Source: a virus (taxonomy: Duplodnaviria > Caudoviricetes). Taken from it: a stretch of 64,000 bases of DNA. The stretch lies in IMG/VR virus record IMGVR_UViG_3300044506_000032, positions 9,814-73,813 of that record, one strand, 5' to 3'. Positions 1 through 64,000 of the stretch are shown in pieces. A program made the position numbers and the translations under genes. The notes under the pieces are model-generated. The model did no database searches, was not told the origin of the DNA, and saw only the letters and a list, made by a program, of their open reading frames with translations. Positions within the stretch are counted from its first letter, which is position 1. Each line of letters begins with the position of its first letter.

Positions 1-102
1 CGGGCGATGCGTGGGGTACAGGCGCCTGCGACGCCGCATGTGGCGCGGATTGAGGCGGCGAAGCGGTTTCTGTTCGCGCAGGCGCTCGGGGAGGCGTCGT
101 GA
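1..102 (+). CDS. 3' end of a hypothetical protein (partial)
   Basis: Open frame from base 1 to TGA at 100-102, overlapping the next start (GTGA). Confidence 0.5.
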   Translation, partial: RAMRGVQAPATPHVARIEAAKRFLFAQALGEAS

Positions 103-560
103 TGGCGCGGGTGCTGGTGACGGGTAGTCGGTCTTGGGCGGACGCCCAGTTGCTTGAGGTCGCGTTGCTCTCGGCTTGGGATGAAGCGCTGCAGGCGGGC
201 TTCGACGGGATCGTGGTGGTTGAGGGTGAGGCCGAGGCTGGCGCCGATCCGATGGCGCGGCAGTGGGCTGAGGCTCGCGGGATCACTGTCGACCGGGTGC
301 CGGCGGACTGGCCGGGGCCGTGTGGTTCGGACTGTCGGCCGGGGCATCGCCGGCTGCGTCGTGGCGGTGGCGAGTACTGCCCGACGGCTGGTCACCGGCG
401 GAATCAGGTGATGGTGGACCGGGGCGCGTCGGTGGCGCTGGCGTTCCTGGTGCCGGAGTTGCCGTGTCGTGGGACGCGGGACTGTATGCGGCGGGCGCAG
501 CTGGCGGGGATTCCGGTGTGGAGCTTCCTTGCCCCGGCGGTTGAGGGGGCGCAGCTGTGA
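99..560 (+). CDS. SLOG-family (DUF2493/YspA-like) protein
   Basis: RVLVTGSRSW N-terminus, GADxxARxWA, AGHRRNQxMVD, GTRDCMRRA motifs. Confidence 0.8.
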   Translation: MMARVLVTGSRSWADAQLLEVALLSAWDEALQAGFDGIVVVEGEAEAGADPMARQWAEARGITVDRVPADWPGPCGSDCRPGHRRLRRGGGEYCPTAGHRRNQVMVDRGASVALAFLVPELPCRGTRDCMRRAQLAGIPVWSFLAPAVEGAQL

Positions 561-802
561 GCCGGTGGGTGTTGGAGGCCGGGGTTCTGTTCCGGGTGTT
601 GGACGAGGAGCGGGCGGCGCGGGGTCTGAACTGGGTGTCGGTGGGTCGGGAGTTGGGCCTGTCGCCGAACGTGTTCTCGCGGATGCGGCGCGGGGGTGTT
701 CCGGACGCTCACGCCCTCGGGTCGCTGCTGATGTGGCTGGGGTGGGCGCCCGAGCTCGCGCTGTTGGTGCGGAAGTCGGCGCCGGCGGGTGAGCAGCGGT
801 GA
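557..802 (+). CDS. Small XRE-like HTH protein
   Basis: LDEERAARGLNWVSVGRELGLSPNVFSRMRRG helix-turn-helix pattern; coupled start/stop. Confidence 0.7.
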   Translation: MSRWVLEAGVLFRVLDEERAARGLNWVSVGRELGLSPNVFSRMRRGGVPDAHALGSLLMWLGWAPELALLVRKSAPAGEQR

Positions 803-1050
803 GCAGGCGGCGCGAGACGCCGGTGTCCTGCACCTGGGATGACGTGCTTGAGGTCATGTTTCCGCGGTTGACGTTGCTGGTCGAGGAGTCGCGGGTCGAG
901 GAGGTTCGCGCGGCGGTTGCTGGGGCTGATCTGCCGGCTCGGGTGACGGTGTTGGCGTCGCCGCTGGTGCCGCCGGGTCAGGTGCTGGTGGCGAACGAGT
1001 CGGAGCTGGACCGGGCGTTTCGCGAGGCGGTTCTGCGGGGGCTGCGGTGA
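799..1050 (+). CDS. Hypothetical protein
   Basis: GTGA overlaps at both ends. Confidence 0.6.
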   Translation: MSRRRETPVSCTWDDVLEVMFPRLTLLVEESRVEEVRAAVAGADLPARVTVLASPLVPPGQVLVANESELDRAFREAVLRGLR

Positions 1051-1334
1051 GCGGCCTGGACCGGTTCTACGAGGTGTCGGCGTCGGCGGTGGCGTGGCTG
1101 GTTGGCGGCCCGTATGACGGCCGTGAGCAGCCTTTTCCGGGGGTGCTGCTGGAGGGCGCGCAGCCGCGCTTGTTCTTCCTCGCGGAGTCGGTGGATCTGC
1201 CGTTGGTGGGCGTGACGGCTGGGCCTCCGCCTCGTGTCGAGCAGGTGGTGTACGAGGCGCTGCGGGACGGTGGCGGGTTCTACTCGCGCGACGACCAGGG
1301 TCGGGTCAGGTTCGACTTCTGGGGGCCGTGGTGA
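1047..1334 (+). CDS. Hypothetical protein
   Basis: GTGA overlap; LVGGPYDG motif common in actinophage small proteins. Confidence 0.6.
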   Translation: MSGLDRFYEVSASAVAWLVGGPYDGREQPFPGVLLEGAQPRLFFLAESVDLPLVGVTAGPPPRVEQVVYEALRDGGGFYSRDDQGRVRFDFWGPW

Positions 1335-1402
1335 GCGACTCCGGGCAGCACGAATCGCCGCGCGGCGGCGTGGCCGGGCGGCTGCGGGACGGGCGGTGCG
1401 GG

Positions 1403-1696
1403 CTACTGCTCGGTGGCGGCTTCTGCAGCTCGCTTCCGGGCCGCGGCCTCGGCGCCGACGGTGGGTGCCTTGCGGCGGTTGTCGACGCCGATCTCGGTTG
1501 CGATCTTCCGGAAGTACTCGGAGGTGAGCCCGGTGAGGGCGGCGAGTTCCTGGTTGCTGGCGCCGGCTCGGATGGCTTCTTCGGCTGCTTCTCGAACCTG
1601 TGGCTTGAGCTTGCGTTCGGTCTCGTAGGCGCGCTTGTAGCTGGCGAAGAGCTGGCTGGCTTTGGTGTCGGGTTCGTAGCTGGTCATGGGTGTCAT
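1403..1696 (-). CDS. Small HTH repressor-like protein (switch module A)
   Basis: AIRAGASNQELAALTGLTSEYFRKIA HTH; divergent from the 1854 operon; start at 1696 or 1687. Confidence 0.7.
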   Translation of the reverse strand: MTPMTSYEPDTKASQLFASYKRAYETERKLKPQVREAAEEAIRAGASNQELAALTGLTSEYFRKIATEIGVDNRRKAPTVGAEAAARKRAAEAATEQ

Positions 1697-1723
1697 GGTC
1701 TCACGGGTGCTGGCCATCGGGTA

Positions 1724-1803
1724 GGCCACCGCGTTGGGCTTCCAAAGAATCTTGAAGGACAACACGTTGGCCTATTGCATGGCCAACGTGTTGGGCTCAT
1801 ACT
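1724..1803 (+). promoter_or_regulatory. Operator repeats overlapping a sigma70/HrdB-type promoter
   Basis: AACACGTTGGCC-N8-GGCCAACGTGTT (1761-1792); third half-site at 1724-1740; TTGCAT-N17-CATACT (1775-1803). Confidence 0.7.
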
Positions 1804-1853
1804 GGAGTCGTCAGGGCAGCAGCAAGCGGCCCAACTCCCGTACGGAGGCCCCC

Positions 1854-2183
1854 ATGAACGAGCACACCAACTGCCTCCGCTGCGGCCGCAAGCTCACCTC
1901 GAAGACCAGCATCACCAAGGGCTACGGCCGAGGCTGCGCCACCAAGGTCCGCCAGGCCGAGCAGGCCACCACCGACTACAGCCCCGCCCAGATCGACTCC
2001 GCCCGCGAGCTCATCGAGGACGGCGCGATCGTCCAGATCCGTCCCCGCGTCTGTCGCTCCGTCAGCAGCGACGGCACCGAGCTCTACCTGACCGCCGTCA
2101 CCGGCCAGTGCAACTGCCCGGCCGGCCTCAAGAGCAAGCGCTGCTACCACGCGCTGGCCACCGCTCTTCTCCTTGCCGCCTAG
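1854..2183 (+). CDS. DUF6011-like Zn finger plus SWIM-like Zn finger protein
   Basis: CLRCGRKLTS..GYGRGC at N-terminus; CNC..CYH at C-terminus; GGAGG RBS. Confidence 0.7.
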   Translation: MNEHTNCLRCGRKLTSKTSITKGYGRGCATKVRQAEQATTDYSPAQIDSARELIEDGAIVQIRPRVCRSVSSDGTELYLTAVTGQCNCPAGLKSKRCYHALATALLLAA

Positions 2184-2192
2184 GAGGCCGCA

Positions 2193-2486
2193 ATGAACCC
2201 CATCGACATCCGTGACCTCGCACTGAGCCTCAGTGACCTTCTTGCCGGACTCGACAGCCACCTCACCCGCGGCCCGCTTCTCGTCACCCGCGACGACGAA
2301 CCCGAAGCCGTGATCATCCGCCACCGCGCATACGCACCCCGGCTCCACCACTTCGACATCACCCCGGACAACAGGCTTCTCTGCCTCCTCTGCCCGCCGG
2401 AGACCGGCACGTTCGGACGTCCGTTGCAGCACCTCGGCGAAGCCATCGAATGGGCCAACGCCCACTGGTGCGACACCCACCGCTGA
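2193..2486 (+). CDS. Phd/YefM-like N-terminal domain plus Cys/His domain
   Basis: IDIRDLALSLSDLL..GPLLVTRDDEPEAVII resembles Phd antitoxins; GGAGG RBS. Confidence 0.5.
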   Translation: MNPIDIRDLALSLSDLLAGLDSHLTRGPLLVTRDDEPEAVIIRHRAYAPRLHHFDITPDNRLLCLLCPPETGTFGRPLQHLGEAIEWANAHWCDTHR

Positions 2487-2547
2487 CTGTCGCCTGACCG
2501 CCGCCCAGACCACCCGCCCGCGCACCACCCCCAGGAAGGCCCTCACT

Positions 2548-2727
2548 GTGAACAGCAACAAGACCACCGAAGCCGAAACCGACGTGCTCGCCGATGTCCG
2601 CAGGCGTGTGGCTGGCGCCTTCATCCGCGGCGAGATCACGATGCGGCAGGCCGTCGAGCTCGTGTCCGCCATCGACAAGGCCATCGCCAACCTCGCCGCC
2701 GGCACCCAACCGCCCGCCGCCGTCTGA
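2548..2727 (+). CDS. Hypothetical protein (59 aa)
   Basis: AGGAAGG RBS, GTG start, GC3-rich; below the ORF-track size cut-off. Confidence 0.55.
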   Translation: MNSNKTTEAETDVLADVRRRVAGAFIRGEITMRQAVELVSAIDKAIANLAAGTQPPAAV

Positions 2728-2824
2728 TGGCCGCCCGGGTGCGCGACCCGATCGCGCGCCCTGCGAGGCACTCAGCCGACCAACCACCCACCTGACCGAC
2801 CAAACCAACCCTGGACGGACTCTC

Positions 2825-3142
2825 ATGCAAAGCCACGACGCCGAGTTCGCGGAGCACGGCCGCACCCCCATCCCCAACCGCCCCGACACAAGCCCGGCAT
2901 TCGCTGTCGTCTTCTGTCGCCCCGACACCGGCCTCGCCCCCGTGTGGGGACCGTTCCGCGAGCGGGACGCTGCCGAGCGGTTCGCCCGGTTCGTGACCGA
3001 GGAGATTGACCCGGCGCGCGTGACCACCTGGGTTGAGGCCGCCGGACTCCCCGGCGGCCGACCGGCTGACCCGGTCGCGGAGCTGCTGGCCTGGCGGGAC
3101 TCTGTGGCGCTTCCGCAGATCGCCGTGTACCGGCCGGCCTGA
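2825..3142 (+). CDS. Hypothetical protein
   Basis: ATG at 2825, GC3 bias. Confidence 0.55.
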   Translation: MQSHDAEFAEHGRTPIPNRPDTSPAFAVVFCRPDTGLAPVWGPFRERDAAERFARFVTEEIDPARVTTWVEAAGLPGGRPADPVAELLAWRDSVALPQIAVYRPA

Positions 3143-3219
3143 TCCTCTCCCCGCCCGCCTTGTGGCCCGCGCGGCGGCCTGAAGCCGCGCACCCCAACCA
3201 CCTACCGCTGAGGAGAACG

Positions 3220-3540
3220 ATGTCCACCATCGTCACGACCGTGCCGTACAGCGAGAAGCAGATGCTGATGCTCGACCTGCCGAACGGCGCCCCGGACGTG
3301 CACTCGGGGAGTGACGTCCTCGTCCCGAACCGGGTCACGATCGCTTACGCGCAGCACGAGTCGTTCGCGGTGCCCCAGTCGGTCGAGGTGACCGTCAAGG
3401 GGCTGCTGCGGAACCTGGACGGGACCGTGAGCAGCCGCGCCAACACCGTCGAGGTGTGGCGGTACGTCGAGCCGGCCGAGCGTGCGGCGTGGGTGGCTCA
3501 GTTGGTGGCGGAGAACCTGCCGGCGTGGTGGACCGCATGA
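3220..3540 (+). CDS. Hypothetical protein
   Basis: AGGAGA RBS then ATG; ATGA overlap with the next gene. Confidence 0.65.
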   Translation: MSTIVTTVPYSEKQMLMLDLPNGAPDVHSGSDVLVPNRVTIAYAQHESFAVPQSVEVTVKGLLRNLDGTVSSRANTVEVWRYVEPAERAAWVAQLVAENLPAWWTA

Positions 3541-3716
3541 GTCTCTCGCCACGCGCCATCGCCGAGCCGTCCGCCTGCGGCCGCTGCGGCATCCCCGAGC
3601 GCGAGCACTGGCTGCAGGCCACGGCAACCGACGTCCACGCGTACGAGCCGCCTACGACCGCCCAGATCAAGGACCGCATGCAGGCGCGCCGCGCCACCAC
3701 CACCGAGACCGTCTGA
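3537..3716 (+). CDS. Small Cys/His protein
   Basis: CGRCG..EH..H..PT..QIKDRM pattern; ATGA overlap. Confidence 0.6.
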   Translation: MSLSPRAIAEPSACGRCGIPEREHWLQATATDVHAYEPPTTAQIKDRMQARRATTTETV

Positions 3717-3727
3717 GGAGACCCGCG

Positions 3728-4048
3728 ATGACCGCGATCCACGCCAACGCCTGCGGCACCTGTCGCCAGCTCGCCACCAGCGACCTGCCCATCGAGCACG
3801 ACGAGTGCCACGCCCGCGCCCAGCTCGTTCCCGCACCTGATGCCCCGGGCTACGACGACCTGGCCGGCATGACCGAGGAGCAGCGCAAGGCGCTCCCGCC
3901 GCGTTTCCACACCCCCGTCTACGACGACCTCGGGACCCCGAAGTTGTGGCTGTGCGCCGTGTGCTGGGGCGACGGGTCGGTGAGCGCCTGGCCGTGCGAG
4001 GTCGCGGCCAACAATGGCCGCCTCGTCTTCGCCAACCCGACGGCCTGA
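3728..4048 (+). CDS. Cys-rich hypothetical protein
   Basis: AGGAGA RBS; CxxC motifs and WPC. Confidence 0.6.
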   Translation: MTAIHANACGTCRQLATSDLPIEHDECHARAQLVPAPDAPGYDDLAGMTEEQRKALPPRFHTPVYDDLGTPKLWLCAVCWGDGSVSAWPCEVAANNGRLVFANPTA

Positions 4049-4059
4049 GGAGGCTGCTG

Positions 4060-4458
4060 ATGTCCGACACCGCCACCGCCCGCGAGCGCCTGCTCGACGT
4101 CATCAGCTTCACCGAGTGCGCGAACGGCGGGACTTCGCCGGACGCCCTGCTCGACGCCTATCGGGACCAGCTGCTCCCGCCGTGGGAGGCCGTGTACGAG
4201 TCCGCGACGTTCACGCCGCGCCTGATCGCCTACTGCACCAGCGAGGTGGCCGCCAGGGGCGCAGCGGAGGCGTGGCTGCGCGAGCACGGCACTGTCCCGG
4301 GCGGCCTGGAGTGGATGCCGGACCCGCAGATGGTCGGCGACGAGTGGTCCGACTGGCATGCCCTCACCTATCGGGACGCGGACGGCCTGTGGATCGACAC
4401 CGACGTCGTCGTCCGCCGCCGGGCCGCCCGCACCACCACCGCCCAGGAGCAGCAGTGA
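4060..4458 (+). CDS. Hypothetical protein
   Basis: GAGGAGG RBS; GC3 bias. Confidence 0.6.
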   Translation: MSDTATARERLLDVISFTECANGGTSPDALLDAYRDQLLPPWEAVYESATFTPRLIAYCTSEVAARGAAEAWLREHGTVPGGLEWMPDPQMVGDEWSDWHALTYRDADGLWIDTDVVVRRRAARTTTAQEQQ

Positions 4459-4751
4459 GCAGCGCCGACGCCGACCAGCCGGACCGTTGCCCGCGGTGTC
4501 GTTGCGACGGCTGCAACGGGCGCCTCGACCAGCACACAGACGGTACCTGCGGCTGTGAGGACTGCGTGGCCTGTCCCGAATACGCGTGCACCGCGTTCGT
4601 CCTGCCGGTGCGGATCGGCATCCTCGCGCAGCAGCTCGGGCCGCTCTTGTCGGCGCACCTCAATGAGAAGGCCCGGCGCCGCTGCCTCGCCGTCGCGCAC
4701 ACCGCGCACCACGCCCTGCACGACTACGACCACCCCGAGGAATCCCGATGA
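4455..4751 (+). CDS. Cys-rich hypothetical protein
   Basis: GTGA overlap; 8 Cys in the N-terminal half. Confidence 0.55.
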   Translation: MSSADADQPDRCPRCRCDGCNGRLDQHTDGTCGCEDCVACPEYACTAFVLPVRIGILAQQLGPLLSAHLNEKARRRCLAVAHTAHHALHDYDHPEESR

Positions 4752-4981
4752 GCGCCGCCTGCACCTGTGGCCGGATTGCCATCGGTCTGCAGGTCACCGA
4801 CCACCGCGTGTGGCACCCGGACTGCCCGGAGCACGGCACCGGCTCCGCGTGGTGGAACTCGCCCGAGCAGCAGACCGCCCGCGCCGAGCGCCGCGAGCGA
4901 CTGCGCGACCTACAGGCCCGTGCCAGGCAGGCCCGCACGGGCGCCCGCACCGTCCACGCCCCGAACGGAGACCCCCGATGA
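4748..4981 (+). CDS. Small Cys/His protein
   Basis: CTCG..W.PDCPEHG; ATGA overlaps. Confidence 0.6.
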   Translation: MSAACTCGRIAIGLQVTDHRVWHPDCPEHGTGSAWWNSPEQQTARAERRERLRDLQARARQARTGARTVHAPNGDPR

Positions 4982-5424
4982 CCGAGCAGCCGCGCCGGAT
5001 CCAGCGCCGCCGAACCGCCGGGTGGCGCAAGCCCGAGAACACGGTGGTCGTCACCCGGCCGTCCCGGTTCGGGAACCCGGCCAAGCTCAGCACCTGCCAG
5101 GAGCTGGGCTACCTCGACCCCCGAGAGGCCGCGGTCGAGTTCTTCCGCCTCTGGCTCGCCGGTGACCGGTTCCAGTGGCAGGCCGAGGAGGCTGACCCGC
5201 GACGGGAGCAGATCCTCGCCGGCCTGCCGTCGCTGCGCGGCAAACACCTCGCCTGCTACTGCCCCGAGGGCGCCTCCTGTCACGCCGACGTGCTGCTCGC
5301 CAAAGCCCAGTTGCCTGAGGCGGAGCTGACCGACTGGATCGCCAAGGTCCGGGCCCGCGTGGACCGCAACCGGGCGTACCACGGCCTGCCGCCCATCACC
5401 CAGACCACCGGAGACCCCCGATGA
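4978..5424 (+). CDS. DUF4326-family protein
   Basis: RIQRRRTAGWRKP..V.RPSRFGNP and LRGKHLACYC..CHADVLL. Confidence 0.85.
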   Translation: MTEQPRRIQRRRTAGWRKPENTVVVTRPSRFGNPAKLSTCQELGYLDPREAAVEFFRLWLAGDRFQWQAEEADPRREQILAGLPSLRGKHLACYCPEGASCHADVLLAKAQLPEAELTDWIAKVRARVDRNRAYHGLPPITQTTGDPR

Positions 5425-5927
5425 CCGCCACCCCGCCGCTGTCCGCCGAGCAGCACGCCGCCATCCGCGCCCGCGAAGCCGCCGCCACCCCCGGCCCGTG
5501 GGAGGCGTACCCGCACGACCACCCGGCCTCCGGCTGCCGTTGCCTCTCGTGCAGCGACCCAGTGGTCGGATGGACGATCGAGACACCGGCATCGGCGTTC
5601 TGCGACGACCTGGTGGCGAGGCGCTCCAACGCGGGCGAACTGAACGACTTCCGCCGCCCGCTCGCATCGTGCGGAGAGGGTCCGCTCCTGCGCTACGAGG
5701 ACGCCGAGTTCGCCGCCCACGCCCGCGAGGCCGTGCCCGCGCTGCTCGCCGAGGTCGACCGGCTGCGCGCCGAGCGCGCCGAAGCGGCTCAGCTCAGCCA
5801 CCAGTACCGCAACGAACGAGACCGGCTCCGCGCCGAGCTGGCCGCCGCCCGCTGCGCCTGCTACCCGGACCCGCTCGACCACGAGGACGACTGCCCCCGA
5901 GCCGCCGCCCCGACCGCGACCACCTGA
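5421..5927 (+). CDS. Ead/Ea22-like phage protein
   Basis: IRAREAAATPGPW and DAEFAAHAREAVPALLAEVDRLR. Confidence 0.7.
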   Translation: MTATPPLSAEQHAAIRAREAAATPGPWEAYPHDHPASGCRCLSCSDPVVGWTIETPASAFCDDLVARRSNAGELNDFRRPLASCGEGPLLRYEDAEFAAHAREAVPALLAEVDRLRAERAEAAQLSHQYRNERDRLRAELAAARCACYPDPLDHEDDCPRAAAPTATT

Positions 5928-5940
5928 CCGGAGACCACCC

Positions 5941-6150
5941 GTGATCACCCTGACCCAGCACCTGCCCACGACCCCTAGCGACCTCGCCCACCTGATGGCC
6001 GAACTCGACCAGCAGGCCAAGCCCGGCGAGCCCGACCCGTCCCTCGCCCTGTGGGAGCAGCTGAATACGCAGGAGGGCTACGACGTGGCCTCCCCGCTGT
6101 GGCGCGACGCCTGCAACTACTACGACCACCTGATGAGCGACGAGGGCTGA
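5941..6150 (+). CDS. Hypothetical protein
   Basis: GGAGA RBS, GTG start. Confidence 0.55.
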   Translation: MITLTQHLPTTPSDLAHLMAELDQQAKPGEPDPSLALWEQLNTQEGYDVASPLWRDACNYYDHLMSDEG

Positions 6151-6209
6151 CCCGTCACCGGCCGCCGCACCCCGCGGCGGCCGACCCAACCACCAAGGAG
6201 CACCCACCC

Positions 6210-6383
6210 ATGACCCACCTGCCCGGATGCGCCGCCGACACCCACCCCGACCCCGGCATGTGCTTCTGCGACCAGCGCGAAGCCTTCGCCGCGAAGCACA
6301 AGCTCCCGCAGCCCGACGCGGACCACCTGCTCGAGGAGGCCCAGCGCCACGGCATCGACCCCGACCAGCTGGCCACCCAGTGA
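6210..6383 (+). CDS. Hypothetical protein
   Basis: AAGGAG RBS. Confidence 0.5.
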   Translation: MTHLPGCAADTHPDPGMCFCDQREAFAAKHKLPQPDADHLLEEAQRHGIDPDQLATQ

Positions 6384-6503
6384 TCGCCGAGCCGCCGCCG
6401 GCACCCGACGGCGAGCCGGACCGGATCCCCTGCTGACCGCCACCTGCCGCCCGGCGCACTGTCGGGCGGCGCCCTCCAGCCCCACCGCACCACGGAGCCG
6501 CAC

Positions 6504-7394
6504 ATGCCCCGCTACCTGCTCCACCTCCACCTGCCCGGCCAGCCCATACCGCCGATCCCCGTCGACGCCGACACCCCGGCCGACCTGGCCGCCGCCGTGC
6601 ACGCCCACGCCCGGCCCCGGCTCGGCTCCCGCACCGTCGACGTCCACCTCGACCCGGCCACGCTCACCGGCGACATCCAGCGCGCCGGCAGCCCCGCCGG
6701 CACGTTCACCCTGGAACTGGCAGCCGAGGCGCAGCCGGCCGGCCCCGACAGTGCCGACGGCATCCGCTGGGACTGGACCCTCCAGGACCTCGACCGGCTC
6801 GCCCGCTCCGTCGTCTCCAACAACCGCACCTGGTGGCCCGCAGGCGACCGCGACGACCTGTACGACGCCGCCTGGCACGGCATCGTCGAGCACCTGTACA
6901 GCGCCCAGCAGGAACCGCGCCGCACCGACCTCATGGAAGCCGGCCGGCGCGCCCTCGCCCGGGACGTGAAGGACACCATGCGCCACCACGGCGCCCGAAC
7001 CGACGGCACCAACAACGGCCTCAAGCACGCCATCTACTGGCAGTGGGCCGGCCGCGCCGTCCCCAGCCCGGAAGGGCCGATCGTCGAGAGGCTGGCGCTG
7101 GCACAGATCCTCGCGGCCCTCACCCCGCGGCAGCGCGAGGCGTTCAACGCGCTCGCGGCACTGGGCGACTACTCCAAGGCCGCCGCCCTGCTCGACGTCG
7201 AACCCCAGACGTTCAGGTCCCTCCTCGGTCGTGCCCGCGGCGGCTTCCGGGCCCTGTGGCACGAGGGCGAGATCCCGTCCAAGCCGTGGGGCTGCGACCG
7301 GCGCGCGGGACGGACCGCCGGCCAGATCACCGGCGGCGACAAGGCGCTGAACCGGCTCCGCCGACGCACCCGCGCCAAGCAGGTGGCGGCATGA
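6504..7394 (+). CDS. Sigma-70/ECF-like protein with extra N-terminal domain
   Basis: Region-2-like DRDDLYDAAWHGIVEHLY; region-4-like QILAALTPRQREAFNALA..YSKAAALLDV..TFRSLLGRAR. Confidence 0.65.
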   Translation: MPRYLLHLHLPGQPIPPIPVDADTPADLAAAVHAHARPRLGSRTVDVHLDPATLTGDIQRAGSPAGTFTLELAAEAQPAGPDSADGIRWDWTLQDLDRLARSVVSNNRTWWPAGDRDDLYDAAWHGIVEHLYSAQQEPRRTDLMEAGRRALARDVKDTMRHHGARTDGTNNGLKHAIYWQWAGRAVPSPEGPIVERLALAQILAALTPRQREAFNALAALGDYSKAAALLDVEPQTFRSLLGRARGGFRALWHEGEIPSKPWGCDRRAGRTAGQITGGDKALNRLRRRTRAKQVAA

Positions 7395-7855
7395 CCCGCC
7401 CGTCCGAGATCACGGCCGCGGAGCATCAGCGGATGGTGCTGCGGGAGACGCTGCGCCTCGCCGTGCCCCTGCACATGTTCGAGCTGCGGGACCGGCCGGC
7501 GCGGATCCTCGCGGCGATCGCCTCGCACGCCGCGACCACGATCGGCTCGCACGGCGACGCCCTGCAGTACGGCGGCAAGCACTGCGCGCAGGCGTTCAAC
7601 GCGCTCGCCCGTGGGTTGGCCGCGGCGGCGCTCACTGTCGAGGGCGGCGTCGACTTCCAGGGCCTGCACTGGTGCCGGCTCCCCAACTGCCGCGCCAAGC
7701 ACCGGTTCGAGCACGTGCCCGCCGTGGATCTGGACACGCTTGGCGCCCCCGTGGACGACGACGGCCCGTACCGGCTGCTGCGCCACGGCCAGCGCCGGCC
7801 CATCGAGGACGGCCCGGCGGTCGACGACTACCAGCCGGACGCACAGTCCGCGTAA
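7391..7855 (+). CDS. Hypothetical protein
   Basis: ATGA overlap, GC3 bias. Confidence 0.6.
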   Translation: MTRPSEITAAEHQRMVLRETLRLAVPLHMFELRDRPARILAAIASHAATTIGSHGDALQYGGKHCAQAFNALARGLAAAALTVEGGVDFQGLHWCRLPNCRAKHRFEHVPAVDLDTLGAPVDDDGPYRLLRHGQRRPIEDGPAVDDYQPDAQSA

Positions 7856-7903
7856 CACCCACGCCGCCCGTACCCCGGGCGGCCCAACCACCAGGAGACA
7901 CCG

Positions 7904-8227
7904 ATGAACGACCAGACCCCCGCCGACCACCGCCCGACCATCACCGTGTCCGAGTACACGATCAACGCCCTGCCGCCTGAGGCCCGCGTCGCCGACTGGT
8001 GGAACTGGAGCGTCTACGCCCGCCACACCCGCGCCGGGCGGTGGATCGTCACCACCGGCGGCGAGTTCTACGACGCCAACGGCAACCCGCACGGCACCGC
8101 CCGTGAGGCCGGCGACCACACCCGCGCCGACGCCATCGACCTCGCCACCCGGATTGCCTCGACCATGACGCTCATGGGCATGACCGCCGCGCAGGCCGCG
8201 GCCCGCATTCTCGGCGGCGCGAGATGA
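7904..8227 (+). CDS. Hypothetical protein
   Basis: AGGAGA RBS. Confidence 0.6.
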   Translation: MNDQTPADHRPTITVSEYTINALPPEARVADWWNWSVYARHTRAGRWIVTTGGEFYDANGNPHGTAREAGDHTRADAIDLATRIASTMTLMGMTAAQAAARILGGAR

Positions 8228-8382
8228 CCGCCGACTTGCTGTGGGTCGTGCCGCTGGTGGTGCTGGTCCTGTACGTGGTGGTGCGTGCCGCCGCGGCCGG
8301 CAACAAGAGCGGGCGGAAGCGGAACGAGCCGCCGCCGCTGTTCGGCGACGAGACCGAGGAGGAGAGAGATCGTGGGCAGTGA
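8224..8382 (+). CDS. Small single-TM membrane protein (52 aa)
   Basis: ATGA overlap; LLWVVPLVVLVLYVVV hydrophobic stretch. Confidence 0.55.
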   Translation: MTADLLWVVPLVVLVLYVVVRAAAAGNKSGRKRNEPPPLFGDETEEERDRGQ

Positions 8383-8548
8383 GCGACTCGCCGCCGGAGA
8401 GATCACCGAGGAGCAGCTGACCGCGCTGTACGACCGGTTGACTCAGGCCGGCCGGACTGTGGCCGGCTTGCAGGCCGCGAACCAGCGGCTGCGTGACCGG
8501 CTGGCAAGGGTCGAGCAAGAAGGGGCAACTGATGACCAGGCCGCGTGA
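8372..8548 (+). CDS. Small coiled-coil protein
   Basis: GGAGGAG RBS, GTG start. Confidence 0.5.
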   Translation: MGSERLAAGEITEEQLTALYDRLTQAGRTVAGLQAANQRLRDRLARVEQEGATDDQAA

Positions 8549-8798
8549 CATCGAGCCGGTGCGGCCGATGGGCACGGATGCGTACGGGAAGCAGGTCCGC
8601 GACCAACTCCGTGACGCTCAGGCTCAGCTGGCCGCTGTCCGGGCGCTCCACCAGCCGGTTGACGGTCTCGGCTTCCGCGACGGCGAGTACACGACCGGCA
8701 CCGCCTGTTCCAGCTGCGGGACGTCGGACGAGTTCGCGGTGTGGTGGCCGTGCTCGACTGTCCGTGTTCTCGAAGCTGGCGACGGCGGCTCGTCGTGA
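8532..8798 (+). CDS. Small Zn-binding phage protein
   Basis: AVRALHQP..CSSCG..WPCSTVRVL. Confidence 0.6.
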   Translation: MTRPRDIEPVRPMGTDAYGKQVRDQLRDAQAQLAAVRALHQPVDGLGFRDGEYTTGTACSSCGTSDEFAVWWPCSTVRVLEAGDGGSS

Positions 8799-8986
8799 GC
8801 GCGGGCCTGGTGTGCATCCTCTGCGAGGCCGGCGAGCACATGCTGAAGCCGCGGGATCATCCGCGGTGGGATGGTGAGGAGTCGACCGGTCGGATGTGGG
8901 CGCCGGAGGATCGCTGCGCGTGCTTGTGTGCGCAGGAGCCGGTACGCAAGCTGATCGTGACTCTGGACCTGCCGCCGATGCCGTAG
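8795..8986 (+). CDS. Small Cys-rich protein
   Basis: GTGA overlap; CxxC..H and CxCxC. Confidence 0.5.
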   Translation: MSAGLVCILCEAGEHMLKPRDHPRWDGEESTGRMWAPEDRCACLCAQEPVRKLIVTLDLPPMP

Positions 8987-9130
8987 CGGAGTCACTAACA
9001 CCGCTCTCACGGGCTGTTGTTGCACAATGGCCCCTGACAGCACGAAACTCCCCGCCGGCCAGCAAGGGAGTTCGCGCACCGAATGACACCACCGGGCTCA
9101 ACAGTACTCTCGACTCGCCCGGAGACGCAC

Positions 9131-9241
9131 ATGCACATCGCCGATCACGAACTCGCCGCGCTGCTCGGCCTGACGGTCGCCGAGGTCGCGCAACTGCCTG
9201 ACTGGCTCGTCGCGTTCGCCATCGAGCTGATCGGCCACTGA
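9131..9241 (+). CDS. Small hypothetical protein (36 aa)
   Basis: GGAGA RBS; MHIADHELAALLGLTVAEV. Confidence 0.4.
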   Translation: MHIADHELAALLGLTVAEVAQLPDWLVAFAIELIGH

Positions 9242-9348
9242 CACAGCGAAGCGGGACGCCTGCTGCCCAGACGTCCCGCCGCGTGACCCCGTCAGGCCCT
9301 ACACCCTGTGGTCGACTCCGACGGTACTCGCTCGCGAGGAGCTGCGCG

Positions 9349-10071
9349 ATGTTCGACCCGCATAATCCGTCCAACTCCCCCACCGACATACCCCGCTGCT
9401 CCTGCTGCCCGTACGCCCTCTACGGCGCCGACTACGGCAGGCTGGCGTGCTGGCGTTGTGAGCAGCGCATGTACGACCGGCTCAACGAAGTTGAGACGCT
9501 GTGGAACCGCCTGCCCGACTCCGCGCACCGTCCGACCGGTGTGCGCGAGCCGGGCCGCAGCATGTCCGTGTACCCCGGCCTGCCCGGCAACGGGAACGTC
9601 ATCAATCTGACCGGTCCGGGGGATAGCACCCCGCTGGGCCGGCTGCGCGCGGTCGAGGACGACTGGCGGCGCGCCGCCGGCCTGCCGGTGCAGGCGTTCC
9701 GCGGGAGTGCCGGGCAGACGATGCCGCTCGTGCTCGGCTTCCTGCGCGGCCGGCTGCCGTGGGCGTGTGGTGCGCACAAGAACCCGCTGCTCCTCGATGG
9801 TGAGCAGCTGCTCCCGGACGTGCAGGCGCTGCACGAGGCGCTCGGACGGATCGTCGGCGAGCTCGGCCAGGCGGTGACCGGCGAGCCGCGGGCCCGGACG
9901 ATCCCGGTCGCGTGCCTCGCCGAGTACGACGACGGCAGCGTCTGTGGTGCCGAACTGCGGGTCGGCGCGAACACGATCCGGACGATCTGCCCCGGTTGTG
10001 GCGCGGAGTGGTCGAGGGAAACGTTCCTGCGCCTCGCGGCGGAGGCCAACCAGTTCGGGGCGGCGGCATGA
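9349..10071 (+). CDS. Multi-Zn-ribbon protein, putative phage transcriptional regulator
   Basis: CSCC..ACWRC at N-terminus; AC..VCGAEL..ICPGCGAEW at C-terminus; GAGGAG RBS. Confidence 0.6.
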   Translation: MFDPHNPSNSPTDIPRCSCCPYALYGADYGRLACWRCEQRMYDRLNEVETLWNRLPDSAHRPTGVREPGRSMSVYPGLPGNGNVINLTGPGDSTPLGRLRAVEDDWRRAAGLPVQAFRGSAGQTMPLVLGFLRGRLPWACGAHKNPLLLDGEQLLPDVQALHEALGRIVGELGQAVTGEPRARTIPVACLAEYDDGSVCGAELRVGANTIRTICPGCGAEWSRETFLRLAAEANQFGAAA

Positions 10072-10271
10072 CCGGCGGCGAGCAGGTGGTGGCGCTCATG
10101 TTCGGGATCTTGTGCGCGCTGCTGGCGGTGTGCGCGGTGGCCCGGGCGTGGGTGGACGGCTGCGAGGCGGCCGCGAAGGCGCAGGTTGAGATGACACGGA
10201 TTGCCGCGGAGGCGCAGGCCAAGCAGCCGCTGTACGCGCCGTCAGACTGGTCGAGAGAGGGAGAACTGTGA
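10068..10271 (+). CDS. Single-TM membrane protein
   Basis: VVALMFGILCALLAVCAVA; ATGA overlap. Confidence 0.6.
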   Translation: MTGGEQVVALMFGILCALLAVCAVARAWVDGCEAAAKAQVEMTRIAAEAQAKQPLYAPSDWSREGEL

Positions 10272-10768
10272 TCGAGGACGTTCCGCGGCCGGGCTCAATC
10301 GGCTTGACCAGCATCAACGGCCCGGTGGGCTTCGGGATTCGCGTCGGTCAGTTCCTCTGCGGCGATGGCTTCAGCCCCTTCGAGCACGCGTTTCTGTACC
10401 TCGGCGACGGCCTGTTGCTCGAGGCGGAGCCAGGTGGTGCGCGGATCTCCGGCCTGGACGAGTATGCGGGCCGCGAGGTGGTGTTCGTGGCGCCGGCCGG
10501 GCTGACGGATGAGCAGCGGGCGGCGATCGTCACCGCGGCACGCACCATGGTTGGGACCCCGTACAGCTTCCTCGACTTCGCTGCGATCGCCCTGCACCGG
10601 CTCCACGTTCCGGCGCCGGGCCTGAAACGGTTCATCGCCTCGACCCATCACGAAATCTGCTCCGCACTCGTGGACGAGGTGTACCGGCGCGGCGGGTTCG
10701 CGCTCTTCTCTGACGCGAGATGGCAGGGATACGTCACACCGGCAGCGCTCTGGGAGGCGCTGCGGTGA
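10268..10768 (+). CDS. Permuted papain-like NlpC/P60 (YiiX/YebB-like) protein
   Basis: FEHAFLYLGDG..LEAEPGG (His) precedes A..MVGTPYSF and EICSALVDEVY (Cys). Confidence 0.75.
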   Translation: MIEDVPRPGSIGLTSINGPVGFGIRVGQFLCGDGFSPFEHAFLYLGDGLLLEAEPGGARISGLDEYAGREVVFVAPAGLTDEQRAAIVTAARTMVGTPYSFLDFAAIALHRLHVPAPGLKRFIASTHHEICSALVDEVYRRGGFALFSDARWQGYVTPAALWEALR

Positions 10769-10956
10769 GCGGCCGGCTTCGGGTGCGCCGGGTGGCGGCG
10801 GGCTGCTGGGAGGTTCGTTGTCTGCGCTGCTGGGATGACGACCCGTACGCGGTTCCGTGGTCGGTTCGGCCGGCAGTGACGATCGTGGCGCAGGTCGGCA
10901 CGTGGGAGCGGGCGATGCGGCGGGCCGGCGAGCACCTGACGGAGGCGCACCGGTGA
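10765..10956 (+). CDS. Small Cys/His protein
   Basis: GTGA overlap; CxxC..H. Confidence 0.5.
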   Translation: MSGRLRVRRVAAGCWEVRCLRCWDDDPYAVPWSVRPAVTIVAQVGTWERAMRRAGEHLTEAHR

Positions 10957-11120
10957 ACGAGGACTTCTGCCCGTGCGGCCACGTGGTCGGTGATCTGCGG
11001 TGCCTGAACGGCCGGATCTACGGGCCGTGTGACTCGCCGCACTGCGACGGGCCGTGTATGGACACGTACGGGGTCTGCCAGTCGGCGGACGGCTGCTGCG
11101 ACGAGGAGGACGACGGCTGA
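10953..11120 (+). CDS. Small Cys-rich protein
   Basis: GTGA overlap; 9 Cys in 55 aa. Confidence 0.5.
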   Translation: MNEDFCPCGHVVGDLRCLNGRIYGPCDSPHCDGPCMDTYGVCQSADGCCDEEDDG

Positions 11121-11351
11121 GGGCTCGCGGCGCCCGGCTGTAAAGCTCGGGCGCCGCGCCCGGGGAGGACGAGCTGTGACCATATCGCTGGCGCGGGCTG
11201 GCGGGTAGCCCCTGAACAGCACAAGACCCCCGCTGGTGGGCGGGGGCCGGGGTGCCGCAGGTCTCGATCTGATCTACTTCGGCAAGGTCGTTGACTGCGT
11301 TCCGGGCCGGGTCGAAGCTGTCATTCCGCTTCTTCGTTCAAGGGAGGCCCC

Positions 11352-11708
11352 GTGGAAAAAATCAGCGTGGAGCGGACCGAGACACCGCCGTGCTCACGGT
11401 GCGGCAGGCAGCTGCTGATCGCGGCCAACACACCGCCGGGTGTGGACGGCCCGCTTGTCGAGTTGTGCCGCTGGTGCGACGAGGGCACTGACAGTGCGGC
11501 CGGCCGCCTGGTGGCGATGTTCGCAGCGGGGCTGACGGCTGAGGACGCGCCGGCCGCCGGGGAGCTGATGCTGGACTGGTACCGGGAGGTGATGGCATCA
11601 CGGGGCTGGTATCACTGCCCGGACGATCACTCGGATCCGGCGGCGGACGAGGAGGCGTCGTTCGCCACGTGGGAAGCGGAGCTGGAAGGCGGTGTGCGGG
11701 ATGCATGA
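11352..11708 (+). CDS. DUF6300-like Zn-binding protein
   Basis: AAGGGAGG RBS, GTG start; CSRCGRQLL..LCRWCD..AAGRL. Confidence 0.55.
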   Translation: MEKISVERTETPPCSRCGRQLLIAANTPPGVDGPLVELCRWCDEGTDSAAGRLVAMFAAGLTAEDAPAAGELMLDWYREVMASRGWYHCPDDHSDPAADEEASFATWEAELEGGVRDA

Positions 11709-11751
11709 CAGCAACTGGGGCGGCTACGCCGACACGGCCTGGGACTGACGG

Positions 11752-12249
11752 CTACCCGGCGCAATGGCGGTCGGGGTGGCAGCAGCCGGTCCCGTCGCAG
11801 GTGCACGGCTCGTCGTGGCTGCCGAACGTGCAGCACGGGCACGGGTCGGGCTCGCCCAGGAGACGGCACCCGCCGACCGGCTCACCGCACTCGGTGCAGC
11901 GGTCGTGCATCAGCCCGCACGGCTCCGGGCAGACCGTGCGGTCGAACCACGTCTCGGTGCTGTCGTCGTGCACGCATTCGCGAAGCTCATGCTGCTCCCA
12001 CGGTGCGCCGCACGTCTCGCCGAACCGTTCGGCTGCGCACTGGCCGCCCGGAGTGCCCTCGTAGGTGTGGTCGGTGACGCGGAGTTGTGCGGGCTGGCCT
12101 TGGAGCTGGTCGAGCTTGCGGCCGAGGACGATGACGGTCCTCGCGAGATCGAGCTGGTCGTGCTCGTCGCAGAGGTGGTCGTACAGGTCGTCGCCGTCGG
12201 TGAGGTCGGTCTTGCCGCAGCCGGCGACGGGGCACTTCAGGGAGGTCAC
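11752..12249 (-). CDS. Cys/His-rich protein
   Basis: GTG at 12249 overlapping the upstream stop; many CxxC motifs. Confidence 0.6.
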   Translation of the reverse strand: MTSLKCPVAGCGKTDLTDGDDLYDHLCDEHDQLDLARTVIVLGRKLDQLQGQPAQLRVTDHTYEGTPGGQCAAERFGETCGAPWEQHELRECVHDDSTETWFDRTVCPEPCGLMHDRCTECGEPVGGCRLLGEPDPCPCCTFGSHDEPCTCDGTGCCHPDRHCAG

Positions 12250-12431
12250 GGCTGTTCCTTGATGACGATGCGCAGCGCTTCGACGACGGCGCCGGTGCGG
12301 ATGTTGTCGGGGAACCGCTGCTCCCAGGCGTCGGCCATCTGCTCGATCCGGGCGAGCTTGCGGAGGGCGTTGTCCCGTTCGCGGTGTGCCTGGTAGGCGG
12401 CTTGGCGCCATTCGTGGACGTCGTTGGTCAC
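12246..12431 (-). CDS. Hypothetical protein
   Basis: GTGA overlaps. Confidence 0.55.
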   Translation of the reverse strand: MTNDVHEWRQAAYQAHRERDNALRKLARIEQMADAWEQRFPDNIRTGAVVEALRIVIKEQP

Positions 12432-12637
12432 TGCTTGATCACCTCGTTCTTGTGTTCGCCGCACCACACGAGATCGTCGAAGGTGCCGTCGGAGTACACC
12501 TGCCTGCCGGCGTCCCAGACGAAGCACTCGGCGGTGGGGCAGTTGAATCCGCAGACGGCGGAGCAGCAGGGGTCGTCGGGTGAGCACTCGTCTTCGATGC
12601 ACTGGGCGTCGGGGCAATACGGGGCGGCGGTGGTCAC
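12428..12637 (-). CDS. Small Cys-rich protein
   Basis: GTGA overlap; 8 Cys. Confidence 0.55.
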   Translation of the reverse strand: MTTAAPYCPDAQCIEDECSPDDPCCSAVCGFNCPTAECFVWDAGRQVYSDGTFDDLVWCGEHKNEVIKQ

Positions 12638-13026
12638 GGTTGCTCCCCTTGGGCCACGGCAAGTAGCACGTCCGCATGGCAGGCCAGTTCCGGCTTGCAC
12701 CAGCACATCAGGTCCAACCCGGCCAGTTCAACGCGCGCCTTCTCGACGAGGTCGGGCCGCGTGCGGAGCCACTCCCGATAGAAGCGGACGGCCTGCTCGT
12801 GGGCGGTGTTCTGGTAGGCGCAGGTGACGTTGTAGGCGCCGTTCGGTGGGTGGATGCCGCGGGGCCCGTCCCAGTGGACTGTCCAGTGGGTGCGGCCGGC
12901 GGGTTGTACGGACCAGGGGTTGCCCCAGACGCTGCCGCGGGCCCGCCCGACGTAGCGGCTGTTCTCGGGAGCTCGCCAGCCGGCAGTACGACACCGCTGG
13001 ACGCGTACCGGGGTTTCGCCGGTCAT
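12634..13026 (-). CDS. DUF4326-family protein (second copy)
   Basis: RVQRCRTAGWRAP..YVGR..WGNPW and LAGLDLMCWCKPELACHADVLL. Confidence 0.85.
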   Translation of the reverse strand: MTGETPVRVQRCRTAGWRAPENSRYVGRARGSVWGNPWSVQPAGRTHWTVHWDGPRGIHPPNGAYNVTCAYQNTAHEQAVRFYREWLRTRPDLVEKARVELAGLDLMCWCKPELACHADVLLAVAQGEQP

Positions 13027-13379
13027 CGTTCCTCCTCGTTGGGCCAGGTGTGCCCGTTGGCGTCTTCGCAGTCGTCGTCGTGCTCGGGGTTGTGGATGCA
13101 GAAGGTCTCGCGGCCGGTCGAGTCGTAGTCCATGGAGTCGCACCACGGCCCGGTGCCGATGCGGCGGTCGAGTTCGTCTCGCCAGGCGTTCTCGCCGGCT
13201 TCGGCGGCGGCACGGGCGTGGCGCTTCTCCCAGCCTTGACGGGCTGCGGCAGCCCGGACGGAGCGGGCTTCGGGGGTGCGGCGGCGTGCGGCGATCTGCT
13301 CGCGTCGGATTTGTTCGGCGGCGTCGAGGGTGTCGGCGAGCCGGCCCATGAGTTGCCAGATCGCGTCGGTGTCCGTCAC
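13023..13379 (-). CDS. Hypothetical protein with C-terminal Cys/His domain
   Basis: Coupled in operon; C..FC..H..C. Confidence 0.6.
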   Translation of the reverse strand: MTDTDAIWQLMGRLADTLDAAEQIRREQIAARRRTPEARSVRAAAARQGWEKRHARAAAEAGENAWRDELDRRIGTGPWCDSMDYDSTGRETFCIHNPEHDDDCEDANGHTWPNEEER

Positions 13380-13768
13380 CGCTGCTCCTCGTTGTGGCAG
13401 CCGATTTGGTGGTCCCCGCCGGTGCCGTCACACACCGGGCAGGGCTGCTGGTTGGCGTGCGCGGCGGACCTCTCGGCGATGCGCTGGATCTTCGCCGCGA
13501 GGTGCTGCTCCGGGTCTGGGGTGAACCCGTGCAGCGCGACCATGGCCGTCACGATGACGTCGCACAACTCGTCGGCGACGTCGGCCTTGGTGTGGGTGAC
13601 GCCCTTGCGCGGGTTCTGGCCCTGCAGGCCGATGTACGCCCGCATCACCTCCCCCGCCTCCTCGCCGAGCTTCATGAGGCGCATCGCGGTCTCGTGCTCG
13701 CCGGTGCCGTTGGCCTCGTCGAGCCAGGCGACGAGCTGGCGGATCGTCTTCCAGGTTTCGGTGGTCAC
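13376..13768 (-). CDS. MazG-like nucleotide pyrophosphohydrolase
   Basis: MKLGEEAGEV..GQNPRKG..VADELCDVIVTAMVAL. Confidence 0.85.
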   Translation of the reverse strand: MTTETWKTIRQLVAWLDEANGTGEHETAMRLMKLGEEAGEVMRAYIGLQGQNPRKGVTHTKADVADELCDVIVTAMVALHGFTPDPEQHLAAKIQRIAERSAAHANQQPCPVCDGTGGDHQIGCHNEEQR

Positions 13769-14007
13769 TGCTGCTCCAGGGCGTATCCGGTGCGGCGTGG
13801 CTTGCCGTCGCGGGTGAGCGGGGAGTCGTGGAGCTTCGCGAGGGAGACGCTGCGGGCGCCGACCTCGCGTCCATCCTCGGTCAGGGTGACGACGCGGGCC
13901 GTGCCCTGGCCGTAGCAGCCAGCACCCCATGGGGTGACACCCAGGATGCGGATGCGGGTCGTCCTGCCGGGCGTGCAGGAGCGGTAGGTCTGGTCGCGCT
14001 CGATCAC
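13765..14007 (-). CDS. Hypothetical protein
   Basis: GTGA overlap; common actinophage small protein pattern. Confidence 0.6.
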   Translation of the reverse strand: MIERDQTYRSCTPGRTTRIRILGVTPWGAGCYGQGTARVVTLTEDGREVGARSVSLAKLHDSPLTRDGKPRRTGYALEQQ

Positions 14008-14240
14008 TGGGTGGCTCCGTTTCGGGCGATGCGGGCGGCGGCTGCGCGGTCGCGGGAGTCCATCCACTCGCCGTCGATCGGGCCGGGGTGGGTCTCGATG
14101 TCGCTGGCGACCTGCTCCCGGACCGCCTGCTCCAGCGCGGTGATCCGGTCGCGGGCCTTGTCGGCGTCCCAGGCGGGCAGGAGGACGAGCAGTTCGTGGA
14201 GGTCGCGGCGGGCCTCGGCGAGCGGGTTGGTGTCGGTCAT
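14004..14240 (-). CDS. Hypothetical protein
   Basis: AGGAG RBS. Confidence 0.6.
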   Translation of the reverse strand: MTDTNPLAEARRDLHELLVLLPAWDADKARDRITALEQAVREQVASDIETHPGPIDGEWMDSRDRAAAARIARNGATQ

Positions 14241-14250
14241 CGTGCTGCTC

Positions 14251-14511
14251 CTACGGCTTCGGCTTGCTGGACGGGTGCGGGCGGCGGCCGTTCTCGATCG
14301 CGGCCTTCCCGTGGAACGCGCGGCTCTGCTCCCGCTCGATGCTGGCGCGAGTCGTCTGCCAGTTGGCGATGAGATCGGCAGCCCCGACCTCGGTCATCCT
14401 CAGGTTGGCTTCGGCATAGCGGGCGATCAGTTCCGCGACTGCGTCTTCAACGGTCATCTGGCCGGTGGCAACGGCGTGCCCGTAGGTCTCGATGTAGTCG
14501 ATGAGTGCCAT
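14251..14511 (-). CDS. Hypothetical protein
   Basis: AAGGAG RBS. Confidence 0.6.
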   Translation of the reverse strand: MALIDYIETYGHAVATGQMTVEDAVAELIARYAEANLRMTEVGAADLIANWQTTRASIEREQSRAFHGKAAIENGRRPHPSSKPKP

Positions 14512-14568
14512 GGTGCTGCTCCTTGTCGGGTGGCCCGGCCGGTGGCGTGCCGGCCAGGCGCGGGGTGG

Positions 14569-14973
14569 TCAGAGGTGCTCGTCGATGGCCTGTCCGAGCC
14601 CGGCGACGAGCTCGTCGCGCATGTCGTCGGGCGTGTCGGGTGCGAAGGCGAACAGCACGCGGGCGATCGGCTTGTCGCCGGCGTGGATGGTGAGTGCGGC
14701 GTCGTTTTCGGGCTGGAGGCCGTCGGCGCCGAGGCGGACGGCCCAGTGGCCGAGGTCGGCGGCGCGACGGATAAGGTCGTGGATCTTTCGCTGCGCCGCG
14801 TCGTAGGCGTCGTCATCGAGGCCGGCGTCCGCCCAGGTCTGGCCAGTGCTGGGGATCTCCTCGTCCTCCATCATCTCGCCGACGCCCATGTAGTCGGGGC
14901 TGGTCGCGAGTTCGCCGTGCTGGCGGCCGGCTTCGTGGAGAAGGTCGGCGTCGGTGTAGGGCTGGTCAGTCAC
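14569..14973 (-). CDS. Hypothetical protein
   Basis: GAGGAG RBS, GTG start. Confidence 0.6.
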   Translation of the reverse strand: MTDQPYTDADLLHEAGRQHGELATSPDYMGVGEMMEDEEIPSTGQTWADAGLDDDAYDAAQRKIHDLIRRAADLGHWAVRLGADGLQPENDAALTIHAGDKPIARVLFAFAPDTPDDMRDELVAGLGQAIDEHL

Positions 14974-15027
14974 GGTGCTGCTCCTCGGGTTGGGCCCGGC
15001 CGTCACCCGACGGCCGGGCGGGAGTGG

Positions 15028-15645
15028 TCAGGACGTCTCGTCGCGCTCGGCGTCGGTGAACCCGTACCGGCCCGTGTTCGTGCCGCGTGCGACCATCCGG
15101 CCGGCGCTCGTCATCGACCTCTGCGTGTGCTCACCGGAGTACGACAGCGTCGTGTCCGCCCCGATGCCCATGCCGCCGGCCGCCGCGAACGCGTCCTGGT
15201 CTGCACCGAGGAACACGAACTGCCAGCCGTAGGTGTCCTGCTGCTCGGTGATGAGCTTCTTGACCGTGGTCAGGTTGAACTCGCGGGAGGCGTTCTCCTC
15301 GCCGTCGGTCAGGATCACGATGACGACCTCGCCGGGCCTGTCCGTCTCGGGCAGGGCTGCGAGTTGCGCGCCGACAGTGGTGATGGTTCGGCCGACGGCG
15401 TCGAGGAGGGCGGTGCTGCCGCGCGGGACGAGGGCGAAGTCGGGGACGTCGGAGAGCGGGGAGTTCTCGTAGACGGTCTCGTAGGCGTGGTCGAACTGGT
15501 AGAGGGAGACGGTGGTGTCGCCGATCGCTCCGGTCTGTTCGGCGAGGAACGCTCGCAGGCCGCCTTCGGTGTCGGCCTTGACGGTCTGCATGCTGCCGGA
15601 GCGGTCGAGGACGATCGCGATGTGGCGGCGGTCGGGGTTGGTCAT
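15028..15645 (-). CDS. von Willebrand factor A domain protein
   Basis: MIDAS motif VLDRSGSM, RGSTALLDAVG, VILTDGEENAS. Confidence 0.9.
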   Translation of the reverse strand: MTNPDRRHIAIVLDRSGSMQTVKADTEGGLRAFLAEQTGAIGDTTVSLYQFDHAYETVYENSPLSDVPDFALVPRGSTALLDAVGRTITTVGAQLAALPETDRPGEVVIVILTDGEENASREFNLTTVKKLITEQQDTYGWQFVFLGADQDAFAAAGGMGIGADTTLSYSGEHTQRSMTSAGRMVARGTNTGRYGFTDAERDETS

Positions 15646-15704
15646 GGGTTGCTCCTCGGGTTGGGGGGTGGCCGCCGGGCAGCGGCCACCAGGTCAGGCG
15701 GCGG

Positions 15705-15935
15705 TCAGTCCGCGACGGGCTCGATCCACTCCCGGTCCATCCACGCGGACAGCCGGTCGACGGAGTCATCGAGCATGACGCCGTAGCCGGTGACGACCGT
15801 CGGGTCGTTGTGCGCGTAGTGGACGTAGTCGACCCGGCCGAGCGCTCCGGCGGGGATGTCGGGCTGCTCGGGTGCCCAGTCGGCGGACTCGAGGTCGATC
15901 AGGGTGCGGACTCGCTGTCCGATGGTGAGGGTCAC
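15705..15935 (-). CDS. SH3-like small protein
   Basis: LTIGQRVR..GALGRV..YGVMLD pattern. Confidence 0.55.
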   Translation of the reverse strand: MTLTIGQRVRTLIDLESADWAPEQPDIPAGALGRVDYVHYAHNDPTVVTGYGVMLDDSVDRLSAWMDREWIEPVAD

Positions 15936-15972
15936 GGGGTCTCCGTTCAGGGAATGGTCGGGCGGCGGGCGG

Positions 15973-16230
15973 TCAGACGAGCTGCTCGGGGGCGACGCCG
16001 AAGAAGCGGTGCGGCAGGTCCTCGCCGGACTCGAACCAGGCGTCGAGCGCGTTCACGTCGCGCTGCTCCAGCTCGTCCATGAGCCAGCCCCGGACCATCG
16101 GGACTGCCGGGTCGGTCACGGGCAGGCCTTCGGTGGCGGCGAAGTCGTAGCAGAGCTGCTCGGTGGAGCGGGCGGCGATCTGCTTGCGGATGCCGGCCTC
16201 GGCCTTCGCGGCGCTCTGCTGGGCGGTCAT
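15973..16230 (-). CDS. Hypothetical protein, first gene downstream of switch B
   Basis: GGAGG RBS. Confidence 0.65.
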   Translation of the reverse strand: MTAQQSAAKAEAGIRKQIAARSTEQLCYDFAATEGLPVTDPAVPMVRGWLMDELEQRDVNALDAWFESGEDLPHRFFGVAPEQLV

Positions 16231-16270
16231 GGTGTCCTCCGGACCGATCGGGCTCTTTTGACGCTCCCAA

Positions 16271-16333
16271 TTTATAGACCCCTAGAAGATCAAATCAAGG
16301 GGTCTAGAACTGAATCTTCGCGAGGTCTAAAAT
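16271..16333. promoter_or_regulatory. Divergent promoters with TAGACCCC operator half-sites (switch B)
   Basis: TAGACCCCT (16275-83) and AGGGGTCTA (16298-306) inverted; third half-site about 16322-30; TAAAAT 6 nt before ATG 16340 (leaderless). Confidence 0.7.
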
Positions 16334-16339
16334 CCCCCC

Positions 16340-16639
16340 ATGGACCCCACGCCGGCCGAGCTCACACAGACCGCAGTCGACCACGCCCTCGCGATCGACG
16401 ACCCGGCCAACCGCGCCCGCGCCATCACCGGGATCCTCGACGTCATCAAGACCGCCACCCCCGACCTCCAAGCCGCCAGACAGGCCGACATCCTCAAGCT
16501 CCGCGAGGACCACACCCTTCGCGAAGTCGGCGCGCAGGTCGGACTCTCGATTGGGCGAGTCGACCAGATCGCCAAGGGCACGGTCACCGGACGGCGCACC
16601 AAGGCGAAGGCCTCCCCCGCCGGGCCCGACGGCCCCTGA
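16340..16639 (+). CDS. Small HTH repressor-like protein (switch B)
   Basis: TLREVGAQVGLSIGRVDQIAKG HTH; paralogue of 29558-29902. Confidence 0.75.
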   Translation: MDPTPAELTQTAVDHALAIDDPANRARAITGILDVIKTATPDLQAARQADILKLREDHTLREVGAQVGLSIGRVDQIAKGTVTGRRTKAKASPAGPDGP

Positions 16640-16649
16640 CCCCGCCGCT

Positions 16650-16671
16650 TGTCACCCCGGAGTGCGACGAT
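16650..16671 (+). promoter_or_regulatory. RecA-NDp/PafBC-like promoter
   Basis: TGTCAC-N10-GACGAT, 7 nt before ATG 16679. Confidence 0.45.
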
Positions 16672-16678
16672 GCCCGAC

Positions 16679-16873
16679 ATGAACCTGAGCGATGACACTG
16701 TCCGCCGTCTCGAGTGGCTCCACGCCGGCAAGTGGATCTCCGGCTGGGGCGTCGACCAAGCCGAGCTACACGTGTACGGCTTCGACGGTGTCGACGGCGC
16801 CATGAGCCTCGAACTCGGCGAGGCACGTGCGTGGCTGTCCGGCTACATGGCCGGCGTGCAGCGGGCCAGCTGA
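16679..16873 (+). CDS. Hypothetical protein, leaderless
   Basis: GC3 bias; promoter geometry. Confidence 0.55.
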   Translation: MNLSDDTVRRLEWLHAGKWISGWGVDQAELHVYGFDGVDGAMSLELGEARAWLSGYMAGVQRAS

Positions 16874-16963
16874 ACCAACCGGCCCCCGGCCTCTTCCCTG
16901 CTGGTCGGCGCGCCCGTACAGTTGCCCCACTTGCGGGCGCCAGCGGGCCAGTCCCGCAGCGCC

Positions 16964-16998
16964 AGAAAGCCCCCGCCACGCCGCGGGGGCTTTCTGCT
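16964..16998 (+). terminator. Intrinsic terminator
   Basis: 13-bp stem AGAAAGCCCCCGC/GCGGGGGCTTTCT. Confidence 0.75.
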
Positions 16999-17093
16999 GT
17001 TGTCAGCCCCGTCTGCAATGGCCCCTGATCATCCCCTGGACCCGGCACCCGCAGGCTGGCATGCTGCGATCCCACCCCCGGCAGGGAGCACTC

Positions 17094-17474
17094 ATGCCCG
17101 AAGACCCGAACGCGCCGATCGACCAGCTCGCTGCACGCCGCAGAAAGCGCGCAGCGTCAACCACCCAGCCAGAGGAACAGAGTCTGGCCGACCAGACCGT
17201 CGAACGGGCCTCGATATCCCGGGCCTGGGAGGCGGCGGTAGCTGAACACGGCGTGAGCCTGACCAGTCCGGAAGGGGAGGCGTACGCGCGGGGCATCGCC
17301 GACTTCCTGGAGCGTCTCGCCCACGGTGCGATGCTCGTGCGGGACGGCGACCCGACTCGGGGGGTCGCCCCGAATCCGGATGACGGCATGGACCGGGTGT
17401 CGGCGCGGATGCTGGTCGGGCTGGCGAGGGACCTGCGGGACACGCCGGCCATTCTTCGAGCATCCCAGCCGTAA
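17094..17474 (+). CDS. Hypothetical protein
   Basis: AGGGAG RBS; flanked by terminators. Confidence 0.6.
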   Translation: MPEDPNAPIDQLAARRRKRAASTTQPEEQSLADQTVERASISRAWEAAVAEHGVSLTSPEGEAYARGIADFLERLAHGAMLVRDGDPTRGVAPNPDDGMDRVSARMLVGLARDLRDTPAILRASQP

Positions 17475-17478
17475 GCCG

Positions 17479-17505
17479 AAGCCCCCGCTGGTCGGGGGCT
17501 TTCTG
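17479..17505. terminator. Terminator between convergent genes
   Basis: AAGCCCCCG/CGGGGGCTT stem followed by TCTG. Confidence 0.7.
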
Positions 17506-17515
17506 CTGCCCGGAC

Positions 17516-17794
17516 TCAGACGCTCGGCGGTTCGGCCGGCCGCATGGTGCGGTCGCTGTGGCGGATCCAGCCGTAGTCGTTCTCGCCGAGGCCCCAGGCG
17601 GTGTGTGCGGCCCAGCCGCCGTCTATGGTGCGCCGCCACGCGGTGATGATCGCCGGGTGCCATTGGGCGTGGCGGCGGATCCAGCAGATCTGCCACGTCG
17701 AGCGCTCGGTGTCCGGGAGAGTGTCGGAATCGTCGACGGGACGCGCATCGGACCAGCCGGGCCAGCTGTCGGGGGTGCGGTCGCGGCGTGCCAT
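17516..17794 (-). CDS. Trp-rich hypothetical protein
   Basis: ATG 6 nt after an AATAAT -10-like hexamer; SOS-like box upstream. Confidence 0.6.
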   Translation of the reverse strand: MARRDRTPDSWPGWSDARPVDDSDTLPDTERSTWQICWIRRHAQWHPAIITAWRRTIDGGWAAHTAWGLGENDYGWIRHSDRTMRPAEPPSV

Positions 17795-17805
17795 GAGGCC
17801 ATTAT

Positions 17806-17821
17806 TCGATCACGCGTTCGA
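17806..17821. promoter_or_regulatory. Putative LexA (SOS) box
   Basis: TCGATC-ACGC-GTTCGA, one mismatch to the actinobacterial TCGAAC-N4-GTTCGA consensus. Confidence 0.6.
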
Positions 17822-17832
17822 ATGGCCAAATG

Positions 17833-18033
17833 TCACGCAGCCCGGTCGCCGACCAGCAGGTCTCCGTCCGTGAGCGCGAGAATGCCGCGATCCAGGTCGA
17901 TCACGCGGAGAAGTAGGCCGTGCTCGGCGAGGATCTCGGTGGCTCGGCCGCGGAGCTCGACGGGCACGAGGAGCGTGTACTGGTGGTACCAGCCGTCGCG
18001 GGGACTGCTCCGAAATACGACCTTCTCGGACAT
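17833..18033 (-). CDS. Hypothetical protein
   Basis: ATG 18033; protein-like composition. Confidence 0.35.
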   Translation of the reverse strand: MSEKVVFRSSPRDGWYHQYTLLVPVELRGRATEILAEHGLLLRVIDLDRGILALTDGDLLVGDRAA

Positions 18034-18086
18034 GCCAGGAATAACGGTCACAGTCACCGGTGCATGCCCCCAACGCGTGCGACCCC

Positions 18087-18108
18087 TGTCACAGGCCACC
18101 CCTACCCT
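18087..18108 (+). promoter_or_regulatory. RecA-NDp/PafBC-like promoter
   Basis: TGTCAC-N10-TACCCT, 6 nt before ATG 18115. Confidence 0.55.
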
Positions 18109-18114
18109 GCGCCC

Positions 18115-18660
18115 ATGACATCCTCCGCTGCCGACAGCACCGGCCACTGCTCGAAGTGCGACGCCGGCCCCGAAAGGCTCACCTGGGGACATTGCCGGGC
18201 CTGCTGGGCAGCAGTCGTCAGGAAGCGCGGCGAGCGCATGGGCGCTGGCCCGACCGCCCTGTACCGGCTGTTCAACGAGTGGGGTGACCTGCTGTACATC
18301 GGCACCACCGTGGATCCCGCCGCCCGCTGGAAGGATCACCGCAAGCGGATGCCCTGGTGGTACCAGGTCGACCACTCCCGCACGCGGATCGAGTGGCTCG
18401 AGTGCGGCCACGTGGCGGCCCTGCGGCCCGAGCGGGAGGCGATCACCGCTGAACTACCTTGGTACAACCGCGCCGTGTACCAGTTCAACGATGACGGCAC
18501 CGAGGTGTGGCCGAACCTGCCGCCCGGCTGTCCGCCTCAGCCCTGGTACACGCACCGGCCGAAGGCGGAGTACCGGCCGGTGTGGCGCGAGTGGTTCGTG
18601 ATCTTCCGCGACTGCATGCTGAACCCGGAGGAACGCTCAGCCCTGGGCCGCCTCGCGTGA
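18115..18660 (+). CDS. GIY-YIG nuclease family protein with N-terminal Zn finger
   Basis: CSKC..HCRAC; TALYRLFNEWGDLLYIGTT..RW..H; ERxAI..ELPWYN. Confidence 0.8.
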   Translation: MTSSAADSTGHCSKCDAGPERLTWGHCRACWAAVVRKRGERMGAGPTALYRLFNEWGDLLYIGTTVDPAARWKDHRKRMPWWYQVDHSRTRIEWLECGHVAALRPEREAITAELPWYNRAVYQFNDDGTEVWPNLPPGCPPQPWYTHRPKAEYRPVWREWFVIFRDCMLNPEERSALGRLA

Positions 18661-18784
18661 GGCCGCGTGCGGCCCGTAGGTGGCCGAACAGGCGGCGGAG
18701 GCAGCCCGGGGCCAACCGGGCCCTGAAAGCGCCTCAGGGGCGCCACCGTGACGCGCGGACGGCTGCCGCGGCCGCCCGCGCCCG

Positions 18785-19024
18785 TCACTCCCACTCCGGT
18801 CGATGCCGGATAGCAGTGATGGAAGCGAGTGTTCCGCTGACGCTGTCCCCGGCAAGCGAAGTGAACGTGAACCCCGCAACCGCATACGGGTCAACCAGGG
18901 CTTCGAGGGAATCGGCGGCACCGTAGCGATAGTGCTCGATCTCGAAGGAGCCGGCTTGGACTTCGTGCCAGCCGTCATCAAGCTGCACGGCGGTCACCTT
19001 CGGGGGCCTGATCTCGATGTTCAT
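18785..19024 (-). CDS. Hypothetical protein
   Basis: ATG 19024; beta-rich composition. Confidence 0.5.
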   Translation of the reverse strand: MNIEIRPPKVTAVQLDDGWHEVQAGSFEIEHYRYGAADSLEALVDPYAVAGFTFTSLAGDSVSGTLASITAIRHRPEWE

Positions 19025-19148
19025 GCGGCACATCCTGCCGCGTTGCGCCCGAGAGCCGCGGCGGATTCGCAATCACACGCCCGAGCTGCTAAAGGAAGCG
19101 CCCCCGGGAGCCGATGCCTGAGTGAGGATCTCTGCCGAGGAGAGGCGC

Positions 19149-19427
19149 ATGCAGCTGAAGCTGACCGACCTGGTGGGTCGCGAGATCACGCTCGACGACG
19201 AGGACGAGGAGTGGAGGGAAAGCAATCCCTATATCTACCGAGACCGCCGGACGTACTACCGCGGCCGGGTCCTCGCCGTTCAGGTGGCCAACCCGCCGTC
19301 CTTGACCATCCTCAACGCCCGAACCCAGCGGGAACTCAAGCTCAACCCGGATAACTGGACGATCAGGGACGCCGTGACAGACGAACTCCTCACGCCGCTG
19401 GGCGACCTCGACCCGCGCCCCGCCTAG
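19149..19427 (+). CDS. Hypothetical protein
   Basis: GAGGAGAGG RBS. Confidence 0.6.
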   Translation: MQLKLTDLVGREITLDDEDEEWRESNPYIYRDRRTYYRGRVLAVQVANPPSLTILNARTQRELKLNPDNWTIRDAVTDELLTPLGDLDPRPA

Positions 19428-19498
19428 CTCGGCTCGTCGCAGTGGGCGGGTGTGCCGCGCAGTGGCAGACACGCGGCACACCCCGGGGCGGTCGGTTG

Positions 19499-20299
19499 CT
19501 ACGCCGCGTCCGTGAAGCAGCCGCAGCCACCCCAGTCGTCGCGGTCGAAGAGAGACGGCTGGCGGTCGTTGCCAGCCTCGATGCGCTGACGGAGCGCGGT
19601 GAGCGTGAGCGGCTTGGTGTCGCCGCCGGTGCGGTCGCGCAGGATGCTGACGTCCTTGCCGAGCTTCGCCCGCATCCGCTCCTCGAACGCCTCGGCCTTC
19701 GCGTACCGGGCAGGGAAGACGGCCAGCAGCTGCGCCCACTGCGCCTGACCGCCCTTGACGCATGCACCGCCGCAATTGTTGTGCTCGAAGCCGAGTTCGT
19801 ACAGGCGAGGCCGGCGGATGCCAACACTCCTGGCCTCGGCGAAGAGGTCGTGCTTGTCGCGGTACGGGGGTCGGGTGAGCGGAAAGTCGACGGTCCAGGG
19901 CGCCCAGCCGGCGACGATGCCGGGGATGCGGTGGGTTTCGGTCCAGTCGATGCCGACGTGCAGTGTGGTGTCGGCGGGGTCGGTGTTGGCGGTCAGCCAG
20001 GCCCGGCATGGGTCCTGCTTCAGCGCGTGGGAGCACTGGGCGATGCGGGTGTTCCCGATCCACTGCTTGTCTTCGAACACCTGCCAGGGGTCGCGTTCGG
20101 CGGCGTCGGCGACGCGGACGATCTGCATGCCGAGCTGGGCGCTGGCCTCGGCGTTGAACCGGTGGAGGTCTTCGTCCTCGGCGTTGGTGTCGGCAAAGAG
20201 CAGGGTGGTGCTGTCGGTGCCGTGCTCTTCGATGACGTGGCGGGCGGTGGCCCAGCTGGTGATGCCGCCGGACCACATCACGACGTGTCGGGTGGTCAT
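19499..20299 (-). CDS. PAPS-reductase-like PP-loop (AANH) protein
   Basis: VVMWSGGITS PP-loop, LLFADT..ED, CSHALK, PRLYELGFEHNNCGGACVK, C-terminal GCGCF. Confidence 0.75.
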   Translation of the reverse strand: MTTRHVVMWSGGITSWATARHVIEEHGTDSTTLLFADTNAEDEDLHRFNAEASAQLGMQIVRVADAAERDPWQVFEDKQWIGNTRIAQCSHALKQDPCRAWLTANTDPADTTLHVGIDWTETHRIPGIVAGWAPWTVDFPLTRPPYRDKHDLFAEARSVGIRRPRLYELGFEHNNCGGACVKGGQAQWAQLLAVFPARYAKAEAFEERMRAKLGKDVSILRDRTGGDTKPLTLTALRQRIEAGNDRQPSLFDRDDWGGCGCFTDAA

Positions 20300-20405
20300 G
20301 TGGTGCGCCTGCTTTCAGGTGGTTTGTGGCTAATTGTCCCGCATTTTTGGGCGTGCAGGTAGGGCCATGGCGTGCCAACTTGGCTGGCCAGGGGCGGAGT
20401 TCGGC

Positions 20406-21803
20406 TCAGCTGGGCTCTTCATCGCGGGTGAAGTCGACGAATTTCGAGTAGTGCAGCAGAGCGCCCACGGTGATCGTGGCCGTCGGCCCGTTGCGGTGCT
20501 TGCCAACGATCAGGTCAGCCTCGCCGGAGCGCGCGGACTCCTTGTCGTAGGCGTCCTCGCGGTGCAGCAGGATGACCATGTCGGCGTCCTGCTCGATCGA
20601 GCCCGACTCACGCAGGTCAGAGACCACGGGCTTCTTGTCGGCGCGCTGCTCCGGCCCGCGGTTCAGCTGCGACAAGGCGACCACCGGCACGCCGAGTTCC
20701 TTCGCGAGGTTCTTCAGCCCGCGGGAGATGTCCGACACCTCGAGCTGCCGCGTCTCCGCCTTCCCCGCGCCCGAGGACATGAGCTGCAAGTAGTCGACGA
20801 CGATCAGCCCGAGCTTGTGCTTCTGCGCGAGCCGCCGGGCCTTCGTACGGATGTCCATCCCGGTCAGGTTCGACGACGTGTCGATGTACAGCGGCGCCGC
20901 GGTGATGTCCGGGATGCGGTGGGCGATCCGGGTCCACTCGTCGTCGCTCAGCTCGCCCTTGCGGATGTGGCTCAGGTTGACGCGGGCTTCAGCGGACAGG
21001 AGCCGGTCCTGGATGTCGGTGCGGTCCATCTCCAGCGAGAAGACCAAGGTCGGCAGCTTCTGCTGGATACCTACGGCCCGCACGAAGTCGATGGCCAACG
21101 TCGACTTACCCATCGCCGGACGCGCCGCGATCACAATCATCTGACCGGGCCGCAGACCGCCCGTCAACGCGTCCAGGTCCGCAAACCCGGTGGACACGCC
21201 CACAAGCTTGCCCTTGCGCTGCGCCCGCTGCTCCAACTCGTCCAGGTGCGGCTCCATCGTGTCCGCGACCAGCAGCATCTCCTCCTCCGCGCGCTGATCG
21301 GCGACGGTGAACAGCTCCGACTGGGCGGCGTCCACGATCTCGGCAACCTCACCCTCGCCTGCGAGCGCCATCCCCTTGATCCGGTCCCCGGCCTGGGCCA
21401 GCCGGCGAAGCACGGCCTGCTCGTGAACGATCGTCGCGAAGTACTCGGCGTTCGCCGCGGCCGGAGTCGCCTGGACACAGCCGTGCAGGTAGCCGGGGCC
21501 GCCGGCCCGCACCAGGTCGCCCCGCTTCTCCAACTCGCTGGCCACCGTGATCGGGTCGATCGGCTTGTCGGCGGTGAACAAGCGGACGATCGCCATGTGG
21601 ATCGTCTCGTGCCCACGCCGGAAGTAGTCCCGCGGCTTGAGGGTGCCGCAGACGTCCCCGATGACGTCGCGGTCGAGCATCATCGCGCCGAGGACGGCCT
21701 GTTCGGCTGCGAGGTCGTGCTTGCCGTTGTCGGGGATGGTCTGGCCGTCGGGGCCCTGCTCGTTCGGGTCTTCGGCGGGGGGTTCGACGAGGTACACGGG
21801 CAC
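20406..21803 (-). CDS. dnaB: Replicative DNA helicase DnaB
   Basis: AEQAVLGAMM, IAARPAMGKST (Walker A), FSLEM, IVVDYLQLM, ALSQLNR, SDLRESGSIEQDAD, KHRNGP. Confidence 0.97.
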   Translation of the reverse strand: MPVYLVEPPAEDPNEQGPDGQTIPDNGKHDLAAEQAVLGAMMLDRDVIGDVCGTLKPRDYFRRGHETIHMAIVRLFTADKPIDPITVASELEKRGDLVRAGGPGYLHGCVQATPAAANAEYFATIVHEQAVLRRLAQAGDRIKGMALAGEGEVAEIVDAAQSELFTVADQRAEEEMLLVADTMEPHLDELEQRAQRKGKLVGVSTGFADLDALTGGLRPGQMIVIAARPAMGKSTLAIDFVRAVGIQQKLPTLVFSLEMDRTDIQDRLLSAEARVNLSHIRKGELSDDEWTRIAHRIPDITAAPLYIDTSSNLTGMDIRTKARRLAQKHKLGLIVVDYLQLMSSGAGKAETRQLEVSDISRGLKNLAKELGVPVVALSQLNRGPEQRADKKPVVSDLRESGSIEQDADMVILLHREDAYDKESARSGEADLIVGKHRNGPTATITVGALLHYSKFVDFTRDEEPS

Positions 21804-21820
21804 GTGGGTCTCCTGGGTGG

Positions 21821-22798
21821 TCAGGCCGCGGCGGGTGCGGCGTCGGGGTGGCATTCGGTGCAGCGGCGTCCGTCGCGGGCGCGCCAGTGCTTGTTCTTCG
21901 CGGCGGCCGGGTTCTCGGCCAGGCAGGCCGGGCAGGCGGGCGGGAGCAGGCTGGGCGGGCGGTACACGGTCGCGTAGGGCAGCAGGTTCGGGATGCGCTT
22001 CTTGGCGAGGATCTCGGCGGGGTTGTTCATGCCGCCGGGGTTGGTGCAGATCGCCGCGGCGAGTTGGTCGTTGATGGGCCAGCCGAGCCGGTTGGCGGTC
22101 TCGGCGAGTTGGGGGGCGATGGCGGCTGCGTCGGCTGGGCCGAGGGTCCAGGGTGCGGGGAGCCGGCTGAGGAGCAGCTGTGCGCGGTTGATGTTGGGGT
22201 CTGCGGAGCTTCCTCCTCCTCCGTGGTTGCCGGTCGTGGGGGCGGTTCGCTGAGGAGGGAGGGGAGGAGGAGGTTCTACTGACGGTTCAATGACGGTTTG
22301 GCGGACGCCCACGTCCCCCCGCTGTGACGTGGACGTCCCCCCGCTCGTGACGTCCACGTCCGCCCGGACGTCGGCGTCCCCCCGGACGTCCACGTCCGCC
22401 CGCGTGTCACCTGAGCTGGGCTTTCGCCGTCCGCCTCGCGCACGGGAGGACGCCAGCGTCCGGGCGGACGCCCGCGTCCCCTCGTCGTCGCCCGCGCGAC
22501 CACCTGGAACCTTCAGTTCTATCGCCAGGTCGTAGACCTCCGGGCGCTTGTCCGACGGCAGGTGAGCCGTCTTCGACGGGTCCCCGGGGCGGATCAGCTT
22601 GAGCTCGGCCAGGTCCCGAAGATCCCGCCGCACGGACCGCTCGGACTTGCAGGTGTAGGCCGCCAGGGTGGCGAGCGACGGGAACGCGCCGCGCCCCTTG
22701 CTGTCGGCGTGGTTGGCGAGGCCGGCGAGCGTGGCAACGAGCTGGGCGGGCATCGGCGGCGCGTACTTGATGGCCCACTCGATGGCCTCGATGCTCAT
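21821..22798 (-). CDS. HTH replication initiator (lambda O/DnaD-like position)
   Basis: MSIEAIEWA..LANHAD..AFPSLATLA..SERSVRRDL wHTH; internal iterons; adjacent to dnaB. Confidence 0.8.
   Translation of the reverse strand: MSIEAIEWAIKYAPPMPAQLVATLAGLANHADSKGRGAFPSLATLAAYTCKSERSVRRDLRDLAELKLIRPGDPSKTAHLPSDKRPEVYDLAIELKVPGGRAGDDEGTRASARTLASSRARGGRRKPSSGDTRADVDVRGDADVRADVDVTSGGTSTSQRGDVGVRQTVIEPSVEPPPPLPPQRTAPTTGNHGGGGSSADPNINRAQLLLSRLPAPWTLGPADAAAIAPQLAETANRLGWPINDQLAAAICTNPGGMNNPAEILAKKRIPNLLPYATVYRPPSLLPPACPACLAENPAAAKNKHWRARDGRRCTECHPDAAPAAA
22303..22485. repeat. Iteron-like repeats inside the initiator gene (probable origin)
   Basis: Repeated ACGTCCCCCCG, GACGTCCACGTCCGCCCG and GGACGCC units. 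Confidence 0.65.
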
Positions 22799-22871
22799 GT
22801 GAGCTGACTCGATTCGTCGTGCGAATGGATGCAGGGTGCTGCGCCCGACGTTGGCCGGGCGCAGCGGGGCC

Positions 22872-23054
22872 TCAGTGGCTGGCAGGCGGGGTGTTCGGGA
22901 CCGCGGGCGGGTTGCCGGTGACGACGTGCGTCTTCGTGGGCGGCTCGTAGCCGGTCTGCACGTTGGTGTAGCCGAGCTGCTTGGCGGTCTCGGCCGCGTG
23001 CACGGTCGTCGAGGCGGCGCCCGGGGTGCTCGCGGTGATCCGGAAGATGGCCAT
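22872..23054 (-). CDS. Hypothetical protein
   Basis: TGATG overlap with the upstream gene. Confidence 0.5.
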   Translation of the reverse strand: MAIFRITASTPGAASTTVHAAETAKQLGYTNVQTGYEPPTKTHVVTGNPPAVPNTPPASH

Positions 23055-23239
23055 CAGCCGGCCGCCTTCTGTCCGAGGGCGCGGGCGAGGAGACCGCCGA
23101 GGAGGTGCTCGCCGAGCCGGTCGAAGCGGTTGCGGGCGACGGTACGGTCGAGGAGGATCTGCTGGACGCTCAGGCGCGGCGGGGTGGCGGTGCGGCCGAT
23201 CGCGGCGTTCTCGGTCGGCCGGGAGACGAGGGCGCTCAC
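23054..23239 (-). CDS. Hypothetical protein
   Basis: GTGA overlap. Confidence 0.45.
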   Translation of the reverse strand: MSALVSRPTENAAIGRTATPPRLSVQQILLDRTVARNRFDRLGEHLLGGLLARALGQKAAG

Positions 23240-23589
23240 TGCTGGGCCTCCCACTTGCGCTGGGCGGCGGCGAGCTGCGCAACCTGCTTCTCCAGCCCGG
23301 CGAGGAAGTCCCGGAGGCCGGCGATGTGCTGGTCCAGCTCGTGGAGGTTCAGGTCGCCATCGAACGGGCCGTACGAGACGGACAGGCGCGGCTGGGTTTC
23401 GGGGGCGCCGTCCTCGCAAGAGAACAGCTGCGCCGAGGCGAGGGCGTACGGGCTCTCCGACGGTCGGACCGCGGGGATCATGTTCTCGCGACCCCAGTGC
23501 ATATCGTGGATGCCCGCCTCGGCGCACTGGCCGTCCAAGCGGGGGCAGTCGGCGGGGTGGGTAGTGCCAGAGGCAGCAGTAGCTGTCAT
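23236..23589 (-). CDS. DUF6907-like protein
   Basis: HPADCP..C..H..H N-terminus and LNLHELDQHIAGL C-terminus. Confidence 0.55.
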   Translation of the reverse strand: MTATAASGTTHPADCPRLDGQCAEAGIHDMHWGRENMIPAVRPSESPYALASAQLFSCEDGAPETQPRLSVSYGPFDGDLNLHELDQHIAGLRDFLAGLEKQVAQLAAAQRKWEAQQ

Positions 23590-23697
23590 GATGGAGACGT
23601 CTCCAATCTGCACGCGCCTCGGTTACCAGGCCATTTGCGCGTGCGGTGTGATGGATGATTCGAGGGCTCGGTGTTGACGCACCGGGCCCTTGGTCGT

Positions 23698-23946
23698 TCA
23701 GGCGGCGAGCGCCTGGCCGGTCTCGATCGAGACGAGGTCTTCGACCGTCAGGTTGTAGGCGCGGGCGAGGCAGAGCGCGGTCTTGAGGTCGGGGCCGTTG
23801 ATGCGTCGGTGCACGCGGGAGACGACCGCGATGTCGATGCCGGCTCGCCTGCCGATGCGGGTGTAGCTCAGGTCGCCGTCGGGCTTGACGTCCCCGGCCG
23901 CGGTTGCGGCGCTGTGCAGGGCGTCGGCGTTGAAGGTGAGGGTCAT
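23698..23946 (-). CDS. Cro-like XRE HTH protein
   Basis: LSYTRIGRRAGIDIAVVSRV..PDLKTALCLARAY; heads the replication operon. Confidence 0.75.
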   Translation of the reverse strand: MTLTFNADALHSAATAAGDVKPDGDLSYTRIGRRAGIDIAVVSRVHRRINGPDLKTALCLARAYNLTVEDLVSIETGQALAA

Positions 23947-23975
23947 GGGTTTCCCTGGGCGTGAGTGGGTGAGGG

Positions 23976-24042
23976 CTGCACAGCGTTCCTTGTGCTACCC
24001 CAAGGATGGCAGATTCCTTGGGCGTGCACAACTAGTTGTGCA
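23976..24042. promoter_or_regulatory. Operators of the CI/Cro switch
   Basis: CCCAAGGA-N8-TCCTTGGG (23999-24022); perfect palindrome TGCACAACTAGTTGTGCA (24025-24042). Confidence 0.65.
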
Positions 24043-24153
24043 TCCACAATCCACTGATGGGTCGCAGCAAAGCCCCGCCCACCCGTTCCATGTCCGCGCA
24101 CAAACAAGCCGCTATGATGACCGAGCCCAGCCCGCGCAGCCTTGGAGGCCACC

Positions 24154-24558
24154 TTGGACACGACCCCCGCAGGCTTCGGCAAATGGCTTCGTGCCCGCGC
24201 CGCCGAAGCCGGCTTTGACCCAGACGTTCGCGGCAGCCTGTCCGCCCTTGCGACCGCAGCCGGCACAGACCTCGGCCAGACCAGCCGCGCCCTCCAAGGA
24301 AAGATCATCCCCAGCGTCGAGACCCTGCGGGCGTTCGCAGGCCCACTGGGTACCGAGATGACCGAGATGCTCATTCGCTCAGGCAGGCTGGAGCCAGACG
24401 ACCTCCCCCGGGGAACCGTCGTGATCAGTGAAACCGCCGACGTGGCCGCGATTGCCGAGCAGTACGGCGTCCCAGCCGAGCAGCGGGACCTTTTCGGCCG
24501 GCTCGTCGAGGCCGTAGCGCAGCAGCTCGCAACAACCCCGAACCCGACTGGCGAGTAG
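24154..24558 (+). CDS. CI-like immunity repressor (XRE HTH)
   Basis: FGKWLRARA..SLSALATAAGTDLGQTSRAL..PSVETLRAFA..EMLIRSG; GGAGG RBS then TTG; divergent from Cro-like gene. Confidence 0.8.
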   Translation: MDTTPAGFGKWLRARAAEAGFDPDVRGSLSALATAAGTDLGQTSRALQGKIIPSVETLRAFAGPLGTEMTEMLIRSGRLEPDDLPRGTVVISETADVAAIAEQYGVPAEQRDLFGRLVEAVAQQLATTPNPTGE

Positions 24559-24774
24559 CGTTACAGCTCGGCAACTCCCCCGCGCGGCAGGCTGATCGCT
24601 GTCACGCTGCTCCCATCTCGATGCCAGGCGACTGGGAGGCGATGGGTGTGCGCATAGGGCTTGGTTTCGGCTTCGGCCCACTGAGGATCTTCATTCCGCT
24701 CTCCCGAGGCCGTAGGCGCCGTAGGCGACGTCGAGCCACCGCCAGGCGCCGCCGGTAGCTCACCGCCCGAGTGG

Positions 24775-24944
24775 AGCAGGTGCGGAATTCCGTACCTGCT
24801 TGGCCCTGAACATCCCGGATCCGGGATGTTCCTCCAGGCCGACCCGAGATCCCGAATTCGGGATGTTCCCCGTGGGCTACGCCCGTCGGCGCCTGGACGG
24901 CCGCGACCACCTACCGAATTCGGCACCTGATTCGGTAGGTGGTC
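24775..24944. repeat. Cluster of four palindromes/hairpins
   Basis: 24775-24800 (1 mismatch), perfect 24-mer 24808-24831, perfect 16-mer 24849-24864, 15-bp-arm inverted repeat 24905-24944. Confidence 0.85.
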
Positions 24945-25040
24945 CTCCCGTGAGCACGTCGCTGCGCTACCGTTACGACAGTCGGGCCTGCGGCCCGGCC
25001 GCTTGTGAACGCTGCCCCTCAGCGCAGACCAGGAGAACTG

Positions 25041-25331
25041 ATGAGCGAGACCGTCGCCCCCTGGACGATCCAGCGGATCACCGACGCCCTCGGCAGCCCC
25101 GCGGTCCGGCAGCGCTTCCTCGGCGAGCTCAACAGGGCGCAGATCCACGAGATCACCGGGGTCTTCGCGAAGTGGCAGGGCATCGCCGAGCAACTCCTTC
25201 ACGCTGTCGAACGCGCGCACGAATTCCGGGCGGCTGAGCTGGCCGGCGAGCCGATCCCCGGAGACTGGGTCGACATGACCGATCAGATCCGCGAGTGGGC
25301 AGGACAAGCCCAAGCCCGCGGTGCCGCCTGA
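25041..25331 (+). CDS. Putative antitoxin-like protein
   Basis: AGGAGA RBS; WTIQRITDALGS..RQRFLGELN..VFAKW; upstream of a RelE-like gene. Confidence 0.55.
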   Translation: MSETVAPWTIQRITDALGSPAVRQRFLGELNRAQIHEITGVFAKWQGIAEQLLHAVERAHEFRAAELAGEPIPGDWVDMTDQIREWAGQAQARGAA

Positions 25332-25430
25332 TTCTGCGAACCGCCCACCCGCGTCACCGTGAGCGACTAGCCTGTCGCGAGTCGTACCCATAGAGCGCCA
25401 TACGGCGCTGCCGAGCACACGGGACAGCGG

Positions 25431-25679
25431 ATGAGTTACGACCTGCACCTCGACTTTGAGACCCGCACTGTCCTCGGTGACCTGCCGTCGGCGATCCGCG
25501 GCGCGATCTCTGCTGCGTTGATCGATGCGTGTGATGACCCGATCGCGGCGACGCAGCCGCATGGGGAAGTGGACGACGGCATCATGCGGGACCTGGTCGT
25601 CGGCGGCGTGATCGTCGTGGTGTACCTGGGCCATGCGACGAAGGTGATGTCCGTGTTCCAGATCACCGCGCTTACCTGA
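25431..25679 (+). CDS. RelE/ParE-fold-like small protein
   Basis: Y.L.L..helix..ACDDP..TQPHG..MR..VIVVVY..MSVFQI topology; about 82 aa. Confidence 0.5.
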   Translation: MSYDLHLDFETRTVLGDLPSAIRGAISAALIDACDDPIAATQPHGEVDDGIMRDLVVGGVIVVVYLGHATKVMSVFQITALT

Positions 25680-25700
25680 CCTGCGAGCCTCCCGGCGCTC

Positions 25701-25722
25701 TGTCACTGGCCGGCCCTACGAT
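25701..25722 (+). promoter_or_regulatory. RecA-NDp/PafBC-like promoter
   Basis: TGTCAC-N10-TACGAT, 7 nt before ATG 25730. Confidence 0.55.
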
Positions 25723-25729
25723 CGGACAC

Positions 25730-26047
25730 ATGTCCGACCTGCCTGATGACCTGATCCAGTTCCAGCGCGCGATCGACGCGGCCCGTGCCGCGGTCGACGA
25801 GTACGCCGCCAAGATCTCTGCCGAGCGGCGCGCCGAGTTCCCCGATGACGAGCAGATCGTCGAACGGCAGACCTGGGCGCCGGAGCAGGACGCCGAGCTC
25901 GACCGGCTTCGCGCCGCCTACATGGCCGCGTGCCGCGCCAAGTGGGACCACCCAGCGGTCGTGTAGGCGGAGGCCGAGAAGACCCTCCGCGAGCTCGACA
26001 AGAAGCTGATCGCCGCCGCGCGCGCCGAGCAGCCGGCCGCCGGCTGA
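25730..26047 (+). pseudogene. Helical hypothetical protein with in-frame TAG at 25964-66
   Basis: GC3-rich frame continues 26 codons past TAG to TGA 26045-47, followed by a terminator. Confidence 0.5.
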
Positions 26048-26062
26048 CCCCAGACACGACGA

Positions 26063-26095
26063 AGGGCGCCCACCATCGCGGTGGGCGCCCTCTTT
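26063..26095. terminator. Terminator between convergent genes
   Basis: 12-bp stem AGGGCGCCCACC/GGTGGGCGCCCT. Confidence 0.75.
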
Positions 26096-26101
26096 GCTTG
26101 C

Positions 26102-27367
26102 TCAGATCGCGCCGGTGCGCTGCGCGAACTCCCGCAGCCCCGGCACCGTCGACGGCCCGTACAGCAGCCCCGCGGTCATCGCCCGCAGCGCCGGCCGCCG
26201 AACCTCCTCCGGCGCAGCCTGCTCGACCTGGCGCAGCGCGGCGAACGTGCGCTTCTGGTCGCCGAGCCGGTGCCACATCCGCGCCACATCGGTCGCGGCC
26301 CGCGCAGCGCGTTCCGCCGACGTCCACGACACCGCGCCCAACCTGGTCGCGTAGGGCACGCCCTCGTCCGGGGTGCCGAGCGCGTTGTGGACGCTCACCC
26401 AGTACGAGTCGACCTGCGTGGCGGTCGCGTCCACGGTGAACAGCATCCGGCCCGGGGCGGCAGACGCCCGCTCCACCATGCTGCCGGCATGGCCCATCAG
26501 GTCGAGCGCATCGCTGCGCCGCCCGTCGGACGCGGCCGTGTAGGCGGCGGTGAGCAGCATGGTCGCGGCGACAGCCTGCTCAGCCGGGCGGCCGGAGTCG
26601 AGCTGGGTCGCGGTCTGGCGCAGCAGGTCGACGGCGGCACCGGGCCGGCCGGCGCGGCGCATGGTGATCCCGAGGACCCGGGCGGCCTCGCCGATCACCA
26701 CGGGGTCGCCAGAGGCGCGTGCCGCTGTGAGCGCCCGGTCGGCGGTCAACCAGGCCATGTCCGAGTGCTGCTTGAACGCGAGCTCGGTCGCGAGGACGTA
26801 GGCGCGCGCCACGGCCGCCTGCGCCTGCTCCCGGGCCTGTCCCGACGCGGCGTCACGGGTCGCCTCGGCAGCCGCCAGCAGGGCCGGAAGATGCTCGCCA
26901 AGGGCGCCGTATCGGGCCCCGGTGAAGTCGGCCTTGGCGGCGGCCAGACCCTTCTGCAGTCGGGGCAGCGGGACCGCCTCGGCGGCCGGCGGGGAGAACA
27001 GTGCCGACTCCAACCCGGCAGCCGGATCCGCCTGCGCAGGGCGCGGCGTGGCAGCGGCGGCCGGCAGGCCAGCCGCGAGGGAGATGCTGATGCCCGCGGC
27101 TCCAGCAAGTAGTTCTCTGCGGCGCACCGCGTCCTCCTGGGGGTCGTGGCCTGACGCGACCACCCTAGCGAGGCCGAGCCGTGCGGGGTCGATGTCGAGC
27201 ACTGTGGCGAAACGGGCGAGAGTGTCGTGGTTGGGCTGTAAGCGGCCGGCTTCGATGCGGCTGATGCTGGACGCCGAGTAGCCGGTGGCGTGGCCAAGCT
27301 GACCTTGAGTCATGCGGGCTACGGAGCGGGCTCCGCGGATGATGTCGCCGATGTCGAGCGCGCTCAT
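26102..27367 (-). CDS. XRE HTH plus TPR-like helical regulator
   Basis: IRGARSVARMTQGQLGHATGYSASSISRIEAG; Ala-rich helical repeats; ALRQVEQAAPEEVRRP. Confidence 0.85.
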   Translation of the reverse strand: MSALDIGDIIRGARSVARMTQGQLGHATGYSASSISRIEAGRLQPNHDTLARFATVLDIDPARLGLARVVASGHDPQEDAVRRRELLAGAAGISISLAAGLPAAAATPRPAQADPAAGLESALFSPPAAEAVPLPRLQKGLAAAKADFTGARYGALGEHLPALLAAAEATRDAASGQAREQAQAAVARAYVLATELAFKQHSDMAWLTADRALTAARASGDPVVIGEAARVLGITMRRAGRPGAAVDLLRQTATQLDSGRPAEQAVAATMLLTAAYTAASDGRRSDALDLMGHAGSMVERASAAPGRMLFTVDATATQVDSYWVSVHNALGTPDEGVPYATRLGAVSWTSAERAARAATDVARMWHRLGDQKRTFAALRQVEQAAPEEVRRPALRAMTAGLLYGPSTVPGLREFAQRTGAI

Positions 27368-27426
27368 GGTTGCCCTCCCGAGCATGAACGTCTGCGCCCC
27401 TGCATTGACTGTGCGTCAGCCCATCA

Positions 27427-27463
27427 TGCACAGCGCGTGCAGGGTCTGCACAGCGTTTGCAGG
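27427..27463. promoter_or_regulatory. Tandem operator-like repeats
   Basis: TGCACAGCGCGTGCAGG and TGCACAGCGTTTGCAGG, 20-bp period, in the divergent intergenic region. Confidence 0.6.
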
Positions 27464-27564
27464 ACTCCCCCGAACTGTTCCGCACGCCCCTCCCGGCGCG
27501 GTTACCTGGATTCACGCCGGCCGGCGAGCCCAGAACACCAGCCCCCGATCAAGGAGACACCGGT

Positions 27565-28092
27565 ATGACCAGTCCCACCGATCGCCCGCCCGGCCCCATG
27601 CCGCCGTCCGGCGTCCGCGACCCGCGCACACTGCTCACCCCGCACGAGTTCGACAGCGTGGTGACCGTCATCATGGAGGTCAACCGCGGCATGGAGCTGG
27701 CCGTCGCGGAGCGCATCGCCTGCGAGGGCATCAAGTTCGTGACGGTGGCGGCCGAGTTCCCCGACCAGGACATCGCCCCGAGCCGGGTCGTGGACGAGGG
27801 CTGGCACGCCCTGATCCTGAACACGGCCATCTACGCGGCCCTGTGCGAGCGCCTCGGCGGTGGTTTCATCCACCACATCCCCGGCCCCAACGCCACCCAC
27901 TGGGACCCGCCGATCCTGGACCGCACGCGGGACCTGATCCGGCAGGCCGGGTTCACGGTGGACGACGAGCTGTGGGCGCACCCGGAGGACCGCACGTTCA
28001 CGGTGGCGGCGAACTGTCAGCACTCGAAGAACTGCGTGATCAGGCCGATGCCGACGCCGCAGCCGCCCGTGACGGTGGCCGTGGCGGTCTGA
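27565..28092 (+). CDS. GRDP-like (DUF1399-like) domain protein
   Basis: AAGGAG RBS; PSRVVDEGWHALILNT..Y..LC..FIHH motif. Confidence 0.6.
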   Translation: MTSPTDRPPGPMPPSGVRDPRTLLTPHEFDSVVTVIMEVNRGMELAVAERIACEGIKFVTVAAEFPDQDIAPSRVVDEGWHALILNTAIYAALCERLGGGFIHHIPGPNATHWDPPILDRTRDLIRQAGFTVDDELWAHPEDRTFTVAANCQHSKNCVIRPMPTPQPPVTVAVAV

Positions 28093-28131
28093 CGGACCGT
28101 CTACCCTGCTGCCAACGAGAGGAGGCTGGGC

Positions 28132-28290
28132 ATGGAGGAGTGGATCAACCCGCGCTATGCCGAGCTGGTCGCCGCCTTCCGGCGGCAGCAGGACGGAGAC
28201 ACGGATGCGCCCCTGCTCGCCCTGAGCCCGAACGACGCTCCGGGCCCAGGGCGGGGATTCATCACTGCAGGTAGCGCCGCCCCCGAGTAG
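28132..28290 (+). CDS. Small protein (52 aa)
   Basis: GAGAGGAGG RBS; MEEWINPRYAELV..RGFI. Confidence 0.6.
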   Translation: MEEWINPRYAELVAAFRRQQDGDTDAPLLALSPNDAPGPGRGFITAGSAAPE

Positions 28291-28304
28291 GAGGAGGAAC
28301 AGCC

Positions 28305-28415
28305 ATGAGCGACATCCAGATGAAGCACAAGGGTGGCTCGAAGGAGCCGCCGAAGCACCGCGGCAACCCGGCCCCGGAGCCCACGCCGACCCCCACCCCC
28401 GCTCCCTCGAAGTAG
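28305..28415 (+). CDS. Small Lys/Pro-rich peptide (36 aa)
   Basis: GGAGGAGG RBS; MSDIQMKHKGGSKEPPKHRGNPAPEPTPTPTPAPSK; terminator follows. Confidence 0.6.
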   Translation: MSDIQMKHKGGSKEPPKHRGNPAPEPTPTPTPAPSK

Positions 28416-28423
28416 CACCAGGC

Positions 28424-28458
28424 GGCTGGCCCCTCGTGTACGTTGCGAGGGGCCAGCC
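28424..28458 (+). terminator. Hairpin/terminator
   Basis: 13-bp stem GGCTGGCCCCTCG/CGAGGGGCCAGCC. Confidence 0.65.
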
Positions 28459-28470
28459 CCGCGCAAGGAG

Positions 28471-29037
28471 ATGCCAGTGAGTGACCGGTTCCTGATCTCG
28501 TACGAGTCGCGGCACTTCGTGGATACCGACTGGACGCAGCGAGCCGACCGGTGGATGGCCTCGTTCTACACCCAGACGGACACGTCGATCTTCGGGACGG
28601 CTGCGATCACCCGAGTCGTGCCCGGCATCACGCCGAATCCGCGGGTCGCGCTTGAGACGGACCCGGGTCTACTGGACCGCATCCCCCGCGTGATCTTCAC
28701 CGAGGGCGGCGAAATGGTCCCGGCGGTCGCCGATATGCACCCCACCCTGCTGCTCCTCCTCGAATCCGTCGAGGTGAATGAGAAGTGGCGCGGCAAGGGC
28801 GTAGGCATGAGCCTCGCGATCACCGCGCTGCGCCACCTGGCCACAGGGCCCGGTGCTGTCGCCGTTTGCTACCCGGCGCCGATCCACGACCACGGCCCCG
28901 ACGAGCCGTGCTCGTACGACTCGGACGACCCGGAAGTGCGCCGGCCGGACGAGGAGGCGATGGCCAAGCTCCGGGCGGCGTGGGAGCGGCACGGGTTCAA
29001 GCCGATCGGCGAAGGCATCTACGCCATGGCCCTGTAG
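28471..29037 (+). CDS. GNAT-fold acetyltransferase-like protein
   Basis: AAGGAG RBS; LESVEVNEKWRGKGVG (motif A); LRAAWERHGF. Confidence 0.7.
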   Translation: MPVSDRFLISYESRHFVDTDWTQRADRWMASFYTQTDTSIFGTAAITRVVPGITPNPRVALETDPGLLDRIPRVIFTEGGEMVPAVADMHPTLLLLLESVEVNEKWRGKGVGMSLAITALRHLATGPGAVAVCYPAPIHDHGPDEPCSYDSDDPEVRRPDEEAMAKLRAAWERHGFKPIGEGIYAMAL

Positions 29038-29097
29038 CGGGCAGGGCATGAGAAAGCGCCCGCCGCGGCGAACGTGGCGGGCGCCATGGGCCAGCTG

Positions 29098-29595
29098 TTA
29101 GTAGTCGCTCGGGACAGCGACGAAGAGGTTGTGGACGCGGCGTGGGCCGAGGCGGCGCTTCCCCGCCTTCTTGAACGCGCCCTCCTGGACTAGCCGCGCG
29201 CTGTATACGACGGCGGTCCCGTAAGGGATGCCGAGCTGCTCCTCCAGGTCGCGACAGCTGAAGGGCTGATCACCGAAGTGCTCACAGGCGAGAGGGTGGA
29301 GATTCATGGAAGGGAAGCGATCGCCTTGATAGGGCGTCGAGTTGTAGACGACGTTGTGTTCGGGATGCTCCGCAATGATGCTCTCCCGTTCTGCTTCGGC
29401 AGCCTCCTTGCGAGATGAGTACCAGGTCACCTCGTAGGTAGCAACGTTCGGCCACCAAGCCTTGTCGGCGTGGGAGTACCAGCGCTTGGCTGGCTCATCG
29501 CAGATCCCGATGTAGAGCAGTTCGCCGCGCTCGTTGAGGAAGCGATAGAGGGCAACCTCACCCGGGTTCGTCCGATTGATCATTTGGCCCCGCAT
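29098..29595 (-). CDS. GIY-YIG nuclease family protein with C-terminal wHTH
   Basis: VALYRFLNERGELLYIGI..RW..H..WW..AERESI..EHPEHN; start at 29595 or 29583. Confidence 0.8.
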   Translation of the reverse strand: MRGQMINRTNPGEVALYRFLNERGELLYIGICDEPAKRWYSHADKAWWPNVATYEVTWYSSRKEAAEAERESIIAEHPEHNVVYNSTPYQGDRFPSMNLHPLACEHFGDQPFSCRDLEEQLGIPYGTAVVYSARLVQEGAFKKAGKRRLGPRRVHNLFVAVPSDY

Positions 29596-29902
29596 GGCCC
29601 GCAGTCTCACCTGTCTGACCCTCGCCCTTCTTTGGTCGCTTCGAGCCACGGAGCCCCTTCGAGATCTGCTGGGCGCGGGTGAAGTGGATCCCCAGTGCGT
29701 CGCCGATCTCCTGCCAGGTCTTCCCTTGGTTCCTCATGCGAAGGACGCGCTGCTGGCGAATCTCTCGCAGGCGTGCGTGGCTCTCGGGCCAGTTCTGGAG
29801 GACGTCGGTGATCGCCTTGGCGCATGCGGCGTCGTCGTCGATCTCTTCCAGGGCCTTGATGGCGTCCACGAACCTCAGTACCTCCTCTGGCTGATCTGTC
29901 AC
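29558..29902 (-). CDS. Small HTH repressor-like protein (switch C)
   Basis: KTWQEIGDALGIHFTRAQQISKG; paralogue of 16340-16639. Confidence 0.8.
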   Translation of the reverse strand: MTDQPEEVLRFVDAIKALEEIDDDAACAKAITDVLQNWPESHARLREIRQQRVLRMRNQGKTWQEIGDALGIHFTRAQQISKGLRGSKRPKKGEGQTGETAGHAGPNDQSDEPG

Positions 29903-29944
29903 TTCGCGCTCTCCTTTCTCGGACAGGAGAGCGCCACAGCCAGA

Positions 29945-29991
29945 ATGTTAGACCCCCGCTCTTGCTTTCACCTAGACCCCGGGTCTAACTT
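29945..29991. promoter_or_regulatory. Divergent promoters with TAGACCC operators (switch C)
   Basis: TTAGACCCCC (29948-57), TAGACCC-C-GGGTCTA (29973-87); TTGCTT-N18-TAACTT. Confidence 0.7.
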
Positions 29992-30107
29992 GTTCCTTGT
30001 GAGGCCGAACTCCTTGGTCTCCATAGCAACATGCCCCGGCCGGCGCGCCAACGCCGAGACCGGGGCCAGTCCCACCCTCACGCCGCTAAGCCGAGGAGAG
30101 CAGGACC

Positions 30108-30323
30108 ATGCAGAAGAGTACCCAGAACACCCCCTCCGGCGGCAGCCCCGCGCCCGCCGCGAGCAGCGCCGATGCGCTCGCCAACGCCCAGGCCCGCGCC
30201 AACGACATCGCCAACCAGTTCGTCAACGCCTCCCACGCGACCCACGCCGAGCGGGCCGCCATGGTCCAGGACCTCAAGGCCGCCGCCGCCGAGCTCGACC
30301 GTCTCGAACGCGGCGGCGCGTGA
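30108..30323 (+). CDS. Hypothetical protein
   Basis: GAGGAG RBS; first gene of the rightward operon. Confidence 0.65.
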   Translation: MQKSTQNTPSGGSPAPAASSADALANAQARANDIANQFVNASHATHAERAAMVQDLKAAAAELDRLERGGA

Positions 30324-30556
30324 TGTTGATCGCCGCCTTGTTCGTCTGGCTGGTGATGATCCCGCTCGCCGCGTACCAGGTCGTACTGAACCGGCGCCTG
30401 AAGCGGCTGGCCGCCGAGCGTGTCGCTGACGCCGCAGGCCTGCCGCCCGAAAGCAGCTCCGAGCCCCGATTCGGTCACCTGCTTCCCGGCGCAGCACACG
30501 GCAAGCTGCCGGCCCGCTCCGACGTCCGCTACGCCACCTTCAAGGAGGAGCAGTGA
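30323..30556 (+). CDS. Single-TM membrane protein
   Basis: TGATG overlap; MLIAALFVWLVMIPLAAY. Confidence 0.55.
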   Translation: MLIAALFVWLVMIPLAAYQVVLNRRLKRLAAERVADAAGLPPESSSEPRFGHLLPGAAHGKLPARSDVRYATFKEEQ

Positions 30557-30735
30557 CCCCCGCGACCCGCATGGCCTACACCCTGACCGCCGGCAACCAG
30601 CAGTACACCGGCACCACCACCGTCTACGGGGCCGTCGAGATCAGCGAGACCGTTGCCGCGATCGCCCAGCACCACCACGTCCCCACCGCCGACGCGCAGC
30701 TGACCCTCACCCCGAAGCAGGAGGTGCAGCGATGA
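30553..30735 (+). CDS. Hypothetical protein
   Basis: AGGAGGAG RBS; coupled. Confidence 0.6.
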   Translation: MTPATRMAYTLTAGNQQYTGTTTVYGAVEISETVAAIAQHHHVPTADAQLTLTPKQEVQR

Positions 30736-30872
30736 ACCTCAACGACATGCCCTTCACCGAGGCCGACCTCGACCGGGTGCAGGACCTCACCAACGCCTTC
30801 CACTACGCCCAGCAGGACATCGCGAAGGGCTCCGACGACATCGTCTACCAGCTCACCGGCCAGCAGCTGTGA
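30732..30872 (+). CDS. Hypothetical protein
   Basis: GGAGG RBS; coupled. Confidence 0.55.
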   Translation: MNLNDMPFTEADLDRVQDLTNAFHYAQQDIAKGSDDIVYQLTGQQL

Positions 30873-31066
30873 GCACCATCGCCGAGCACGACGCGGACCT
30901 CAAGGTCATGCGCGGCTCGCTCACCCCCGAGAGCCCGATCAACCGGGACGACGACCTGGCCGTCGCGCTCGAGCTCTACCGCCTCTACGGAGGCGACCCC
31001 ACCACCGAAAGGAGCAACGCCACGTGCAGGAGCAGCAGCACACCACCGGCCCTCGCAGCGAGGTAG
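30869..31066 (+). CDS. Hypothetical protein
   Basis: GTGA overlap. Confidence 0.45.
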   Translation: MSTIAEHDADLKVMRGSLTPESPINRDDDLAVALELYRLYGGDPTTERSNATCRSSSTPPALAAR

Positions 31067-31170
31067 ACCCCCGCGAGTTCGCCCAGGCCATCGGCCGGCT
31101 CTTCGGAGACGCCCCAGCCCCGCCGAAAGAGCCCGGCTGGAAGCTCTGCCCGGAAGACGACGACGACTGA
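31024..31170 (+). CDS. Hypothetical protein (48 aa)
   Basis: AAAGGAG RBS, GTG; TGATG overlap with the next gene. Confidence 0.5.
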   Translation: MQEQQHTTGPRSEVDPREFAQAIGRLFGDAPAPPKEPGWKLCPEDDDD

Positions 31171-31433
31171 TGGTGGCGCAAGCAGCCAACTGGTGGGAGC
31201 GCCCCGACGACGACATCCGCACCCAAGGCGGCGGACGGGTCACGGCCTACGTGACCGTCACGATCAACGCCTTCTTCCACTGCACCGGCTGCGACGAAAC
31301 CGTCCAGGTCACCACGCACACCGAAGCCGACCCGACTCACCTGCAGAACGAGATCCTCGCCAGCCTCACCGGCGCCAATTTCCACGCCGACGCCCACGCC
31401 AAGACCTGCACCAAGACACCGGAGACCACGTGA
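31170..31433 (+). CDS. Small Zn-binding protein
   Basis: FHCTGC..AHAKTC. Confidence 0.6.
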   Translation: MVAQAANWWERPDDDIRTQGGGRVTAYVTVTINAFFHCTGCDETVQVTTHTEADPTHLQNEILASLTGANFHADAHAKTCTKTPETT

Positions 31434-31634
31434 CCGAGCAACCCGACCCCGACCCCGACGACCAGGAGGCCCACCGTCTGCTCACCGAGCAGGCCAGCAG
31501 CAGCGAACACACCGTCTACGTCCCCGACCCCACCTGAGGAACCCCAGCGCGTCCCCGGCAGCAGGCCGGCACGGGCCCACGACCCAGACGCGCACCAGTA
31601 CCGCCAACACCAACCCAGCCCGAAAGGCCAAGCC

Positions 31635-32603
31635 GTGACCGAGCCCGACGCCACCACTGACCGCGCCCACTGGGCATGGCGACCAGTCGTCACCGCCGTG
31701 CTCGCCCTGGTCGCCTGGTCCGTCTCCACCTACCTCCACAACTACGTCCACGTCCCCTGGATCCTCGCCATCCTCGGCGCCGCGATCTTCGACCTCTCCG
31801 CCCTCATCCTCGCCGACCTCGCCCACCGCGCCACCAACAGCGGCGACACCGCGGCAGCCCTCATCTACGGCACCGGTGTCGCCCTGTTCACCGCGGCCTC
31901 CGCCGTCGTCAACTGGCTCCACGCCCAGGTCGCCGGCTGGGGCGTCGCCGGCGGAATCCTCTTCGCCGGAGCCCCGATCGCAGCCGAGATCCTCTTCGTT
32001 GCCCAGCACTGGTTCCAGCACCGCCGCAAGCTCCGCCGCGACGGCAAGCTCGGCGACGCCCTGCCGCGCCTCGGCCTCCTGTCATGGTCGTTCTTCCCGA
32101 ACCGGTCCAGGAAGGTCATCAAGGCCGTCATCGAGTCCCGGCTCGACACGATCGAGACCGTTGCTGTCCGGCACGCGGAACTTGCCCGGGCAGCCGGGCA
32201 AGACGCCCCGGGCATGCCCGGGCAGGTGCCCGGGCAACAGGGCGAGCTGCCCGGCGCCCGCCCGGACAACGCCCTGCCGCCCCAGACGCTCCGCCTCGAA
32301 ATCGCCACCACGCCCTCCAGCGCCCACCCGGTGGTCGGGCAACTCGTGCCCGCTCGGGTACCGCGCCCGGCCGTCGTGCCCGAGCCCGTCCTCACCGCCC
32401 AGGCACCGGACGGGCAGGAGACCTCGCAGCCGGATCTGAGCATCGCGCAGGCCGTCCGGATTGCCATCGAGGAGATCGGCACGGACGTCGACGCCGTCAC
32501 CGCCCGGGCAGCCGAGCTCAAGCCCGAATCCGACCGGGCAAACGTCCGCCGCGAAGCCCGCCGTCAGACCGGCAAGCTCCCCGGCACCGGCCTCTACATG
32601 TGA
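31635..32603 (+). CDS. SpdA/DUF2637-like spread membrane protein
   Basis: Four TM helices (AAIFDL..ASAVVNWLHA..GAPIAAE), Pro-rich linker, C-terminal HTH-like helices. Confidence 0.65.
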   Translation: MTEPDATTDRAHWAWRPVVTAVLALVAWSVSTYLHNYVHVPWILAILGAAIFDLSALILADLAHRATNSGDTAAALIYGTGVALFTAASAVVNWLHAQVAGWGVAGGILFAGAPIAAEILFVAQHWFQHRRKLRRDGKLGDALPRLGLLSWSFFPNRSRKVIKAVIESRLDTIETVAVRHAELARAAGQDAPGMPGQVPGQQGELPGARPDNALPPQTLRLEIATTPSSAHPVVGQLVPARVPRPAVVPEPVLTAQAPDGQETSQPDLSIAQAVRIAIEEIGTDVDAVTARAAELKPESDRANVRREARRQTGKLPGTGLYM

Positions 32604-33797
32604 CCCCGGGAAGGACCCCAACGCCATGCCGAACCACGTCCAGCCGCCCCGCTACAGCCTCACCGCCGACACCGTGGAAGCCAGCCTCAACGCCCTCCAC
32701 GCGGCCCAGCAGCTCATCGAAGGACACCTCGCAGCCGTCGCCCCCGGCTCCCCCCGCACGCAGTTCAAGGCCGCCAAGAGCGCTCCCATGGTCCTGCGGA
32801 TCGATCTCGACCTCGGGCCACTTCTCGACCGGACCAACGGCACCATCGATGGCCTCACGCCGAGGCCCGAGCCGGCCAAAGACGAGGGACTGCCCACCAC
32901 CGAGGGCACCCCCAGCTACCTCTGAGTCCCACTCACGCGCTGGCGTCGTCGTCGACGTCGACGAGTCCCCTCCCACCCCCCCCTGACGTGCCGTTACCCC
33001 CCTCCAGAGCCGGGCGACGACAACGACGACTACGACTACGACGAGAAGGAGAGCCCCGGTGCCTGACACCGAAGCGCCCGCAGCGCCGCTGCCCACGGCC
33101 CCGGCCGAGTACCTCCCCGAGCCCGACGAATCCGTGTACGTCACCGCCCCGCCGGCCCCCGAGGAGCCGCAGCCGATCGACTGGACCGCGCCCTCGCCGA
33201 TCGCGGAAGCGGCCCTGAACGACGACCCCCGCGAGCCGCGGTCCGCCCGCACCCGCGGCGTGCCGGCAGCCCCCGCCATGGTGGCCGCCGCCAACGGCAT
33301 GGCCCTGGCGGCCACGACCGCCTACGAGGTCGGCGGGCTGATGGCCCTTGCCTCCACCGCGACCGTGCTCCTGGGCGGTACCGGGGCCCTGGTGGGCCGT
33401 CGCCGCTCCACCGTCCGCAACCGCAAGGCCGCGGCCGCCGGCGCCGCGAAGACCCTCGGGGCGACCAACCGCGCGGCGAATGCCCGCACGGGCGCCGGGC
33501 GCTCCGGGGCCGGGGCGGGCAACGTCTCGGGCGGCGGCCGGGCAGGGGGCGGCCGCGGCCGGGACACGGCCGGGCACACCCGCGGCGGCCACAGCGCAGC
33601 AGGGCACCGTGCGGGCGGTCTCGACAGCCGCCCGTCCGGTGCCCGGGCAGAATCCGGTGGCCCGGGCACGGGCGGGCGCCGGGCGGCGGGCAACGGGCTG
33701 CCCGGCGCCAGCGCAGCCCCGATGCCGGGCGGGCGTGCGGGCGTGCCCGGGCAGGGCGCCCGGGCAACCGGCGGCCGCCAGGCTGCCGCCCCGGGCA
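32185..33797 (+). repeat. Clustered CCCGGGCA octamers (candidate TraB recognition sequence/clt)
   Basis: 10 exact copies: 32185, 32207, 32217, 32229, 32503, 33642, 33661, 33746, 33759, 33790. Confidence 0.55.
32626..32925 (+). CDS. Hypothetical protein
   Basis: GGAAGG RBS. Confidence 0.55.
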   Translation: MPNHVQPPRYSLTADTVEASLNALHAAQQLIEGHLAAVAPGSPRTQFKAAKSAPMVLRIDLDLGPLLDRTNGTIDGLTPRPEPAKDEGLPTTEGTPSYL

Positions 33798-34747
33798 AGG
33801 GCGGCATGCTCGCCCGGATCGCCGACCGGCTCGCCGGCGGCACCGGCAAGAGCGGACCGAAGAAGAAGAGCGACGGGCCGAAGAACAAGCCCGACGGTCC
33901 GAAGAAGACCGACCGCGCGAAGAAGAACGACAAGCCGAAGAGCACCGACCAGACCGACCCGTCCTCCCCGGCCGACCAGACGCCGGCGAGCCGCACCCGC
34001 CGGTCCGCCGCGGCCGCCGCACGACTCGCCAAACGAGCCGCAGCCCGAACCGGACGGCTTGGCGCCGAAGGGCTGCGCCGCAGCAAGCCCTACCGCGACA
34101 AGGCCGCCGCAACTGTCCGCCGTGCCGCAGCGAAAACCGGCGGCGCCGGCTGGGACGCCACCGCGGCCCTGACCCGAGGCGTCCTGGCCGCCCTGCGACA
34201 CCGCGACCTGCGCACCGGTTGGGAGCGGCTGCGCGAAGTGTGGCGCCGACGCCGCCAGGACCGTGCCACCCGCGCCGCCCGCAAGAACGCCGCCAAGACC
34301 CAAGACACCGCGGCGCCCACCGTCGCCGACACCGTCCGCCGACCCTCCACCGCCATGACCGCCCGCACCACGACCGCAGCAGGAGCCTCCATGTCCGGGC
34401 ACCACTTCCTCGCCTCCGCCACCGAGATGGCCCGCGCCGCCTCCGCCTACGACCCCACCGGGATGCTCCAGGTCGGCCAGGACTTCGCCGGCCTGCAGGA
34501 GTCCCTCGAACTGGTCGCCCAGTCCATGAAGATCAGCACCGACAAGGCCGACGCGAAGCAGCCGCTCGACCCCCGCATCATCGAGATGATGCGCGGCATC
34601 TACCAGCTGCAGATGAAGGCCGCCCAGCTCGCCTCCGAACTGCCCGCCGCCTTCGAGCAGCTCCACCAGGTCGACCTCCAGCGCCTGCGCAACCCCCGCA
34701 AGGGCGCCGCCGGCGAGCGCATGTGGGACGTCAGCACCAACCTCTGA
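33059..34747 (+). CDS. TraA-like transfer accessory protein
   Basis: TM pair, Gly/Arg/Lys-rich linker, C-terminal helical domain (GMLQVGQDFAGL..LRNPRKG..WDV) recalled from pJV1/pSN22-type TraA; directly upstream of TraB. Confidence 0.55.
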   Translation: MPDTEAPAAPLPTAPAEYLPEPDESVYVTAPPAPEEPQPIDWTAPSPIAEAALNDDPREPRSARTRGVPAAPAMVAAANGMALAATTAYEVGGLMALASTATVLLGGTGALVGRRRSTVRNRKAAAAGAAKTLGATNRAANARTGAGRSGAGAGNVSGGGRAGGGRGRDTAGHTRGGHSAAGHRAGGLDSRPSGARAESGGPGTGGRRAAGNGLPGASAAPMPGGRAGVPGQGARATGGRQAAAPGKGGMLARIADRLAGGTGKSGPKKKSDGPKNKPDGPKKTDRAKKNDKPKSTDQTDPSSPADQTPASRTRRSAAAAARLAKRAAARTGRLGAEGLRRSKPYRDKAAATVRRAAAKTGGAGWDATAALTRGVLAALRHRDLRTGWERLREVWRRRRQDRATRAARKNAAKTQDTAAPTVADTVRRPSTAMTARTTTAAGASMSGHHFLASATEMARAASAYDPTGMLQVGQDFAGLQESLELVAQSMKISTDKADAKQPLDPRIIEMMRGIYQLQMKAAQLASELPAAFEQLHQVDLQRLRNPRKGAAGERMWDVSTNL

Positions 34748-34797
34748 CCCACCACCAGCCCACCACCCGACACCCACAGACAAGGAACACACCCGTC

Positions 34798-36951
34798 ATG
34801 AAGGTCGACTGGGACGCCGGACACGGTCCGCTCACCGGCCCCCTCAACACCGCCGGAGCAGCCCTCGCCGCCTCCTGGGCCGGACACGCCGCCCACATGC
34901 CCCCCGCATGGGCAGCCGTCGGAGCCGGCACCGGACTGATCGGCCACCACATCGCCGGCATCCGCCACCACGTCACCCGCGCGAGCCTGGCCCTGCGCGC
35001 CGCCACCTGGATCGGCGCAGGCGCCTGGTGCTCCTGGGCGCTGGCCACCACCCCCTGGTCCGCAAACAGCCTGGGCGCACTCGGCGCCGGAACCGCCGGC
35101 CTCGGCATGGCCTGGATCGGCGAGACCCGCGCGGGCCGCCGCGCCGACCAGAAGGCCGCCGAGGCCCTCGCTGCCGAACGCCGACTGGCCGCCAACGAGA
35201 GGACCAACAAGCTCGCCGCCGAATGGCAGGCCCGCTTCGCCCGCGTCTGCCACATCGACGACGTGCGCATCGTCGCCATTGAGCACTGGCCCACCGGCAG
35301 CGGCTACACCCTCGAGTGCGAGCCGCCCGCCGGCGGCACCACGTGGCGTCAGATCGCCGCCGACAGCGAACGCCTGGCCGCCGACGCCAAACTCCCCGAA
35401 GGCTGCGGCGTCCAGGTCGGCCCCGGCGCCCACCGCGGCGCGTTCCTCGTCGAGGTCACCACCGTCAACCACCTCATCGAGGACGTCGACTACCCCGAGG
35501 ACTACAGCCCGCTCAGTATCAACGAGCCGGTCCCCGTCGGCGTCTACCCGGACGGCACGACCGCCGAGCTCGACCTGCGTGAGGCCACCACCCTGCGCGT
35601 CGGCCAGCGCGGAAGCGGTAAGACGAACGAGATGAACGTCGGCATCGCCGCGGGCGTGCGCATGGTCGACAACCTCGACTGGGTCATCGACCTCAATGGC
35701 GGCGGCCTCGCCCTTGCCTGGCTCCACGCCTGGCAGAAGGCCGGGCGCCCCGGCCGGCCCCCGATCGACTGGGTCGCCGACACCCCCGAGAAGGCCCTGC
35801 TCATGTCCGAGTCCGCCGTCGCCATCGCCAAGGCACGCAAGACCGGATACAAGCACCTCGAGATCGAGGCCAACGACGACAAGACCCCCCTGAGCGCCAC
35901 CCTGCCCGGCATCCGGATCCGCTGCGATGAGATCGCCGAGCTGTTCAGCCCCAAGGCGCAGCGCGACCCGCTCCTGCGCCAGGTCGCCGCGAACCTCGTC
36001 CAGCTGGTCGAGATCGCGCGCGCCGCCGGCCTCAACGGCGACCTCGCCGGCCTGCGCGCCACCCAGGACGTCCTCAGCGAGCCCCAGCTCCTCAAGCAGT
36101 CCTTCATCCGCATCGGCCTGCGCGTCACCGACCAGGCCGAACTTGCCTACCTGTTCGGTTGGGAGGACAAGGCCACCCCCGAGGACGCCCCTTACCCGGG
36201 CTCCGGCCTCCTCAAGGTCGGCTCCGCGCCGGCGCGCCCGTTCAAGGTCTACCGGCTCAAGCCCGCCCAGATCGGCGACATCGTCGCCGCGTGCAGCGAC
36301 TTCCAGCCCGAACTCGACGACCTGTCCCGCCAGGCGGCCGGCGACGCCTACACCGACCGCTGGGAAGGAACCGACCACCTCTTCGGCCTCGCCGCCACCC
36401 CGGCCCCCGCCGCACCCGCGGCCGCCACCACCTCCGACAGCAGCGGCGAGACCCGCCGGTCCGTCACCTCCGACTGGGACAGCCCGACACCGGCACCGAA
36501 CATCGACACCACCGTCAACGACGCCATCAACGACACCGACCAGCTCCTCGGCAAGATCCACCAGGCCATGGACGAAGCCTCCAGCCAGGACGACGAGCTG
36601 AACCGGAAGTTCCTCGAGGTCCTCGGCGAAGGTGGCGCCCTGTGGAAGCCCCCCGCCGACACCGCGCCCCAGCCCGCCCCACAGCCCAACGACGACCCCA
36701 CACCCACCCCCGGCATCGCAGACGACGCCCGCTGGCCGACCGTGTTCAGCATCGTCGCCAAAGCCGGACCCGGCGGCATCGGCCCGGAAGCCATCCGGGA
36801 AGCCTTCACCACCCTGCAGCCGGACGTGCCACCCCCGTCCCGCGCGGCCATCACCGACTGGCTCAAGGCCGAACCCCAGGTCTACAAGCCCATGCGCGGC
36901 ACGTACGCCCACATCAAACACCGCACCGACACCCCCGGAGAGCAGCCATGA
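34798..36951 (+). CDS. traB: TraB FtsK/SpoIIIE-like conjugative DNA translocase
   Basis: N-terminal TM segments, Walker A GQRGSGKT (35602-25), Walker B IRIRCDE, ARAAG..LRATQ, C-terminal winged-helix-like domain. Confidence 0.8.
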   Translation: MKVDWDAGHGPLTGPLNTAGAALAASWAGHAAHMPPAWAAVGAGTGLIGHHIAGIRHHVTRASLALRAATWIGAGAWCSWALATTPWSANSLGALGAGTAGLGMAWIGETRAGRRADQKAAEALAAERRLAANERTNKLAAEWQARFARVCHIDDVRIVAIEHWPTGSGYTLECEPPAGGTTWRQIAADSERLAADAKLPEGCGVQVGPGAHRGAFLVEVTTVNHLIEDVDYPEDYSPLSINEPVPVGVYPDGTTAELDLREATTLRVGQRGSGKTNEMNVGIAAGVRMVDNLDWVIDLNGGGLALAWLHAWQKAGRPGRPPIDWVADTPEKALLMSESAVAIAKARKTGYKHLEIEANDDKTPLSATLPGIRIRCDEIAELFSPKAQRDPLLRQVAANLVQLVEIARAAGLNGDLAGLRATQDVLSEPQLLKQSFIRIGLRVTDQAELAYLFGWEDKATPEDAPYPGSGLLKVGSAPARPFKVYRLKPAQIGDIVAACSDFQPELDDLSRQAAGDAYTDRWEGTDHLFGLAATPAPAAPAAATTSDSSGETRRSVTSDWDSPTPAPNIDTTVNDAINDTDQLLGKIHQAMDEASSQDDELNRKFLEVLGEGGALWKPPADTAPQPAPQPNDDPTPTPGIADDARWPTVFSIVAKAGPGGIGPEAIREAFTTLQPDVPPPSRAAITDWLKAEPQVYKPMRGTYAHIKHRTDTPGEQP

Positions 36952-37457
36952 CCACCACCAACCTCATCCCCCAGCAGTCCGCACACCAGGAAGCCTTTGC
37001 CACCACCGACGACATCCAGGCCGGCCGGGTCACCGGCGTCGGCTACGCCGTGTCCGTGGAGAGCGGAAAGCCGATCCCCGTGTACGTCTCCGACACCCCG
37101 CCGCCCCAGCCCGCGCCCACCCCACCGACCGTGCCGGCCCCCCAGCCTCAGCAGGTCATCGTCCAGCAACAGCCCCGCGACCCGTGGCCGGCTCGCATCC
37201 TCGCCTCCGGTGGAACCATCGCGGGAGTCGCCGCCACCGTGGGCCACTTCGCGACCGAACTCGGCCAGGCCGCCCACGCAGGGGAGGCGATCGGGATCGG
37301 CGTCGGCGCGGCAGCAGCCGGCCTGTGGCTCCTGAAGGGCAGCAGCCCCAGGGTCAGCGTCACGATCAACAACAGCAACACCGGGGCCAGCTCGTCGTCC
37401 AGTTCCACCAGCAGCTCCAGTTCGGCGTCCGGCTGGAGGTCCCACTCGTCCAACTGA
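36948..37457 (+). CDS. Spd-like two-TM spread protein
   Basis: ATGA-coupled to traB; Pro-rich region, two hydrophobic helices, Ser-rich tail. Confidence 0.55.
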   Translation: MTTTNLIPQQSAHQEAFATTDDIQAGRVTGVGYAVSVESGKPIPVYVSDTPPPQPAPTPPTVPAPQPQQVIVQQQPRDPWPARILASGGTIAGVAATVGHFATELGQAAHAGEAIGIGVGAAAAGLWLLKGSSPRVSVTINNSNTGASSSSSSTSSSSSASGWRSHSSN

Positions 37458-37586
37458 CCGACCTGGTCGGCTGAACGACCATCACGCAGCGGCGCGGTGC
37501 CCCACACTCGACTCCTCGCACCGGGGGACTTGTGGCGGCACCGCGCCGTCGTGTCGCGCCCCCACCTACAGCCCGGCTCCACCAAG

Positions 37587-38015
37587 ATGAGCCGCATGGT
37601 CAAGCCACGCCTCACCGTCGACGAGCACGCGGAGCTCGGACGCACCCTCGCCGGAATCCGGGACGAACTCCAGCACCGAGCCGTCCAACTGGAAAACGCC
37701 TACCCCCGGTCCGGGATCGAAGCCCAGCCGGCGCGCAAGCTGACCGAGATCTACAAGGCCATCGACAAGGTCCGCGACCTGCTGGAGAACGCCCTCTACC
37801 GGGAACACCCCGAGGTGGCCACCACCCACATCTACAACCCGCAGCGCCAGGACCGGGCCATCGTCACCATCCCAGCCACCAGCAGCGAACCCGACTGCCC
37901 TGCCGCCGGCTGGACCGCCATCGGCACCACGCCGCTCCGCCTCATCTGCAACAACGAGCCGCACGACGGCGAGCAGCACCACGACATCGTCCACGGCGAC
38001 TGGAGAAGCCCGTGA
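37587..38015 (+). CDS. Hypothetical protein
   Basis: GC3 bias; GTGA overlap with the next gene. Confidence 0.6.
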   Translation: MSRMVKPRLTVDEHAELGRTLAGIRDELQHRAVQLENAYPRSGIEAQPARKLTEIYKAIDKVRDLLENALYREHPEVATTHIYNPQRQDRAIVTIPATSSEPDCPAAGWTAIGTTPLRLICNNEPHDGEQHHDIVHGDWRSP

Positions 38016-38686
38016 CCATCCGCGTCGGCGGCATGACCGTCCCCCTCGAAACCGCGGCCCGATGGACGGCCGCCTACTTCGACGAGGAAGCCAACCTCAC
38101 CTCGAAGAGCCCCTACGCCTACCCGTTCTACGACCGCTACGACGGCGGAGCCGAACAGGATGGCCTCAACGGAGGCGACTTCCTCGCGCCCGTCCTGCTG
38201 AACGCCAACCCGAAACTGGTCGGCTACCGCACCCTTCTCAAGCTCAAGGCTCACTTGGTGCAGGGCCTCGCAGCCATACCGCTCGACCTCACCCTCCAGA
38301 CCGCCGTCGAGGCCGACATCCACCGCGAGCTCCTCGCCTGCCTGGTACAGCCGATCGACCCGCACGGCGCGCCCGGCATCAAGCTGACCATGCTCGCAAA
38401 GGTGCTGCACCGAAAGCGCCCGCTGTTCTTCCCGGTGTACGACTCCTACGTCCGCGCGTGCTACGTCGGCCGAGCCAAGCGTTTCCCGATGCGCAACCAG
38501 ACTGGCCGACTGGACTCGGTGTTCATCGGCGAGATCGCCACCTACATGGTCGCCGACCTGGCCAGCCAGCCCGAGCCGTGGAAGCAGCTCGCCGCGATCG
38601 CGCCGGCCGGAGTGTCTCCGCTGCGCCTGCTGGACGTCGTCGCCTGGAACGCCGGACGGAAGATCGCACCTCAAGTTGACGAATAG
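38012..38686 (+). CDS. DUF6308-like protein
   Basis: YAYPFYD, KVLHRKRPLFFPVYD, SPLRLLDVVAW. Confidence 0.65.
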   Translation: MTIRVGGMTVPLETAARWTAAYFDEEANLTSKSPYAYPFYDRYDGGAEQDGLNGGDFLAPVLLNANPKLVGYRTLLKLKAHLVQGLAAIPLDLTLQTAVEADIHRELLACLVQPIDPHGAPGIKLTMLAKVLHRKRPLFFPVYDSYVRACYVGRAKRFPMRNQTGRLDSVFIGEIATYMVADLASQPEPWKQLAAIAPAGVSPLRLLDVVAWNAGRKIAPQVDE

Positions 38687-38704
38687 CCCGACTGAACTTA
38701 TCTT
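38676..38704 (+). promoter_or_regulatory. Sigma70/HrdB-type promoter heading the late region
   Basis: TTGACG-N17-TATCTT. Confidence 0.6.
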
Positions 38705-38726
38705 CTGATCAACTGGAACTTCTGTC

Positions 38727-38766
38727 GAAGGGGCCGCCCACACCGGGTGGCCCCTTTCGCATGCCC
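38727..38766 (+). terminator. Hairpin plus TTTCGCATGCCC (attenuator-like)
   Basis: GAAGGGGCCGCCC/GGGTGGCCCCTTTC stem. Confidence 0.6.
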
Positions 38767-38776
38767 GGGGGTGACC

Positions 38777-39007
38777 ATGCCTCGACTCGTCCCCGAAGAC
38801 CTCGCCGTCGCCTACACCGGCCGACCGGCGACCACGATCCGCCGCTGGGCGCACGAGGGCCGCATCAGCCGATACGGGCAGGGCCGCGGTCGAGTCCGCT
38901 ACGACCTCCTCGAACTCCACTCCGCGTGGCAGGACGACGACGGCAACGTCCACCCCGGCCCGGCCCCCGCGATGCCCGTCCAGCCGCGCGGCCGGATCGC
39001 CGCCTGA
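38777..39007 (+). CDS. MerR/excisionase-like HTH protein
   Basis: AYTGRPATTIRRWAHEGRI..RYDL. Confidence 0.7.
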   Translation: MPRLVPEDLAVAYTGRPATTIRRWAHEGRISRYGQGRGRVRYDLLELHSAWQDDDGNVHPGPAPAMPVQPRGRIAA

Positions 39008-39171
39008 TACTCCCGCCGGCCCGCACTCCCCCGCGGGCATCGGGCGGGACGGCCCGCGTTGTCCGAGGGTGCGACGCAGGGCCCAAACGGGGGTCTGCTG
39101 GCTGTCCGGCCGGACGAGAGCTGACGCCGGCCAGCGGACCCCCACCCTCACCTACGAGCGATCGGCACGTC

Positions 39172-39354
39172 TTGAGCGCTGAGAACGACGAGTGGCGTGC
39201 CCTCGACGCCCCCTTCACCGAGCCCGACGAGTGGGACCCGATCCCCGGCCACTGCTCACGCTGCGGACAGCCCGCCTACCTCGGCATCCGCCGCTGGTGG
39301 CACCTCGGCGCCGCGTGCCGACCCACCCGGCCGGCCAAGTTCATCCCCGACTGA
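39172..39354 (+). CDS. Small Cys/His protein
   Basis: TTG start; CSRCG..WWH..C. Confidence 0.4.
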   Translation: MSAENDEWRALDAPFTEPDEWDPIPGHCSRCGQPAYLGIRRWWHLGAACRPTRPAKFIPD

Positions 39355-39375
39355 CCAACCCTCAGGAGAAGCAGC

Positions 39376-39639
39376 ATGTCCAAGCCCCTCGACGAACTCA
39401 AGGCCTTCTGGGCCAAGTTCAGCACCGAGTTCCACGCCCTGGTCGAGAAGGTTCACGGCGACGAGGCCCAGCTCGCGTACGACGCCGAGAGCGACGCCGC
39501 CCAGGTCGCCGCCGACGCCAAGCCCGTCGTCGCCGAGGCCGAGCAGGACGCCACCAACCTCGAGCACGAGGCGGCCGCCGACGTCCACGCCCTCACCCAG
39601 CCGGCCAGCCCGGCGCCCGAGCCGCCCGCCGCGGCCTGA
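39376..39639 (+). CDS. Acidic helical small protein
   Basis: AGGAGA RBS; GC3-rich. Confidence 0.7.
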   Translation: MSKPLDELKAFWAKFSTEFHALVEKVHGDEAQLAYDAESDAAQVAADAKPVVAEAEQDATNLEHEAAADVHALTQPASPAPEPPAAA

Positions 39640-39687
39640 CGGTCCACCATCCCCACAACTACATAGCGGCCACCCAGGAGGAGCCCA

Positions 39688-41010
39688 ATGACACTGTCCA
39701 TGGTCACTCTGACCGGCCGCTACCAGACCCCGACCGGCGGCCCCGAGACCGGCACGGTGACGTTCACGCCGGCCACGACTCTGCAGTCGTCCTCGTCCAC
39801 AATCATCATCCAGCCGCAGCCCGTCACCGCCACCCTCGACGGCACCGGCTCGTTCTCCGTCTCCCTCCTGGCCACGGACGCGACCGGGGTCACCCCCACC
39901 GGCTGGACCTACACCGTCAGCGAGAAACTCGGCCCCGCGACCGCGCAGGTCGGCCGCACCTACAGCATCCAACTCCCGCAGGCCGTCACCCCCGTCGACC
40001 TGTCCACCATCTCCCCGGTCTCCCCGTCCGGCCCCGTCAGCCAGTTCGGAGCGCTCGGCAGCAACAACACCTGGACCGGCACCAACACGTTCTCCGCCGC
40101 GGTCGCGCTCAACGGCGGCGTCACCCTGGCCAGCGCGCTGCCCATCAACCAGGGCGGCACCGGCGCCACCAGCGCCCCGTCCGCCCGGACCGCGCTCGGC
40201 CTCGGCACCGCATCGACGTCGAACATCGACGTCACCAACACCGACATCCAGCCCCTCGGCACCCAGGCAGCCGGCAGCACCGGCCAGATCGCCGACGCCG
40301 GACACGTCCACCCGATGATCGCCGGAGCAACCACCGGCGCCCAAGGCATCGTTCAGCTCGCGGGTGACCTCGGCGGCACCGCCGCCTCCCCCTCCGTGCT
40401 CAAGGTCAACGGTGTCAGCGTCACCGGCACCCCCGCCGCCGGGTACGTCCCCTTCGCTTCCGGCACCACCGCCGCAAGCTGGTCCCCGATGGGCGTGCCC
40501 CTCAAGTCGACCTACTACTACCCGTCGGACGGTCAGGGTGGCTCGCGCACCATGACCTACCAGCTGCTGTGGATCTTCCCGTTCGACCTTCAGCGGGCCA
40601 TCACCATCACCAAGCTGGCCTGCAACGTGACCACGGCCGGCACCGCAGGCAGCACCATCCGCCTCGGCATCTACAGCTCAGACGGTGCAGGAGGCATAGG
40701 CAACCTGCTGATCGACGGCGGCACCGTCGCCGGTGACAGCACCGGCATCAAGACGGCTACCATCTCGCAGGCCGCGGGCCCCGACCGGATCTGGCTGTGC
40801 GCCGCATGGCAGGGAACCAACACCACGGCACCGGTCCTGCAGGGCTACGCCCGGTCCGCGCCGTTCATCGGCTGGAGCAGCTTCGTGCAGTTCCCCCCGT
40901 TGATGGGCTACCAGTACGCGGGCATCACCGGCGCACTGCCCGCTAGCCTGGCCGCACCGACGAGCAACGAGAACTCGATGCTGCCCGCGGTGCAGTTCAC
41001 TCCGCAGTGA
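39688..41010 (+). CDS. Tail-fibre-like virion protein
   Basis: GGTGATSAPSARTALGLG, GHVHP and GIVQLAGDLGG fibre repeats; N-terminal GTVTFTP..WTYTVSE anchor domain. Confidence 0.7.
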   Translation: MTLSMVTLTGRYQTPTGGPETGTVTFTPATTLQSSSSTIIIQPQPVTATLDGTGSFSVSLLATDATGVTPTGWTYTVSEKLGPATAQVGRTYSIQLPQAVTPVDLSTISPVSPSGPVSQFGALGSNNTWTGTNTFSAAVALNGGVTLASALPINQGGTGATSAPSARTALGLGTASTSNIDVTNTDIQPLGTQAAGSTGQIADAGHVHPMIAGATTGAQGIVQLAGDLGGTAASPSVLKVNGVSVTGTPAAGYVPFASGTTAASWSPMGVPLKSTYYYPSDGQGGSRTMTYQLLWIFPFDLQRAITITKLACNVTTAGTAGSTIRLGIYSSDGAGGIGNLLIDGGTVAGDSTGIKTATISQAAGPDRIWLCAAWQGTNTTAPVLQGYARSAPFIGWSSFVQFPPLMGYQYAGITGALPASLAAPTSNENSMLPAVQFTPQ

Positions 41011-41975
41011 CCGCCTACGGGTATCCCGTTCCGCAGCTCCCCGTCCCGCATGCCATCCCGCGCGTTGCCCCGAAGGTGCCGGCGTCGGGCAAGATGCTCA
41101 TCGGCTCGCAGGCGCTGGATCCGGTTGTTGGGCTCGGTGGCTGGCTGACCGCGGCCGGCTTGTCGAGCGTGGGCGTCTACAACCAGTTCACCCCGGCCAT
41201 GGGGAGCTGGTGGACGACGCTCCTGCAGATCGGCAGCCAAAGCGGCCAGGCCATGGTCACGTGGAACTTCCCCGGCTCGCAGGGCACGCAGGCGTCCATC
41301 GCGGCCGGCGTCGATGACGCGTACATCGTCCAGTGCGCGACCGACGCCGCGAACTGGGGCTGGCCGATCTTCGTCAGGCCGCCGTGGGAGATGAACGGCT
41401 GGTGGTACAACTGGTCGCCCTACGACGGGAGTAACAACGTCCGCGCGGGTTGCGCGCCGACGGACTACGTCGCAGCATGGCAGCACTACCGGTCGATCTT
41501 CGCCAGCATCGCCCCGAACGTGTCCTTCGTCTGGTGCCCGCACCTTTGGATCCAGGGCAACCCTGCCGGCACCAGCCCATACCTCCCGACCGACTTCTAC
41601 CCGGGCGATGCCTACGTCGACTGGATCGGCATGGACGCCTACGGCGGGGCAGCGGACTGGACGTACATGCAGACCGGCCAGGGCTACGGCATGAACAACT
41701 GGGCCGCGTTCGCGACCACCCACAACAAGCCGCTGATGCTGTGCGAATGGGCGTTGAGCGACGGCGCCACCGGCGACAGCCCCACTTGGATGTCTAACCT
41801 GACCGGCTGGATGGACGCCAACCCGATCGCCCGGGCCGCGCTGTACTTCGAGTTCAACAACGGCGCCGGGCACAACTACTTGCTGGAGTCGCTGCCGAAC
41901 TCGGCCGCTGCCTTCCGCAGCTGGCTGTCGGCCACACCCAGCCGGTTCATCACCTCCGTACCACGCAGCGGCTGA
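41007..41975 (+). CDS. Glycoside hydrolase family 26 protein
   Basis: RPPWEMNG (acid/base Glu), FVWCP, FYPGDAYVDWIGMDAY, KPLMLCEW (nucleophile Glu). Confidence 0.85.
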   Translation: MTAYGYPVPQLPVPHAIPRVAPKVPASGKMLIGSQALDPVVGLGGWLTAAGLSSVGVYNQFTPAMGSWWTTLLQIGSQSGQAMVTWNFPGSQGTQASIAAGVDDAYIVQCATDAANWGWPIFVRPPWEMNGWWYNWSPYDGSNNVRAGCAPTDYVAAWQHYRSIFASIAPNVSFVWCPHLWIQGNPAGTSPYLPTDFYPGDAYVDWIGMDAYGGAADWTYMQTGQGYGMNNWAAFATTHNKPLMLCEWALSDGATGDSPTWMSNLTGWMDANPIARAALYFEFNNGAGHNYLLESLPNSAAAFRSWLSATPSRFITSVPRSG

Positions 41976-41987
41976 GAGGGGGACCGC

Positions 41988-42506
41988 GTGCCGCCCATCG
42001 ACCCCGAAAGACGCGCCGCGGTCCTCCGCGACATCAAAGCCGGCGGCAAGTCCCTCAACCAGATCGCCAAGGACAACGCCGTCGCCAAGTCCACCGTAAG
42101 CGTCATCGCGAAAGACGCCGGCCTCACCGACGCATTCGACCGCACCCGCACCGAAGCAGCCACACGCGCCCACGCCATCGACTGCCGGGCACGACGCGAA
42201 GCACTCAAGGCCGCACTCCTTGACGACGCCGAGCGGCTACGCGACCGGGCCTGGTCGGCCTACGAGGTAGTCGTCGAAAGCCGGGCGACCGGACCAAGCC
42301 GGCTCACCCTCGACCTGCCACCCCTCCAGGACGTCCGCGCAGCGTACGCGGCGATCGGCATCGCGATCGACAAGAGCGTCCGCCTCGAGCAGTACGACTC
42401 CACCGACAGCGACGTCGACGCCAAGAGCATGCTCGGCGCCCTCGCAGAAGGCATCCGCCAGTACGCGAACACCTCGGGGCCGGAGGGAGCGGACACCGAC
42501 GGCTGA
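41988..42506 (+). CDS. Terminase small subunit (HTH)
   Basis: N-terminal HTH and coiled coil; directly before TerL. Confidence 0.75.
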   Translation: MPPIDPERRAAVLRDIKAGGKSLNQIAKDNAVAKSTVSVIAKDAGLTDAFDRTRTEAATRAHAIDCRARREALKAALLDDAERLRDRAWSAYEVVVESRATGPSRLTLDLPPLQDVRAAYAAIGIAIDKSVRLEQYDSTDSDVDAKSMLGALAEGIRQYANTSGPEGADTDG

Positions 42507-42523
42507 CAGCAGGGAGCGGACCG

Positions 42524-43810
42524 GTGAACCTCAACAACCTTCCGCTCTCCGACAAGCAGCTTCGGTCCATCGCGCAGTCCGAACGGCATCGCCTGTCAAT
42601 CTGGAGCGGCGCGGTACGCTCCGGAAAGACCATCGCCTCGCTGGTGGCGTTCCTCATCGCACTCGCCGCGGCCCCGTCCTCAGGGCTGATCGTGATCGTC
42701 GGACGGTCCCTGCAAACCATCGAGCGGAACATCCTCGAACCCATGCAGGACCCAGCATTGTTCGGACCACTCGCCAAGCACGTCCACCACACGCGCGGCG
42801 CAACCACCGCGGTGATCCTCGGCCGCACCGTGCACCTGATCGGCGCCTCCGACGCTCGCGCCGAAGGCCGTATTCGAGGCGCCACCGTGTGCCTCGCCAT
42901 GGCAGACGAGATCACGCTCCTGCCCGAGGGGTTCTTCAACCAGCTCCTCGCGCGTCTCTCCGTGCCCGGCGCCCGGCTGATCGGAACCACTAACCCCGAC
43001 TCGCCGGCGCACTGGCTGCGCCGCAACTTCCTGCTCCGCGAAGGCGAGCTTGACCTCGGGGCATGGCAGTTCACCCTCGACGACAACCCGTCCCTGGCGC
43101 CCGCCTACGTCGAGGCCCTGAAAGCCGAGTACGTGGGCCTGTGGTACCGCCGGTTCATCCTCGGCGAGTGGTGCGCAGCCGAGGGCGCGATCTTCGACAT
43201 GTGGGACCCCGACCTGCACGTCGCCGACATCCTGCCGCCCATCCGGTCGTGGCTGTGCGCCGCGATCGACTACGGCACCACCAACCCGCTGCACTGCGTA
43301 CTTCTCGGTATCGGCACCGACTCGTGCCTGTACGCCGTCTCCGAGTGGCGCTACGACTCACGGCAGTCCCGCCGGCAGATGACCGACTCGGAGTACACGC
43401 AGCGGATCCGCACCTGGCTGCAGGAGGTACCCGTGCCGGCGTCCCGGCGTGCGGATGGCAGCTGGCTGCGCGGCGTTCAGCCGCACTACATCGTCGTGGA
43501 CCCGTCGGCGGCGTCGCTGCGCACGCAGCTGCACCGCGAGGGCCTGAACCCGGTGGCCGGGAACAATGCCGTCCTCGACGGTATCCGGACGGTGTCGAGC
43601 CTTTTCGCGGCGAACCGACTGAAGGTCAGCCGGGACTGTCCGCAGCTCATCGCAGAAGTGCCTGGATACAGCTGGGATGACCAGGCCGCCGCGAAGGGCG
43701 AGGACAAGCCCATCAAGGTCGCCGACCACGGCGTGGACGCACTCCGCTATGCCGTGATGACCACGCGAAGCATGTGGCAGCACGAGATCCAACTCGCCAC
43801 CGCCGCCTAA
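42524..43810 (+). CDS. terL: Terminase large subunit, PBSX family
   Basis: GAVRSGKT (Walker A), ADE (Walker B), GTTNP, IDYGTTNP, DHGVDALRY. Confidence 0.95.
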   Translation: MNLNNLPLSDKQLRSIAQSERHRLSIWSGAVRSGKTIASLVAFLIALAAAPSSGLIVIVGRSLQTIERNILEPMQDPALFGPLAKHVHHTRGATTAVILGRTVHLIGASDARAEGRIRGATVCLAMADEITLLPEGFFNQLLARLSVPGARLIGTTNPDSPAHWLRRNFLLREGELDLGAWQFTLDDNPSLAPAYVEALKAEYVGLWYRRFILGEWCAAEGAIFDMWDPDLHVADILPPIRSWLCAAIDYGTTNPLHCVLLGIGTDSCLYAVSEWRYDSRQSRRQMTDSEYTQRIRTWLQEVPVPASRRADGSWLRGVQPHYIVVDPSAASLRTQLHREGLNPVAGNNAVLDGIRTVSSLFAANRLKVSRDCPQLIAEVPGYSWDDQAAAKGEDKPIKVADHGVDALRYAVMTTRSMWQHEIQLATAA

Positions 43811-43836
43811 CCCCAATCAGGAGAGGCGGTGCAGTG

Positions 43837-45621
43837 ATGACCGTGCCGCTTCCGTCGATGCCGCTGCTGCAGGGCATGCCCGTCACGGACGCCCGCGCCC
43901 AGAACGCGCTGCCGACCTCGAACCAGCCGTGGCCGCCGGTCCGGTTCAACCCGGTGAACTACGACCAGCGCATCTGGTCCGCATGGTGGTCCGGCAGCCC
44001 GGACGAGCTGATGCGCGCCTACTACGCCATCGGCGCCAACAGTCCGCTGGGTCGCCAGTACTTCGCCACGACCGGCGAGGCCGGTGTCACTGCCCCGCGC
44101 CCGGGCCAGTTCCGCGGCGGCCTGCTCGGGTCGATCCGGCGGTTCTTTTGGGGGAACCCCACCCCTCCAGGAGAGAAGCGCACGAACTACCACGTGCCGA
44201 TCGCCGGCGACCTCGCCGCGACGTCGGCGAGCCTGCTGTTCGCACAGCCTCCGACGCTCAAGTTCGAGCAGAACTCGGGCACCCAGGACTACCTGTCCGA
44301 CCTGCTCGACGACGGCATGCACTCGACGCTGCTCGAGGCGGCGGAGTGCGCAGCAGCACTCGGCGGGGTCTTCCTGCGGGTCGTGTGGGACACCGACATC
44401 GCGGACAGGCCGTGGATCGACATCGTGCCGCCGGACTGTGCGGTGCCGGAGTTCCGGCACAACCGGCTGGTGGCGGTGACGTTCTGGACGGTGATCCGCG
44501 ACGAGGGCAAGGACGTTGTCCGGCACCTGGAGAAGCACATCCCCAGCCAGAACGTCATCCTGCACGGCGTGTACAAGGGCGACCAGCAGAAGCTCGGCCA
44601 GCCGATGGCGCTCACGGACTTCCCCGAGACCGCCCCGTACGCGCAGGGCATGTCGTCGGGCAACGCGATCGAGTTCCCCGACGCGCCGTTCGACGCCTCC
44701 ACGGTCGTGTACATCCCCAACATGCGGCCGAACCGCATCTGGCGGGACCTCGGCCCGCAGGCGGCGCCGCTCGGCCGCAGTGACTTCTCCGGCCTCGAAG
44801 GGCTGATGGACGGTCTCGACGAGGCGTTCTCGTCGTGGATGCGGGACATCCGCCTCGGCAAGGCAAGGCTGCTGGTACCGCACTCCTACCTGGACAACAT
44901 CGGCCGTGGCAAAGGCGCGGTTTTCGAGCCGGAGCGCGAGGTGTTCGTCCCGGTCGGAGGCCTGATCTCTGGTGAAGGCTCGATCGGCGACCAGATCATG
45001 CCGCAGCAGTTCAACATCCGCTGGCAGGAGCATCAGCAGACCTGCCAGAGCATCATCGAGACGATCGTCACGCAGGCCGGCTACTCGGGTCAGACGATGG
45101 GTCTCTCGGGTGACATCGCGCAGACCGCGACGGAGGTCGTTGCGCGGGAGCGGAAGTCGCTGACGACCCGCGGCAAGAAGATCAACTATTGGCGGCCTGC
45201 TCTCGCCGACATCATCTACGGCCTCATGGCGATCTCCAACTCGGTGTTCGGCGAGGACATCACCCCGGTCCGCCCCGACGTCGAGTTCCCCGACGCGGTC
45301 CTCCCAGACCAGCTGGAGCTCGCACAGACCGTGGCCGCGCTCCGCGGCGCCGAGGCCGCGTCCATCGAAACCGCGGTCGCCACGGTCCACCCGGACTGGA
45401 CCCCGCAGGACGTCGCCAACGAGGTCCAGCGGATCTACCAGGAGATGGACATCGACATCCTCTCCCGCGCGAAGGTCGCAATCGGCGGCCAGCCCGGCCA
45501 GTCCGTGGCCGAGGCGCTGGAAGAGATCCCGGACGCGATCGGCGCAACCGACGTCGCCCAGCAGGCCGAGGCCCTTGCGGACGTCTCCGACATGTACGAG
45601 TCCCAGGACGAAGCCCAGTGA
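43837..45621 (+). CDS. Portal protein (SPP1/A118-like)
   Basis: Position after TerL; SLLF..P, AAALGGVFL..WD, YIPN, GRSDF, TATE. Confidence 0.9.
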   Translation: MTVPLPSMPLLQGMPVTDARAQNALPTSNQPWPPVRFNPVNYDQRIWSAWWSGSPDELMRAYYAIGANSPLGRQYFATTGEAGVTAPRPGQFRGGLLGSIRRFFWGNPTPPGEKRTNYHVPIAGDLAATSASLLFAQPPTLKFEQNSGTQDYLSDLLDDGMHSTLLEAAECAAALGGVFLRVVWDTDIADRPWIDIVPPDCAVPEFRHNRLVAVTFWTVIRDEGKDVVRHLEKHIPSQNVILHGVYKGDQQKLGQPMALTDFPETAPYAQGMSSGNAIEFPDAPFDASTVVYIPNMRPNRIWRDLGPQAAPLGRSDFSGLEGLMDGLDEAFSSWMRDIRLGKARLLVPHSYLDNIGRGKGAVFEPEREVFVPVGGLISGEGSIGDQIMPQQFNIRWQEHQQTCQSIIETIVTQAGYSGQTMGLSGDIAQTATEVVARERKSLTTRGKKINYWRPALADIIYGLMAISNSVFGEDITPVRPDVEFPDAVLPDQLELAQTVAALRGAEAASIETAVATVHPDWTPQDVANEVQRIYQEMDIDILSRAKVAIGGQPGQSVAEALEEIPDAIGATDVAQQAEALADVSDMYESQDEAQ

Positions 45622-45633
45622 GAGGACACCGCC

Positions 45634-45900
45634 GTGGCTGAGAAGTCCCCGAAGCTCACCGCTGCCAAGCGGCGCGCGATGCCCAAGTCGCAGTTCGCGC
45701 TGCCCGGCAAGGATCCGGACGTCCCCGGTGCGAAGGGCCAGTACCCGATCGACACCCCCGGCCGCGCCCGCAACGCGCTCGCCCGCGTCGCCCAAGACGG
45801 CACTCCCAACGAGCAGGCGAAGGTCAAGGCCGCGGTCCGCGAGAAGTACCCCTCCATCGCCGTGGACGGGAAGAAGCGCACGCCGAGGAAGGGCAAGTAG
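45634..45900 (+). CDS. DUF6582-like basic protein
   Basis: RRAMPKSQFALP..YPID..ARNALARVAQ. Confidence 0.65.
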   Translation: MAEKSPKLTAAKRRAMPKSQFALPGKDPDVPGAKGQYPIDTPGRARNALARVAQDGTPNEQAKVKAAVREKYPSIAVDGKKRTPRKGK

Positions 45901-45902
45901 CG

Positions 45903-46118
45903 ATGGCCGGCACCCCGCAGAACGCTCAGCGTCGCACCGCCGGCGCACCGGACGCCACCAAGCCCGCGCAGTTGGCAGCCAGCACCGCGCGCACTCCGAC
46001 GCACGCCGTCACCGGGCCCAGCATGTGGGAGAACGGCTGCGACCCGGTGGCCACCCCCGATGGGCCCCCGGCGCTGCGCGGCACCGCCGCGACCGACATC
46101 GACCCGGCCTGCATGTGA
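45903..46118 (+). CDS. Small Ala/Pro/Thr-rich protein
   Basis: Closely spaced in operon. Confidence 0.5.
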   Translation: MAGTPQNAQRRTAGAPDATKPAQLAASTARTPTHAVTGPSMWENGCDPVATPDGPPALRGTAATDIDPACM

Positions 46119-46354
46119 ACGCCCCCGCCGCGCCAGAGCCGCCCAGGGGCAAGCACGTCCAGTCGCGTGTGCCCTCCGCGCAGATCAAGCCCACCCCGGC
46201 ATTCACGCCGCACCAGCCGGCGCAGGTCACGCAGACCGTCGGCGTGAACCCGGACCCGCCTGCCGAGCGGCAGGCCTCGGTGCCCGCTGACACCAGCCTC
46301 CCGGTGGTCGTCGGCAGCCCGACCGGCTTCACGCCGTTCATGAACCAGTACTGA
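46115..46354 (+). CDS. Small Pro-rich protein
   Basis: GTGA overlap. Confidence 0.5.
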   Translation: MNAPAAPEPPRGKHVQSRVPSAQIKPTPAFTPHQPAQVTQTVGVNPDPPAERQASVPADTSLPVVVGSPTGFTPFMNQY

Positions 46355-46364
46355 GGAGTTCCTG

Positions 46365-46547
46365 ATGGCCAAGTCGATGCCGCGGGCCGGGCGCCCGCAC
46401 AAGACCCCCGGCTCGCAGCCTCCGCCGCGCAAGGGCGGCGCGACCGAGGGCGGCGGCACGATGCGGGAGCGGGCGCGCCTCGTCGAGCCGGGCCAGAACA
46501 CGGACGCCACCGCGGAGCCGGAGCCGCAGGGCGGCGCCGGGTCGTGA
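46365..46547 (+). CDS. Small basic protein
   Basis: GAGGAG RBS. Confidence 0.55.
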   Translation: MAKSMPRAGRPHKTPGSQPPPRKGGATEGGGTMRERARLVEPGQNTDATAEPEPQGGAGS

Positions 46548-46550
46548 CCG

Positions 46551-47630
46551 ATGGCCACACCGCAGCCGTCGACGCCCGGTGATCGTCGGGAGGACTACGC
46601 CCAGCAGGTAGCCGCCACGGTCGCGGCCGTCTTCGCCCAGGCCGAGCTCGTCGTGCTCGCGACGATCGCCACGCTGGCCAAGCGCGTCGCCGCGGGCGGC
46701 CTTCTTCCCGCGGTCGCTGGCCGCCGACTGTCGCAGACGAGCAGCGCCGTGTTCGGCGCCGCCATGCAGCGTGCCGCCGCCACCTACGGTCCCGCCTGGG
46801 AAGCGCCGGGTCCGTCACTGGAGGCTGCCGTGCAGACAGCCTCCGCGGCGGCCGAGGACGCGCTGACGGCCGCGGTCACCGCAGCTGCCATCCCGCCAAG
46901 TACGGGGGTGGCTGCTCCGGTCGTCGCTGTCTCACCGTTCCGTGCGGCCGTCGGCCAGGCGATCGCGTCGTCCCGCGGCGGGCTCCCCGCGACGTCGCTG
47001 TCCCTCTCGCGGGTGCAGGCAGCGCAGAAGGCCCTCGACGACCTCGCGGCCCGAGGCCTGACCGGGTTCGTCGACAAGGCCGGGCGCCGCTGGGACCTTG
47101 TCTCCTACGTGGAGATGGCCACCCGCACGGCCGTGTCCAACGCGTGGGACGAGCACCAGGCCGCTGCACTCATCCGGGCCGGCATCGACCTCGTGCTGGT
47201 CGGCACGCACAGCACCGAGGGCTCGTGCCCCAGGTGTCTGCCGTGGCTGGGCCGCACCCTGTCACTCGCTGGCGCTACGCCGGACTACCCGACGCTCGCT
47301 GACGCGAGGGCGGCCGGGTTCCGGCACCCGAACTGTCGGTGTTCCTGGGCGCCCATCGGCGCGGACATCGCAGCCGAGGTCACTAACCCGGTCGATGTCG
47401 AGCGTGCGGCAGCTGCCTACGCGGCGTCGCAGCGCCAGCGGGCCTTGGAGCGCCGGGTGCGTGCCGCGCACCGCCGAACCGCCACCGCGGCCACTCCGGC
47501 AACGCGTGCGAAGGCGCGCCGTGATCTGCGCGCCGCCCAGACGGCAGCCGATCAGCACCGCCAGCGCTCTGGCGTGGTGATGACGAACGCCTCGGCCAGG
47601 CGACGGCAGCACCCGTTCCACGCTCGCTGA
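46551..47630 (+). CDS. Phage minor capsid protein (min_cap2/MuF-like)
   Basis: GFVDKAGRRWDLVSYVEMATRT, CPRC.PW.G, FRHPNCRCS. Confidence 0.85.
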   Translation: MATPQPSTPGDRREDYAQQVAATVAAVFAQAELVVLATIATLAKRVAAGGLLPAVAGRRLSQTSSAVFGAAMQRAAATYGPAWEAPGPSLEAAVQTASAAAEDALTAAVTAAAIPPSTGVAAPVVAVSPFRAAVGQAIASSRGGLPATSLSLSRVQAAQKALDDLAARGLTGFVDKAGRRWDLVSYVEMATRTAVSNAWDEHQAAALIRAGIDLVLVGTHSTEGSCPRCLPWLGRTLSLAGATPDYPTLADARAAGFRHPNCRCSWAPIGADIAAEVTNPVDVERAAAAYAASQRQRALERRVRAAHRRTATAATPATRAKARRDLRAAQTAADQHRQRSGVVMTNASARRRQHPFHAR

Positions 47631-47639
47631 CCGCGGCGT

Positions 47640-47927
47640 TCAGGGCTGAGTCCGCCTCAGGTGGCCGAGGATCTGCTCTGCCCAGACGGCGGCGAGCAGC
47701 GTGCCAGTCGCCGTCTGTGGCGCGGGCGTCTCGCGCGGGAGCGGCATGCCAGTGCACACCGGGGCATGCGCGGCCGCCAGCTCGCTGATATCCAGCGGGT
47801 TCAGGCCGTCGATGCCCGTGTGCCAGTCGCAGTGCTCCCGGTGGTGCCCCAGCTCGGAGCCACCTCCGTACTGGCCCTCGTTGGCGACGCGGAACGCCGC
47901 CCAGTCCACCTGCTGCACATCGCTCAT
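47640..47927 (-). CDS. Hypothetical protein, antisense in the head module
   Basis: Fills the gap between two head genes; GC3 bias on the minus strand. Confidence 0.5.
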   Translation of the reverse strand: MSDVQQVDWAAFRVANEGQYGGGSELGHHREHCDWHTGIDGLNPLDISELAAAHAPVCTGMPLPRETPAPQTATGTLLAAVWAEQILGHLRRTQP

Positions 47928-48055
47928 GGGCCAACGGCACGACCCTCACAGACCACCCGCCCCCTCGTGGGCGGGTTCGGCGGCCGGCCGGTCCAGCCGC
48001 CAACACCCCAACGCGACCCGCCCGGTGCGGGCCACGACGCCCCCGGAGGGCAGCA

Positions 48056-48958
48056 ATGCAGCACCGAACCCTGTCGACGCCGCCTGGCGTGGTGCTCGGC
48101 TACCGCAAGAACGGCCAGCCCATCTATCCCATCGCGGGAGGCTCCGGAGAGGACGGCGCAGACGCCGGCACCGGCAGCGCACCCGCCGCAGGAGACACGG
48201 GCCAGCCTGCAACTCCCGCCGTGCCCCCCGCAGGCGAACCCGCTCCGGCTGGGACGGCAGCAACAAGCGAGGCCGCCAGCACGGCAGGCGAACCGAGCGC
48301 CGACGCGGGCAAGACCGACCGAGTCATCTCCGCGATCCGCGAAGACTTCAAGGCCGAGCGCACCAAGCGCCAGGAAGCCGAGAAGCGCCTCACGGACATG
48401 CAGGCCGCGCTCGACGCGGACAAGGCCGACCGCGCCAAGCGCGACAAGGCCCTCGCCGTTGCCCTCGGTTTCGCATCCGACGAGGCACCGCCGGACCCGG
48501 CCAAGCTCGCCGCCGACCTGCAGGCCGCCAAGGAGCAGGCCAGCGCCGACCTCGCGCAGCGCGATGGCGCCCTGCGCGCACAGCAGGTCGAGCTTGCGGT
48601 TCTCCGCAACGCGGCCAAGCACGGCGGCAACGGCGACGCGCTCCTGGACTCCCGCTCGTTCATGAACGCGGTCCAGGGCCTCGACCCGGGCGCCGAGGAC
48701 TTCGCCGACAAGCTCGGCGACGCCATCAAGACCGCTGTCGCGTCGGGCTCCCAGTTCAAGTCCCCCGCCGCCGAGCCCGCCCCGCCGAGGCAGCCGATCC
48801 CGGCGCGTTCCGGCCCCGAGTTCAACAGTGCTCCCGGCGGAAACCGGCAGTGGACCCTCGACGACATCCAGCGCGCGAGCGCATCGGAGGTCGTCGCCGC
48901 CCAGGACGCGGGTCTTCTCCTCGACCTCGGCTACGCGCCCAGGAAGAAGTCCCGCTGA
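48056..48958 (+). CDS. Capsid scaffolding protein
   Basis: LGYRKNGQPIYPIAGG leader, coiled coil, LLDSRSF; precedes the capsid gene. Confidence 0.85.
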   Translation: MQHRTLSTPPGVVLGYRKNGQPIYPIAGGSGEDGADAGTGSAPAAGDTGQPATPAVPPAGEPAPAGTAATSEAASTAGEPSADAGKTDRVISAIREDFKAERTKRQEAEKRLTDMQAALDADKADRAKRDKALAVALGFASDEAPPDPAKLAADLQAAKEQASADLAQRDGALRAQQVELAVLRNAAKHGGNGDALLDSRSFMNAVQGLDPGAEDFADKLGDAIKTAVASGSQFKSPAAEPAPPRQPIPARSGPEFNSAPGGNRQWTLDDIQRASASEVVAAQDAGLLLDLGYAPRKKSR

Positions 48959-48999
48959 CCCAGTCGCGCACGGAAGTCCCCGTGCGCTTGTGACGCAAC

Positions 49000-49030
49000 G
49001 CCCCGGCGAATCCGTCGGGGCTTTTCCATG
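49000..49030 (+). terminator. Hairpin plus TTTTCCATGC before the capsid gene
   Basis: GCCCCGGCG/CGTCGGGGC stem. Confidence 0.5.
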
Positions 49031-49047
49031 CGCAGAAAGGGACAGAC

Positions 49048-49962
49048 GTGTCGTTTGTCAACTTTATCCCGCAGATCTGGAGCAAGGTCATCCTGGCCGC
49101 GCTCCAGAAGAAGCTCGTCTACGGCTCCCCGATGGTCGTCAACAACGACTACGAGGGCGAGATCAGCGGCCCGGGCAACACCGTCCGGATCACCCAGTTC
49201 TCGGACCCGACGATCTCCAACTACACGCCGGGCAGCACCATCACCTACGAGCAGCTGTCCGACGCCGGCCTGTCGCTCCTCATCGACCAGGCCAAGACGT
49301 TCAGCTTCGCGATCGACGACGTCGACCGCCGTCAGGCCGCCGGCGACATGCAGGCCTACCTCGAAGGCCGTGCCGCGTACCGGCTCGCGGACGCCGCGGA
49401 CCAGTTCATCGCCTCGAAGTACACCCAGGTCGCGACCGGCAACACCATCGGCTCGACCGGCTCCCCGCTGACCCCGCTGCCGTACAGCATCGGCGGCGCC
49501 AGCACCTGGCACCCGGCCGACTTCTACACGCAGGTCACCGAGCCGCTGAAGGTCATCCTCGACCAGAACAACGTCCCCGACGAGGACCGGTACATCGTCG
49601 TGCCGCCGTGGGCCGAGTCCCTGCTGTCCCAGACCCAGGCGTTCGTGTCCGTCACGGACATGCAGGGCCAGCCGTCGGAGACGTTCCAGCGTGGCTTCAT
49701 GGGCCAGGTGTCCGGCTTCAACGTCCTGAAGTCGAACAACGTCCCGCAGCCCGTCGCCGGCGGCGCCGGGACTGGCGTGTGGGCGATCCAGGCGGGCCAC
49801 CCGATGGGCATCACCTACGGCGAGCAGATCACCGAGACGGAAGCACTCAGGCTTCAGACTACGATCGCAGATGGGGTGCGTGGTCTGCACGTCTACGGGG
49901 CCAAGATGGTCCGTCCGGACTGCGCCGCTGTCGCCTACGTCCAGCGCCCTGCCGGCATCTGA
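49048..49962 (+). CDS. Major capsid protein
   Basis: FIPQIWS..N.DYEGEI..GNTVRI, IDQAKTF.F.IDDVD, VRGLHVYGAK. Confidence 0.92.
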   Translation: MSFVNFIPQIWSKVILAALQKKLVYGSPMVVNNDYEGEISGPGNTVRITQFSDPTISNYTPGSTITYEQLSDAGLSLLIDQAKTFSFAIDDVDRRQAAGDMQAYLEGRAAYRLADAADQFIASKYTQVATGNTIGSTGSPLTPLPYSIGGASTWHPADFYTQVTEPLKVILDQNNVPDEDRYIVVPPWAESLLSQTQAFVSVTDMQGQPSETFQRGFMGQVSGFNVLKSNNVPQPVAGGAGTGVWAIQAGHPMGITYGEQITETEALRLQTTIADGVRGLHVYGAKMVRPDCAAVAYVQRPAGI

Positions 49963-50081
49963 CCTGCGATTTTGGCCGCGTGGCCAGTTTCTAGCTGGCC
50001 TTGCTGCAGTGGACGTTCCGTGCCAGTGAATGTGTTCATGGAATGCATTCATGGTTTTACAGAACGCGGTATTATCAGAGG

Positions 50082-51095
50082 GTGGACATTCTCTGTGAGA
50101 TCGACCGCTGCCCGGAGCCTGCCGAAGCGCGCGGCTGGTGCCGAACGCATTACCAACGGTGGTACCGCCACGGTGACCCGCTCGCGCTCATGCGGGCACC
50201 GGAGACCGGCGGCATCTACCAGATCACCGGCCCTGAAGGCTGCATCTACATCGGCTCGTCGGACAACGTGCGACGACGATGGAAGGCGCACAAAGCCCGC
50301 CTGCGTCGGAGGGTGCACCACAACCGCCTCCTCCAAGGCAGTTGGGACGAGCACGGCGAAGCGGGCTTCACGTTCGCTCTGCTGGAAGAGGTGCCCGATC
50401 CGGCTCTGCTGATCTCCACAGAGCAGCGCCACCTTGATGCAGCGAAGGCTGCGGGCCGCGCCGTCTTCAACCTGGCCTCTGACATACGGAGTCCCGCTCG
50501 GGGCCTCGTTCACACGTCGGAAGCCCGGCGCAAGATGAGCAACGCGGCAAAAGCTGCCTGCCTCAACCCGAACAACCTGGTCGGGAAAAGCCGCCGCGTT
50601 CAGGGTGACCGCAACCCGTCCAGCAAGCTGGACGAGGCGACGGTCCGTGTGATTTGCGATCGGCTGCTTGCTGGTACGCATCCTGCCGAGTTGGCCGCTG
50701 AGGTGGGTGTCTCGGAGAGCGCGGTGTACCAGATCCGGCGTGGCCAGATCTGGATGCACGTCGTGACGCCCGAGTTGGCGGCTGCGATGAAGGCGGTTCG
50801 TCAGAGCGGTTGGGTGAAGCGCCAGGTGACTGACGAGCAGCGCGCTCGGATTGCTGCGGTAGGCCGCGAGAACCGGGGTAGGGCTGTCTCGGCAGCGCGG
50901 CGTGAGCAGATCTCGCAGCAGTCGCGCGGCGCCGGCAACCCGAAGGCCAAACTCACCGAGAGCCAAGTCACGACGATCAAGCGCCTGCTCGCAACTGGCG
51001 CGCGGAACAAGGATCTGGCCGAACAGTTCGGTGTTCACCCGAACACCATCTCCAAGATCAAGCGCGGCGAGATCTGGCCGCACCTCACCACCTAA
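50082..51095 (+). CDS. Free-standing GIY-YIG homing endonuclease
   Basis: Zn finger C..C..RGWC..HYQRW; GIYQI..IYIGSS..RRW..H; two NP.(S/A)KL..HTH..I.RG.IW repeats; AGAGGG RBS then GTG. Confidence 0.85.
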   Translation: MDILCEIDRCPEPAEARGWCRTHYQRWYRHGDPLALMRAPETGGIYQITGPEGCIYIGSSDNVRRRWKAHKARLRRRVHHNRLLQGSWDEHGEAGFTFALLEEVPDPALLISTEQRHLDAAKAAGRAVFNLASDIRSPARGLVHTSEARRKMSNAAKAACLNPNNLVGKSRRVQGDRNPSSKLDEATVRVICDRLLAGTHPAELAAEVGVSESAVYQIRRGQIWMHVVTPELAAAMKAVRQSGWVKRQVTDEQRARIAAVGRENRGRAVSAARREQISQQSRGAGNPKAKLTESQVTTIKRLLATGARNKDLAEQFGVHPNTISKIKRGEIWPHLTT

Positions 51096-51145
51096 GGGGC
51101 GGGAGCCTTCTCCTGCCCCGCTTCAAGGCAGGAGAACTCCTCCCC

Positions 51146-51604
51146 ATGGCAGCACGTACCGCGCTCACTCCCGTCCAGCTGGCCTACGACTCCGGTGTCG
51201 CCCAGGGCGCCAGCGGCACCGTGGACGCCACGAACGGGAACGTCGTCGCGTTCAACTCGGCCGGTAGCCCGGCCACGTTCGGCCCGTTCCAGGTGGTCCT
51301 CGTGGTCACCAACGCCGACACGGTCTCGCACAACATCATCATCCGCGGGTCCGGCTACACCGGCACGCCGTCCGGTGCGGCGAACAGCGGCATCCCCTCG
51401 GCGTCCAACACGGTTTTCACGCAGGGCACCCTCGGGGACCTGACCGTGACCGTCGCGAATGCCTCCACGCAGGTCATCGGCCCGTTCACCACGGACCGTT
51501 TCGTGCAGCCGAACCACGTCAACGGCGGCGACCTGTGGCTCGACTGGTCCGCGTCCACCTCCATGTCGGTGTGGGTCTACCAGCTGCCGACCGTCGCTGT
51601 CTGA
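51146..51604 (+). CDS. Beta-rich virion protein (decoration-like)
   Basis: AGGAGA RBS; position; TALTPVQL..IGPFTTD. Confidence 0.6.
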   Translation: MAARTALTPVQLAYDSGVAQGASGTVDATNGNVVAFNSAGSPATFGPFQVVLVVTNADTVSHNIIIRGSGYTGTPSGAANSGIPSASNTVFTQGTLGDLTVTVANASTQVIGPFTTDRFVQPNHVNGGDLWLDWSASTSMSVWVYQLPTVAV

Positions 51605-51614
51605 GGCGGTCGCG

Positions 51615-51968
51615 ATGGCTGACTGGATCCACTTCATGACTCCCGCCGGTCATGTCATCGGCATGACGCTGCCGCTGCACGAGTCCATCGAGCAGCAGTG
51701 GCAGAACGGCGACCTGCAGCAGGTCAGCGAGGACGGCAGCTCGTGGGGCGAGCCGGACGTCGAGGGGGCCGCGCAGCAGTCGCACGCCGAGGGTGACATG
51801 CCGGAGGCCCCGGCGCGCCCGAAGGCGGCGGCGAACAAGACTGAGTGGCAGGACTACGCCGTCGCGCTCGGCGCCTGCACGGCGGAGGACGCTGCCGGCA
51901 TGACGAAGGCGCAGTTGGTGGAGCTCGCCACGCCGCGGGAGCTGTTGCCGCCCGACCCGGAGGTGTAG
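51615..51968 (+). CDS. Head-associated protein with C-terminal SAP/LEM-like motif
   Basis: RPKAAANKTEWQDYAVALG..AAGMTKAQLVE. Confidence 0.6.
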   Translation: MADWIHFMTPAGHVIGMTLPLHESIEQQWQNGDLQQVSEDGSSWGEPDVEGAAQQSHAEGDMPEAPARPKAAANKTEWQDYAVALGACTAEDAAGMTKAQLVELATPRELLPPDPEV

Positions 51969-51971
51969 AAG

Positions 51972-52709
51972 GTGACCGTCCCCTACAGCAGCGACCTCTA
52001 CAAGGCTGTCCTGCCTGGCGGGGCGGTCATCTTCACCGTGATGTTCGAGACGTACTACGGTTCCGGGCAGCCACAGCCGGTGTCCAACGTCTCGATCGCC
52101 ATCACTCTCAACGGGAGCTCCACCCCGACCTTGGGGCCGACGTCGACGGGCGTCGTGGCGGCGGACAACGCCAGCTACAGCTACCAGTGGCTGCCTGGCG
52201 TCACGGTGGCGCCTGGTGACTATTCGGTGCTGTGGTCGGCGATCGGCTCCTCGGGCACGGTCACCTACACGCAGGCCGTGACTGTGGCCGCGGCCCCCGC
52301 GGCGCTTCCCGCGCCCGGGGTGTACGCGAGCGTCGCTCAATACCGGTCCTGGTCTGGGGACCAGTTCAGCCCGGACGACCTTGTTACCGTCGCCCTGCGG
52401 CGCGGCACCGAGGTGATCGACCGGGCGCTGATCGGGGCGGTGTACGCCACCGATGCGGACGGGATGCCAACGGATGCCGGTGTGCTGAACGTCTTCATGC
52501 GGGCGACGTGCGCGCAGGCGCAGTTCATCCTGGCGAACAATGACTTTGCGAACGTGAAGTCGCAGTTCGCCAGTACGTCGATGGGTGGTGTCTCGCAGAC
52601 CCGCGCGTCGTCTGCGCAGAACCAGATGTTTCCGCCGTTGGCGCCGCAGGCCGCCGCGATCCTCCAGGTCGCAGGCGTTCTTCCCGGCGCGCCTTTGGTG
52701 AACTGGTAG
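51972..52709 (+). CDS. Head-tail adaptor with extra N-terminal beta domain
   Basis: YASVAQY..LRRGTEVID..A.Y..RATCAQAQF. Confidence 0.75.
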   Translation: MTVPYSSDLYKAVLPGGAVIFTVMFETYYGSGQPQPVSNVSIAITLNGSSTPTLGPTSTGVVAADNASYSYQWLPGVTVAPGDYSVLWSAIGSSGTVTYTQAVTVAAAPAALPAPGVYASVAQYRSWSGDQFSPDDLVTVALRRGTEVIDRALIGAVYATDADGMPTDAGVLNVFMRATCAQAQFILANNDFANVKSQFASTSMGGVSQTRASSAQNQMFPPLAPQAAAILQVAGVLPGAPLVNW

Positions 52710-52719
52710 GTGAGCTGCG

Positions 52720-53076
52720 GTGATGGAGCTGGCGAATACCCGTCTCACGATCATGCGTGGAACGGCTGCCAATCCGTACGGGGACGAGTCTGACGTCGGT
52801 CTGCCGATCTACCAGCATGTGCCGGCGGCGGTGAACGAGTCGTCGAAGACGGTGTTCGACCCGGCGACGCAGCGTCCGCAGACGATCCGCACGTCGAAGG
52901 CCGTGGTGGCGGGTTGGGTGGATGTCCTGAGCTCGGACACGATCATGGATGAGTCGACGGGCAACTACTACATGATCAATGACATCTCGCTGCAACCGAC
53001 CGGCCCGACCGGCATCGCCCCGGAAAAGATCCTCACGTTGAGGTGGCGGTCCGGCGTCAACGTCGGCTCCGACTAG
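52720..53076 (+). CDS. Head closure/stopper protein
   Basis: Synteny; NPYGDE..VPAAV. Confidence 0.65.
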   Translation: MMELANTRLTIMRGTAANPYGDESDVGLPIYQHVPAAVNESSKTVFDPATQRPQTIRTSKAVVAGWVDVLSSDTIMDESTGNYYMINDISLQPTGPTGIAPEKILTLRWRSGVNVGSD

Positions 53077-53085
53077 GAGGCGCCG

Positions 53086-53421
53086 ATGGCCAGTCACGCC
53101 GAGGTCAGCGACGACTGGGAGCCGCAAGTGGGCGCCGCTGTCGAGGCCTTCTTCCAGAACCGTCTCGGCCCGGACATCGCCGGAGACGCCCAGCGGTACT
53201 GCCCGGAAGACACGGGCTCCCTGAAGGACAGCATCGAGCACCACCTCGAAGGCGGCGACCTGATCGTCTCCGCGACTGGTGGTGCGGGTGGCCGCACCTA
53301 TGCCGCATATGTCGAGTTGGGTCACCGTGTCTATCACCCGTCGACCGGCGAGACAGGGCCCGAAGTGGTTCCGCCGAGTCCATTTTTGAGGCCGGCGCTG
53401 TTCCAGCAGCGCAGCGAGTAG
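53086..53421 (+). CDS. HK97 gp10-like tail completion protein
   Basis: AQRYCPEDTGSLKDSI, YAAYVELG, PFLRPAL. Confidence 0.85.
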   Translation: MASHAEVSDDWEPQVGAAVEAFFQNRLGPDIAGDAQRYCPEDTGSLKDSIEHHLEGGDLIVSATGGAGGRTYAAYVELGHRVYHPSTGETGPEVVPPSPFLRPALFQQRSE

Positions 53422-53436
53422 CCGAGGGGGTCGCCC

Positions 53437-53937
53437 GTGTCCACTCCCCCACTACCGCTGCTGCCGAACGACGAGATCGTCGGGGTCGCGTGGCTGGGCT
53501 CGATCCCGGGCCTGTCGCCGGCAATGGTGGGCACCCAGCTGCCGCCGGACGTCGATCCGAACGGGTCGGTCGCATCCTGGATCGCCACCGGGTTCGTCAC
53601 GGTGTCGGTGGTCGGCGGCACGCCAGACGCCATGCTGCCTATCGACCGCCCGGTGTTGCAGGTGGATTGCTGGGCGACGGTGCCCGGCTCCAATAAGCCG
53701 CCCTGGAACAAGGCCGCCGCGCTCGCGAGCGCGATCCGGTACGCGACGTGGGACCGGGTCCGGATCCCGCGGCCGCTCGTGGCCTCGGTCAACGGCGCCG
53801 AGTACCCGCTCGCCGTGGTGCAGTCCGCCTACCTGGCCACCTCGTTCCGCCGCGTGTACGACGACCAAGGCGACTACGCCCGACTCCAGGGCGACTTGGC
53901 CCTTTCCTGGATCGCCCCCGACGACCGCTTCAGCTGA
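53437..53937 (+). CDS. Tail terminator protein
   Basis: Synteny; GFVTV..GG, QVDCWA, KPPWNKA. Confidence 0.7.
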   Translation: MSTPPLPLLPNDEIVGVAWLGSIPGLSPAMVGTQLPPDVDPNGSVASWIATGFVTVSVVGGTPDAMLPIDRPVLQVDCWATVPGSNKPPWNKAAALASAIRYATWDRVRIPRPLVASVNGAEYPLAVVQSAYLATSFRRVYDDQGDYARLQGDLALSWIAPDDRFS

Positions 53938-53947
53938 GGAGCCACCC

Positions 53948-54157
53948 ATGTCTGTCAGGCCTGGCTACGTCACCGTGCAGGTGAGCATCCGCCCAGACCC
54001 GATCGAGGTGCCGATCGACGAGGTCGAGGTGCTGCGCTCGCAGGGCCTGCTCGTCACCACACCTCCGCCCCCGCCGGCTGAGCCCGCCCCCGAGCCGCTG
54101 GCCGCCGGGGCAGAACCCGCCCCCGTCACAACTTTCACCAGGAAGGCACGATCCTGA
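53948..54157 (+). CDS. Small Pro-rich protein
   Basis: GAGGAG RBS. Confidence 0.55.
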   Translation: MSVRPGYVTVQVSIRPDPIEVPIDEVEVLRSQGLLVTTPPPPPAEPAPEPLAAGAEPAPVTTFTRKARS

Positions 54158-54516
54158 TGACCCTGCTCACGCTCACCCCGACGCAGCTGCCGCGCACCTC
54201 CTCGGCCCCGCTCAACCTCACCACGCTGGTCGCGGCGGGCACGCTCGGTTCGAACACCGGCGTGACCTGGGCCAACACGGGCAGGGAGTTTCTGGCCGTC
54301 ACCGTCGCTTCCGGGGGTTCGACCTGCTCGGTGGCGATCGGCACGACCATCGAGGGCCAGGCCGTCTCCCCGATCTCGCTGACTCTGACCTCGTCGGCCA
54401 CCAATCTCATCGGTCCGTTTGCGACTGACGAAACGCTCGCCGGAGCGATGACTGTCAGCTTCGGTACTCCCGCGAACGTCACCGTGGCGCTCGTGCAGTA
54501 CGTCGGCGTCATCTGA
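54157..54516 (+). CDS. Beta-rich virion protein, paralogue of 51146-51604
   Basis: LTLTPTQL..IGPFATD. Confidence 0.6.
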   Translation: MTLLTLTPTQLPRTSSAPLNLTTLVAAGTLGSNTGVTWANTGREFLAVTVASGGSTCSVAIGTTIEGQAVSPISLTLTSSATNLIGPFATDETLAGAMTVSFGTPANVTVALVQYVGVI

Positions 54517-54594
54517 CCCAGCTCAACCCCGGGGCCCGCAACCGCAGGCCCTTTCGCATGCCCGCGCCCAGCCAGTGGCGCCCGCCCCAAGGGG

Positions 54595-55194
54595 ATGATT
54601 CCCATCGCGATCACGCCCGCCAATTTGGTACTCGGGCCGGCGCGCCTCTATGTCGCGCCGTTCGGCAGCACTGAACCCGCCGACTCCTCCGTCACCCCCA
54701 ACGGCCCGACCACGCCGCCCGGTTCTCCCTGGACCGACGTGGGCGGCACCGACGGTGGCGTGACGCTGGAGGTCGACAACACCTACACGGATCTTCAGGT
54801 GGACCAGCTGACCATGATGGTCGGCGCGCGCCTGACCGAAATGAAGATGACGGTCACCGCCAAGCTCTCCGAGATGACGCTGGCCAACCTGCAGACCGCG
54901 CTCAACAACATCGGCACCCTCGGCGGCGGCACGGGCTACAGCACCCTGGACATCCCGGTCGGTTCGACGTCGACGCAGCCGGCGTACGCGGCTTTGATCA
55001 TCGATGGTTGGGCGCCGACCCTCAACAGCGGCAACCCGGCGCTGCGACGGATCATCGTCCGCAAGGTTCTCAGCGAGGTCAAGGCCACCCTGACCTACGA
55101 CAAGAAGACCCAGCAGGGGTTGAGCTGCACCTTCACGGCCTACTTCGTGAGCAACAGCATCGCTCCGATACACCTGGTCGACCAAACGGCCTGA
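54595..55194 (+). CDS. Major tail tube protein
   Basis: NLVLGPARLYVAPFG, WTDVGGTDGGV, VDQ, LSEMTLANL. Confidence 0.85.
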   Translation: MIPIAITPANLVLGPARLYVAPFGSTEPADSSVTPNGPTTPPGSPWTDVGGTDGGVTLEVDNTYTDLQVDQLTMMVGARLTEMKMTVTAKLSEMTLANLQTALNNIGTLGGGTGYSTLDIPVGSTSTQPAYAALIIDGWAPTLNSGNPALRRIIVRKVLSEVKATLTYDKKTQQGLSCTFTAYFVSNSIAPIHLVDQTA

Positions 55195-55242
55195 TCAGAG
55201 CCCTGATCGCACTACCCACCCTCACCCTCAGGAAGGCAGCGA

Positions 55243-55620
55243 ATGGCTGCGAAGAAGACCGCCGCGAAGCGCCCCGCGCTTCCCGCGGCCCCGACGGCGA
55301 GCGGCTCGGACCTCGGGTTCGAGCCGCCCCGCCTCACCACCAGCGACCAGCCGGCCGACCGGGTGGTGCTGTTCTACATCGACGACCGCCCGTACAGCAT
55401 CGAGCTCAAGCCGGGCGTCAACGTCGGCCTGAAGTACCTGCACCTCGTCCGTACCGTCGGCGAGAACCAGGCGATGGGCTACCTGCTGGAGAAGCTCCTC
55501 GGCGCCGAGGGCTACGAGGCCCTCATGAACTACGACGACCTCACGCCGGAGCAGTTCGAGAAGGTGTGTGACGTCGCGTCGAAGCTCACCTTGGGTGCGC
55601 TGGAGCCCCCAAAAGCCTGA
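55243..55620 (+). CDS. Tail assembly chaperone (short form)
   Basis: Between tail tube and tape measure genes; ends at a slippery site. Confidence 0.8.
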   Translation: MAAKKTAAKRPALPAAPTASGSDLGFEPPRLTTSDQPADRVVLFYIDDRPYSIELKPGVNVGLKYLHLVRTVGENQAMGYLLEKLLGAEGYEALMNYDDLTPEQFEKVCDVASKLTLGALEPPKA

Positions 55621-55961
55621 TCGAGCGAGCCGGGCAGCTGCTGTGGATCCTCGATCACGTCGATGACATCGCGTCGGACCTGTCGGTGTTCCACCGGATC
55701 GACGATCCGAGCGAGTTGGACGGGCCGACGTACTTCCGCCTGGCGTGGCGGCTCGCGGCCTACCAGGGCGTGATGCAGGCCCGCGCGAACGCGGCCCGCG
55801 AGGAGCAACAGCCTCCATCAGAGCGGCCGTTCGAGTACTCGGCGCCAGCCGCCGGGCGATCCGGCATCAACCCGGGGACGCAAGTCACGCTGCAGGCCGA
55901 GCCGGCGTTTCGCGGAATCTTTTCCTTTGGCACTCCATCCGATCTCACAGAAGCGCCCTAA
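55608..55961 (+). CDS. Tail assembly chaperone -1 frameshift extension
   Basis: Slippery heptamer C CCA AAA (55608-14); -1 frame open to TAA 55961 (LSVFHRIDD..FRLAWRL.AY.G). Confidence 0.8.
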   Translation, partial: PKSLIERAGQLLWILDHVDDIASDLSVFHRIDDPSELDGPTYFRLAWRLAAYQGVMQARANAAREEQQPPSERPFEYSAPAAGRSGINPGTQVTLQAEPAFRGIFSFGTPSDLTEAP

Positions 55962-55987
55962 CCAGGCGTGACGGGGGTGATGTGAGG

Positions 55988-58900
55988 ATGCCGGAAGGCT
56001 TCCGATAGCGCATTGCAACGGCTTTCGTTTCCGTGTCGCCGGACATGGAGGGGTTCAAGGAAGAACTCCAGAGCAAGCTCGACGAGGCTACCGCCGGCGT
56101 TGAGGGCCGTGCCCGCGTCACGCTCGACACGTCCGAGCTGGATGCCAAGGCTGACGAGGCCCGCGCCAAGGTCGACGAACTCGATGGCACGATCGCCGAG
56201 CCGTCGATCCGGCTGGACGACGAGGGGCTAAGTGCGCGTGCTGACGAGGCACGAGCGAAGATCGACGAGCTGGACGGCAAGAGCGCCCGCCCCGACATTG
56301 GCCTCGAATCGTCCGAGATGGACGAGCAGGTCGACCGGGCCCGGGAGAAGCTCGACGAACTGAGCAGCAAGAGGGTCGAGCCCCGCCTCTCGTTGAGCAC
56401 GGCCGAGTTCGACGCCAAGCTCGACGAGGCCAAGGCCAAGTTGGATGCGTTCCGGGCCGAGTCCGCAGCGGCACGGCTCGGCGCTTCCGGCGGCGGTGGC
56501 GGGGGTGGTGGCGAGGGTGGCGGCAGCTTTCTCGGCGGCCTGGCCGGTAAGGCCGGCTTCGCTGGCCTCCTGACTGCGGGTATCAGCGCGCTGCTGCCTT
56601 CGGTCGGCCCGGCCGCGGCTCTGCTGGGTGGCGGGGCACTGACTGGTTTCCTCGGCCTCGGTGGGGTCGGCAAGGCGCTGACGGACGCGCACCAGGCGTC
56701 GCAGAACAACGGGTTGACGCCACAGCAGCAGGCCCTGACGGCGTTCAGCAACAGCGTGCAGGTCCGGCAGGGCCAGGATCAGGTCTCGCAGGCTAGGTCG
56801 CAGGCGGCGCAGGATGCGATCACGAGCGCCCAAAGCATCGAGCAGGCGCAGATGAACCTCGCCAGCGTCGAGCGCAATGCGGCCGCGCAGCAGGTCCAGG
56901 CCCTCGAGTCCGTCAAGCAGGCGCAGCAGGGTGTAGAGGAAGCCGACTACAGCCTCAGCGAGGCGCAGTACAACCTGTCGCAGGCGTGGGAGCAGGCGCG
57001 GGAGAACCTGCGTCAGCTCGACGACCAGCTCGCCGACAACAAATTGAACGTGCAGGCCGCCCAGCTCGCGATCCAGCAGGCCGAGTACCAGCAGCGGTTG
57101 ACCAACCAAAACGCGTACAGCACGGACCTGGACAGGGAACAGGCCGCCCTTGCCGTTGCCCGCGCGAAGCAGCAGCTCACCGACGCGCAGGACCAGGAGA
57201 CCGACAGCACCTACGCCGCGAACCAGGCGCACCAGCAGGGCATTGAGGGCTCCCAGACGGTCATCCAGGCCAAGCAGGCCGTGACCGCCGCGACGTACCA
57301 GCAGTCGGATGCGCACGATCAGTACTCGCAGGCGCAGGCCAACGCGGCGTTGACGCAGGTCAACAATGCGCAGCAGATCCAGCAGGCGCAGATGCAGTTG
57401 GCGGCGGCGCAGGAGCAGGCCGCCTACCAGCGGCAGCAGGACGCGCACAACATCGCGCAGGCCGAGCAGGGCCTCACTGACACGATCCGGGAGCAGCAGC
57501 TTCAGGCGGCCGCGACGGCGTCCACGGAGAATCAGGCGGCGAACCAGTTCCAGCAGGACATGGCGAAGCTGACGCCGTCGATGCAGCACGTCGTCGAGCA
57601 GATCCTCAACATGCGCGGGGCGTTCCAGCAGCTCCAGCACACTGCGGAGAACGCAATCGCGCCGGGGCTGTCAGCCTTCCTCGACGGACTGTCCAAGGCG
57701 ATGCCGACGATCACCGATGGCGTCCGGAAGATCGGCGACGGGATCTCGCATGCGTTCGCGGACCTCGGCAAGGCGCTGGGGAGCAAAAGCGGTCAGGATG
57801 TCCTGTCGGGGCTGATCGACAACGGGGTCAAGCTCGCGTCGATCGTCGTCCCGGCACTCGGCGGAGTCGTCGGCGCCGTGCTCAAGCTCGGCTCACAGAA
57901 AGACGCGGTTGACGGCCTGGCCGGCGCTTTCAGCAGCATCGCCGACGGTGTCACGGGCCTTGTGAGCGGCCTCTCTCCGTACGTGGGTGCGATCAACGGG
58001 GTGCTGCAGCCACTCGGCCAGGCGCTCGGGGCACTCGGGCCGGTGTTGGGACCGGTGATCGGCAGCATCGCGAAGGCACTCGGCCCGGTCTTGCAGGCCT
58101 TGTTGCCGCCGTTTGAGCGGCTGCTCACCGCGCTCGGCCAGGCGCTGGTGCCGATCATCAACGCGCTCGGGCCGCTCCTCGTGCCGATCGCGCAGGCTTT
58201 CGGTGCGATCGCGGATGCAGTGTCGCCGCTGCTTCCTGTGATCGGCGGACTGATCGCTTCGCTCGCGAAGGCGCTGACGCCGATCCTTCAGGCGATGGTT
58301 CCGATCATCAAGCAGGTCGCGGACATCCTCGCGCAGGCGTTGGAGAACGGCTTGATGCAGGTGTTCAATGCCCTGATGCCGTTGCTCCCGCAGTTGGGCA
58401 CCGCGCTGCTGCCGATCATGCAGGCCCTGGTGCCGATCATCAGCCAGCTGGCCGGGCTGATGGAAAAAGACCTGCAGAACAGTCTGACGCAGGTGCTGAC
58501 TGTGCTTCTGCCGGTCATTCCGGCGGCCGCGAAGCTGGTCGTGTCGCTGATGCCGCTGATCAGCCTGGTGTTGACGCTCGCCGGCTGGTTTATGGATCTG
58601 GTCGCCAAAATCAACGGCCCCGTGTTGCAAGCGGTGGCGTGGCTGATCACGGCGATCCTGAATCTCGCGTCGCACTGGCAGGACGTCGTCAACTGGATCG
58701 AAACCGCTGGGCTGTGGTTGTGGCACAACGTTCTCGACCCGATGTGGCAGGGCATCAAGGGCGGCGCGGACTGGGTCTACCAGCAGGGGATCCTGCCGCT
58801 GTGGCACGGCATCAACGATGTGTTCGGGTGGATCGGGGGTGCGGTCGACTGGGTGTGGCATCACGTTTTTGATCCGATGTGGGACGGGATCAAGACCGGG

Positions 58901-60136
58901 GCGGATCACTTCATCGACGGGTTCAAGACCTCGTGGAATACCATCCAGGATATTTTCAAGAATCCGGTGAATTTCCTGATCGGAACGGTGTACGACAAGG
59001 GCATCGTGAAGATGTGGAACACCATCGTCGATGCCATCGGTCAGAGTTCCCTTGACTTGCCGATCGTGCCGATGTTCGCCTCCGGCGGTGTCGTGCCGGG
59101 GTATGCGCCCGGTCAGGACACGGTGCCGGCGATGCTGTCGCCGGGTGAGGGTGTGCTGGTGCCGGAGGCTGTTGCCGCGCTCGGGCCGGGAACGATCCTT
59201 GCGCTCAACGCCGCCTACGGTGGCGGCCGGGTCTCAACTCCCGGCCACTACAAGGGTGGCGGGATCATTGACTGGGTCACGAGCACGGCCAAGGGCGGCT
59301 GGGACGACATCTCCGGCTTCTTCGACAAGGGCATGGACCTTGCCAAGGTCACCGCGGCGATCGCCACCGGTAACACGACGGCCCTGAGCAATGCGCTGGG
59401 CAAGTTGGTCGGCACCAACGCGTCCGGCAACTTCGCCAAGATGATGCTCGGCGTGCCGACCAGCCTGATCCACAACATGGTGCAGGCCGTCGGGAACCTG
59501 TTCAGCGGCGGTTCGGGTGGCGGCTCCAGCAGCGCCGCCGGCTCGGTCACCGGGTCGGTTGCGCAGTGGTTCGCGGATGCCGTCGCCGCGACTGGGGCAC
59601 CGGCCAGCTGGATTCCCGACTTGGAGACCATCGGGCACTACGAGTCCGGTGACGATCCAAGGTCGATCAACCTGTGGGACTCAAACGCTGCGGCCGGTGA
59701 CCCCAGCCGGGGCATCATGCAGACGATCATGTCCACCTTCCTGGCCTATCACCAGGCCGGGACGAGCTCCGACATCTTCGACCCGGTGGCGAACATCGCC
59801 TCCGCGATCAACTACATCCGGTCCCGGTACGGGGACATCTCCAACGTGCCCGGCATCCGGTCCCTGGCCCGCGGTGGCTCCTATGTCGGCTACGACTCGG
59901 GTGGCTGGTTGATGCCCGGCAACGTGCCGGTCAACGGGCTGGCGCGGCCTGAGGCGGTGCTGACGCCGGATCAGTCCCAGTGGCTCCAGCAGATGGCTCA
60001 GGCTGGCACCCAGCAGGGTGGTGCCGGCAGTCGGGAGGTGACCGTGGTGCAGAACTTCAACGGTGTCGCGTTCCCCAACGCCGAACAGAAGGCGGCCATG
60101 CATCGCGAACTCGCCCTCGCGCTCAGCGGAGCCTGA
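55988..60136 (+). CDS. Tape measure protein with C-terminal lytic transglycosylase; in-frame TAG at codon 7
   Basis: GGGGGTGA RBS then ATG 55988; TAG 56006-08; open from 56009 to 60136; FASGG..DTVPAMLSPGE; SLT motifs ES, GIMQ, FDPVANIASAINYI..RYG. Confidence 0.9.
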
Positions 60137-60146
60137 GAGGGGTCGG

Positions 60147-60776
60147 TCAGGCTGGCGCCTTGGTGATGTGCGTGACTCCCACCCAGAGCTGTTGGAGCTG
60201 GGTGGGAGTCAGCGAGGCGTTCGGGTCGACGTTGACCTTGAAGGAGATCGACTTGCCGGGCTGGATCACCGGTGTGCGGGCCTGCGTGTCGGGTCCGCCG
60301 GTCGGCCCGGTCTCGGAGCCGATGGCCTGTGTGACGTCGAAGTCGTAGGTGAGCGGCGTCGAGCACGGGTTGCTGAACTCGAAGGTCGTGATCAGGACGT
60401 TGACGTCCATCTCGGCGTCGAGCAGTTGTGCCTCGTTGCCGGAGTCGTCGGCCGGGATCGCGCAGCTGTCGCTACTGGTCTTGGCGATGCTGACGTCGTC
60501 GAGCGCTGGGGCGCCCGCAGCCGGCTTGTAGGGCAGCTGTGCGGCGGGGATGGCGACGGTGAGCTGGCCGGTTGCGCTGCTGCTTGGTGTCGGCGTGGCC
60601 GAGCTCGGGGCTGGTGTCGGGCTCGGCGTGGCTGCCGGCGCCGAGGTCGGGCTCGACGGCGCTGACGCGGTCGGCGAGGAGCTCGGGCTGGTCGGCGGCT
60701 TCGCAGCCTGTGTGGCGGTGCTGGCGCATGCGGTGGTGAGTAGGACGGCGGTGATCGCCATGGTGAGGCGGCGCAT
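60147..60776 (-). CDS. Secreted lipoprotein (moron)
   Basis: MRR, hydrophobic helix, LLTTAC lipobox, Ser/Pro/Thr linker, beta domain; GGGGGAG RBS. Confidence 0.75.
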   Translation of the reverse strand: MRRLTMAITAVLLTTACASTATQAAKPPTSPSSSPTASAPSSPTSAPAATPSPTPAPSSATPTPSSSATGQLTVAIPAAQLPYKPAAGAPALDDVSIAKTSSDSCAIPADDSGNEAQLLDAEMDVNVLITTFEFSNPCSTPLTYDFDVTQAIGSETGPTGGPDTQARTPVIQPGKSISFKVNVDPNASLTPTQLQQLWVGVTHITKAPA

Positions 60777-60865
60777 GGGTCTCCCCCTGTCTGGGCTGCG
60801 GTCAGTGTGGCAGAGGTGTGGCGCACGGGAGTTGGCAGTTACCGGGCCGTGACAGAGGTGGTGGG

Positions 60866-61765
60866 ATGAGCGACACCGGGTTCTGGACCGGCGGACTGGT
60901 CTATGGCGGCTTGGACATCGAGTTCGGGCAGGTCGACAGCTCGGGCGTCACCTGGCTGTGGCGGAAGATCGACGGGTGGGACAGCCCAGACGTACAGGGC
61001 GCCGGCGTCATCCCGAGATCGGGAGACCACGGCGCCTGGGCATCGCCGGCCTACTTTGCGGCGCGCACCATCACCCTGACCGTCACCGCGTCGGCCCCGA
61101 CGCAGGCCCTGCGGGACCAGGCGCGGGCCACTTTGCAGCAGGCCGTCCCCGTGTCAGACCTGGCCTACTTGCGGTACGACGAGCCGGTGCCGAAGTACGC
61201 GTGGGTGCGACGCTCTGGCAGGCTCACGGAGGCGTACCCGTCGCTCACCGACGTGACCTTCACGGTTGGTCTGGTTGCGCCTGACCCGCGCAAATACGCG
61301 ACGGTGCAGCGGTCGTTGGGGATCAGCCTGCTGCCGTCCGGTGGCGGCGGTGGCATGGTCGTGCCGTTCCACGTGCCGTTCACTCTCGCGACGAGCTCGC
61401 CGCCGGGTGGTGGCCTGGCGGTCAACGGGGGATCGTTCGTGTCGCCTCCGGTGATCGTCATCACCGGGCCGGCGACCAGCCCGGCCGTCACCAACCTGAC
61501 GACCAACCAAACCGTGTCCTGGTCGTCGCTCACGCTCAACACCGGTGACCAGCTCGTCGTGGATTTCCTGAACAGGCAGTCCTACATCAACCCGACGACG
61601 GTCTCCACCAGCCCAGGCTTCCCGTCCGTCGGCGGGACCTACTGGCCGGCCGACCTCACATCCGCTTGGTGGCAACTCGCCCCCGGCAACAACACGCTGC
61701 AGTACGGCGGCACCATCGGGTCCGGCTCGACTGCTACGTGCTTCTGGCATGACAGCTACGTTTAG
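60866..61765 (+). CDS. Distal tail protein (Dit)
   Basis: After the tape measure gene; W..IDGWDSP..R...HGAW..ARTITL..F.V.LVAPDP. Confidence 0.8.
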   Translation: MSDTGFWTGGLVYGGLDIEFGQVDSSGVTWLWRKIDGWDSPDVQGAGVIPRSGDHGAWASPAYFAARTITLTVTASAPTQALRDQARATLQQAVPVSDLAYLRYDEPVPKYAWVRRSGRLTEAYPSLTDVTFTVGLVAPDPRKYATVQRSLGISLLPSGGGGGMVVPFHVPFTLATSSPPGGGLAVNGGSFVSPPVIVITGPATSPAVTNLTTNQTVSWSSLTLNTGDQLVVDFLNRQSYINPTTVSTSPGFPSVGGTYWPADLTSAWWQLAPGNNTLQYGGTIGSGSTATCFWHDSYV

Positions 61766-61774
61766 GAGGGCCGC

Positions 61775-62866
61775 ATGGCTACGTCTGTGACCACGAGCCT
61801 GCCGATGTGGTTGACGGGGTGCACGTATGACGGCTCGAGCGGCAACGACCTGCGCAACTCCGGTATCACCTCGTTCTTCTTCGACCCGGGAATCACGACC
61901 AGCGGAACGATCGGACTGCGAAGCGGCGTGGTCGGCGGCGCCGGCCTCTTCGTGAGCCCCGGCAGCGGCATGCAGGTGCTGGTCCAACCCGGCAGCTTCG
62001 TCGTCGCCAACTCGTCGAGCGCGACGGCGGGCGGCTACGCGTCCACCCTCCCCTCGCAGGCAACGCTCTCGGTGGCTGCGGCCGACCCGACCAACGGGCG
62101 CATCGACATCATCGTCGCGTACGTCAACGACCTCGGTAGCTCGTCTTCCTCCGGTGCGGTGGCGATCATCACCGGCACCGCGGCGCCTTCCCCGTCGGCT
62201 CCGTCGGCACCGGCGAACTCGATCACCCTGGCGCAGCTGTCAGTGCCGAACGGCACCTCGACCATCACGTCGGGCCTGATCACCGACAAGCGGCAGTTCA
62301 CGACCACGGCGGGCGGGATCCTCGTCGCCCCCAAGGGTTCTGTCTCGGGGTACATGGGTCAGGCGGCCTACGACCCGGCGTCGGGCAGCTTCTATCACAA
62401 CAACAACATCAGCTCGGCGACCCAGATGAAGGTTTTGCCGTGGGCGCCGCAGATGACGAAGCTGACATCGTCGTTCCTGATCAGTGACAGCTCCGAGCAC
62501 ACCATCATGAGCACGACGATCACCACGGACGGCTACACCGACATCCAGTGCTTCTTCAAGGCCCCCGGCGTCTCCTCGACGACGCTGCACGCTTCGACGA
62601 CCATCCGAGCCTTCTACCGCCTGTACATCGACGGCACGTTGCTGGACTCCATGTACGCCGCGGAGGCGCAGGCTGACACGTGGCTGCAGGCGGGCGTGTC
62701 CTGGACCTACTACACCTCGGCGGCGACTGGTGACACGCCGTCGGCTGGTACGCACAGCATTTCGGTCACGTGCACGAACACGATGTCGAGCATCCCGTTC
62801 AACGTCTTCGCCACCACGGTCACCGCGGCGTCTCTGATCCTGCGGGTCGCGCCCGTGTCGATGTAG
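61775..62866 (+). CDS. Minor tail protein
   Basis: GMQVLVQPG, ADPTNGRIDIIVA.V.D, LAQLSVP..ITDKR. Confidence 0.75.
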   Translation: MATSVTTSLPMWLTGCTYDGSSGNDLRNSGITSFFFDPGITTSGTIGLRSGVVGGAGLFVSPGSGMQVLVQPGSFVVANSSSATAGGYASTLPSQATLSVAAADPTNGRIDIIVAYVNDLGSSSSSGAVAIITGTAAPSPSAPSAPANSITLAQLSVPNGTSTITSGLITDKRQFTTTAGGILVAPKGSVSGYMGQAAYDPASGSFYHNNNISSATQMKVLPWAPQMTKLTSSFLISDSSEHTIMSTTITTDGYTDIQCFFKAPGVSSTTLHASTTIRAFYRLYIDGTLLDSMYAAEAQADTWLQAGVSWTYYTSAATGDTPSAGTHSISVTCTNTMSSIPFNVFATTVTAASLILRVAPVSM

Positions 62867-64000
62867 ATGAGCACCTACACCTACCAGGCGACCGACCTGA
62901 TCAGCGGCAGGGTGCTCGCCGACCACATCCCGCTGACCGTCGAGTCGTTCAGCATGCAGCTCAACGGCTCCGGCACCCTCACCGGTCACCTCACCCTCAA
63001 CGAGCCGTACGCCGTCAACCGACCGTTCGTCTCGGCCCTCGAGTGCCGGCGTGCCGTCCTGTGGGTCTTGCAGGACGGCTACCCGGTGTGGGCCGGTGTC
63101 GTCTGGGACTGGCCGCACAGCAGCCTCAGCCAGGGCGTTCTCCCGATCTCGGCGCAGACCCTGGACACGATCTGGTCGCACAGGAACATCACCGACACGA
63201 TCGAGTACCAGGCTGTTGACCTCGGCACAGCGTTCTTGGACTTGGTCTCCTACGGCCTGTCCAAGCAGTCCAGCTACATCGCCACCGGCGTCTCCCCCGC
63301 TGCCACACGGGATCCTGCCTACCTGGCTATGGTCGCCGCGAACGGCCCGGTAGCGCGGCTGGTCCTTCCCTCGGGCGCCGCTGCCATGGCTGGCGCGCCG
63401 TGGACCGCGTCGTACGTGTGGAGTGATCAGACGCAGATCAGCTCGGCGTGGCAGGACATGTGCGCCTCCGGCCAGCTGGAGTGGGCTTTCGTGCCCGGGC
63501 TGGATTCCACCGGCGACCTGGCCGTGTTCGTCCACTTGGCCTACCTGCAGCTCGGCCGCCCGGCCACGCAGGCCGGGTACGCGCTCGTCTACCCGGGCAA
63601 CGTCTTGGACTACGGGTACCAGCGCACCGGAAGCCAGTCCAGCAACATGGTCTGGGCGACCGCACCGCCGAACGGCAGCTCGCAGCAATGGCAGAGCACG
63701 TACCCGCACGGCGCCGACACTGCCGACTTGGCGGCCGGCTACCCGCTGATGGAGTCGACCGTCAGCTGGCAGGGCTCGGTCGTCACCGGCCAGGGCCAGA
63801 TCAACACGTGGGCGGACGGCCAAGTAGCGCTCAAGACACAGGCGATGACGCTGCCGGTCATCAGCGTGGGCGGGTCCGGGCTGCCGCGGCTGCGAGACAT
63901 CGTCCTGGGCGACTCAACCACGCTCGTCGCCACTTCCCCCCTGCACCCGCCGATGCCCAATGGCGCGCCCGGCCTGCAGCAGCAGGTCCGCGTGACGGGC
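62867..64000 (+). CDS. Minor tail/baseplate hub protein (ReqiPepy6 gp37-like), truncated by window end
   Basis: DLISGRVLA..LNGSG.L..VWAGVVW; frame open to the end of the window. Confidence 0.75.
   Translation, partial: MSTYTYQATDLISGRVLADHIPLTVESFSMQLNGSGTLTGHLTLNEPYAVNRPFVSALECRRAVLWVLQDGYPVWAGVVWDWPHSSLSQGVLPISAQTLDTIWSHRNITDTIEYQAVDLGTAFLDLVSYGLSKQSSYIATGVSPAATRDPAYLAMVAANGPVARLVLPSGAAAMAGAPWTASYVWSDQTQISSAWQDMCASGQLEWAFVPGLDSTGDLAVFVHLAYLQLGRPATQAGYALVYPGNVLDYGYQRTGSQSSNMVWATAPPNGSSQQWQSTYPHGADTADLAAGYPLMESTVSWQGSVVTGQGQINTWADGQVALKTQAMTLPVISVGGSGLPRLRDIVLGDSTTLVATSPLHPPMPNGAPGLQQQVRVTG

Follow-up and report, generated by a model that had tools for sequence, protein, structure and literature searches.

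Two paralogous small HTH regulators of a Streptomyces-type phage and the TAGACC dyads at their predicted divergent promoters

In a soil Streptomyces-type phage, two small genes each face a divergent operon, and copies of one short motif, TAGACCC, recur in both intergenic regions. Are these repeats operators of the adjacent proteins, and if so, does each protein govern its own promoter pair, or are the two loci wired together? The window, by which we mean the whole stretch of DNA analyzed, comprises 64,000 nt of record IMGVR_UViG_3300044506_000032 (positions 9,814 to 73,813). The translations of gene B (16340..16639, plus strand, 99 aa) and gene C (29558..29902, minus strand, 114 aa) have the same architecture, namely an N-terminal helical pair, a C-terminal helix-turn-helix (HTH) resembling sigma region 4, and a basic tail.

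A first-pass annotation of this DNA had taken B and C for paralogous HTH proteins. Indeed, BLASTP aligns them with 26 identities over 78 positions (33%, E 1e-10), a profile of the C family recovers B from the phage record at E 2e-11 (35 homologues were counted for B and 83 for C), and Pfam finds a sigma70_r4/HTH_23-like HTH in both. B narrowly exceeds the gathering cut-off of Sigma70_r4 (PF04545; 24.6 bits vs 24.1), and C falls short of the cut-offs of both HTH_23 (PF13384; 22.9 vs 24.6) and Sigma70_r4 (15.1 vs 24.1). One four-helix layout is common to the AlphaFold2 models of C (pLDDT 84) and B (pLDDT 85). At the level of sequence, B and C are thus confirmed as distant paralogues and small HTH regulators. 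The C homodimer model scored 0.78, compared with 0.01 for the best of three controls, reaching a mark that 20 of 30 proteins with same-chain pair structures and 1 of 23 with single-chain structures had reached; contact agreement between runs was at least 98% and partner pLDDT at least 83. C is predicted to form a homodimer, through an interface of residues 4-59 that in the model contains the invariant residues of the family.

The motif itself is over-represented: the window has nine copies of TAGACCC where 2.55 are expected, and none of 100 shuffles reached nine. Five of the nine copies (16275, 16300, 29949, 29973 and 29981) lie in the divergent intergenic regions of B and C, as had been claimed for both, and these regions total ~240 bp, where ~0.01 copies are expected by arithmetic from the window-wide figure. 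The other four (28665, 31064, 51573, 58773) are single, partnerless and inside coding sequence, and no copy lies in the 9.8 kb of the record that precede the window.

Upstream of C, the copies form two dyads. O1 (TAGACCCCGGGTCTA, 29973..29987) is a palindrome with one unpaired central base, situated within the spacer and -10 of a promoter predicted for the divergent, transfer-like operon (29962..29991, plus strand; -35 TTGCTT, 18-nt spacer, -10 TAACTT, called by eye). O2 (TAGACCCCCGCTCTT, 29949..29963) overlaps the predicted -10 of C's own promoter (TAACAT, 29945..29950, minus strand) and has an intact outer half and a degenerate inner half. Of the palindrome plus single site described earlier, the palindrome (O1) therefore stands, and what had been taken for a 'single site' at 29949 belongs to this degenerate second palindrome as its outer half. 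O2 is intact in relatives, the degenerate form being seen in one other locus (L012) as well. A strict sigma-70 consensus scan called no promoter in the C region; a TAnnnT hexamer adjoins O2 in all C-type loci, and the -35 and -10 of the divergent promoter fall on conserved GCAAG and TA(A/G)CTT blocks, respectively (C-sense sequences). Across 39 distinct C-type loci, from genomes and viral contigs, there are two palindromic operators 21-30 bp apart, recurring at about -78 and -54 relative to the start codon, with the O1 position conserved throughout. Both palindromes were detected in 14 loci of the TAGACC clade, with a spacing of 24 bp in 13 and of 23 bp in one.

The transcripts leaving this region appear structured. 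In the C leader, the GGAGAG ribosome-binding site would be paired within a hairpin (29906..29934, minus strand; RNA fold -24.8 kcal/mol, z -2.97), and the leader of the divergent operon (~110 nt, fold z -2.9) has two hairpins on the plus strand (30001-30021 and 30033-30066), which matched no Rfam family; the second stem is kept in 14 loci, 5 of its 11 pairs showing compensatory changes. The operon begins with an ORF of 71 aa (30108..30323, plus strand) with a visible RBS, GAGGAG. Further along on the same strand lie a phrog_10376 protein (31635..32603; PHROG E 2.4e-29) and an FtsK/SpoIIIE-like (TraB-like) protein (34219..36951; phrog_31069, E 1.1e-91; no Pfam or NCBIfam match). The former has a homologue in genome G191 (tblastn 34% identity, E 4e-24) that is DUF2637 (Spd-like), matching PF10935 at E 4.6e-5. 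The FtsK/SpoIIIE-like gene bears out the earlier assignment of C to a position facing a conjugation operon.

The B-type operator has another design, three 10-bp pseudo-palindromes of the form TAGA-SS-YCTA. In the window, s1 (TAGACCCCTA, 16275..16284) overlaps the predicted -10 of the leftward promoter, s2 (AAGGGGTCTA, 16297..16306) lies between and over both -35 regions, at about -38 relative to either predicted start, and s3 (GCGAGGTCTA, also given as GAGGTCTA; 16320..16329) overlaps the predicted -10 of the promoter of B itself. The two sites listed by the first-pass annotation are real but s3 had been overlooked, and the separation of 14 bp given for the half-sites was wrong: the 7-mers are 18 bp apart, and the 8-mers 16 bp. 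A degenerate pattern for the 10-mer gave 29 strand-hits in 700 bp upstream vs 2 in 88 kb elsewhere. In seven distinct B-type loci the three elements hold fixed positions while their centers flip among GGTC, CCTC and CCCC, as would be expected from symmetric recognition.

Both promoters of the B region were likewise called by eye, a strict sigma-70 consensus scan having called neither. The predicted -10 of P_B (TAAAAT, 16328..16333, plus strand) lies 6 nt upstream of the ATG, which implies a leaderless B mRNA, and a TAnnnT hexamer is kept 6-7 nt ahead of the start codon in B-type loci. The leftward promoter (16271..16298, minus strand) would consist of a -35 TTGATT (16298-16293), a 16-nt spacer and a -10 TATAAA (16276-16271); its TTTATAG and GTCAAG blocks are kept in B-type loci. 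By a GC3-based gene map, the leftward operon starts with an unannotated gene of 85 aa (15973..16230, minus strand); it also holds a VWA-like gene (15028-15645) and a MazG-like gene (13376-13930), both from Pfam and PHROG. On the same gene map, B would be co-transcribed with a 74-aa ORF (16649..16873, plus strand) that matches no family in Pfam, NCBIfam or PHROG.

Do the sites belong to the proteins beside them? Among C-type loci, the half-site follows the recognition helix: AGACC-type sites are present at 18/18 loci whose helix has H-x-T ahead of RAQQI and at 0/21 loci with other helices (20 are AACCC-type and one has a miscalled start), although this covariation is clade-structured and stands for a few evolutionary events rather than 39 independent ones. 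The other classes pair S/T-x-A with TAAACCC, TPE with CAAACCCTAGGGCTTG and SPQ with TCATCCC, and in C the residues H73 and T75 track the G at half-site position 3. More distant relatives, which include gp56 of the cultured phage OnionKnight and one phage-like plasmid, have different palindromes at equivalent positions, e.g., TGTAkGGG..CCCmTACA and TAGGGGsCTA. We give almost no credence to the idea that the repeats serve as promoter elements, or bind some other factor of host or phage, and lie next to B and C incidentally. The outer half-sites do merge into -10-like hexamers (GGGTCTAAAAT, GGGTCTAACTT), so that their conservation could in part be that of the promoter, but conservation is just as strong in the inner half-sites, which have no promoter role, the sites have dyad symmetry and covary with the helix of the adjacent protein, and they move together with the gene into unrelated contexts. 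A search for the motif upstream of homologues, proposed with the original claim, found the sites kept at both C-type and B-type loci and so left that claim standing. Because they are conserved in this way and covary with the recognition helix of the C family, we take the TAGACC sites as operators; the comparative data support their behaving as genuine ones.

The reading that we favor, with a probability of about 65%, is that B and C belong to one uncharacterized family of dimeric regulators of ~90-115 aa, and that each forms an autoregulated repressor-operator cassette at its own divergent promoter pair, most likely acting independently of the other. The N-terminal helical pair would dimerize, with the sigma-region-4-like HTH and basic tail completing each regulator. 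A C dimer would bind the 15-bp palindromes O1 and O2, whose centers are 24 bp apart: on O1, across the spacer and -10, it would shut off the DUF2637-like/FtsK-like (Spd/Tra-like) operon, and on O2, over its own -10, it would limit C synthesis, O2 probably being the weaker site in the present phage. B would bind its three pseudo-palindromes, 22-23 bp apart, and so cover the -10s and the -35 zone of the leftward accessory operon and of its own leaderless promoter. The TAGAC half-site would be a specificity common to both clades and is probably ancestral. Dyad sites over the predicted promoters keep fixed positions beside the gene in distinct loci of both types (39 C-type, 7 B-type).

The same positions can be read in another way, with B and C acting mainly as activators or dual switches from a site near -40, like Mu Mor/C or lambda CI at PRM. 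An operator centered near -38 to -42 is in the classic activator position. By the promoters called by hand, O2 is centered at about -42 of the operon promoter, O1 at about -42 of C's promoter and s2 at about -38 of both B-region promoters, and the -35 hexamers are poor. PHROG also gives a faint match, at E 0.086, with a late transcriptional activator, and in VIA-align the four-helix layout shows a weak likeness to Fis (1etk; Z 4.4, 70 aligned, rmsd 5.0) and Mu Mor (1rr7; Z 4.4, 47 aligned, rmsd 3.3), but Z-scores in this range are common among helical proteins. Against activation, each promoter also has an operator right over its -10, a repressing position, and in Streptomyces elements a divergent repressor normally keeps Tra-like FtsK genes off (PMC4447253). 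We consider a mainly activating or dual role conceivable but quite unlikely, and repression the better account of these sites.

The first-pass annotation went further and proposed that cross-binding couples the two cassettes. B would occupy the operators of C, or C those of B, through the TAGACC half-sites, and the transfer operon (Spd/TraB-like) would thereby switch together with the accessory arm, in a layer separate from the CI/Cro-type switch. A further conceivable route is by mixed dimers, joined through the common interface motif IDDxA..A.AIT. Identical 7-8-mer half-sites do occur in both regions, and each C half-site equals a B element at 8/10 positions. Moreover, a second co-resident pair of closer members is present in a prophage of G191 (L051 and L072, 5 kb apart); these two lack a mutual BLASTP match, yet have the common core TAGGGGTA..CCCCTA. 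Both co-resident close pairs thus have a common operator core, which hints at coupling; if so, coupling would have arisen independently a second time in the G191 pair.

Several observations point the other way. None of the 15 C-type viral records had a match to the B profile (E <= 0.01), and none of the 5 B-type records had a C-type gene, although several of these 20 records are incomplete (CheckV 32-78%) and two of the B-profile searches returned nothing, not even the records' own C genes, which makes the absence of B there weak evidence. With 0/20 viral records carrying both types, each operator set appears to work with its own protein. Close co-resident pairs are also rare, the G191 pair being the only other one among ~800 Streptomycetaceae genomes. 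The site geometry differs as well, by 5 bp: half-sites are 10 bp apart in C operators and abut in B operators, so that only half-site contacts could serve, and the B operator is a 10-bp element, that of C a 15-bp palindrome. In addition, B has S-I-G at the place of the H-x-T found in the TAGAC-reading C proteins. TAGAC is present in every B-type locus and in about half of the C-type loci, from which we estimate the chance of sharing at ~0.5 here and ~0.15 for both pairs; as the majority half-site in both clades, its sharing is expected from ancestry. Finally, L027 combines a C-type gene with a distant B-like cassette whose operators use AGTGGGnCCCACT, so that the two have no operator in common. 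Coupling of the cassettes as first stated is thus not supported by the comparative data, which lowers the surprise value of the locus. Cross-talk via the common TAGAC half-site is possible, but we regard coupled control as rather unlikely and prefer two cassettes that would work side by side.

The family is of moderate size (406 clusters at 50% identity, E <= 1e-3), with matches in 27/401 and 45/401 Streptomycetaceae genomes in two samplings, and across sources its members are annotated only as hypothetical or 'sigma-like'. On the present proposal, such proteins would gain a job and named DNA targets. Half-sites across the pairs include TAGACCC, TAAACCC, CAAACCC, TGTATGGG and TAGGGGsCTA, and natural, mutually distinct protein-operator pairs of this kind might be used as orthogonal switches in Streptomyces. 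Among annotated phage proteins, the closest homologue is gp56 of Streptomyces phage OnionKnight ('DNA binding protein'; 41% identity over 71 aa, E 5e-6). Its gene, like C and B, is divergent, in its case from membrane-protein genes, with a palindrome and GCAAG block upstream, but its operator sequence, GGTGTCGGGTAGCCGACACC, is different.

How do B and C relate to known regulators? Their HTH is akin to that of sigma-70 region 4 and the LuxR-GerE type: B reaches Pfam Sigma70_r4, and the top sequence and structure matches of the C-terminal half of C are sigma region 4 chains. The N-terminal dimerization helices, however, have no sigma counterpart. We reject the sigma-factor annotation that homologues carry in several sources: sigma models cover just the C-terminal 35-40 residues of these 99- and 114-aa proteins, neither Pfam nor NCBIfam gave a region 2 match, and the models show four helices only. 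With Fis and Mu Mor/C the two proteins would have in common a length of ~100 aa, helices 1-2 as dimer core, a C-terminal HTH and dyad sites of ~15 bp; they differ in having no sequence relationship and weak structural scores (Z 4.4), and Mor/C are activators. On the models the likeness is better read as one of architecture than as membership.

The layout also recalls lambda OR, where CI/Cro likewise bind as dimeric repressors to several dyad operators of unequal strength, spaced by about two helical turns, each operator overlapping one of two back-to-back promoters. The cI mRNA made from PRM is leaderless (PMC10491246), as is predicted for that of B. Unlike lambda, each cassette has no second antagonistic regulator and has 2-3 sites of different design, and B and C show no sign of a cleavable or inducible domain. 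Membership of the CI/Cro type was rejected, since Pfam gave no HTH_3/XRE match at E <= 10.

The closest parallel in position is with the kil-kor systems of Streptomyces conjugative plasmids and AICEs, in which the controlled gene is lethal or toxic once kor is lost. In pSVH1, pIJ101, pSN22 and pMEA300, a small autoregulated TraR/KorA repressor is divergent from spd/traB, with repeated operators in the intergenic region (PMC4447253, PMC2440964). C is similarly divergent from a DUF2637-related and FtsK/SpoIIIE-like operon, with O1 and O2 in the common intergenic region. Unlike TraR/KorA, it is a protein of 114 aa with a sigma-r4-like HTH and no room for a UTRA/FCD effector domain (neither a GntR winged HTH nor UTRA was matched in C, at E <= 10 in Pfam and E <= 0.01 in NCBIfam), and it sits in a tailed-phage genome rather than in a plasmid or AICE. 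Membership of the GntR-type TraR/KorA group is thus rejected by domain, while position and operator layout match. C is a candidate, testable regulator of a phage-borne FtsK/TraB-like module, through which the timing of expression of a hyphal DNA-transfer system by a tailed phage becomes approachable experimentally, and it holds the position taken by GntR-type TraR/KorA in Streptomyces plasmids.

B (16340-16639, + strand, 99 aa) and C (29558-29902, - strand, 114 aa), the two small HTH proteins of the window, are paralogues, as the first-pass annotation had proposed. BLASTP aligns them over 78 residues at 33% identity (E 1e-10), and a C-family profile searched against the phage record recovered B at E 2e-11 and found no third family copy. 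AlphaFold2 models built with family alignments (pLDDT 84 for C and 85 for B) give both proteins the same architecture, in which helix 1 and a long helix 2 precede an HTH of two helices and a disordered basic tail follows. Resemblance to solved structures is confined to the HTH, which is similar to generic HTH domains, sigma region 4 among them; B barely reaches the Pfam Sigma70_r4 cut-off, and C falls under all Pfam cut-offs. Foldseek gave no match against the PDB at E <= 0.001, and a wide search with VIA-align returned generic HTH matches only (Z <= 5.9). One PDB sequence match, 8vd6 ('CAP REPEAT'), was taken as compositional, since no matched stretch passes alone. C is predicted to form a homodimer by pairing via helices 1 and 2 (score 0.78, best control 0.01), with a contact agreement of at least 98% between runs and a partner pLDDT of at least 83; among proteins with solved structures, 20 of 30 same-chain pairs attained the mark used for this score, as did 1 of 23 single chains. 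The predicted interface holds invariant family residues, including the IDDxA..A.AIT stretch on which the earlier alignment of B with C had been based.

TAGACCC, the motif previously noted in both divergent intergenic regions, occurs nine times in the window, where 2.55 copies would be expected; a count of nine was not attained in any of 100 shuffles. Five of the nine copies lie in these two regions, while the other four are lone and inside genes; the record's 9.8 kb outside the window contain none. Given the paralogy and this enrichment and placement, the shared motif is real and non-random. The geometry described for it needed correction. At C, reported as a palindrome plus a single site, the palindrome is the intact O1 (29973-29987), and the 'single site' at 29949 turned out to be the intact outer half of a second palindrome, O2 (29949-29963), whose inner half has decayed to AAGAGCG where relatives have AAGACCC; the same state is found in the related locus L012. 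At B, the inverted pair corresponds to elements s1 (16275-84) and s2 (16297-306), and a third element, s3 (16320-29), had been missed; all three are present in seven B-type loci.

The C-type genes compared here come from species genomes and IMG/VR contigs, as well as from Streptomycetaceae genomes sampled twice, 401 each time. In 39 distinct C-type loci, one palindrome is located near position -78 relative to the start codon and another near -54, with a half-site that varies by clade and tracks the residues just ahead of RAQQI, the stretch that is invariant in the recognition helix. Palindromes of the (T/A)AGACC type are found in 18 of 18 loci with H-x-T at this position and in 0 of 21 with any other helix. 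An S/T-x-A helix goes with TAAACCC/CAACCC sites spaced 21–22 bp, a TPE helix with CAAACCCTAGGGCTTG sites spaced 29–30 bp, and an SPQ-RAQAI helix with TCATCCC.GGGGTTGA sites. More distant relatives have a single palindrome at the same location, again of other sequences (e.g., TGTAkGGG..CCCmTACA), and so does gp56 of the Streptomyces phage OnionKnight, the closest annotated phage homologue, with a palindrome of different sequence in the corresponding place. Judged from sequence, this clade-wise tracking of palindrome and helix is the signature of a regulator with its cognate operator.

The metagenome scan yielded only three B-type loci. Seven distinct B-type loci could be aligned over the full 100-bp intergenic region, and each has three 10-bp elements that follow the pattern TAGA-SS-YCTA. 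Their centres alternate between GGTC, CCTC and CCCC among loci while the flanks are constant, and the element thus behaves as a short pseudo-palindrome. When searched as a degenerate pattern, it scored 29 strand-hits within the 700 bp preceding the B-type genes, compared with 2 in the remaining 88 kb. Shorter B relatives carry TAGGGGsCTA-type elements, and in their recognition helix S-V-P replaces S-I-G. The genes flanking B-type cassettes have almost no matches in Pfam, NCBIfam or PHROG and are unrelated from locus to locus in all-against-all BLAST, so the targets of B cannot be named from its relatives. The B-type cassette is a portable module.

A strict sigma-70 scan called zero promoters in both regions, and the sole call of a terminator scan at C was O1 itself; the promoter layout proposed here is our own reading, aided by conservation. 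The conserved blocks are compatible with actinobacterial -10 hexamers (TAnnnT) adjoining the outer half of each operator. The operon facing C would be transcribed from a promoter at 29962-29991 (+; -35 TTGCTT, 18-nt spacer, -10 TAACTT) whose spacer and -10 contain O1, and C from a -10 (TAACAT, 29950-29945, -) at the edge of O2. A predicted leftward promoter from B (16298-16271, -; -35 TTGATT, 16-nt spacer) has its -10, TATAAA, over s1, while the predicted -10 of B, TAAAAT (16328-33, +), covers s3 only 6 nt upstream of the ATG, and the B mRNA is therefore predicted to be leaderless. These putative promoters also put the centre of each operator at about -38 to -42 relative to the opposite promoter, which makes a dual role possible.

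The leader of the operon facing C (about 110 nt) has two GC-rich hairpins (30001-30066, +). The second is kept in 14 loci, and 5 of its 11 pairs show compensatory changes; it lacks a U-tract and an Rfam family and may serve for attenuation, processing or stabilisation. An Rfam search of 29500-30400 gave no meaningful match. In the C leader, a 9–10-bp stem (29906-29934, -; -24.8 kcal/mol, z -2.97) pairs with the ribosome-binding site of C, making translational control of this regulator possible, and similar stems were seen in several C-type loci. Downstream of B, about 90 bp past a 74-aa ORF, a GC-rich stem followed by CTTTCTGCTGT (16966-16996, +) looks like the terminator of a two-gene B operon; the terminator scan did not call it.

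The first-pass annotation further proposed that the two cassettes cross-regulate, so that the two arms of the phage would be co-controlled. We consider this coupling unlikely. TAGAC is the majority state in both clades, and H-x-T, the mark of the C proteins that read it, is absent from B. The half-sites are one helical turn apart in C and abutting in B, a 5-bp difference. A B-profile search of 15 C-type viral records gave no match, and five B-type viral records showed no C-type gene, although several of these 20 records are incomplete and two of the searches came back empty, missing even the records' own C genes. Only one other close co-resident pair turned up among roughly 800 genomes. In favour of coupling, B-like and C-like genes 5 kb apart in a Streptomyces prophage (genome G191) have strongly diverged, with no mutual BLASTP match, yet their operators have a common core, TAGGGGTA..CCCCTA. 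A core is thus shared within both closer-family pairs, which we estimate to have a chance of about 0.15 and regard as suggestive only. Against coupling, a C-type gene and a distant B-like cassette occur together with unlike operators on the IMG/VR contig L027. The earlier interpretation was half right: B and C stand as regulator-operator cassettes of an uncharacterised family, and the data do not need a coupling of the two arms.

The G191 pair (G191:C1, about 6,952,000-6,958,000; L051, L072, L081) is located immediately beyond a lysin gene and brackets a 5-kb block with genes for DUF2637 and an Mrr-type nuclease. The L027 cassette encodes a more distant third member of the family, 30% identical to B. 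It is convergent to the C-type gene, from which it lies about 1.1 kb downstream, and has a B-like leaderless layout and AGTGGGnCCCACT operators; those of the C-type gene are TAAACCC.

Each cassette in the window has a GIY-YIG endonuclease gene nearby, one at 17920-18660 (+), about 1.3 kb beyond the B stop codon, and one at 29098-29649 (-), which overlaps the 3' end of C where the C tail diverges from the family. The two GIY-YIG proteins are 42% identical over 78 aa (E 3e-13). Homologues adjoin family members elsewhere (L006, L031, L061, L067), in L006 and L031 separating two tandem family genes, and the C-type copy of L006 is reduced to residues 43–94. This placement suggests that homing endonucleases have driven the replacement of cassettes, a process that could also account for two cassettes in one phage. 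L101, filed as a circular plasmid (NZ_CP109172.1, 87.8 kb), encodes an endolysin-type amidase, a Bet recombinase and an integrase along with a B-like leaderless cassette (operator GTAAGGGGACCCCTTGC), and is therefore probably a phage-plasmid.

The IMG/VR record itself (73,813 bp, 99% complete; the window is bases 9814-73813) includes packaging genes and one gene of tape-measure size in the window, where GC is 65–75%. All homologues of B and C come from Streptomyces, Kitasatospora and relatives, or soil metagenomes. Megablast of window 14-32 kb against phages and plasmids matched in the dnaB region only; in tblastn searches of cultured phages and plasmids, B and C each had one or two weak matches. 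The closest B homologues (73–85% identity) are the best candidates for more phages with both B and C.

The operon that B faces has small unannotated genes, followed farther along by VWA-like and MazG-like genes. In the operon facing C, small ORFs are followed by a phrog_10376 protein (31635-32603, +), the G191 homologue of which is DUF2637, and by an FtsK/SpoIIIE-like protein (34219-36951, +; phrog_31069, E 1e-91). The conserved partner at other C-type loci is a phrog_35187/10376 (DUF2637-related) gene, with a terminase within 8 kb after; a tblastn search of the 20 kb around each of nine other family loci found no homologue of the FtsK-like protein at E 1e-5. Given the DUF2637-related and FtsK/SpoIIIE-like genes that it faces, C occupies the position of the GntR-type TraR/KorA regulators of Streptomyces plasmids (PMC4447253, PMC2440964), although C belongs to a different protein family. 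A TraR-like role of C would be a known arrangement, new in its variant form.

What the first reader, a model, noticed from the sequence alone, without database searches (positions are those of the whole stretch)
30108..37457. Mycelial conjugation module (SpdA-TraA-TraB-Spd) inside a tailed phage, co-oriented with the late genes
The TraB-type translocase (TM anchor, intact Walker A and B, C-terminal wHTH) and plasmid-type accessory genes sit between the immunity region and a complete head-tail operon. They are under a KorA/TraR-like divergent repressor. TraB alone can transfer dsDNA between hyphae, so this element may spread both as virion and by conjugation. Streptomyces plasmid-phages such as pZL12 are a precedent, but integration into a CI/Cro-DnaB siphophage with candidate cis sites and linked mini-switches appears little characterised.
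Basis: partly seen in the sequence, partly recalled or inferred. Interest (0 to 1): 0.85.

Follow-up and report, generated by a model that had tools for sequence, protein, structure and literature searches.

The report
Phage-borne TraB-like DNA transfer module
A Streptomyces tailed phage carries, just upstream of its packaging genes, a gene set related to the conjugation locus of the plasmid-phage pZL12, a set that proves common in Streptomyces phages and may move phage DNA directly between hyphae.

Summary
Window 30108-37457 is one co-oriented gene block. It holds six small ORFs, a 4-TM membrane protein (322 aa), a 99-aa protein, a 562-aa low-complexity "partner", a 717-aa FtsK/TraB-like ATPase and a 169-aa 2-TM protein. 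It lies between an XRE/DnaB early region and TerL-portal-capsid-tape measure genes.

The ATPase has no Pfam hit. Its model matches the FtsK motor (Foldseek E 2e-16) and ends in a confident three-helix-plus-wing domain.

- There is no GntR (KorA/TraR) repressor. The divergent regulator is a small HTH protein.
- The head-tail operon is cut at the record end.
- No integrase or partition gene is in the 73.8-kb record.

The block is not a separate AICE. It has no int or rep gene, no tRNA and no flanking repeats.

It is homologous to, and laid out like, the pZL12 region with the FtsK-like gene 71c. The same partner+ATPase pair occurs in isolated Hiyaavirus phages, in small plasmids and in many prophages. 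In 13 of 15 genome loci TerL or portal lies within 10 kb downstream.

Ten same-strand CCCGGGCA copies, in all three codon phases, lie upstream of the ATPase gene. Relatives carry other motifs at the same place. This is a candidate clt, which two parallel first-reader notes also flagged.

Verdict: new member of a known kind, function untested.

The parts
29558..29902 (-). Small divergent HTH regulator (114 aa). It is not a GntR/KorA-type protein.
   Evidence: GC1/GC2/GC3 pattern fits the - strand ORF. Pfam HTH_23 E 7e-5 and Sigma70_r4 E 0.017, both below cut-off. Homologues lie on the opposite strand 3-4 kb upstream of the TraB-like gene in L017, L018, L020, L021 and L024.
29903..30107 (.). Divergent intergenic region with the perfect 15-bp palindrome TAGACCCCGGGTCTA (29973-29987). 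This is a candidate operator/promoter of the + strand operon.
   Evidence: Sequence read. The palindrome was also picked up. An RBS-like GAGGAGAG precedes the ATG at 30108.
30108..31433 (+). Six small ORFs (71, 77, 60, 46, 65 and 87 aa), mostly start/stop-overlapping, of unknown function. One (30323-30556) has an N-terminal hydrophobic segment.
   Evidence: GC3 frame plot and start candidates. No significant family hits. Hydropathy.
31635..32603 (+). 322-aa polytopic membrane protein with about four TM helices in residues 13-127. It sits in the 'SpdA/pZL12.73c' position.
   Evidence: phrog_10376, E 2.4e-29. Hydropathy. 38% identity (E 3e-29) to the protein at the same position in pZL12-like contigs L023 and L030, which is a 69-70% homologue of the weakly DUF2637-matching protein of L016. 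Weak match to Keanu gp91 'membrane protein'. No direct Pfam DUF2637 match.
32626..32925 (+). 99-aa protein of unknown function. It is 100% identical at nucleotide level in relative L013.
32185..32510 (+). Upstream array: five copies of CCCGGGCA, three of them the palindrome TGCCCGGGCA, inside the 3' half of the 322-aa gene. Part of the candidate clt.
   Evidence: The copies lie in codon phases 0, 1 and 2.
33059..34747 (+). 562-aa 'partner' protein. It has a Pro-rich N-terminus, a hydrophobic helix region (about 67-113), a long basic Gly/Arg/Lys-rich disordered middle, and a conserved helical C-terminal domain (about 305-562).
   Evidence: Translation. AF2 model. The C-terminal domain family has 94 clusters, none with a Pfam hit. 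It is always directly upstream of the TraB-like gene in phages and plasmids. hhalign to pZL12.72c gives 92%.
33642..33797 (+). Proximal array: five copies of CCCGGGCA, two of them full palindromes, about 1.0-1.2 kb upstream of the TraB-like start codon. Part of the candidate clt.
   Evidence: In total 10 of the window's 12 + strand copies lie in the module. It is the top clustered 8-mer of the whole window. Relative L013 has 13 of 13 copies at the same two places.
34798..36951 (+). 717-aa TraB/FtsK-like dsDNA translocase. Domains: N-terminal hydrophobic helices, a long helix (89-151), a motor (157-530), a disordered linker, and a C-terminal wHTH-like domain (646-705).
36948..37457 (+). 169-aa protein with two hydrophobic helices. 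Its start overlaps the TraB stop (ATGA). A protein of 130-170 aa follows the ATPase gene in all relatives.
   Evidence: 57% identity in L008. Positional equivalents are Keanu gp95, pZL12.70c, and proteins in L006, L015 and L016.

Best explanation
The block is a pZL12-type DNA-transfer module that is a native part of a Streptomyces siphophage genome.

Proposed mechanism (inferred):
1. The operon is read from the divergent promoter at about 29.9-30.1 kb, which a small HTH protein controls.
2. The 717-aa FtsK-like ATPase assembles as a membrane-associated ring.
3. Its C-terminal wHTH recognises the arrays of CCCGGGCA repeats just upstream of its own gene. These arrays would act as a clt-like site.
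4. The ATPase then pumps double-stranded phage DNA through hyphal cross-walls or fused hyphal tips. The conserved partner protein, the polytopic membrane protein and the 2-TM protein assist, in the manner of Spd proteins.
5. The outcome is virion-independent spread of the phage genome within a mycelium, and possibly into neighbouring mycelia, in addition to normal packaging by the terminase encoded a few kb downstream.

Shown here: the gene content, the FtsK fold, the catalytic motifs, homology and synteny with the pZL12 region, conservation under purifying selection, tight linkage to phage packaging genes, and the repeat arrays.

Inferred: DNA binding to the repeats, ring and membrane assembly, and actual DNA transfer.
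For: 1. FtsK/TcpA-like motor: Foldseek E 2e-16 against 2iut and 6t8b. Walker A and B are invariant in 40 homologues.
2. A C-terminal three-helix-plus-wing domain at pLDDT about 95. Some homologues add a true FtsK-gamma domain (PF09397) after it.
3. Homology and synteny with plasmid-phage pZL12 genes 73c-72c-71c-70c, which lie upstream of terminase-like genes. PMC3583192 states that pZL12 transfer needs a major tra gene plus two adjacent genes.
4. The partner+ATPase pair also sits on small plasmids. pADI95-16c (10.5 kb) has no other annotated translocase. pSQ10 has the pair in a GntR-headed operon; only its ATPase was matched by sequence.
5. Distant homology to a GntR-linked FtsK/SpoIIIE 'TraB' of pDSM40587: hhalign 83%, E 9e-6, 399 columns.
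6. Ten directional CCCGGGCA copies in three codon phases, with only two more + strand copies in the other 60 kb. L013 keeps 13 of 13 copies in place.
7. In 36 of 41 related loci the most repeat-dense 400-nt window lies 0.7-2.9 kb upstream of the ATPase start. The motifs are specific to each group of relatives.
8. Purifying selection against L013: dN/dS 0.17-0.43.
9. Thoma et al. [quoted passage not shown]
Against: - No experiment exists on this element or on any close relative.
- The ATPase is only 28% identical to pZL12.71c. Which pZL12 genes form the tra locus is my recollection of Zhong et al. 2010, a paper I could not open.
- There is no Pfam PF01580 match and no GntR repressor.
- The repeat arrays lie in low-complexity coding sequence. 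In many relatives all copies share one codon phase, so some of the signal could be peptide repeats.
- L008 has the same putative recognition helix as the window but lacks CCCGGGCA. A simple helix-to-motif code is therefore not supported.
- The record has no integrase or partition genes, so the DNA form that would be transferred is unknown.
- Hiyaavirus phages carrying the module look virulent. That fits intramycelial spread but not plasmid-like conjugation.
Confidence: 0.6

Rival explanations
1. The tra block is a separate integrated element (an AICE or integrated plasmid) that landed inside a prophage and transfers on its own.
For: The partner+ATPase pair also occurs on small plasmids. Phage genomes are mosaic. 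GIY-YIG genes nearby show that mobile DNA does enter this region.
Against: - No tyrosine or serine recombinase is in the whole 73.8-kb record, and no rep gene lies in the block.
- The window has no tRNA and no exact direct repeats flank the block.
- The same block sits at the same place, between early genes and the terminase, in virion-derived Hiyaavirus genomes, in the circular 51.7-kb phage genome NZ_CP108596.1, and in 13 of 15 genome loci, with several different head modules.
- Relative L013 is collinear across both borders.
Confidence: 0.04
2. The ATPase works like FtsK/SpoIIIE in segregation. It clears or pumps the replicating or plasmid-state phage genome across closing sporulation or vegetative septa, so that spores and compartments inherit the phage. 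It does not move DNA between hyphae.
For: The fold is that of FtsK. Some homologues carry a genuine FtsK-gamma domain, and one relative has a stand-alone gamma protein in the operon. The directional 8-mers resemble KOPS-type guidance, which is my own knowledge. No partition genes were found that would otherwise secure inheritance.
Against: - The motif is clustered next to the gene, as in a clt. It is not spread along the genome, as KOPS would be.
- The module is also kept by apparently virulent phages, which need no inheritance.
- The closest characterised system is a conjugal transfer locus.
Confidence: 0.15
3. The module is a host-takeover, exclusion or defence cassette. For example, it might block incoming plasmids or phages, or act on host DNA, with no role in moving the phage genome.
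For: PHROGs files the family under 'moron, auxiliary metabolic gene and host takeover'. HerA/FtsK-like ATPases of defence systems appear lower in the fold list. Accessory genes such as DUF6308 sit next to the block.
Against: - The best structural matches are translocating FtsK and a conjugation coupling protein, not HerA.
- The conserved membrane partners and the repeat arrays match the logic of transfer loci.
- The same pair is the only annotated translocase on a 10.5-kb plasmid.
Confidence: 0.1

Closest known systems
tra region of Streptomyces plasmid-phage pZL12 / phage ZL12 (GQ919031: pZL12.73c-72c-71c-70c)
   Same: - Same gene order: membrane protein, large low-complexity protein, FtsK-like ATPase, then a protein of about 167 aa.
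- Same position upstream of terminase/portal-like genes in a tailed-phage genome.
- The ATPases are homologous (E 3e-35), and the partner motif is homologous (hhalign 92%).
[quoted passage not shown]
   Different: - Only 28% identity.
- pZL12 has a divergent GntR regulator (pZL12.80); this element does not.
- ParA and ParB are reported for pZL12. This record has no partition or integrase genes.
- The head-tail modules differ.
- The membrane proteins show no detectable sequence similarity.
TraB of conjugative Streptomyces plasmids (pSVH1 type) with Spd proteins and clt
   Same: - An FtsK-like motor, an N-terminal hydrophobic region and a C-terminal wHTH.
- Short repeated DNA motifs close to the gene.
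- Small membrane proteins in one translationally coupled operon.
- Distant profile match to a GntR-linked FtsK/SpoIIIE protein of pDSM40587.
   Different: - No PF01580 match.
- The repeats lie upstream of the gene rather than at its 3' end.
- No GntR TraR/KorA regulator.
- An obligatory large partner protein with no counterpart that I could identify in pSVH1.
- pDSM40587 carries both types side by side, which suggests two distinct systems.
'FtsK-like DNA translocase' genes of Hiyaavirus phages (Keanu gp91-gp95, Hiyaa, Galactica, Spocter)
   Same: A syntenic five-gene module. The ATPases are 36-39% identical, and the partner C-terminal domain is 34% identical. A GGTCCGG repeat cluster lies about 1.0-1.4 kb upstream of the ATPase gene.
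   Different: These are 82-kb phages with their own DNA polymerase. No integrase or repressor is annotated in the parts I inspected (1-50 kb and 59.2-79.0 kb). The module lies near the right genome end, not directly before the terminase in the linear map. No function has been published, to my knowledge.
FtsK / SpoIIIE chromosome translocases and TcpA of pCW3
   Same: Best structural matches to the motor domain. The use of an 8-bp guide motif read by a C-terminal wHTH is a shared principle, which I state from my own knowledge.
   Different: About 15-18% identity. The N-terminus and C-terminal domain differ. The gene is carried by a phage together with dedicated partners.

Membership tests
Streptomyces TraB-type conjugative dsDNA translocase | FtsK/RecA-like hexameric motor with Walker A and B | tested here: met
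   Fold match to the FtsK motor at E 2e-16, TM(target) 0.59-0.67. GQRGSGKT and D377/E378 are invariant. Hexamer formation was not tested.
Streptomyces TraB-type conjugative dsDNA translocase | Sequence membership in Pfam FtsK_SpoIIIE (PF01580) | tested here: not met
   No hit at E <= 0.01 in the protein scan and none at E <= 1 in the six-frame scan of the record. There is only a profile-level link to a PF01580-annotated plasmid protein (hhalign 83%).
Streptomyces TraB-type conjugative dsDNA translocase | N-terminal membrane anchor | tested here: inconclusive
   Three modelled helices (10-84) with no acidic residue in residues 7-108 (read directly from the translation), but Kyte-Doolittle hydropathy below 1.3 and pLDDT 54-61.
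Streptomyces TraB-type conjugative dsDNA translocase | [quoted passage not shown] | tested here: inconclusive
   The model shows H646-655, H663-673 and H682-691 plus short strands at pLDDT about 95. There is no Pfam hit for the domain alone. No domain-only fold search was run. DNA binding cannot be tested here.
Streptomyces TraB-type conjugative dsDNA translocase | Cluster of short (about 8-bp) repeated recognition sequences near the gene (clt) | tested here: met
   Ten CCCGGGCA copies in 32185-33797, all on the + strand and in three codon phases. Position-conserved arrays occur in 36 of 41 relatives. This meets the feature as a sequence pattern only; function is untested.
Streptomyces TraB-type conjugative dsDNA translocase | Control by a GntR-type Kor/TraR repressor | tested here: not met
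   No PF00392 match in the 73.8-kb record. The divergent regulator is a small HTH_23/Sigma70_r4-like protein. Some relatives (L008, L016, pZL12, pSQ10) do have a GntR protein.
pZL12-type tra locus of plasmid-phages | Homologue of the FtsK-like gene pZL12.71c | tested here: met
   tblastn E 3e-35, 28% identity over 557 aa. E 2e-26 in the database search.
pZL12-type tra locus of plasmid-phages | Adjacent large partner gene (pZL12.72c) and membrane protein gene (73c) | tested here: met
   The partner profile matches 72c at hhalign 92%, E 8e-7, over 58 columns. The membrane protein is equivalent by position and topology only.
pZL12-type tra locus of plasmid-phages | Location inside a tailed-phage genome upstream of packaging genes | tested here: met
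   The same holds in 13 of 15 genome loci.
pZL12-type tra locus of plasmid-phages | Plasmid maintenance functions (repA/iteron, parAB) allowing a plasmid state | tested here: not met
   No ParB_N or ParA (AAA_31) match in the record. The record is cut at one end, so absence from the phage is not proven.
AICE (actinomycete integrative and conjugative element) | Integrase plus replication initiator plus Tra within att-bounded DNA | tested here: not met
   No integrase, no tRNA and no flanking direct repeats.

The most novel reading that the evidence does not exclude
TraB-like modules with their own clt-like arrays are a general 'movement' device of phages of mycelial actinomycetes. Integrated, plasmid-state and even virulent phages (Hiyaavirus) would use them to push replicating phage dsDNA through hyphal cross-walls and into neighbouring hyphae without making virions. 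This would be a bacterial counterpart of cell-to-cell movement in plant viruses. Each phage lineage would have its own 7-8-bp address motif.
Probability: 0.35. Interest if true: 0.85.

Novelty: new member of a known kind. Interest (0 to 1): 0.55.

Why it matters
If the module works as inferred, many Streptomyces phages have two transmission routes: virions, and direct DNA pumping between hyphal compartments. That would change how plaque formation, prophage spread and phage-driven gene flow in antibiotic-producing actinomycetes are understood.

The survey here gives a concrete handle. It defines a phage-linked clade of FtsK-like translocases, an obligatory partner protein of unknown fold, and lineage-specific repeat arrays at a fixed distance upstream. 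All of these can be tested in cultured phages that grow on S. lividans, such as Keanu and Hiyaa.

On present evidence it remains an uncharacterised relative of a system shown once, in pZL12.

Tried and rejected
- Pfam and NCBIfam scans of all eleven module proteins gave nothing significant.
- A sequence search of the ATPase against PDB gave only a spurious hit.
- The model of the 562-aa partner is helical with a long disordered middle. The wide structural search gave only generic helical-hairpin matches (Z <= 7.5), so no function can be read from it.
- Complex prediction for the ATPase with the partner's C-terminal domain was not available, so binding was not examined.
- I looked for a clt at the 3' end of the ATPase gene or downstream of it, as in pSVH1 or pWTY27. 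No array was found there. The arrays lie upstream instead.
- A simple match between recognition helix and motif was rejected. L008 shares the window's helix but not its motif.
- I tried to walk along the 84.5-kb relative contig to find lysis or integrase genes. The attempt failed: one protein was not on record, and the other led to a different short contig. The genome search could not open that record.
- Zhong et al. 2010 (pZL12) and Vogelmann et al. 2011 (TraB/TRS) are not held. What I say about traA-traC naming and the pSVH1 GACCCGGA motif is from memory.
- Literature searches found no paper on the Hiyaavirus module or on traB-terL co-occurrence.


Full report
**Source and gene calls.** The window is the last 64 kb of a 73,813-bp IMG/VR virus record (linear, CheckV 99%). 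The DNA is about 70% G+C, so I called genes from third-position G+C. Between 30108 and 37457 all genes lie on the + strand:
- six small ORFs (30108-31433);
- a 322-aa protein (31635-32603);
- a 99-aa protein (32626-32925);
- a 562-aa protein (33059-34747);
- a 717-aa protein (34798-36951);
- a 169-aa protein (36948-37457), whose ATG overlaps the preceding stop.

**The ATPase.** Pfam and NCBIfam give no hit for any of the eleven proteins. PHROGs places the 717-aa protein in phrog_31069 'FtsK/SpoIIIE-like protein' at E 2e-91, and the 322-aa protein in an unnamed family.

I predicted the structure from 40 homologues (mean pLDDT 80, core above 90). The model shows:
- three N-terminal helices (10-84);
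- one long helix (89-151);
- an alpha/beta core (157-530);
- a disordered linker;
- a compact C-terminal domain (646-705) of three helices plus short strands, at pLDDT about 95.

The best PDB matches are the FtsK motor (2iut, 6t8b; E 2e-16 to 6e-16), followed by the conjugation coupling protein TcpA of pCW3. Walker A (GQRGSGKT, 269-276) and the Walker B acidic pair D377/E378 are invariant across the alignment. The N-terminal 100 residues contain no acidic residue, but they are only weakly hydrophobic. A membrane anchor is therefore probable, not shown. Some homologues carry an additional genuine FtsK-gamma domain after the family's own C-terminal domain.

**Phage context.** Downstream lie, in order:
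- a tail-fibre-like protein and a GH26-like protein (39688-41975);
- TerL (42524-43810);
- portal (43774-45621);
- a scaffold-like protein;
- major capsid (49048-49962);
- tape measure (56033-60136);
- a minor tail protein, cut by the record end.

Upstream lie DnaB and an HTH_36 protein (- strand), a 427-aa XRE regulator (26102-27385, -) and a GIY-YIG protein (29098-29649, -). The first 9.8 kb of the record encode an exonuclease, a DnaQ-like protein, RuvC, SSB and a second helicase.

The record has no GntR protein, no tyrosine or serine recombinase, and no ParA or ParB. The gene facing the operon is 29558-29902(-). It encodes a 114-aa protein with sub-threshold HTH_23/Sigma70_r4 matches. The intergenic region holds a perfect palindrome, TAGACCCCGGGTCTA. 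So a divergent regulator exists, but it is not of the KorA/TraR family.

**Is it a separate element?** No, on four grounds:
- There is no tRNA, and no exact direct repeats flank the block.
- There is no integrase in the record and no rep gene in the block.
- The close relative L013 (84.5-kb metagenome contig) is collinear across both borders. The tra core is its best-conserved stretch, at 92.8% nucleotide identity over 6.5 kb.
- The same arrangement occurs with unrelated head modules in the following:
  - the circular 51.7-kb 'plasmid' NZ_CP108596.1, which is a whole siphophage genome;
  - an integrated prophage of S. canus;
  - further contigs;
  - isolated phages of the genus Hiyaavirus, for example Keanu gp91-gp95, whose genomes come from virions.

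**Relation to known transfer systems.** Phage ZL12/pZL12 has the same order. A divergent GntR gene and small genes are followed by membrane protein 73c, the 766-aa protein 72c, the FtsK-like protein 71c, the 167-aa protein 70c, and then terminase/portal-like genes.
- The ATPases match at E 3e-35.
- The partner profile matches 72c at hhalign 92%, E 8e-7.
[quoted passage not shown] I could not open the primary paper.

The partner+ATPase pair is also found by sequence on the plasmids pADI95-16c and pDSM40587. On pSQ10 only the ATPase matched; a 563-aa gene sits upstream of it. pDSM40587 additionally carries a GntR-linked FtsK/SpoIIIE protein, which matches my profile only distantly (83%, E 9e-6). 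The phage-linked proteins therefore form a clade distinct from that protein, which by its GntR linkage and PGAP annotation I take to be a classical plasmid TraB. Thoma et al. 2015 had already suggested that Spd homologues on actinophages might help spread phage DNA.

**How common is it?**
- The ATPase has more than 260 clusters of homologues at 50-68% identity, nearly all from Streptomyces.
- The partner's C-terminal domain has 94 clusters, often on the same contigs.
- Of 15 loci found in species-representative genomes, 14 have the partner directly upstream. Thirteen have TerL or portal within 10 kb downstream.
- Twenty-six IMG/VR contigs carry a relative.
- Comparison with L013 shows purifying selection, with dN/dS 0.17-0.43.

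**Candidate cis site.** CCCGGGCA is the most clustered 8-mer in the whole window. Ten + strand copies, five of them the palindrome TGCCCGGGCA, lie at 32185-32510 and 33642-33797. Only two more + strand copies occur in the remaining 60 kb. The copies fall in all three codon phases of the two genes, which argues for selection on the DNA rather than on a peptide. L013 has 13 of 13 copies at the same two places.

Other relatives carry different motifs at the same distances (about -1.0 to -1.2 kb and -2.0 to -2.6 kb from the ATPase start codon):
- GTAGCGG in the S. canus-type group;
- CGCCACGG/CCGTGGCG in pZL12-like contigs;
- TCGGGGCG and AGGGCGCC in another group;
- GGTCCGG in Keanu and its relatives.

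In 36 of 41 loci the single most repeat-dense 400-nt window lies 0.7-2.9 kb upstream of the ATPase gene. From the locus lengths I estimate about six would fall there if placement were uniform.

Caveats:
- The loci are partly related to one another.
- The region encodes low-complexity protein.
- In many relatives all copies share one codon phase.
- L008 shares the window's putative recognition helix but not its motif.

Two parallel first-reader notes flagged the same octamer cluster. I verified it independently.

**Reading.** The best explanation is a pZL12-type transfer and spreading module native to the phage. A membrane-associated FtsK-like ring would be addressed by its wHTH to the upstream repeat arrays. 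It would move double-stranded phage DNA across septa or between hyphae with help from the partner and the membrane proteins.

Apparently virulent Hiyaavirus phages keep the module. This favours spread of replicating phage DNA within the mycelium as the common function. Plasmid-like conjugation, as in pZL12, would then be a special case.

The rivals are a segregation role at septa, an exclusion or takeover cassette, and a separate AICE. They are listed with odds. The AICE reading is essentially excluded.

**Novelty.** The element is a new member of a known kind. The survey results (phage-specific clade, obligatory partner, position-conserved lineage-specific arrays) are, as far as the searchable literature shows, not described. 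They make the hypothesis directly testable in cultured phages.

Noticed in passing
window 29098-29649 (-) and 18238-18660 (+): Two free-standing GIY-YIG nuclease-like genes. The one at 29098-29649 sits next to the small HTH regulator. In the close relative L013 a different 105-aa gene occupies that place, as expected for a mobile homing-endonuclease insertion.
   Followed up: partly
window 38012-38686: A DUF6308 protein (Pfam E 7e-38) lies just downstream of the transfer module. The segment 38012-38998 has no counterpart in relatives L013 and L032, which carry other small genes there. It may be an accessory or defence-type cargo gene.
   Followed up: partly
window 39688-41975: A tail-fibre-like protein (phrog_14726, DUF5907 repeat) and a weakly GH26-like protein are encoded upstream of the terminase, far from the tail module. 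Both are conserved in L013 and L032.
   Followed up: no
window 29973-29987: Perfect 15-bp palindrome TAGACCCCGGGTCTA, plus a TAGACCCCC half-site at 29949, in the divergent promoter region between the small HTH gene and the operon. A likely operator.
   Followed up: no
L003 7159-8652 and window 20406-21854: The record encodes two replicative-type helicases (phrog_6012 helicase and DnaB), plus exonuclease, DnaQ-like, RuvC and SSB genes. The replication/recombination arm is unusually large.
   Followed up: no
L011 (pDSM40587) 960-5236 and 9873-14749: One 29-kb Streptomyces plasmid carries both the phage-type partner+ATPase pair with a DUF2637 protein, and a GntR-linked FtsK/SpoIIIE protein with kilB. 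Two different translocase systems sit on one replicon.
   Followed up: partly
L015 7083-7292; proteins P0093, P0105, P0119: FtsK-gamma (PF09397) appears either fused to the C-terminus of the phage-type ATPase or as a stand-alone 69-aa protein in the same operon. This suggests modular swapping of DNA-recognition domains.
   Followed up: partly
window 42524-45621 vs L013 19037-21665: The two close relatives are 88-93% identical up to the first 760 nt of TerL, then fall to about 69% through the portal. This is a recombination breakpoint inside the terminase gene.
   Followed up: partly
L001 (NZ_CP108596.1): A record deposited as a 51.7-kb circular plasmid of Streptomyces sp. NBC_01177 is a complete siphophage genome, with terS/TerL, portal, capsid, tape measure, LysM lysin and a serine recombinase. 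It is either an excised prophage or a plasmid-prophage.
   Followed up: partly

Follow-up and report, generated by a model that had tools for sequence, protein, structure and literature searches.

A candidate clt-like repeat array within coding sequence upstream of the TraB/FtsK-like translocase gene of a tailed phage

We describe here a phage genome in which ten exact copies of the 8-mer CCCGGGCA are packed into 1.6 kb of coding sequence upstream of a gene for a TraB/FtsK-like translocase, and we find that these repeats are under selection at the DNA level. Our leading explanation, about which we are slightly more doubtful than confident, is that the copies form a protein-binding array on double-stranded DNA and act as an element-specific, clt-like cis site of a translocation module made up of gpA, gpC and TraB. 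Arrays of this type are known from plasmids; here the host is a phage, the array lies in the coding sequences of upstream genes and its word tracks a domain of gpA. The element is a tailed phage (Caudoviricetes), as its record carries genes for a portal (phrog_533, 4e-100), a major head protein (phrog_267, 3e-63) and a tape-measure protein (phrog_4197, 5e-100); the record is graded 99% complete. It is probably a soil phage of the Streptomyces type that bears a plasmid-style DNA-transfer module. All coordinates refer to the window, the stretch of 64,000 nucleotides that was analysed.

The exact copies start on the plus strand at 32185, 32207, 32217, 32229, 32503, 33642, 33661, 33746, 33759 and 33790, which is where the preliminary description had placed them. 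The first four, together with one GCCGGGCA (32193), make up cluster 1 (32183..32236, plus strand) in the codons of a disordered linker of gpA, and three of the copies in this cluster are the palindrome TGCCCGGGCA. An isolated pair (32503..32540, plus strand), consisting of the exact copy at 32503-32510 and the one-mismatch ACCGGGCA at 32533-32540, lies inside the codons of the gpA C-terminal domain. Cluster 2 (33537..33797, plus strand) combines the last five exact copies with two of GCCGGGCA (33537 and 33569) in the codons of a Gly/Arg-rich linker of gpC, where the copies at 33642 and 33661 fall within an extended inverted repeat. With ten exact and five near copies, the array is situated 1.0-2.6 kb upstream of traB. 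Half of the ten exact copies have the form of the 10-bp palindrome TGCCCGGGCA, which explains the five minus-strand matches to CCCGGGCA within the array region, and all five such decamers of the genome are found there. Ten of the 12 plus-strand copies in the 73,813-bp record fall into these 1.6 kb (binomial P ~7e-14, window-corrected), and the 2 copies outside compare with about 4 expected under a Markov model. The clustering also held on a genome-wide scale, since a ranking of all 8-mers of the record puts CCCGGGCA first. GACCCGGA, presumably the pSVH1-type word, is not enriched. An iteron-like array, AACCCACG repeated eight times, sits elsewhere in the genome and is separate from the CCCGGGCA array.

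The signal resides in the DNA and not in the peptide, because the ten copies far exceed what synonymous codon choice would produce. In controls that kept the protein sequences fixed while synonymous codons were shuffled or resampled, 0.5-0.75 copies were expected per gene, and the 5 copies seen in each were reached in 0 of 5000 trials. When gpA and gpC were shuffled jointly, 1.3 copies were expected against 10 seen, with a maximum of 7 in 2000 shuffles, and the 7-mer core CCGGGCA occurs 15 times where 2.6 would be expected. Uncommon codons are used in the copies: GCA accounts for 10% of Ala codons, GGG for 15% of Gly codons and CAA for 4% of Gln codons. Those in gpA occupy frames 1, 2, 0, 0 and 1 and encode A-R-A, P-G-M, P-G-Q, P-G-Q and A-R-A; those in gpC occupy frames 1, 2, 0, 1 and 2. 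The earlier suggestion that all three frames are used in the first gene, and that this reflects selection on DNA, is therefore borne out. In-frame duplication is excluded as the source of the copies, since the copies occupy all three frames in each of the two genes and have different flanks. In a ~96% identical phage from another soil metagenome the copy at 32207 carries two substitutions, and therefore single copies are dispensable. Among the listed sequencing runs that contain this stretch of DNA, none is recorded as RNA.

Repeats of this kind might in principle have no protein reader at all and arise as a by-product of low-complexity Pro/Gly/Arg/Ala coding, of slippage or of gene conversion between palindromes, or they might work as mRNA hairpins or DNA cruciforms. 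The arrays do sit in disordered linkers of biased composition, and several relatives have most of their copies in a single frame, where they yield peptide repeats (EGAP in locus L043, Lys/Pro/Glu-rich low-complexity sequence in L015). The peptide PGMPG(H/Q)VPGQ is kept among gpA homologues, and strong RNA or single-stranded DNA hairpins are predicted at the palindromic copies, with z scores of -3.3 for cluster 1 and -4.2 for 33630-33680. Short-range triplets of CCCGGGCA in other viral contigs (72 loci, none with a TraB relative) are moreover nearly all spaced in multiples of 3 in collagen-like genes. However, the spacings in the window (22, 10, 12, 274, 19, 85, 13 and 31) are irregular and not multiples of 3, one word is used in two different genes 1.4 kb apart, and synonymous shuffling never attains the observed count. 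A third tested stretch had no fold excess (z -0.45). We consider it improbable that the array lacks a protein reader. The conserved peptide is an indirect sign that relatives with the same gpA C-terminal domain may keep CCCGGGCA; when metagenome and viral contigs were searched for proteins closely related to gpA, none turned up.

The hexamer CCCGGG is the SmaI/XmaI site, and short repeats occur in clusters at some pac sites, for example that of phage P1. The array could be envisaged as a pac-like packaging site or as related to restriction sites, the more so as the region holds 11 of the 50 CCCGGG sites of the genome and the words of several relatives contain 6-bp palindromes (GGCGCC, CCGCGG, TCCGGA). 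Yet CCCGGG by itself is not in excess (10 versus a synonymous expectation of 5.4), only the extended word is, and elsewhere the hexamer is mildly depleted (39 versus 52-58 expected). The portal gene is also ~10 kb downstream of the array, which goes with traB and not with the packaging genes. Contigs aligned to the region do not end in it, although contigs are uninformative about DNA ends. We regard this explanation as highly improbable.

The module comprises three genes, for the four-helix membrane protein gpA, for gpC and for the TraB/FtsK-like pump. The product of the gpA gene (31635..32603, plus strand) is 322 aa long; four membrane helices at its N-terminus are followed by a linker rich in Pro, Gly and Ala and by a C-terminal domain of ~60 aa (32418..32600, plus strand; ~aa 262-322), which is our best candidate reader of the array. 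GC3 frame analysis backs the reading frame of gpA, which matches phrog_10376 (2e-29), and its N-terminal domain is 38% identical to the homologue in locus L046 (7e-32). gpA itself has no match in Pfam, the DUF2637 (PF10935) model included; a protein 52% identical to it (P0122) has a precomputed PF10935 assignment, the protein at the gpA position in L043 scores 5e-40 with DUF2637, and the equivalents in plasmids L121-L123 are annotated as DUF2637. For the C-terminal domain we obtained no family, fold, usable ESM Atlas or meaningful PDB sequence match. Weak matches to HTH_IclR/TetR_N came only from the GGTTC-class homologue of this domain, and a predicted complex of two copies of the domain scored 0.36, below threshold. 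Between the two array-bearing genes lies gpB (32626..32925, plus strand; 99 aa), which has no family match; a small gene is found at the equivalent position in plasmid NZ_CP108596.1. In gpC (33059..34747, plus strand; 562 aa), two membrane helices are accompanied by the Gly/Arg-rich linker, by a stretch rich in Lys and, at the C-terminus, by a conserved helical domain (34448-34741, plus strand; aa 464-561) that is always encoded immediately upstream of TraB. This domain adjoins FtsK/TraB genes on their upstream side in plasmids of Streptomyces as well as in the phages Hiyaa, Keanu, Galactica and Spocter.

The product of the third gene (34798..36951, plus strand; 717 aa) is identified by its sequence and predicted structure as a true TraB/FtsK-like translocase of double-stranded DNA, in which helices at the N-terminus and a coiled coil are combined with an FtsK-type motor and, at the C-terminus, a winged helix. 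It matches phrog_31069 (2e-91), its Walker A motif GxRGSGKTN and DEIAE are conserved in the family alignment (A1), and the model matches the FtsK motor, TcpA and EccC (E 1e-12, target TM 0.55-0.72). The Pfam model FtsK_SpoIIIE (PF01580) gave no match to it, and searches of Pfam and NCBIfam with gpA, gpB, gpC and TraB returned nothing. The N-terminal helices (10-31, 37-56 and 61-84) are modelled with pLDDT ~60 and are hydrophobic in sequence. The winged helix (36715..36927, plus strand; aa 640-710), the rival candidate reader, is built of three helices and a hairpin with pLDDT ~90; its best PDB matches are weak (E 0.06-0.3, TM 0.5-0.67) and all of them are winged-helix DNA-binding domains. The module is a homologue of the transfer modules of plasmids, and the same gene order occurs in Streptomyces plasmids and in the plasmid-phage pZL12. 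No homology test gave support to the names spdA and traA that were used at first for genes of this region.

Arrays of this kind recur in related loci. In 24 of the 30 loci with full flanks, for each of which ~18 kb were scanned, the top clustered 8-mer is centred no more than 2.8 kb upstream of traB, where 16% would be expected; the nominal P of 9e-15 overstates the significance because the loci are related. The word itself varies from element to element. Like CCCGGGCA, many of the words of relatives exceed synonymous expectation; for example, TGGCGACA occurs 6 times versus 0.5, TGGTTCGC 6 versus 0.2, CGTAGCGG 7-8 versus 1, CCGTGGCG 13 versus 1.7 and CGGGGCGG 12 versus 1.3. The words of relatives are found in both orientations in similar numbers, and therefore an mRNA motif is unlikely and recognition as double-stranded DNA is favoured. 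No clear array was seen in the distant modules of pZL12, Hiyaa and plasmids L122 and L123. A CCCGGGC cluster seemingly common to loci L002 and L015 turned out to be noise. These comparisons suggest that the array is part of the transfer module and a real clt-like cis site.

The TraB protein of pSVH1 reads 8-bp repeats via helix alpha3 of its winged helix, as described in PMC4447253 and in PMC3583192, the latter citing Vogelmann 2011. The preliminary description had proposed CCCGGGCA as a candidate TraB recognition sequence (TRS); the array would then be a clt read directly by the winged helix of the phage TraB. The protein architecture of N-terminal helices, FtsK-type motor and C-terminal winged helix fits this idea, arrays of 7-9-bp words beside tra genes are the known form of clt, and the array is 1-2.6 kb away from traB. 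Furthermore, words of classes I-III have a GCGCC(A/C)CG-like core in common that could fit a shared helix. The proposal held in one half, in that a clt-like array does lie upstream of a real TraB and has equivalents in relatives; in the other half it did not, as the word fails to track the winged helix. The identical recognition helix HAATIGRWL occurs in 15 loci with three word classes among them. The helix SR(A/S)AITDWLK(A/K)EP is common to the window and to loci L002, L015 and L041, which use the words CCCGGGCA, TGGCGACA, AAGCCGAA and GGTTCGG, and no word common to this whole helix class was found. The winged helix of the window shares 73% of its residues with its counterpart in L002 and 64% with the one in L015, with recognition helices one residue apart, and despite this near identity the words of both loci are unlike CCCGGGCA. 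The presence of the relatives' words in both orientations is also unlike the direct repeats of clt.

The word goes instead with the C-terminal domain of gpA. Domains with SRQYANKLR are paired with GTGGCGCC, those with SRRHAQKLR with GGGCGCCCCG, those with SRAQAGKIR with CGTAGCGG, and those with TTAYNRL or TTAYDRL with GGTTCCG or GCTTCGG; the window and L002 each have a gpA C-terminal domain of their own and a word of their own. Window and L002 amount to a natural swap, in which the winged helices (at their 73% identity) and the gpC C-termini are alike while gpA and the word differ. The Mantel correlation with word class is highest for the gpA C-terminal domain (r 0.67), followed by the gpC C-terminus (0.52), the TraB winged helix (0.36, a positive value that speaks for TraB), the motor (0.29) and the gpA N-terminal domain (0.12). 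In a regression on word class over 25 loci, the betas were 0.72 for the gpA C-terminal domain, 0.20 for the gpC C-terminus, -0.05 for the winged helix, 0.04 for the motor and -0.03 for the gpA N-terminal domain. The association with the gpA C-terminal domain persists for arrays in gpC only (betas 0.60, 0.28 and -0.12), and the winged helix thus contributes about nothing or less. The alignment of the window's gpA C-terminal domain to the better-defined classes is only loose, at 16-22% identity, and L002, in spite of its different gpA C-terminal domain, has TGGCGCCA palindromes similar to the class I word. The covariation could also stem from linkage, with cassettes of linker plus domain being swapped together, because part of each array sits a few hundred bases from the codons of this domain. 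On these data the gpA C-terminal domain, whose DNA binding we infer, appears to be the better candidate reader, and direct reading by the TraB winged helix seems unlikely, although it deserves to be kept in mind.

The word might also be bound by a module protein that has no role in transfer, either at an sps-like stability or positioning site or at an autoregulatory operator array of a gpA-gpC-traB operon. SpdA2 of pIJ101 binds a palindrome, sps, inside its own gene and provides a precedent for a Spd protein, and loss of that system affected stability but left transfer and pock formation unaffected (PMC4170104). Of the CCCGGGCA copies, half are palindromic. Neither ParB nor an integrase was found on the record, and therefore an extrachromosomal state would need another positioning system. 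As for an operator, unregulated plasmid traB is toxic, as the Kil-Kor systems illustrate (PMC4447253). As in the SpdA/SpdA2-sps case, where the spread-gene product binds a short palindrome repeated 2-3 times in its own coding sequence (PMC4170104), the reader proposed here, a candidate, is encoded by a gene that carries the array. However, sps is a conserved 12-mer, CGTCACGTGACG, common to many plasmids, whereas the word described here is element-specific and its 10-15 copies extend over two genes. Allowing for up to 2 mismatches, CGTCACGTGACG has 2 matches in the window, which is below chance, and none in the module. SpdA proteins are described as small and soluble (117-163 aa), with a conserved N-terminal region for DNA binding, and are set apart from gpA, with its 322 aa, four membrane helices and DUF2637 relatives; the initial assignment of gpA as SpdA is not upheld. 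An operator would not usually consist of two clusters distributed across 1.6 kb of coding DNA, a scan of 29000-38500 gave no promoter-like site, and the genome possesses the separate iteron-like array. A binding site without a transfer role thus strikes us as quite unlikely.

We return to the clt-like site of a translocation module and its nearest known counterparts. The TraB-clt systems of the Streptomyces plasmids pSVH1, pIJ101, pJV1 and pWTY27 likewise combine an FtsK-like translocase bearing a C-terminal winged helix (PMC4447253, PMC3583192) with an array of an element-specific 7-9 bp word near the tra gene on the same replicon and with Spd-type membrane proteins alongside. TraB and SpdB2 are known to interact (PMC4447253). 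In contrast to these systems, the host here is a tailed phage, the array is upstream of traB within the coding sequence of two other genes, the words of relatives come in both orientations, and word class tracks the C-terminal domain of the upstream membrane protein and not the TraB winged helix. The phage TraB is 35-39% identical to plasmid TraB proteins and has no score with Pfam FtsK_SpoIIIE. pZL12 (phage ZL12; pZL12.71c-73c) is also a tailed-phage genome with the order membrane protein, large protein, FtsK/TraB-like protein, and PMC3583192 states that its transfer requires a major tra gene as well as two neighbouring genes. It differs in that TraB identity is only 27%, no clear word array lies upstream of pZL12.71c, and pZL12 has ParAB (PMC4487206), which this record does not. 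The cultured tailed phages Hiyaa, Keanu, Galactica and Spocter encode a homologous translocase (36-39% identity); just upstream of it lies a homologue of the gpC C-terminal domain, and further upstream a membrane protein is encoded. Their gene order differs from that described here, with one gene inverted, and Hiyaa has no convincing array. In the FtsK-KOPS and SpoIIIE-SRS systems, an 8-bp word is read by the winged helix of a hexameric pump for double-stranded DNA. KOPS and SRS are polar and distributed chromosome-wide, whereas the words here form a local array. TraB shares kinship with FtsK and SpoIIIE (PMC4447253). The gamma domain (PF09397) is an extra C-terminal domain of some relatives only and is absent from the TraB of this phage.

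How the module might work can be outlined as follows. Copies of the word would have been placed, contrary to codon preference, in the disordered-linker codons of two membrane-protein genes that precede the phage-borne traB. The C-terminal domain of gpA would read the word, with a dimer possibly binding at the palindromic copies, and gpA might in this way tether the phage genome to the membrane, close to the hexamer of TraB and to gpC, its conserved partner. TraB could then drive the genome, as double-stranded DNA, through a septal cross-wall or into an adjacent hypha, and the genome would spread through the mycelium in the manner of a conjugative plasmid. In its full form this proposal describes a phage with a complete conjugation-type transfer system for double-stranded DNA and a cis site of its own, which moves its genome between compartments of the Streptomyces mycelium without virions. 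The site would be read by the C-terminal domain of a membrane-anchored DUF2637-type adaptor and not by the translocase, giving a two-component clt recognition in which the sites in linker codons co-evolve with the adaptor. We consider the full proposal possible, but would not expect all of it to hold.

Several cultured Streptomyces phages, and pZL12 too, have genes annotated as FtsK/TraB-like translocases. With a defined cis array, two candidate readers and natural variants of the word, the question of what these translocases act on becomes directly testable. The array is also a clear case in which coding sequence carries, in all three frames, an additional layer of regulatory or structural DNA information. 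If the adaptor model were true, the specificity of Streptomyces-type conjugation would reside in a Spd-type membrane protein and not in TraB, and a phage would be able to spread through the mycelium like a plasmid.

Ten plus-strand copies of the word CCCGGGCA lie within 1.6 kb (32185, 32207, 32217, 32229, 32503, 33642, 33661, 33746, 33759 and 33790), at the same positions as in the preliminary description. This region holds 10 of the 12 plus-strand copies in the 73,813-bp IMG/VR virus record, of which the window covers bases 9814-73813 (window-corrected binomial P ~7e-14), and the genome-wide enrichment check proposed earlier bears the cluster out, with CCCGGGCA ranking first among the 8-mers of the genome for clustering. 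Minus-strand matches in the region are explained by five copies that form the 10-bp palindrome TGCCCGGGCA, and all five TGCCCGGGCA decamers of the genome fall inside the array region. Five extra sites with one mismatch (32193, 32533, 33537, 33569 and 34394) keep the core CCGGGCA.

GC3 frame analysis delimits four co-oriented genes here, gpA (31635-32603), gpB (32626-32925), gpC (33059-34747) and the translocase gene traB (34798-36951), with one cluster of copies in gpA (32183-32236) and the other in gpC (33537-33797). The earlier argument that the use of all three reading frames reflects selection on the DNA holds for both genes, as the five copies in gpA are in frames 1, 2, 0, 0 and 1 and those in gpC in frames 1, 2, 0, 1 and 2, with irregular spacing that is not in multiples of three. 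When synonymous codons were shuffled or resampled with the protein fixed, 0.5-0.75 copies per gene were expected, whereas each gene has 5, a count reached in 0 of 5000 trials; for both genes together the expectation was 1.3, with at most 7 in 2000 shuffles, and 10 copies are present. For the 7-mer core CCGGGCA it was 2.6 against 15. The copies are moreover made up of the rare codons GCA, GGG and CAA. Because of this synonymous excess and rare codon use we conclude that the array is real and that CCCGGGCA is selected in the DNA. A restriction-site effect is an unlikely explanation, since CCCGGG alone shows no excess over the synonymous expectation (10 vs 5.4), and a pac site is also unlikely, since the array is tied to traB and not to packaging genes. 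The linkers that bear the array are compositionally biased, Pro/Gly/Ala-rich in gpA and Gly/Arg-rich in gpC; they are presumably disordered, and in these stretches almost any sequence is tolerated by the protein.

Three gpA homologues were found in the protein collection, and the peptide PGMPG(H/Q)VPGQ, which encodes CCCGGGCA copies, is kept in them even at 52% identity. An independent soil metagenome from a different study contains a ~96% identical phage (~600x contig depth over 31600-36950). Two of its differences in the gpA cluster, at 32208 and 32213, fall inside copy 32207, and a third, at 32225, lies just after copy 32217 and leaves it intact; the other copies of this cluster are unchanged among the differences listed. 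The alteration of copy 32207 suggests that single copies are dispensable, while the array as a whole appears to persist. In the same phage gpC carries small in-frame indels, for example 21 bases missing at 33857.

Among 45 related loci, 30 have full flanks, and in 24 of these the most clustered 8-mer of the ~18-kb locus is centred no more than 2.8 kb upstream of traB, where a fraction of 16% is expected (nominal P 9e-15, a value inflated by the kinship of the loci). The words are element-specific. Three classes were distinguished, class I with GTGGCGCC/CCGTGGCG, class II with CGTAGCGG and class III with CGGGGCGG/GGGCGCCCC, and the further words are GGTTCCGG/CAGGTTCC, TGGCGACA, CGGATCTC, TGACGCGG and AAGCCGAA. 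Most of these words exceed the synonymous expectation several-fold. In some loci the copies lie mostly in one frame and are visible as peptide repeats (EGAP in L043), in others, as in the window, they occupy all frames. In the relatives the words occur about equally often in both orientations, which points to recognition on double-stranded DNA and not in mRNA. A structural element in RNA or DNA is possible for the window, where palindromic copies form strong predicted hairpins (z -3.3 at 32170-32250 and -4.2 at 33630-33680), but at 33735-33805 the z is only -0.45, and a structural role leaves the non-palindromic words of the relatives unexplained. No clear array was found in the more distant modules of pZL12, Hiyaa and the plasmids L122 and L123. 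L122 (S. longwoodensis plasmid NZ_CP107738.1) has six CGAGGCGA copies at 3432-3547, in the 115 bp that separate a DUF2637 gene from the large gene preceding FtsK, possibly an intergenic counterpart of the array.

The 717-aa translocase matches phrog_31069 ('FtsK/SpoIIIE-like', 2e-91), and over 260 proteins of ~700 aa from Streptomyces genomes, plasmids and viral contigs are related to it. Identity is 48% with a protein encoded on the circular plasmid NZ_CP108596.1, 35-39% with Streptomyces plasmid proteins named 'DNA translocase FtsK', 36-39% with FtsK-like translocases of the phages Hiyaa, Keanu, Galactica and Spocter, and 27% with pZL12.71c of the plasmid-phage pZL12. Its AlphaFold model comprises N-terminal helices, a coiled coil and a motor matching the FtsK motor, TcpA and EccC (E 1e-12), followed by a confidently modelled C-terminal domain of three helices and a hairpin, for which the best PDB matches are all winged-helix DNA-binding domains, but weak. 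The modelled architecture is that of TraB. In some relatives (loci L014, L017, L018/L020, L044 and L046; proteins P0091, P0103 and P0117) the winged helix of the family is followed by an additional FtsK gamma domain (PF09397), which gives these proteins two candidate DNA-reading domains.

The element is a tailed phage: the window has genes for portal, major head and tape-measure proteins and for a DnaB-like helicase. Neither a recombinase of the tyrosine or serine type nor a ParB was found in the whole record, and several HTH regulators are present; the phage may be lytic or an extrachromosomal prophage. The 73.8-kb record may fall short of the full genome, because a near-identical gpA (P0121) sits on an 84.5-kb contig. 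Some 950-1160 bases ahead of the window, at record 8656-8862 (L119), an iteron-like array holds all eight AACCCACG copies of the genome as direct repeats in ~200 bp, interleaved with AAACTCACG-like words; it may be an origin of replication or else a repressor or partition site. At 37532-38686, immediately after the transfer module, lies the gene of a DUF6308 protein (3e-37).

The labels spdA for gpA and traA for gpC found no support. SpdA proteins have 117-163 aa and are accompanied by the palindrome CGTCACGTGACG (PMC4170104), of which the window has no copy. The N-terminus of gpA consists of four membrane helices and is 38% identical to the same-position protein in the related locus L046; the gpA relative P0122 and same-position proteins in L043 and plasmids belong to DUF2637. 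The last ~100 aa of gpC (34448-34741) form a conserved domain whose coding sequence, in Streptomyces plasmids and the phages Hiyaa, Keanu, Galactica and Spocter, always immediately precedes that of TraB/FtsK. This domain, 'hypothetical' in every annotation, is likely an obligate TraB partner.

TraB reads the 8-bp repeats of clt via helix alpha3 of its winged helix (PMC4447253; PMC3583192), and the array had been proposed as a TraB recognition sequence. Of this proposal the clt-like array of a transfer module stands, whereas the coupling of word and winged helix, the feature probed as defining TraB-TRS systems, was not seen in covariation. Fifteen loci with words of classes I, II and III have one and the same recognition helix, HAATIGRWL, and SR(A/S)AITDWLK(A/K)EP is common to the window, L002, L015 and L041, which have four different words; no word common to this helix class was found. 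What the word class does track is the C-terminal domain, ~65 aa long, of the gpA-type protein. Between classes I and III both the domains and the words are alike, and class II combines a related domain with a word one or two bases different. L002 has a domain and a word of its own, and so does the window. TTAY(N/D)RL domains pair with G(G/C)TTC(C/G)G words despite N-terminal membrane domains of different types.

Across 25 loci, the similarity of word-enrichment profiles was compared with that of protein parts by Mantel test and regression. The gpA C-terminal domain gave r 0.67 and beta 0.72, the gpC C-terminus 0.52 and 0.20, the TraB winged helix 0.36 and -0.05, the TraB motor 0.29 and 0.04, and the gpA N-terminal domain 0.12 and -0.03. 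With arrays inside gpC only, the ranking of beta was unchanged (0.60, 0.28, -0.12). The gpA N-terminal domain, encoded just upstream of the linker, has no predictive value for the word, which argues against plain linkage; swapping of cassettes of linker plus C-terminal domain is a possible source of the covariation. The gpA C-terminal domain is small, basic and helical by pattern. Searches of PDB and the ESM Atlas gave no match, and only the GGTTC-class domain yields weak HTH_IclR/TetR_N matches. From its covariation with the word we infer that it binds DNA, and the best-supported candidate reader would be this domain of the upstream membrane protein. Judged by the comparison of loci, the array itself is conserved as a feature and specific to each element; it belongs to a putative Streptomyces-type dsDNA transfer module on a tailed phage and would work like a clt.
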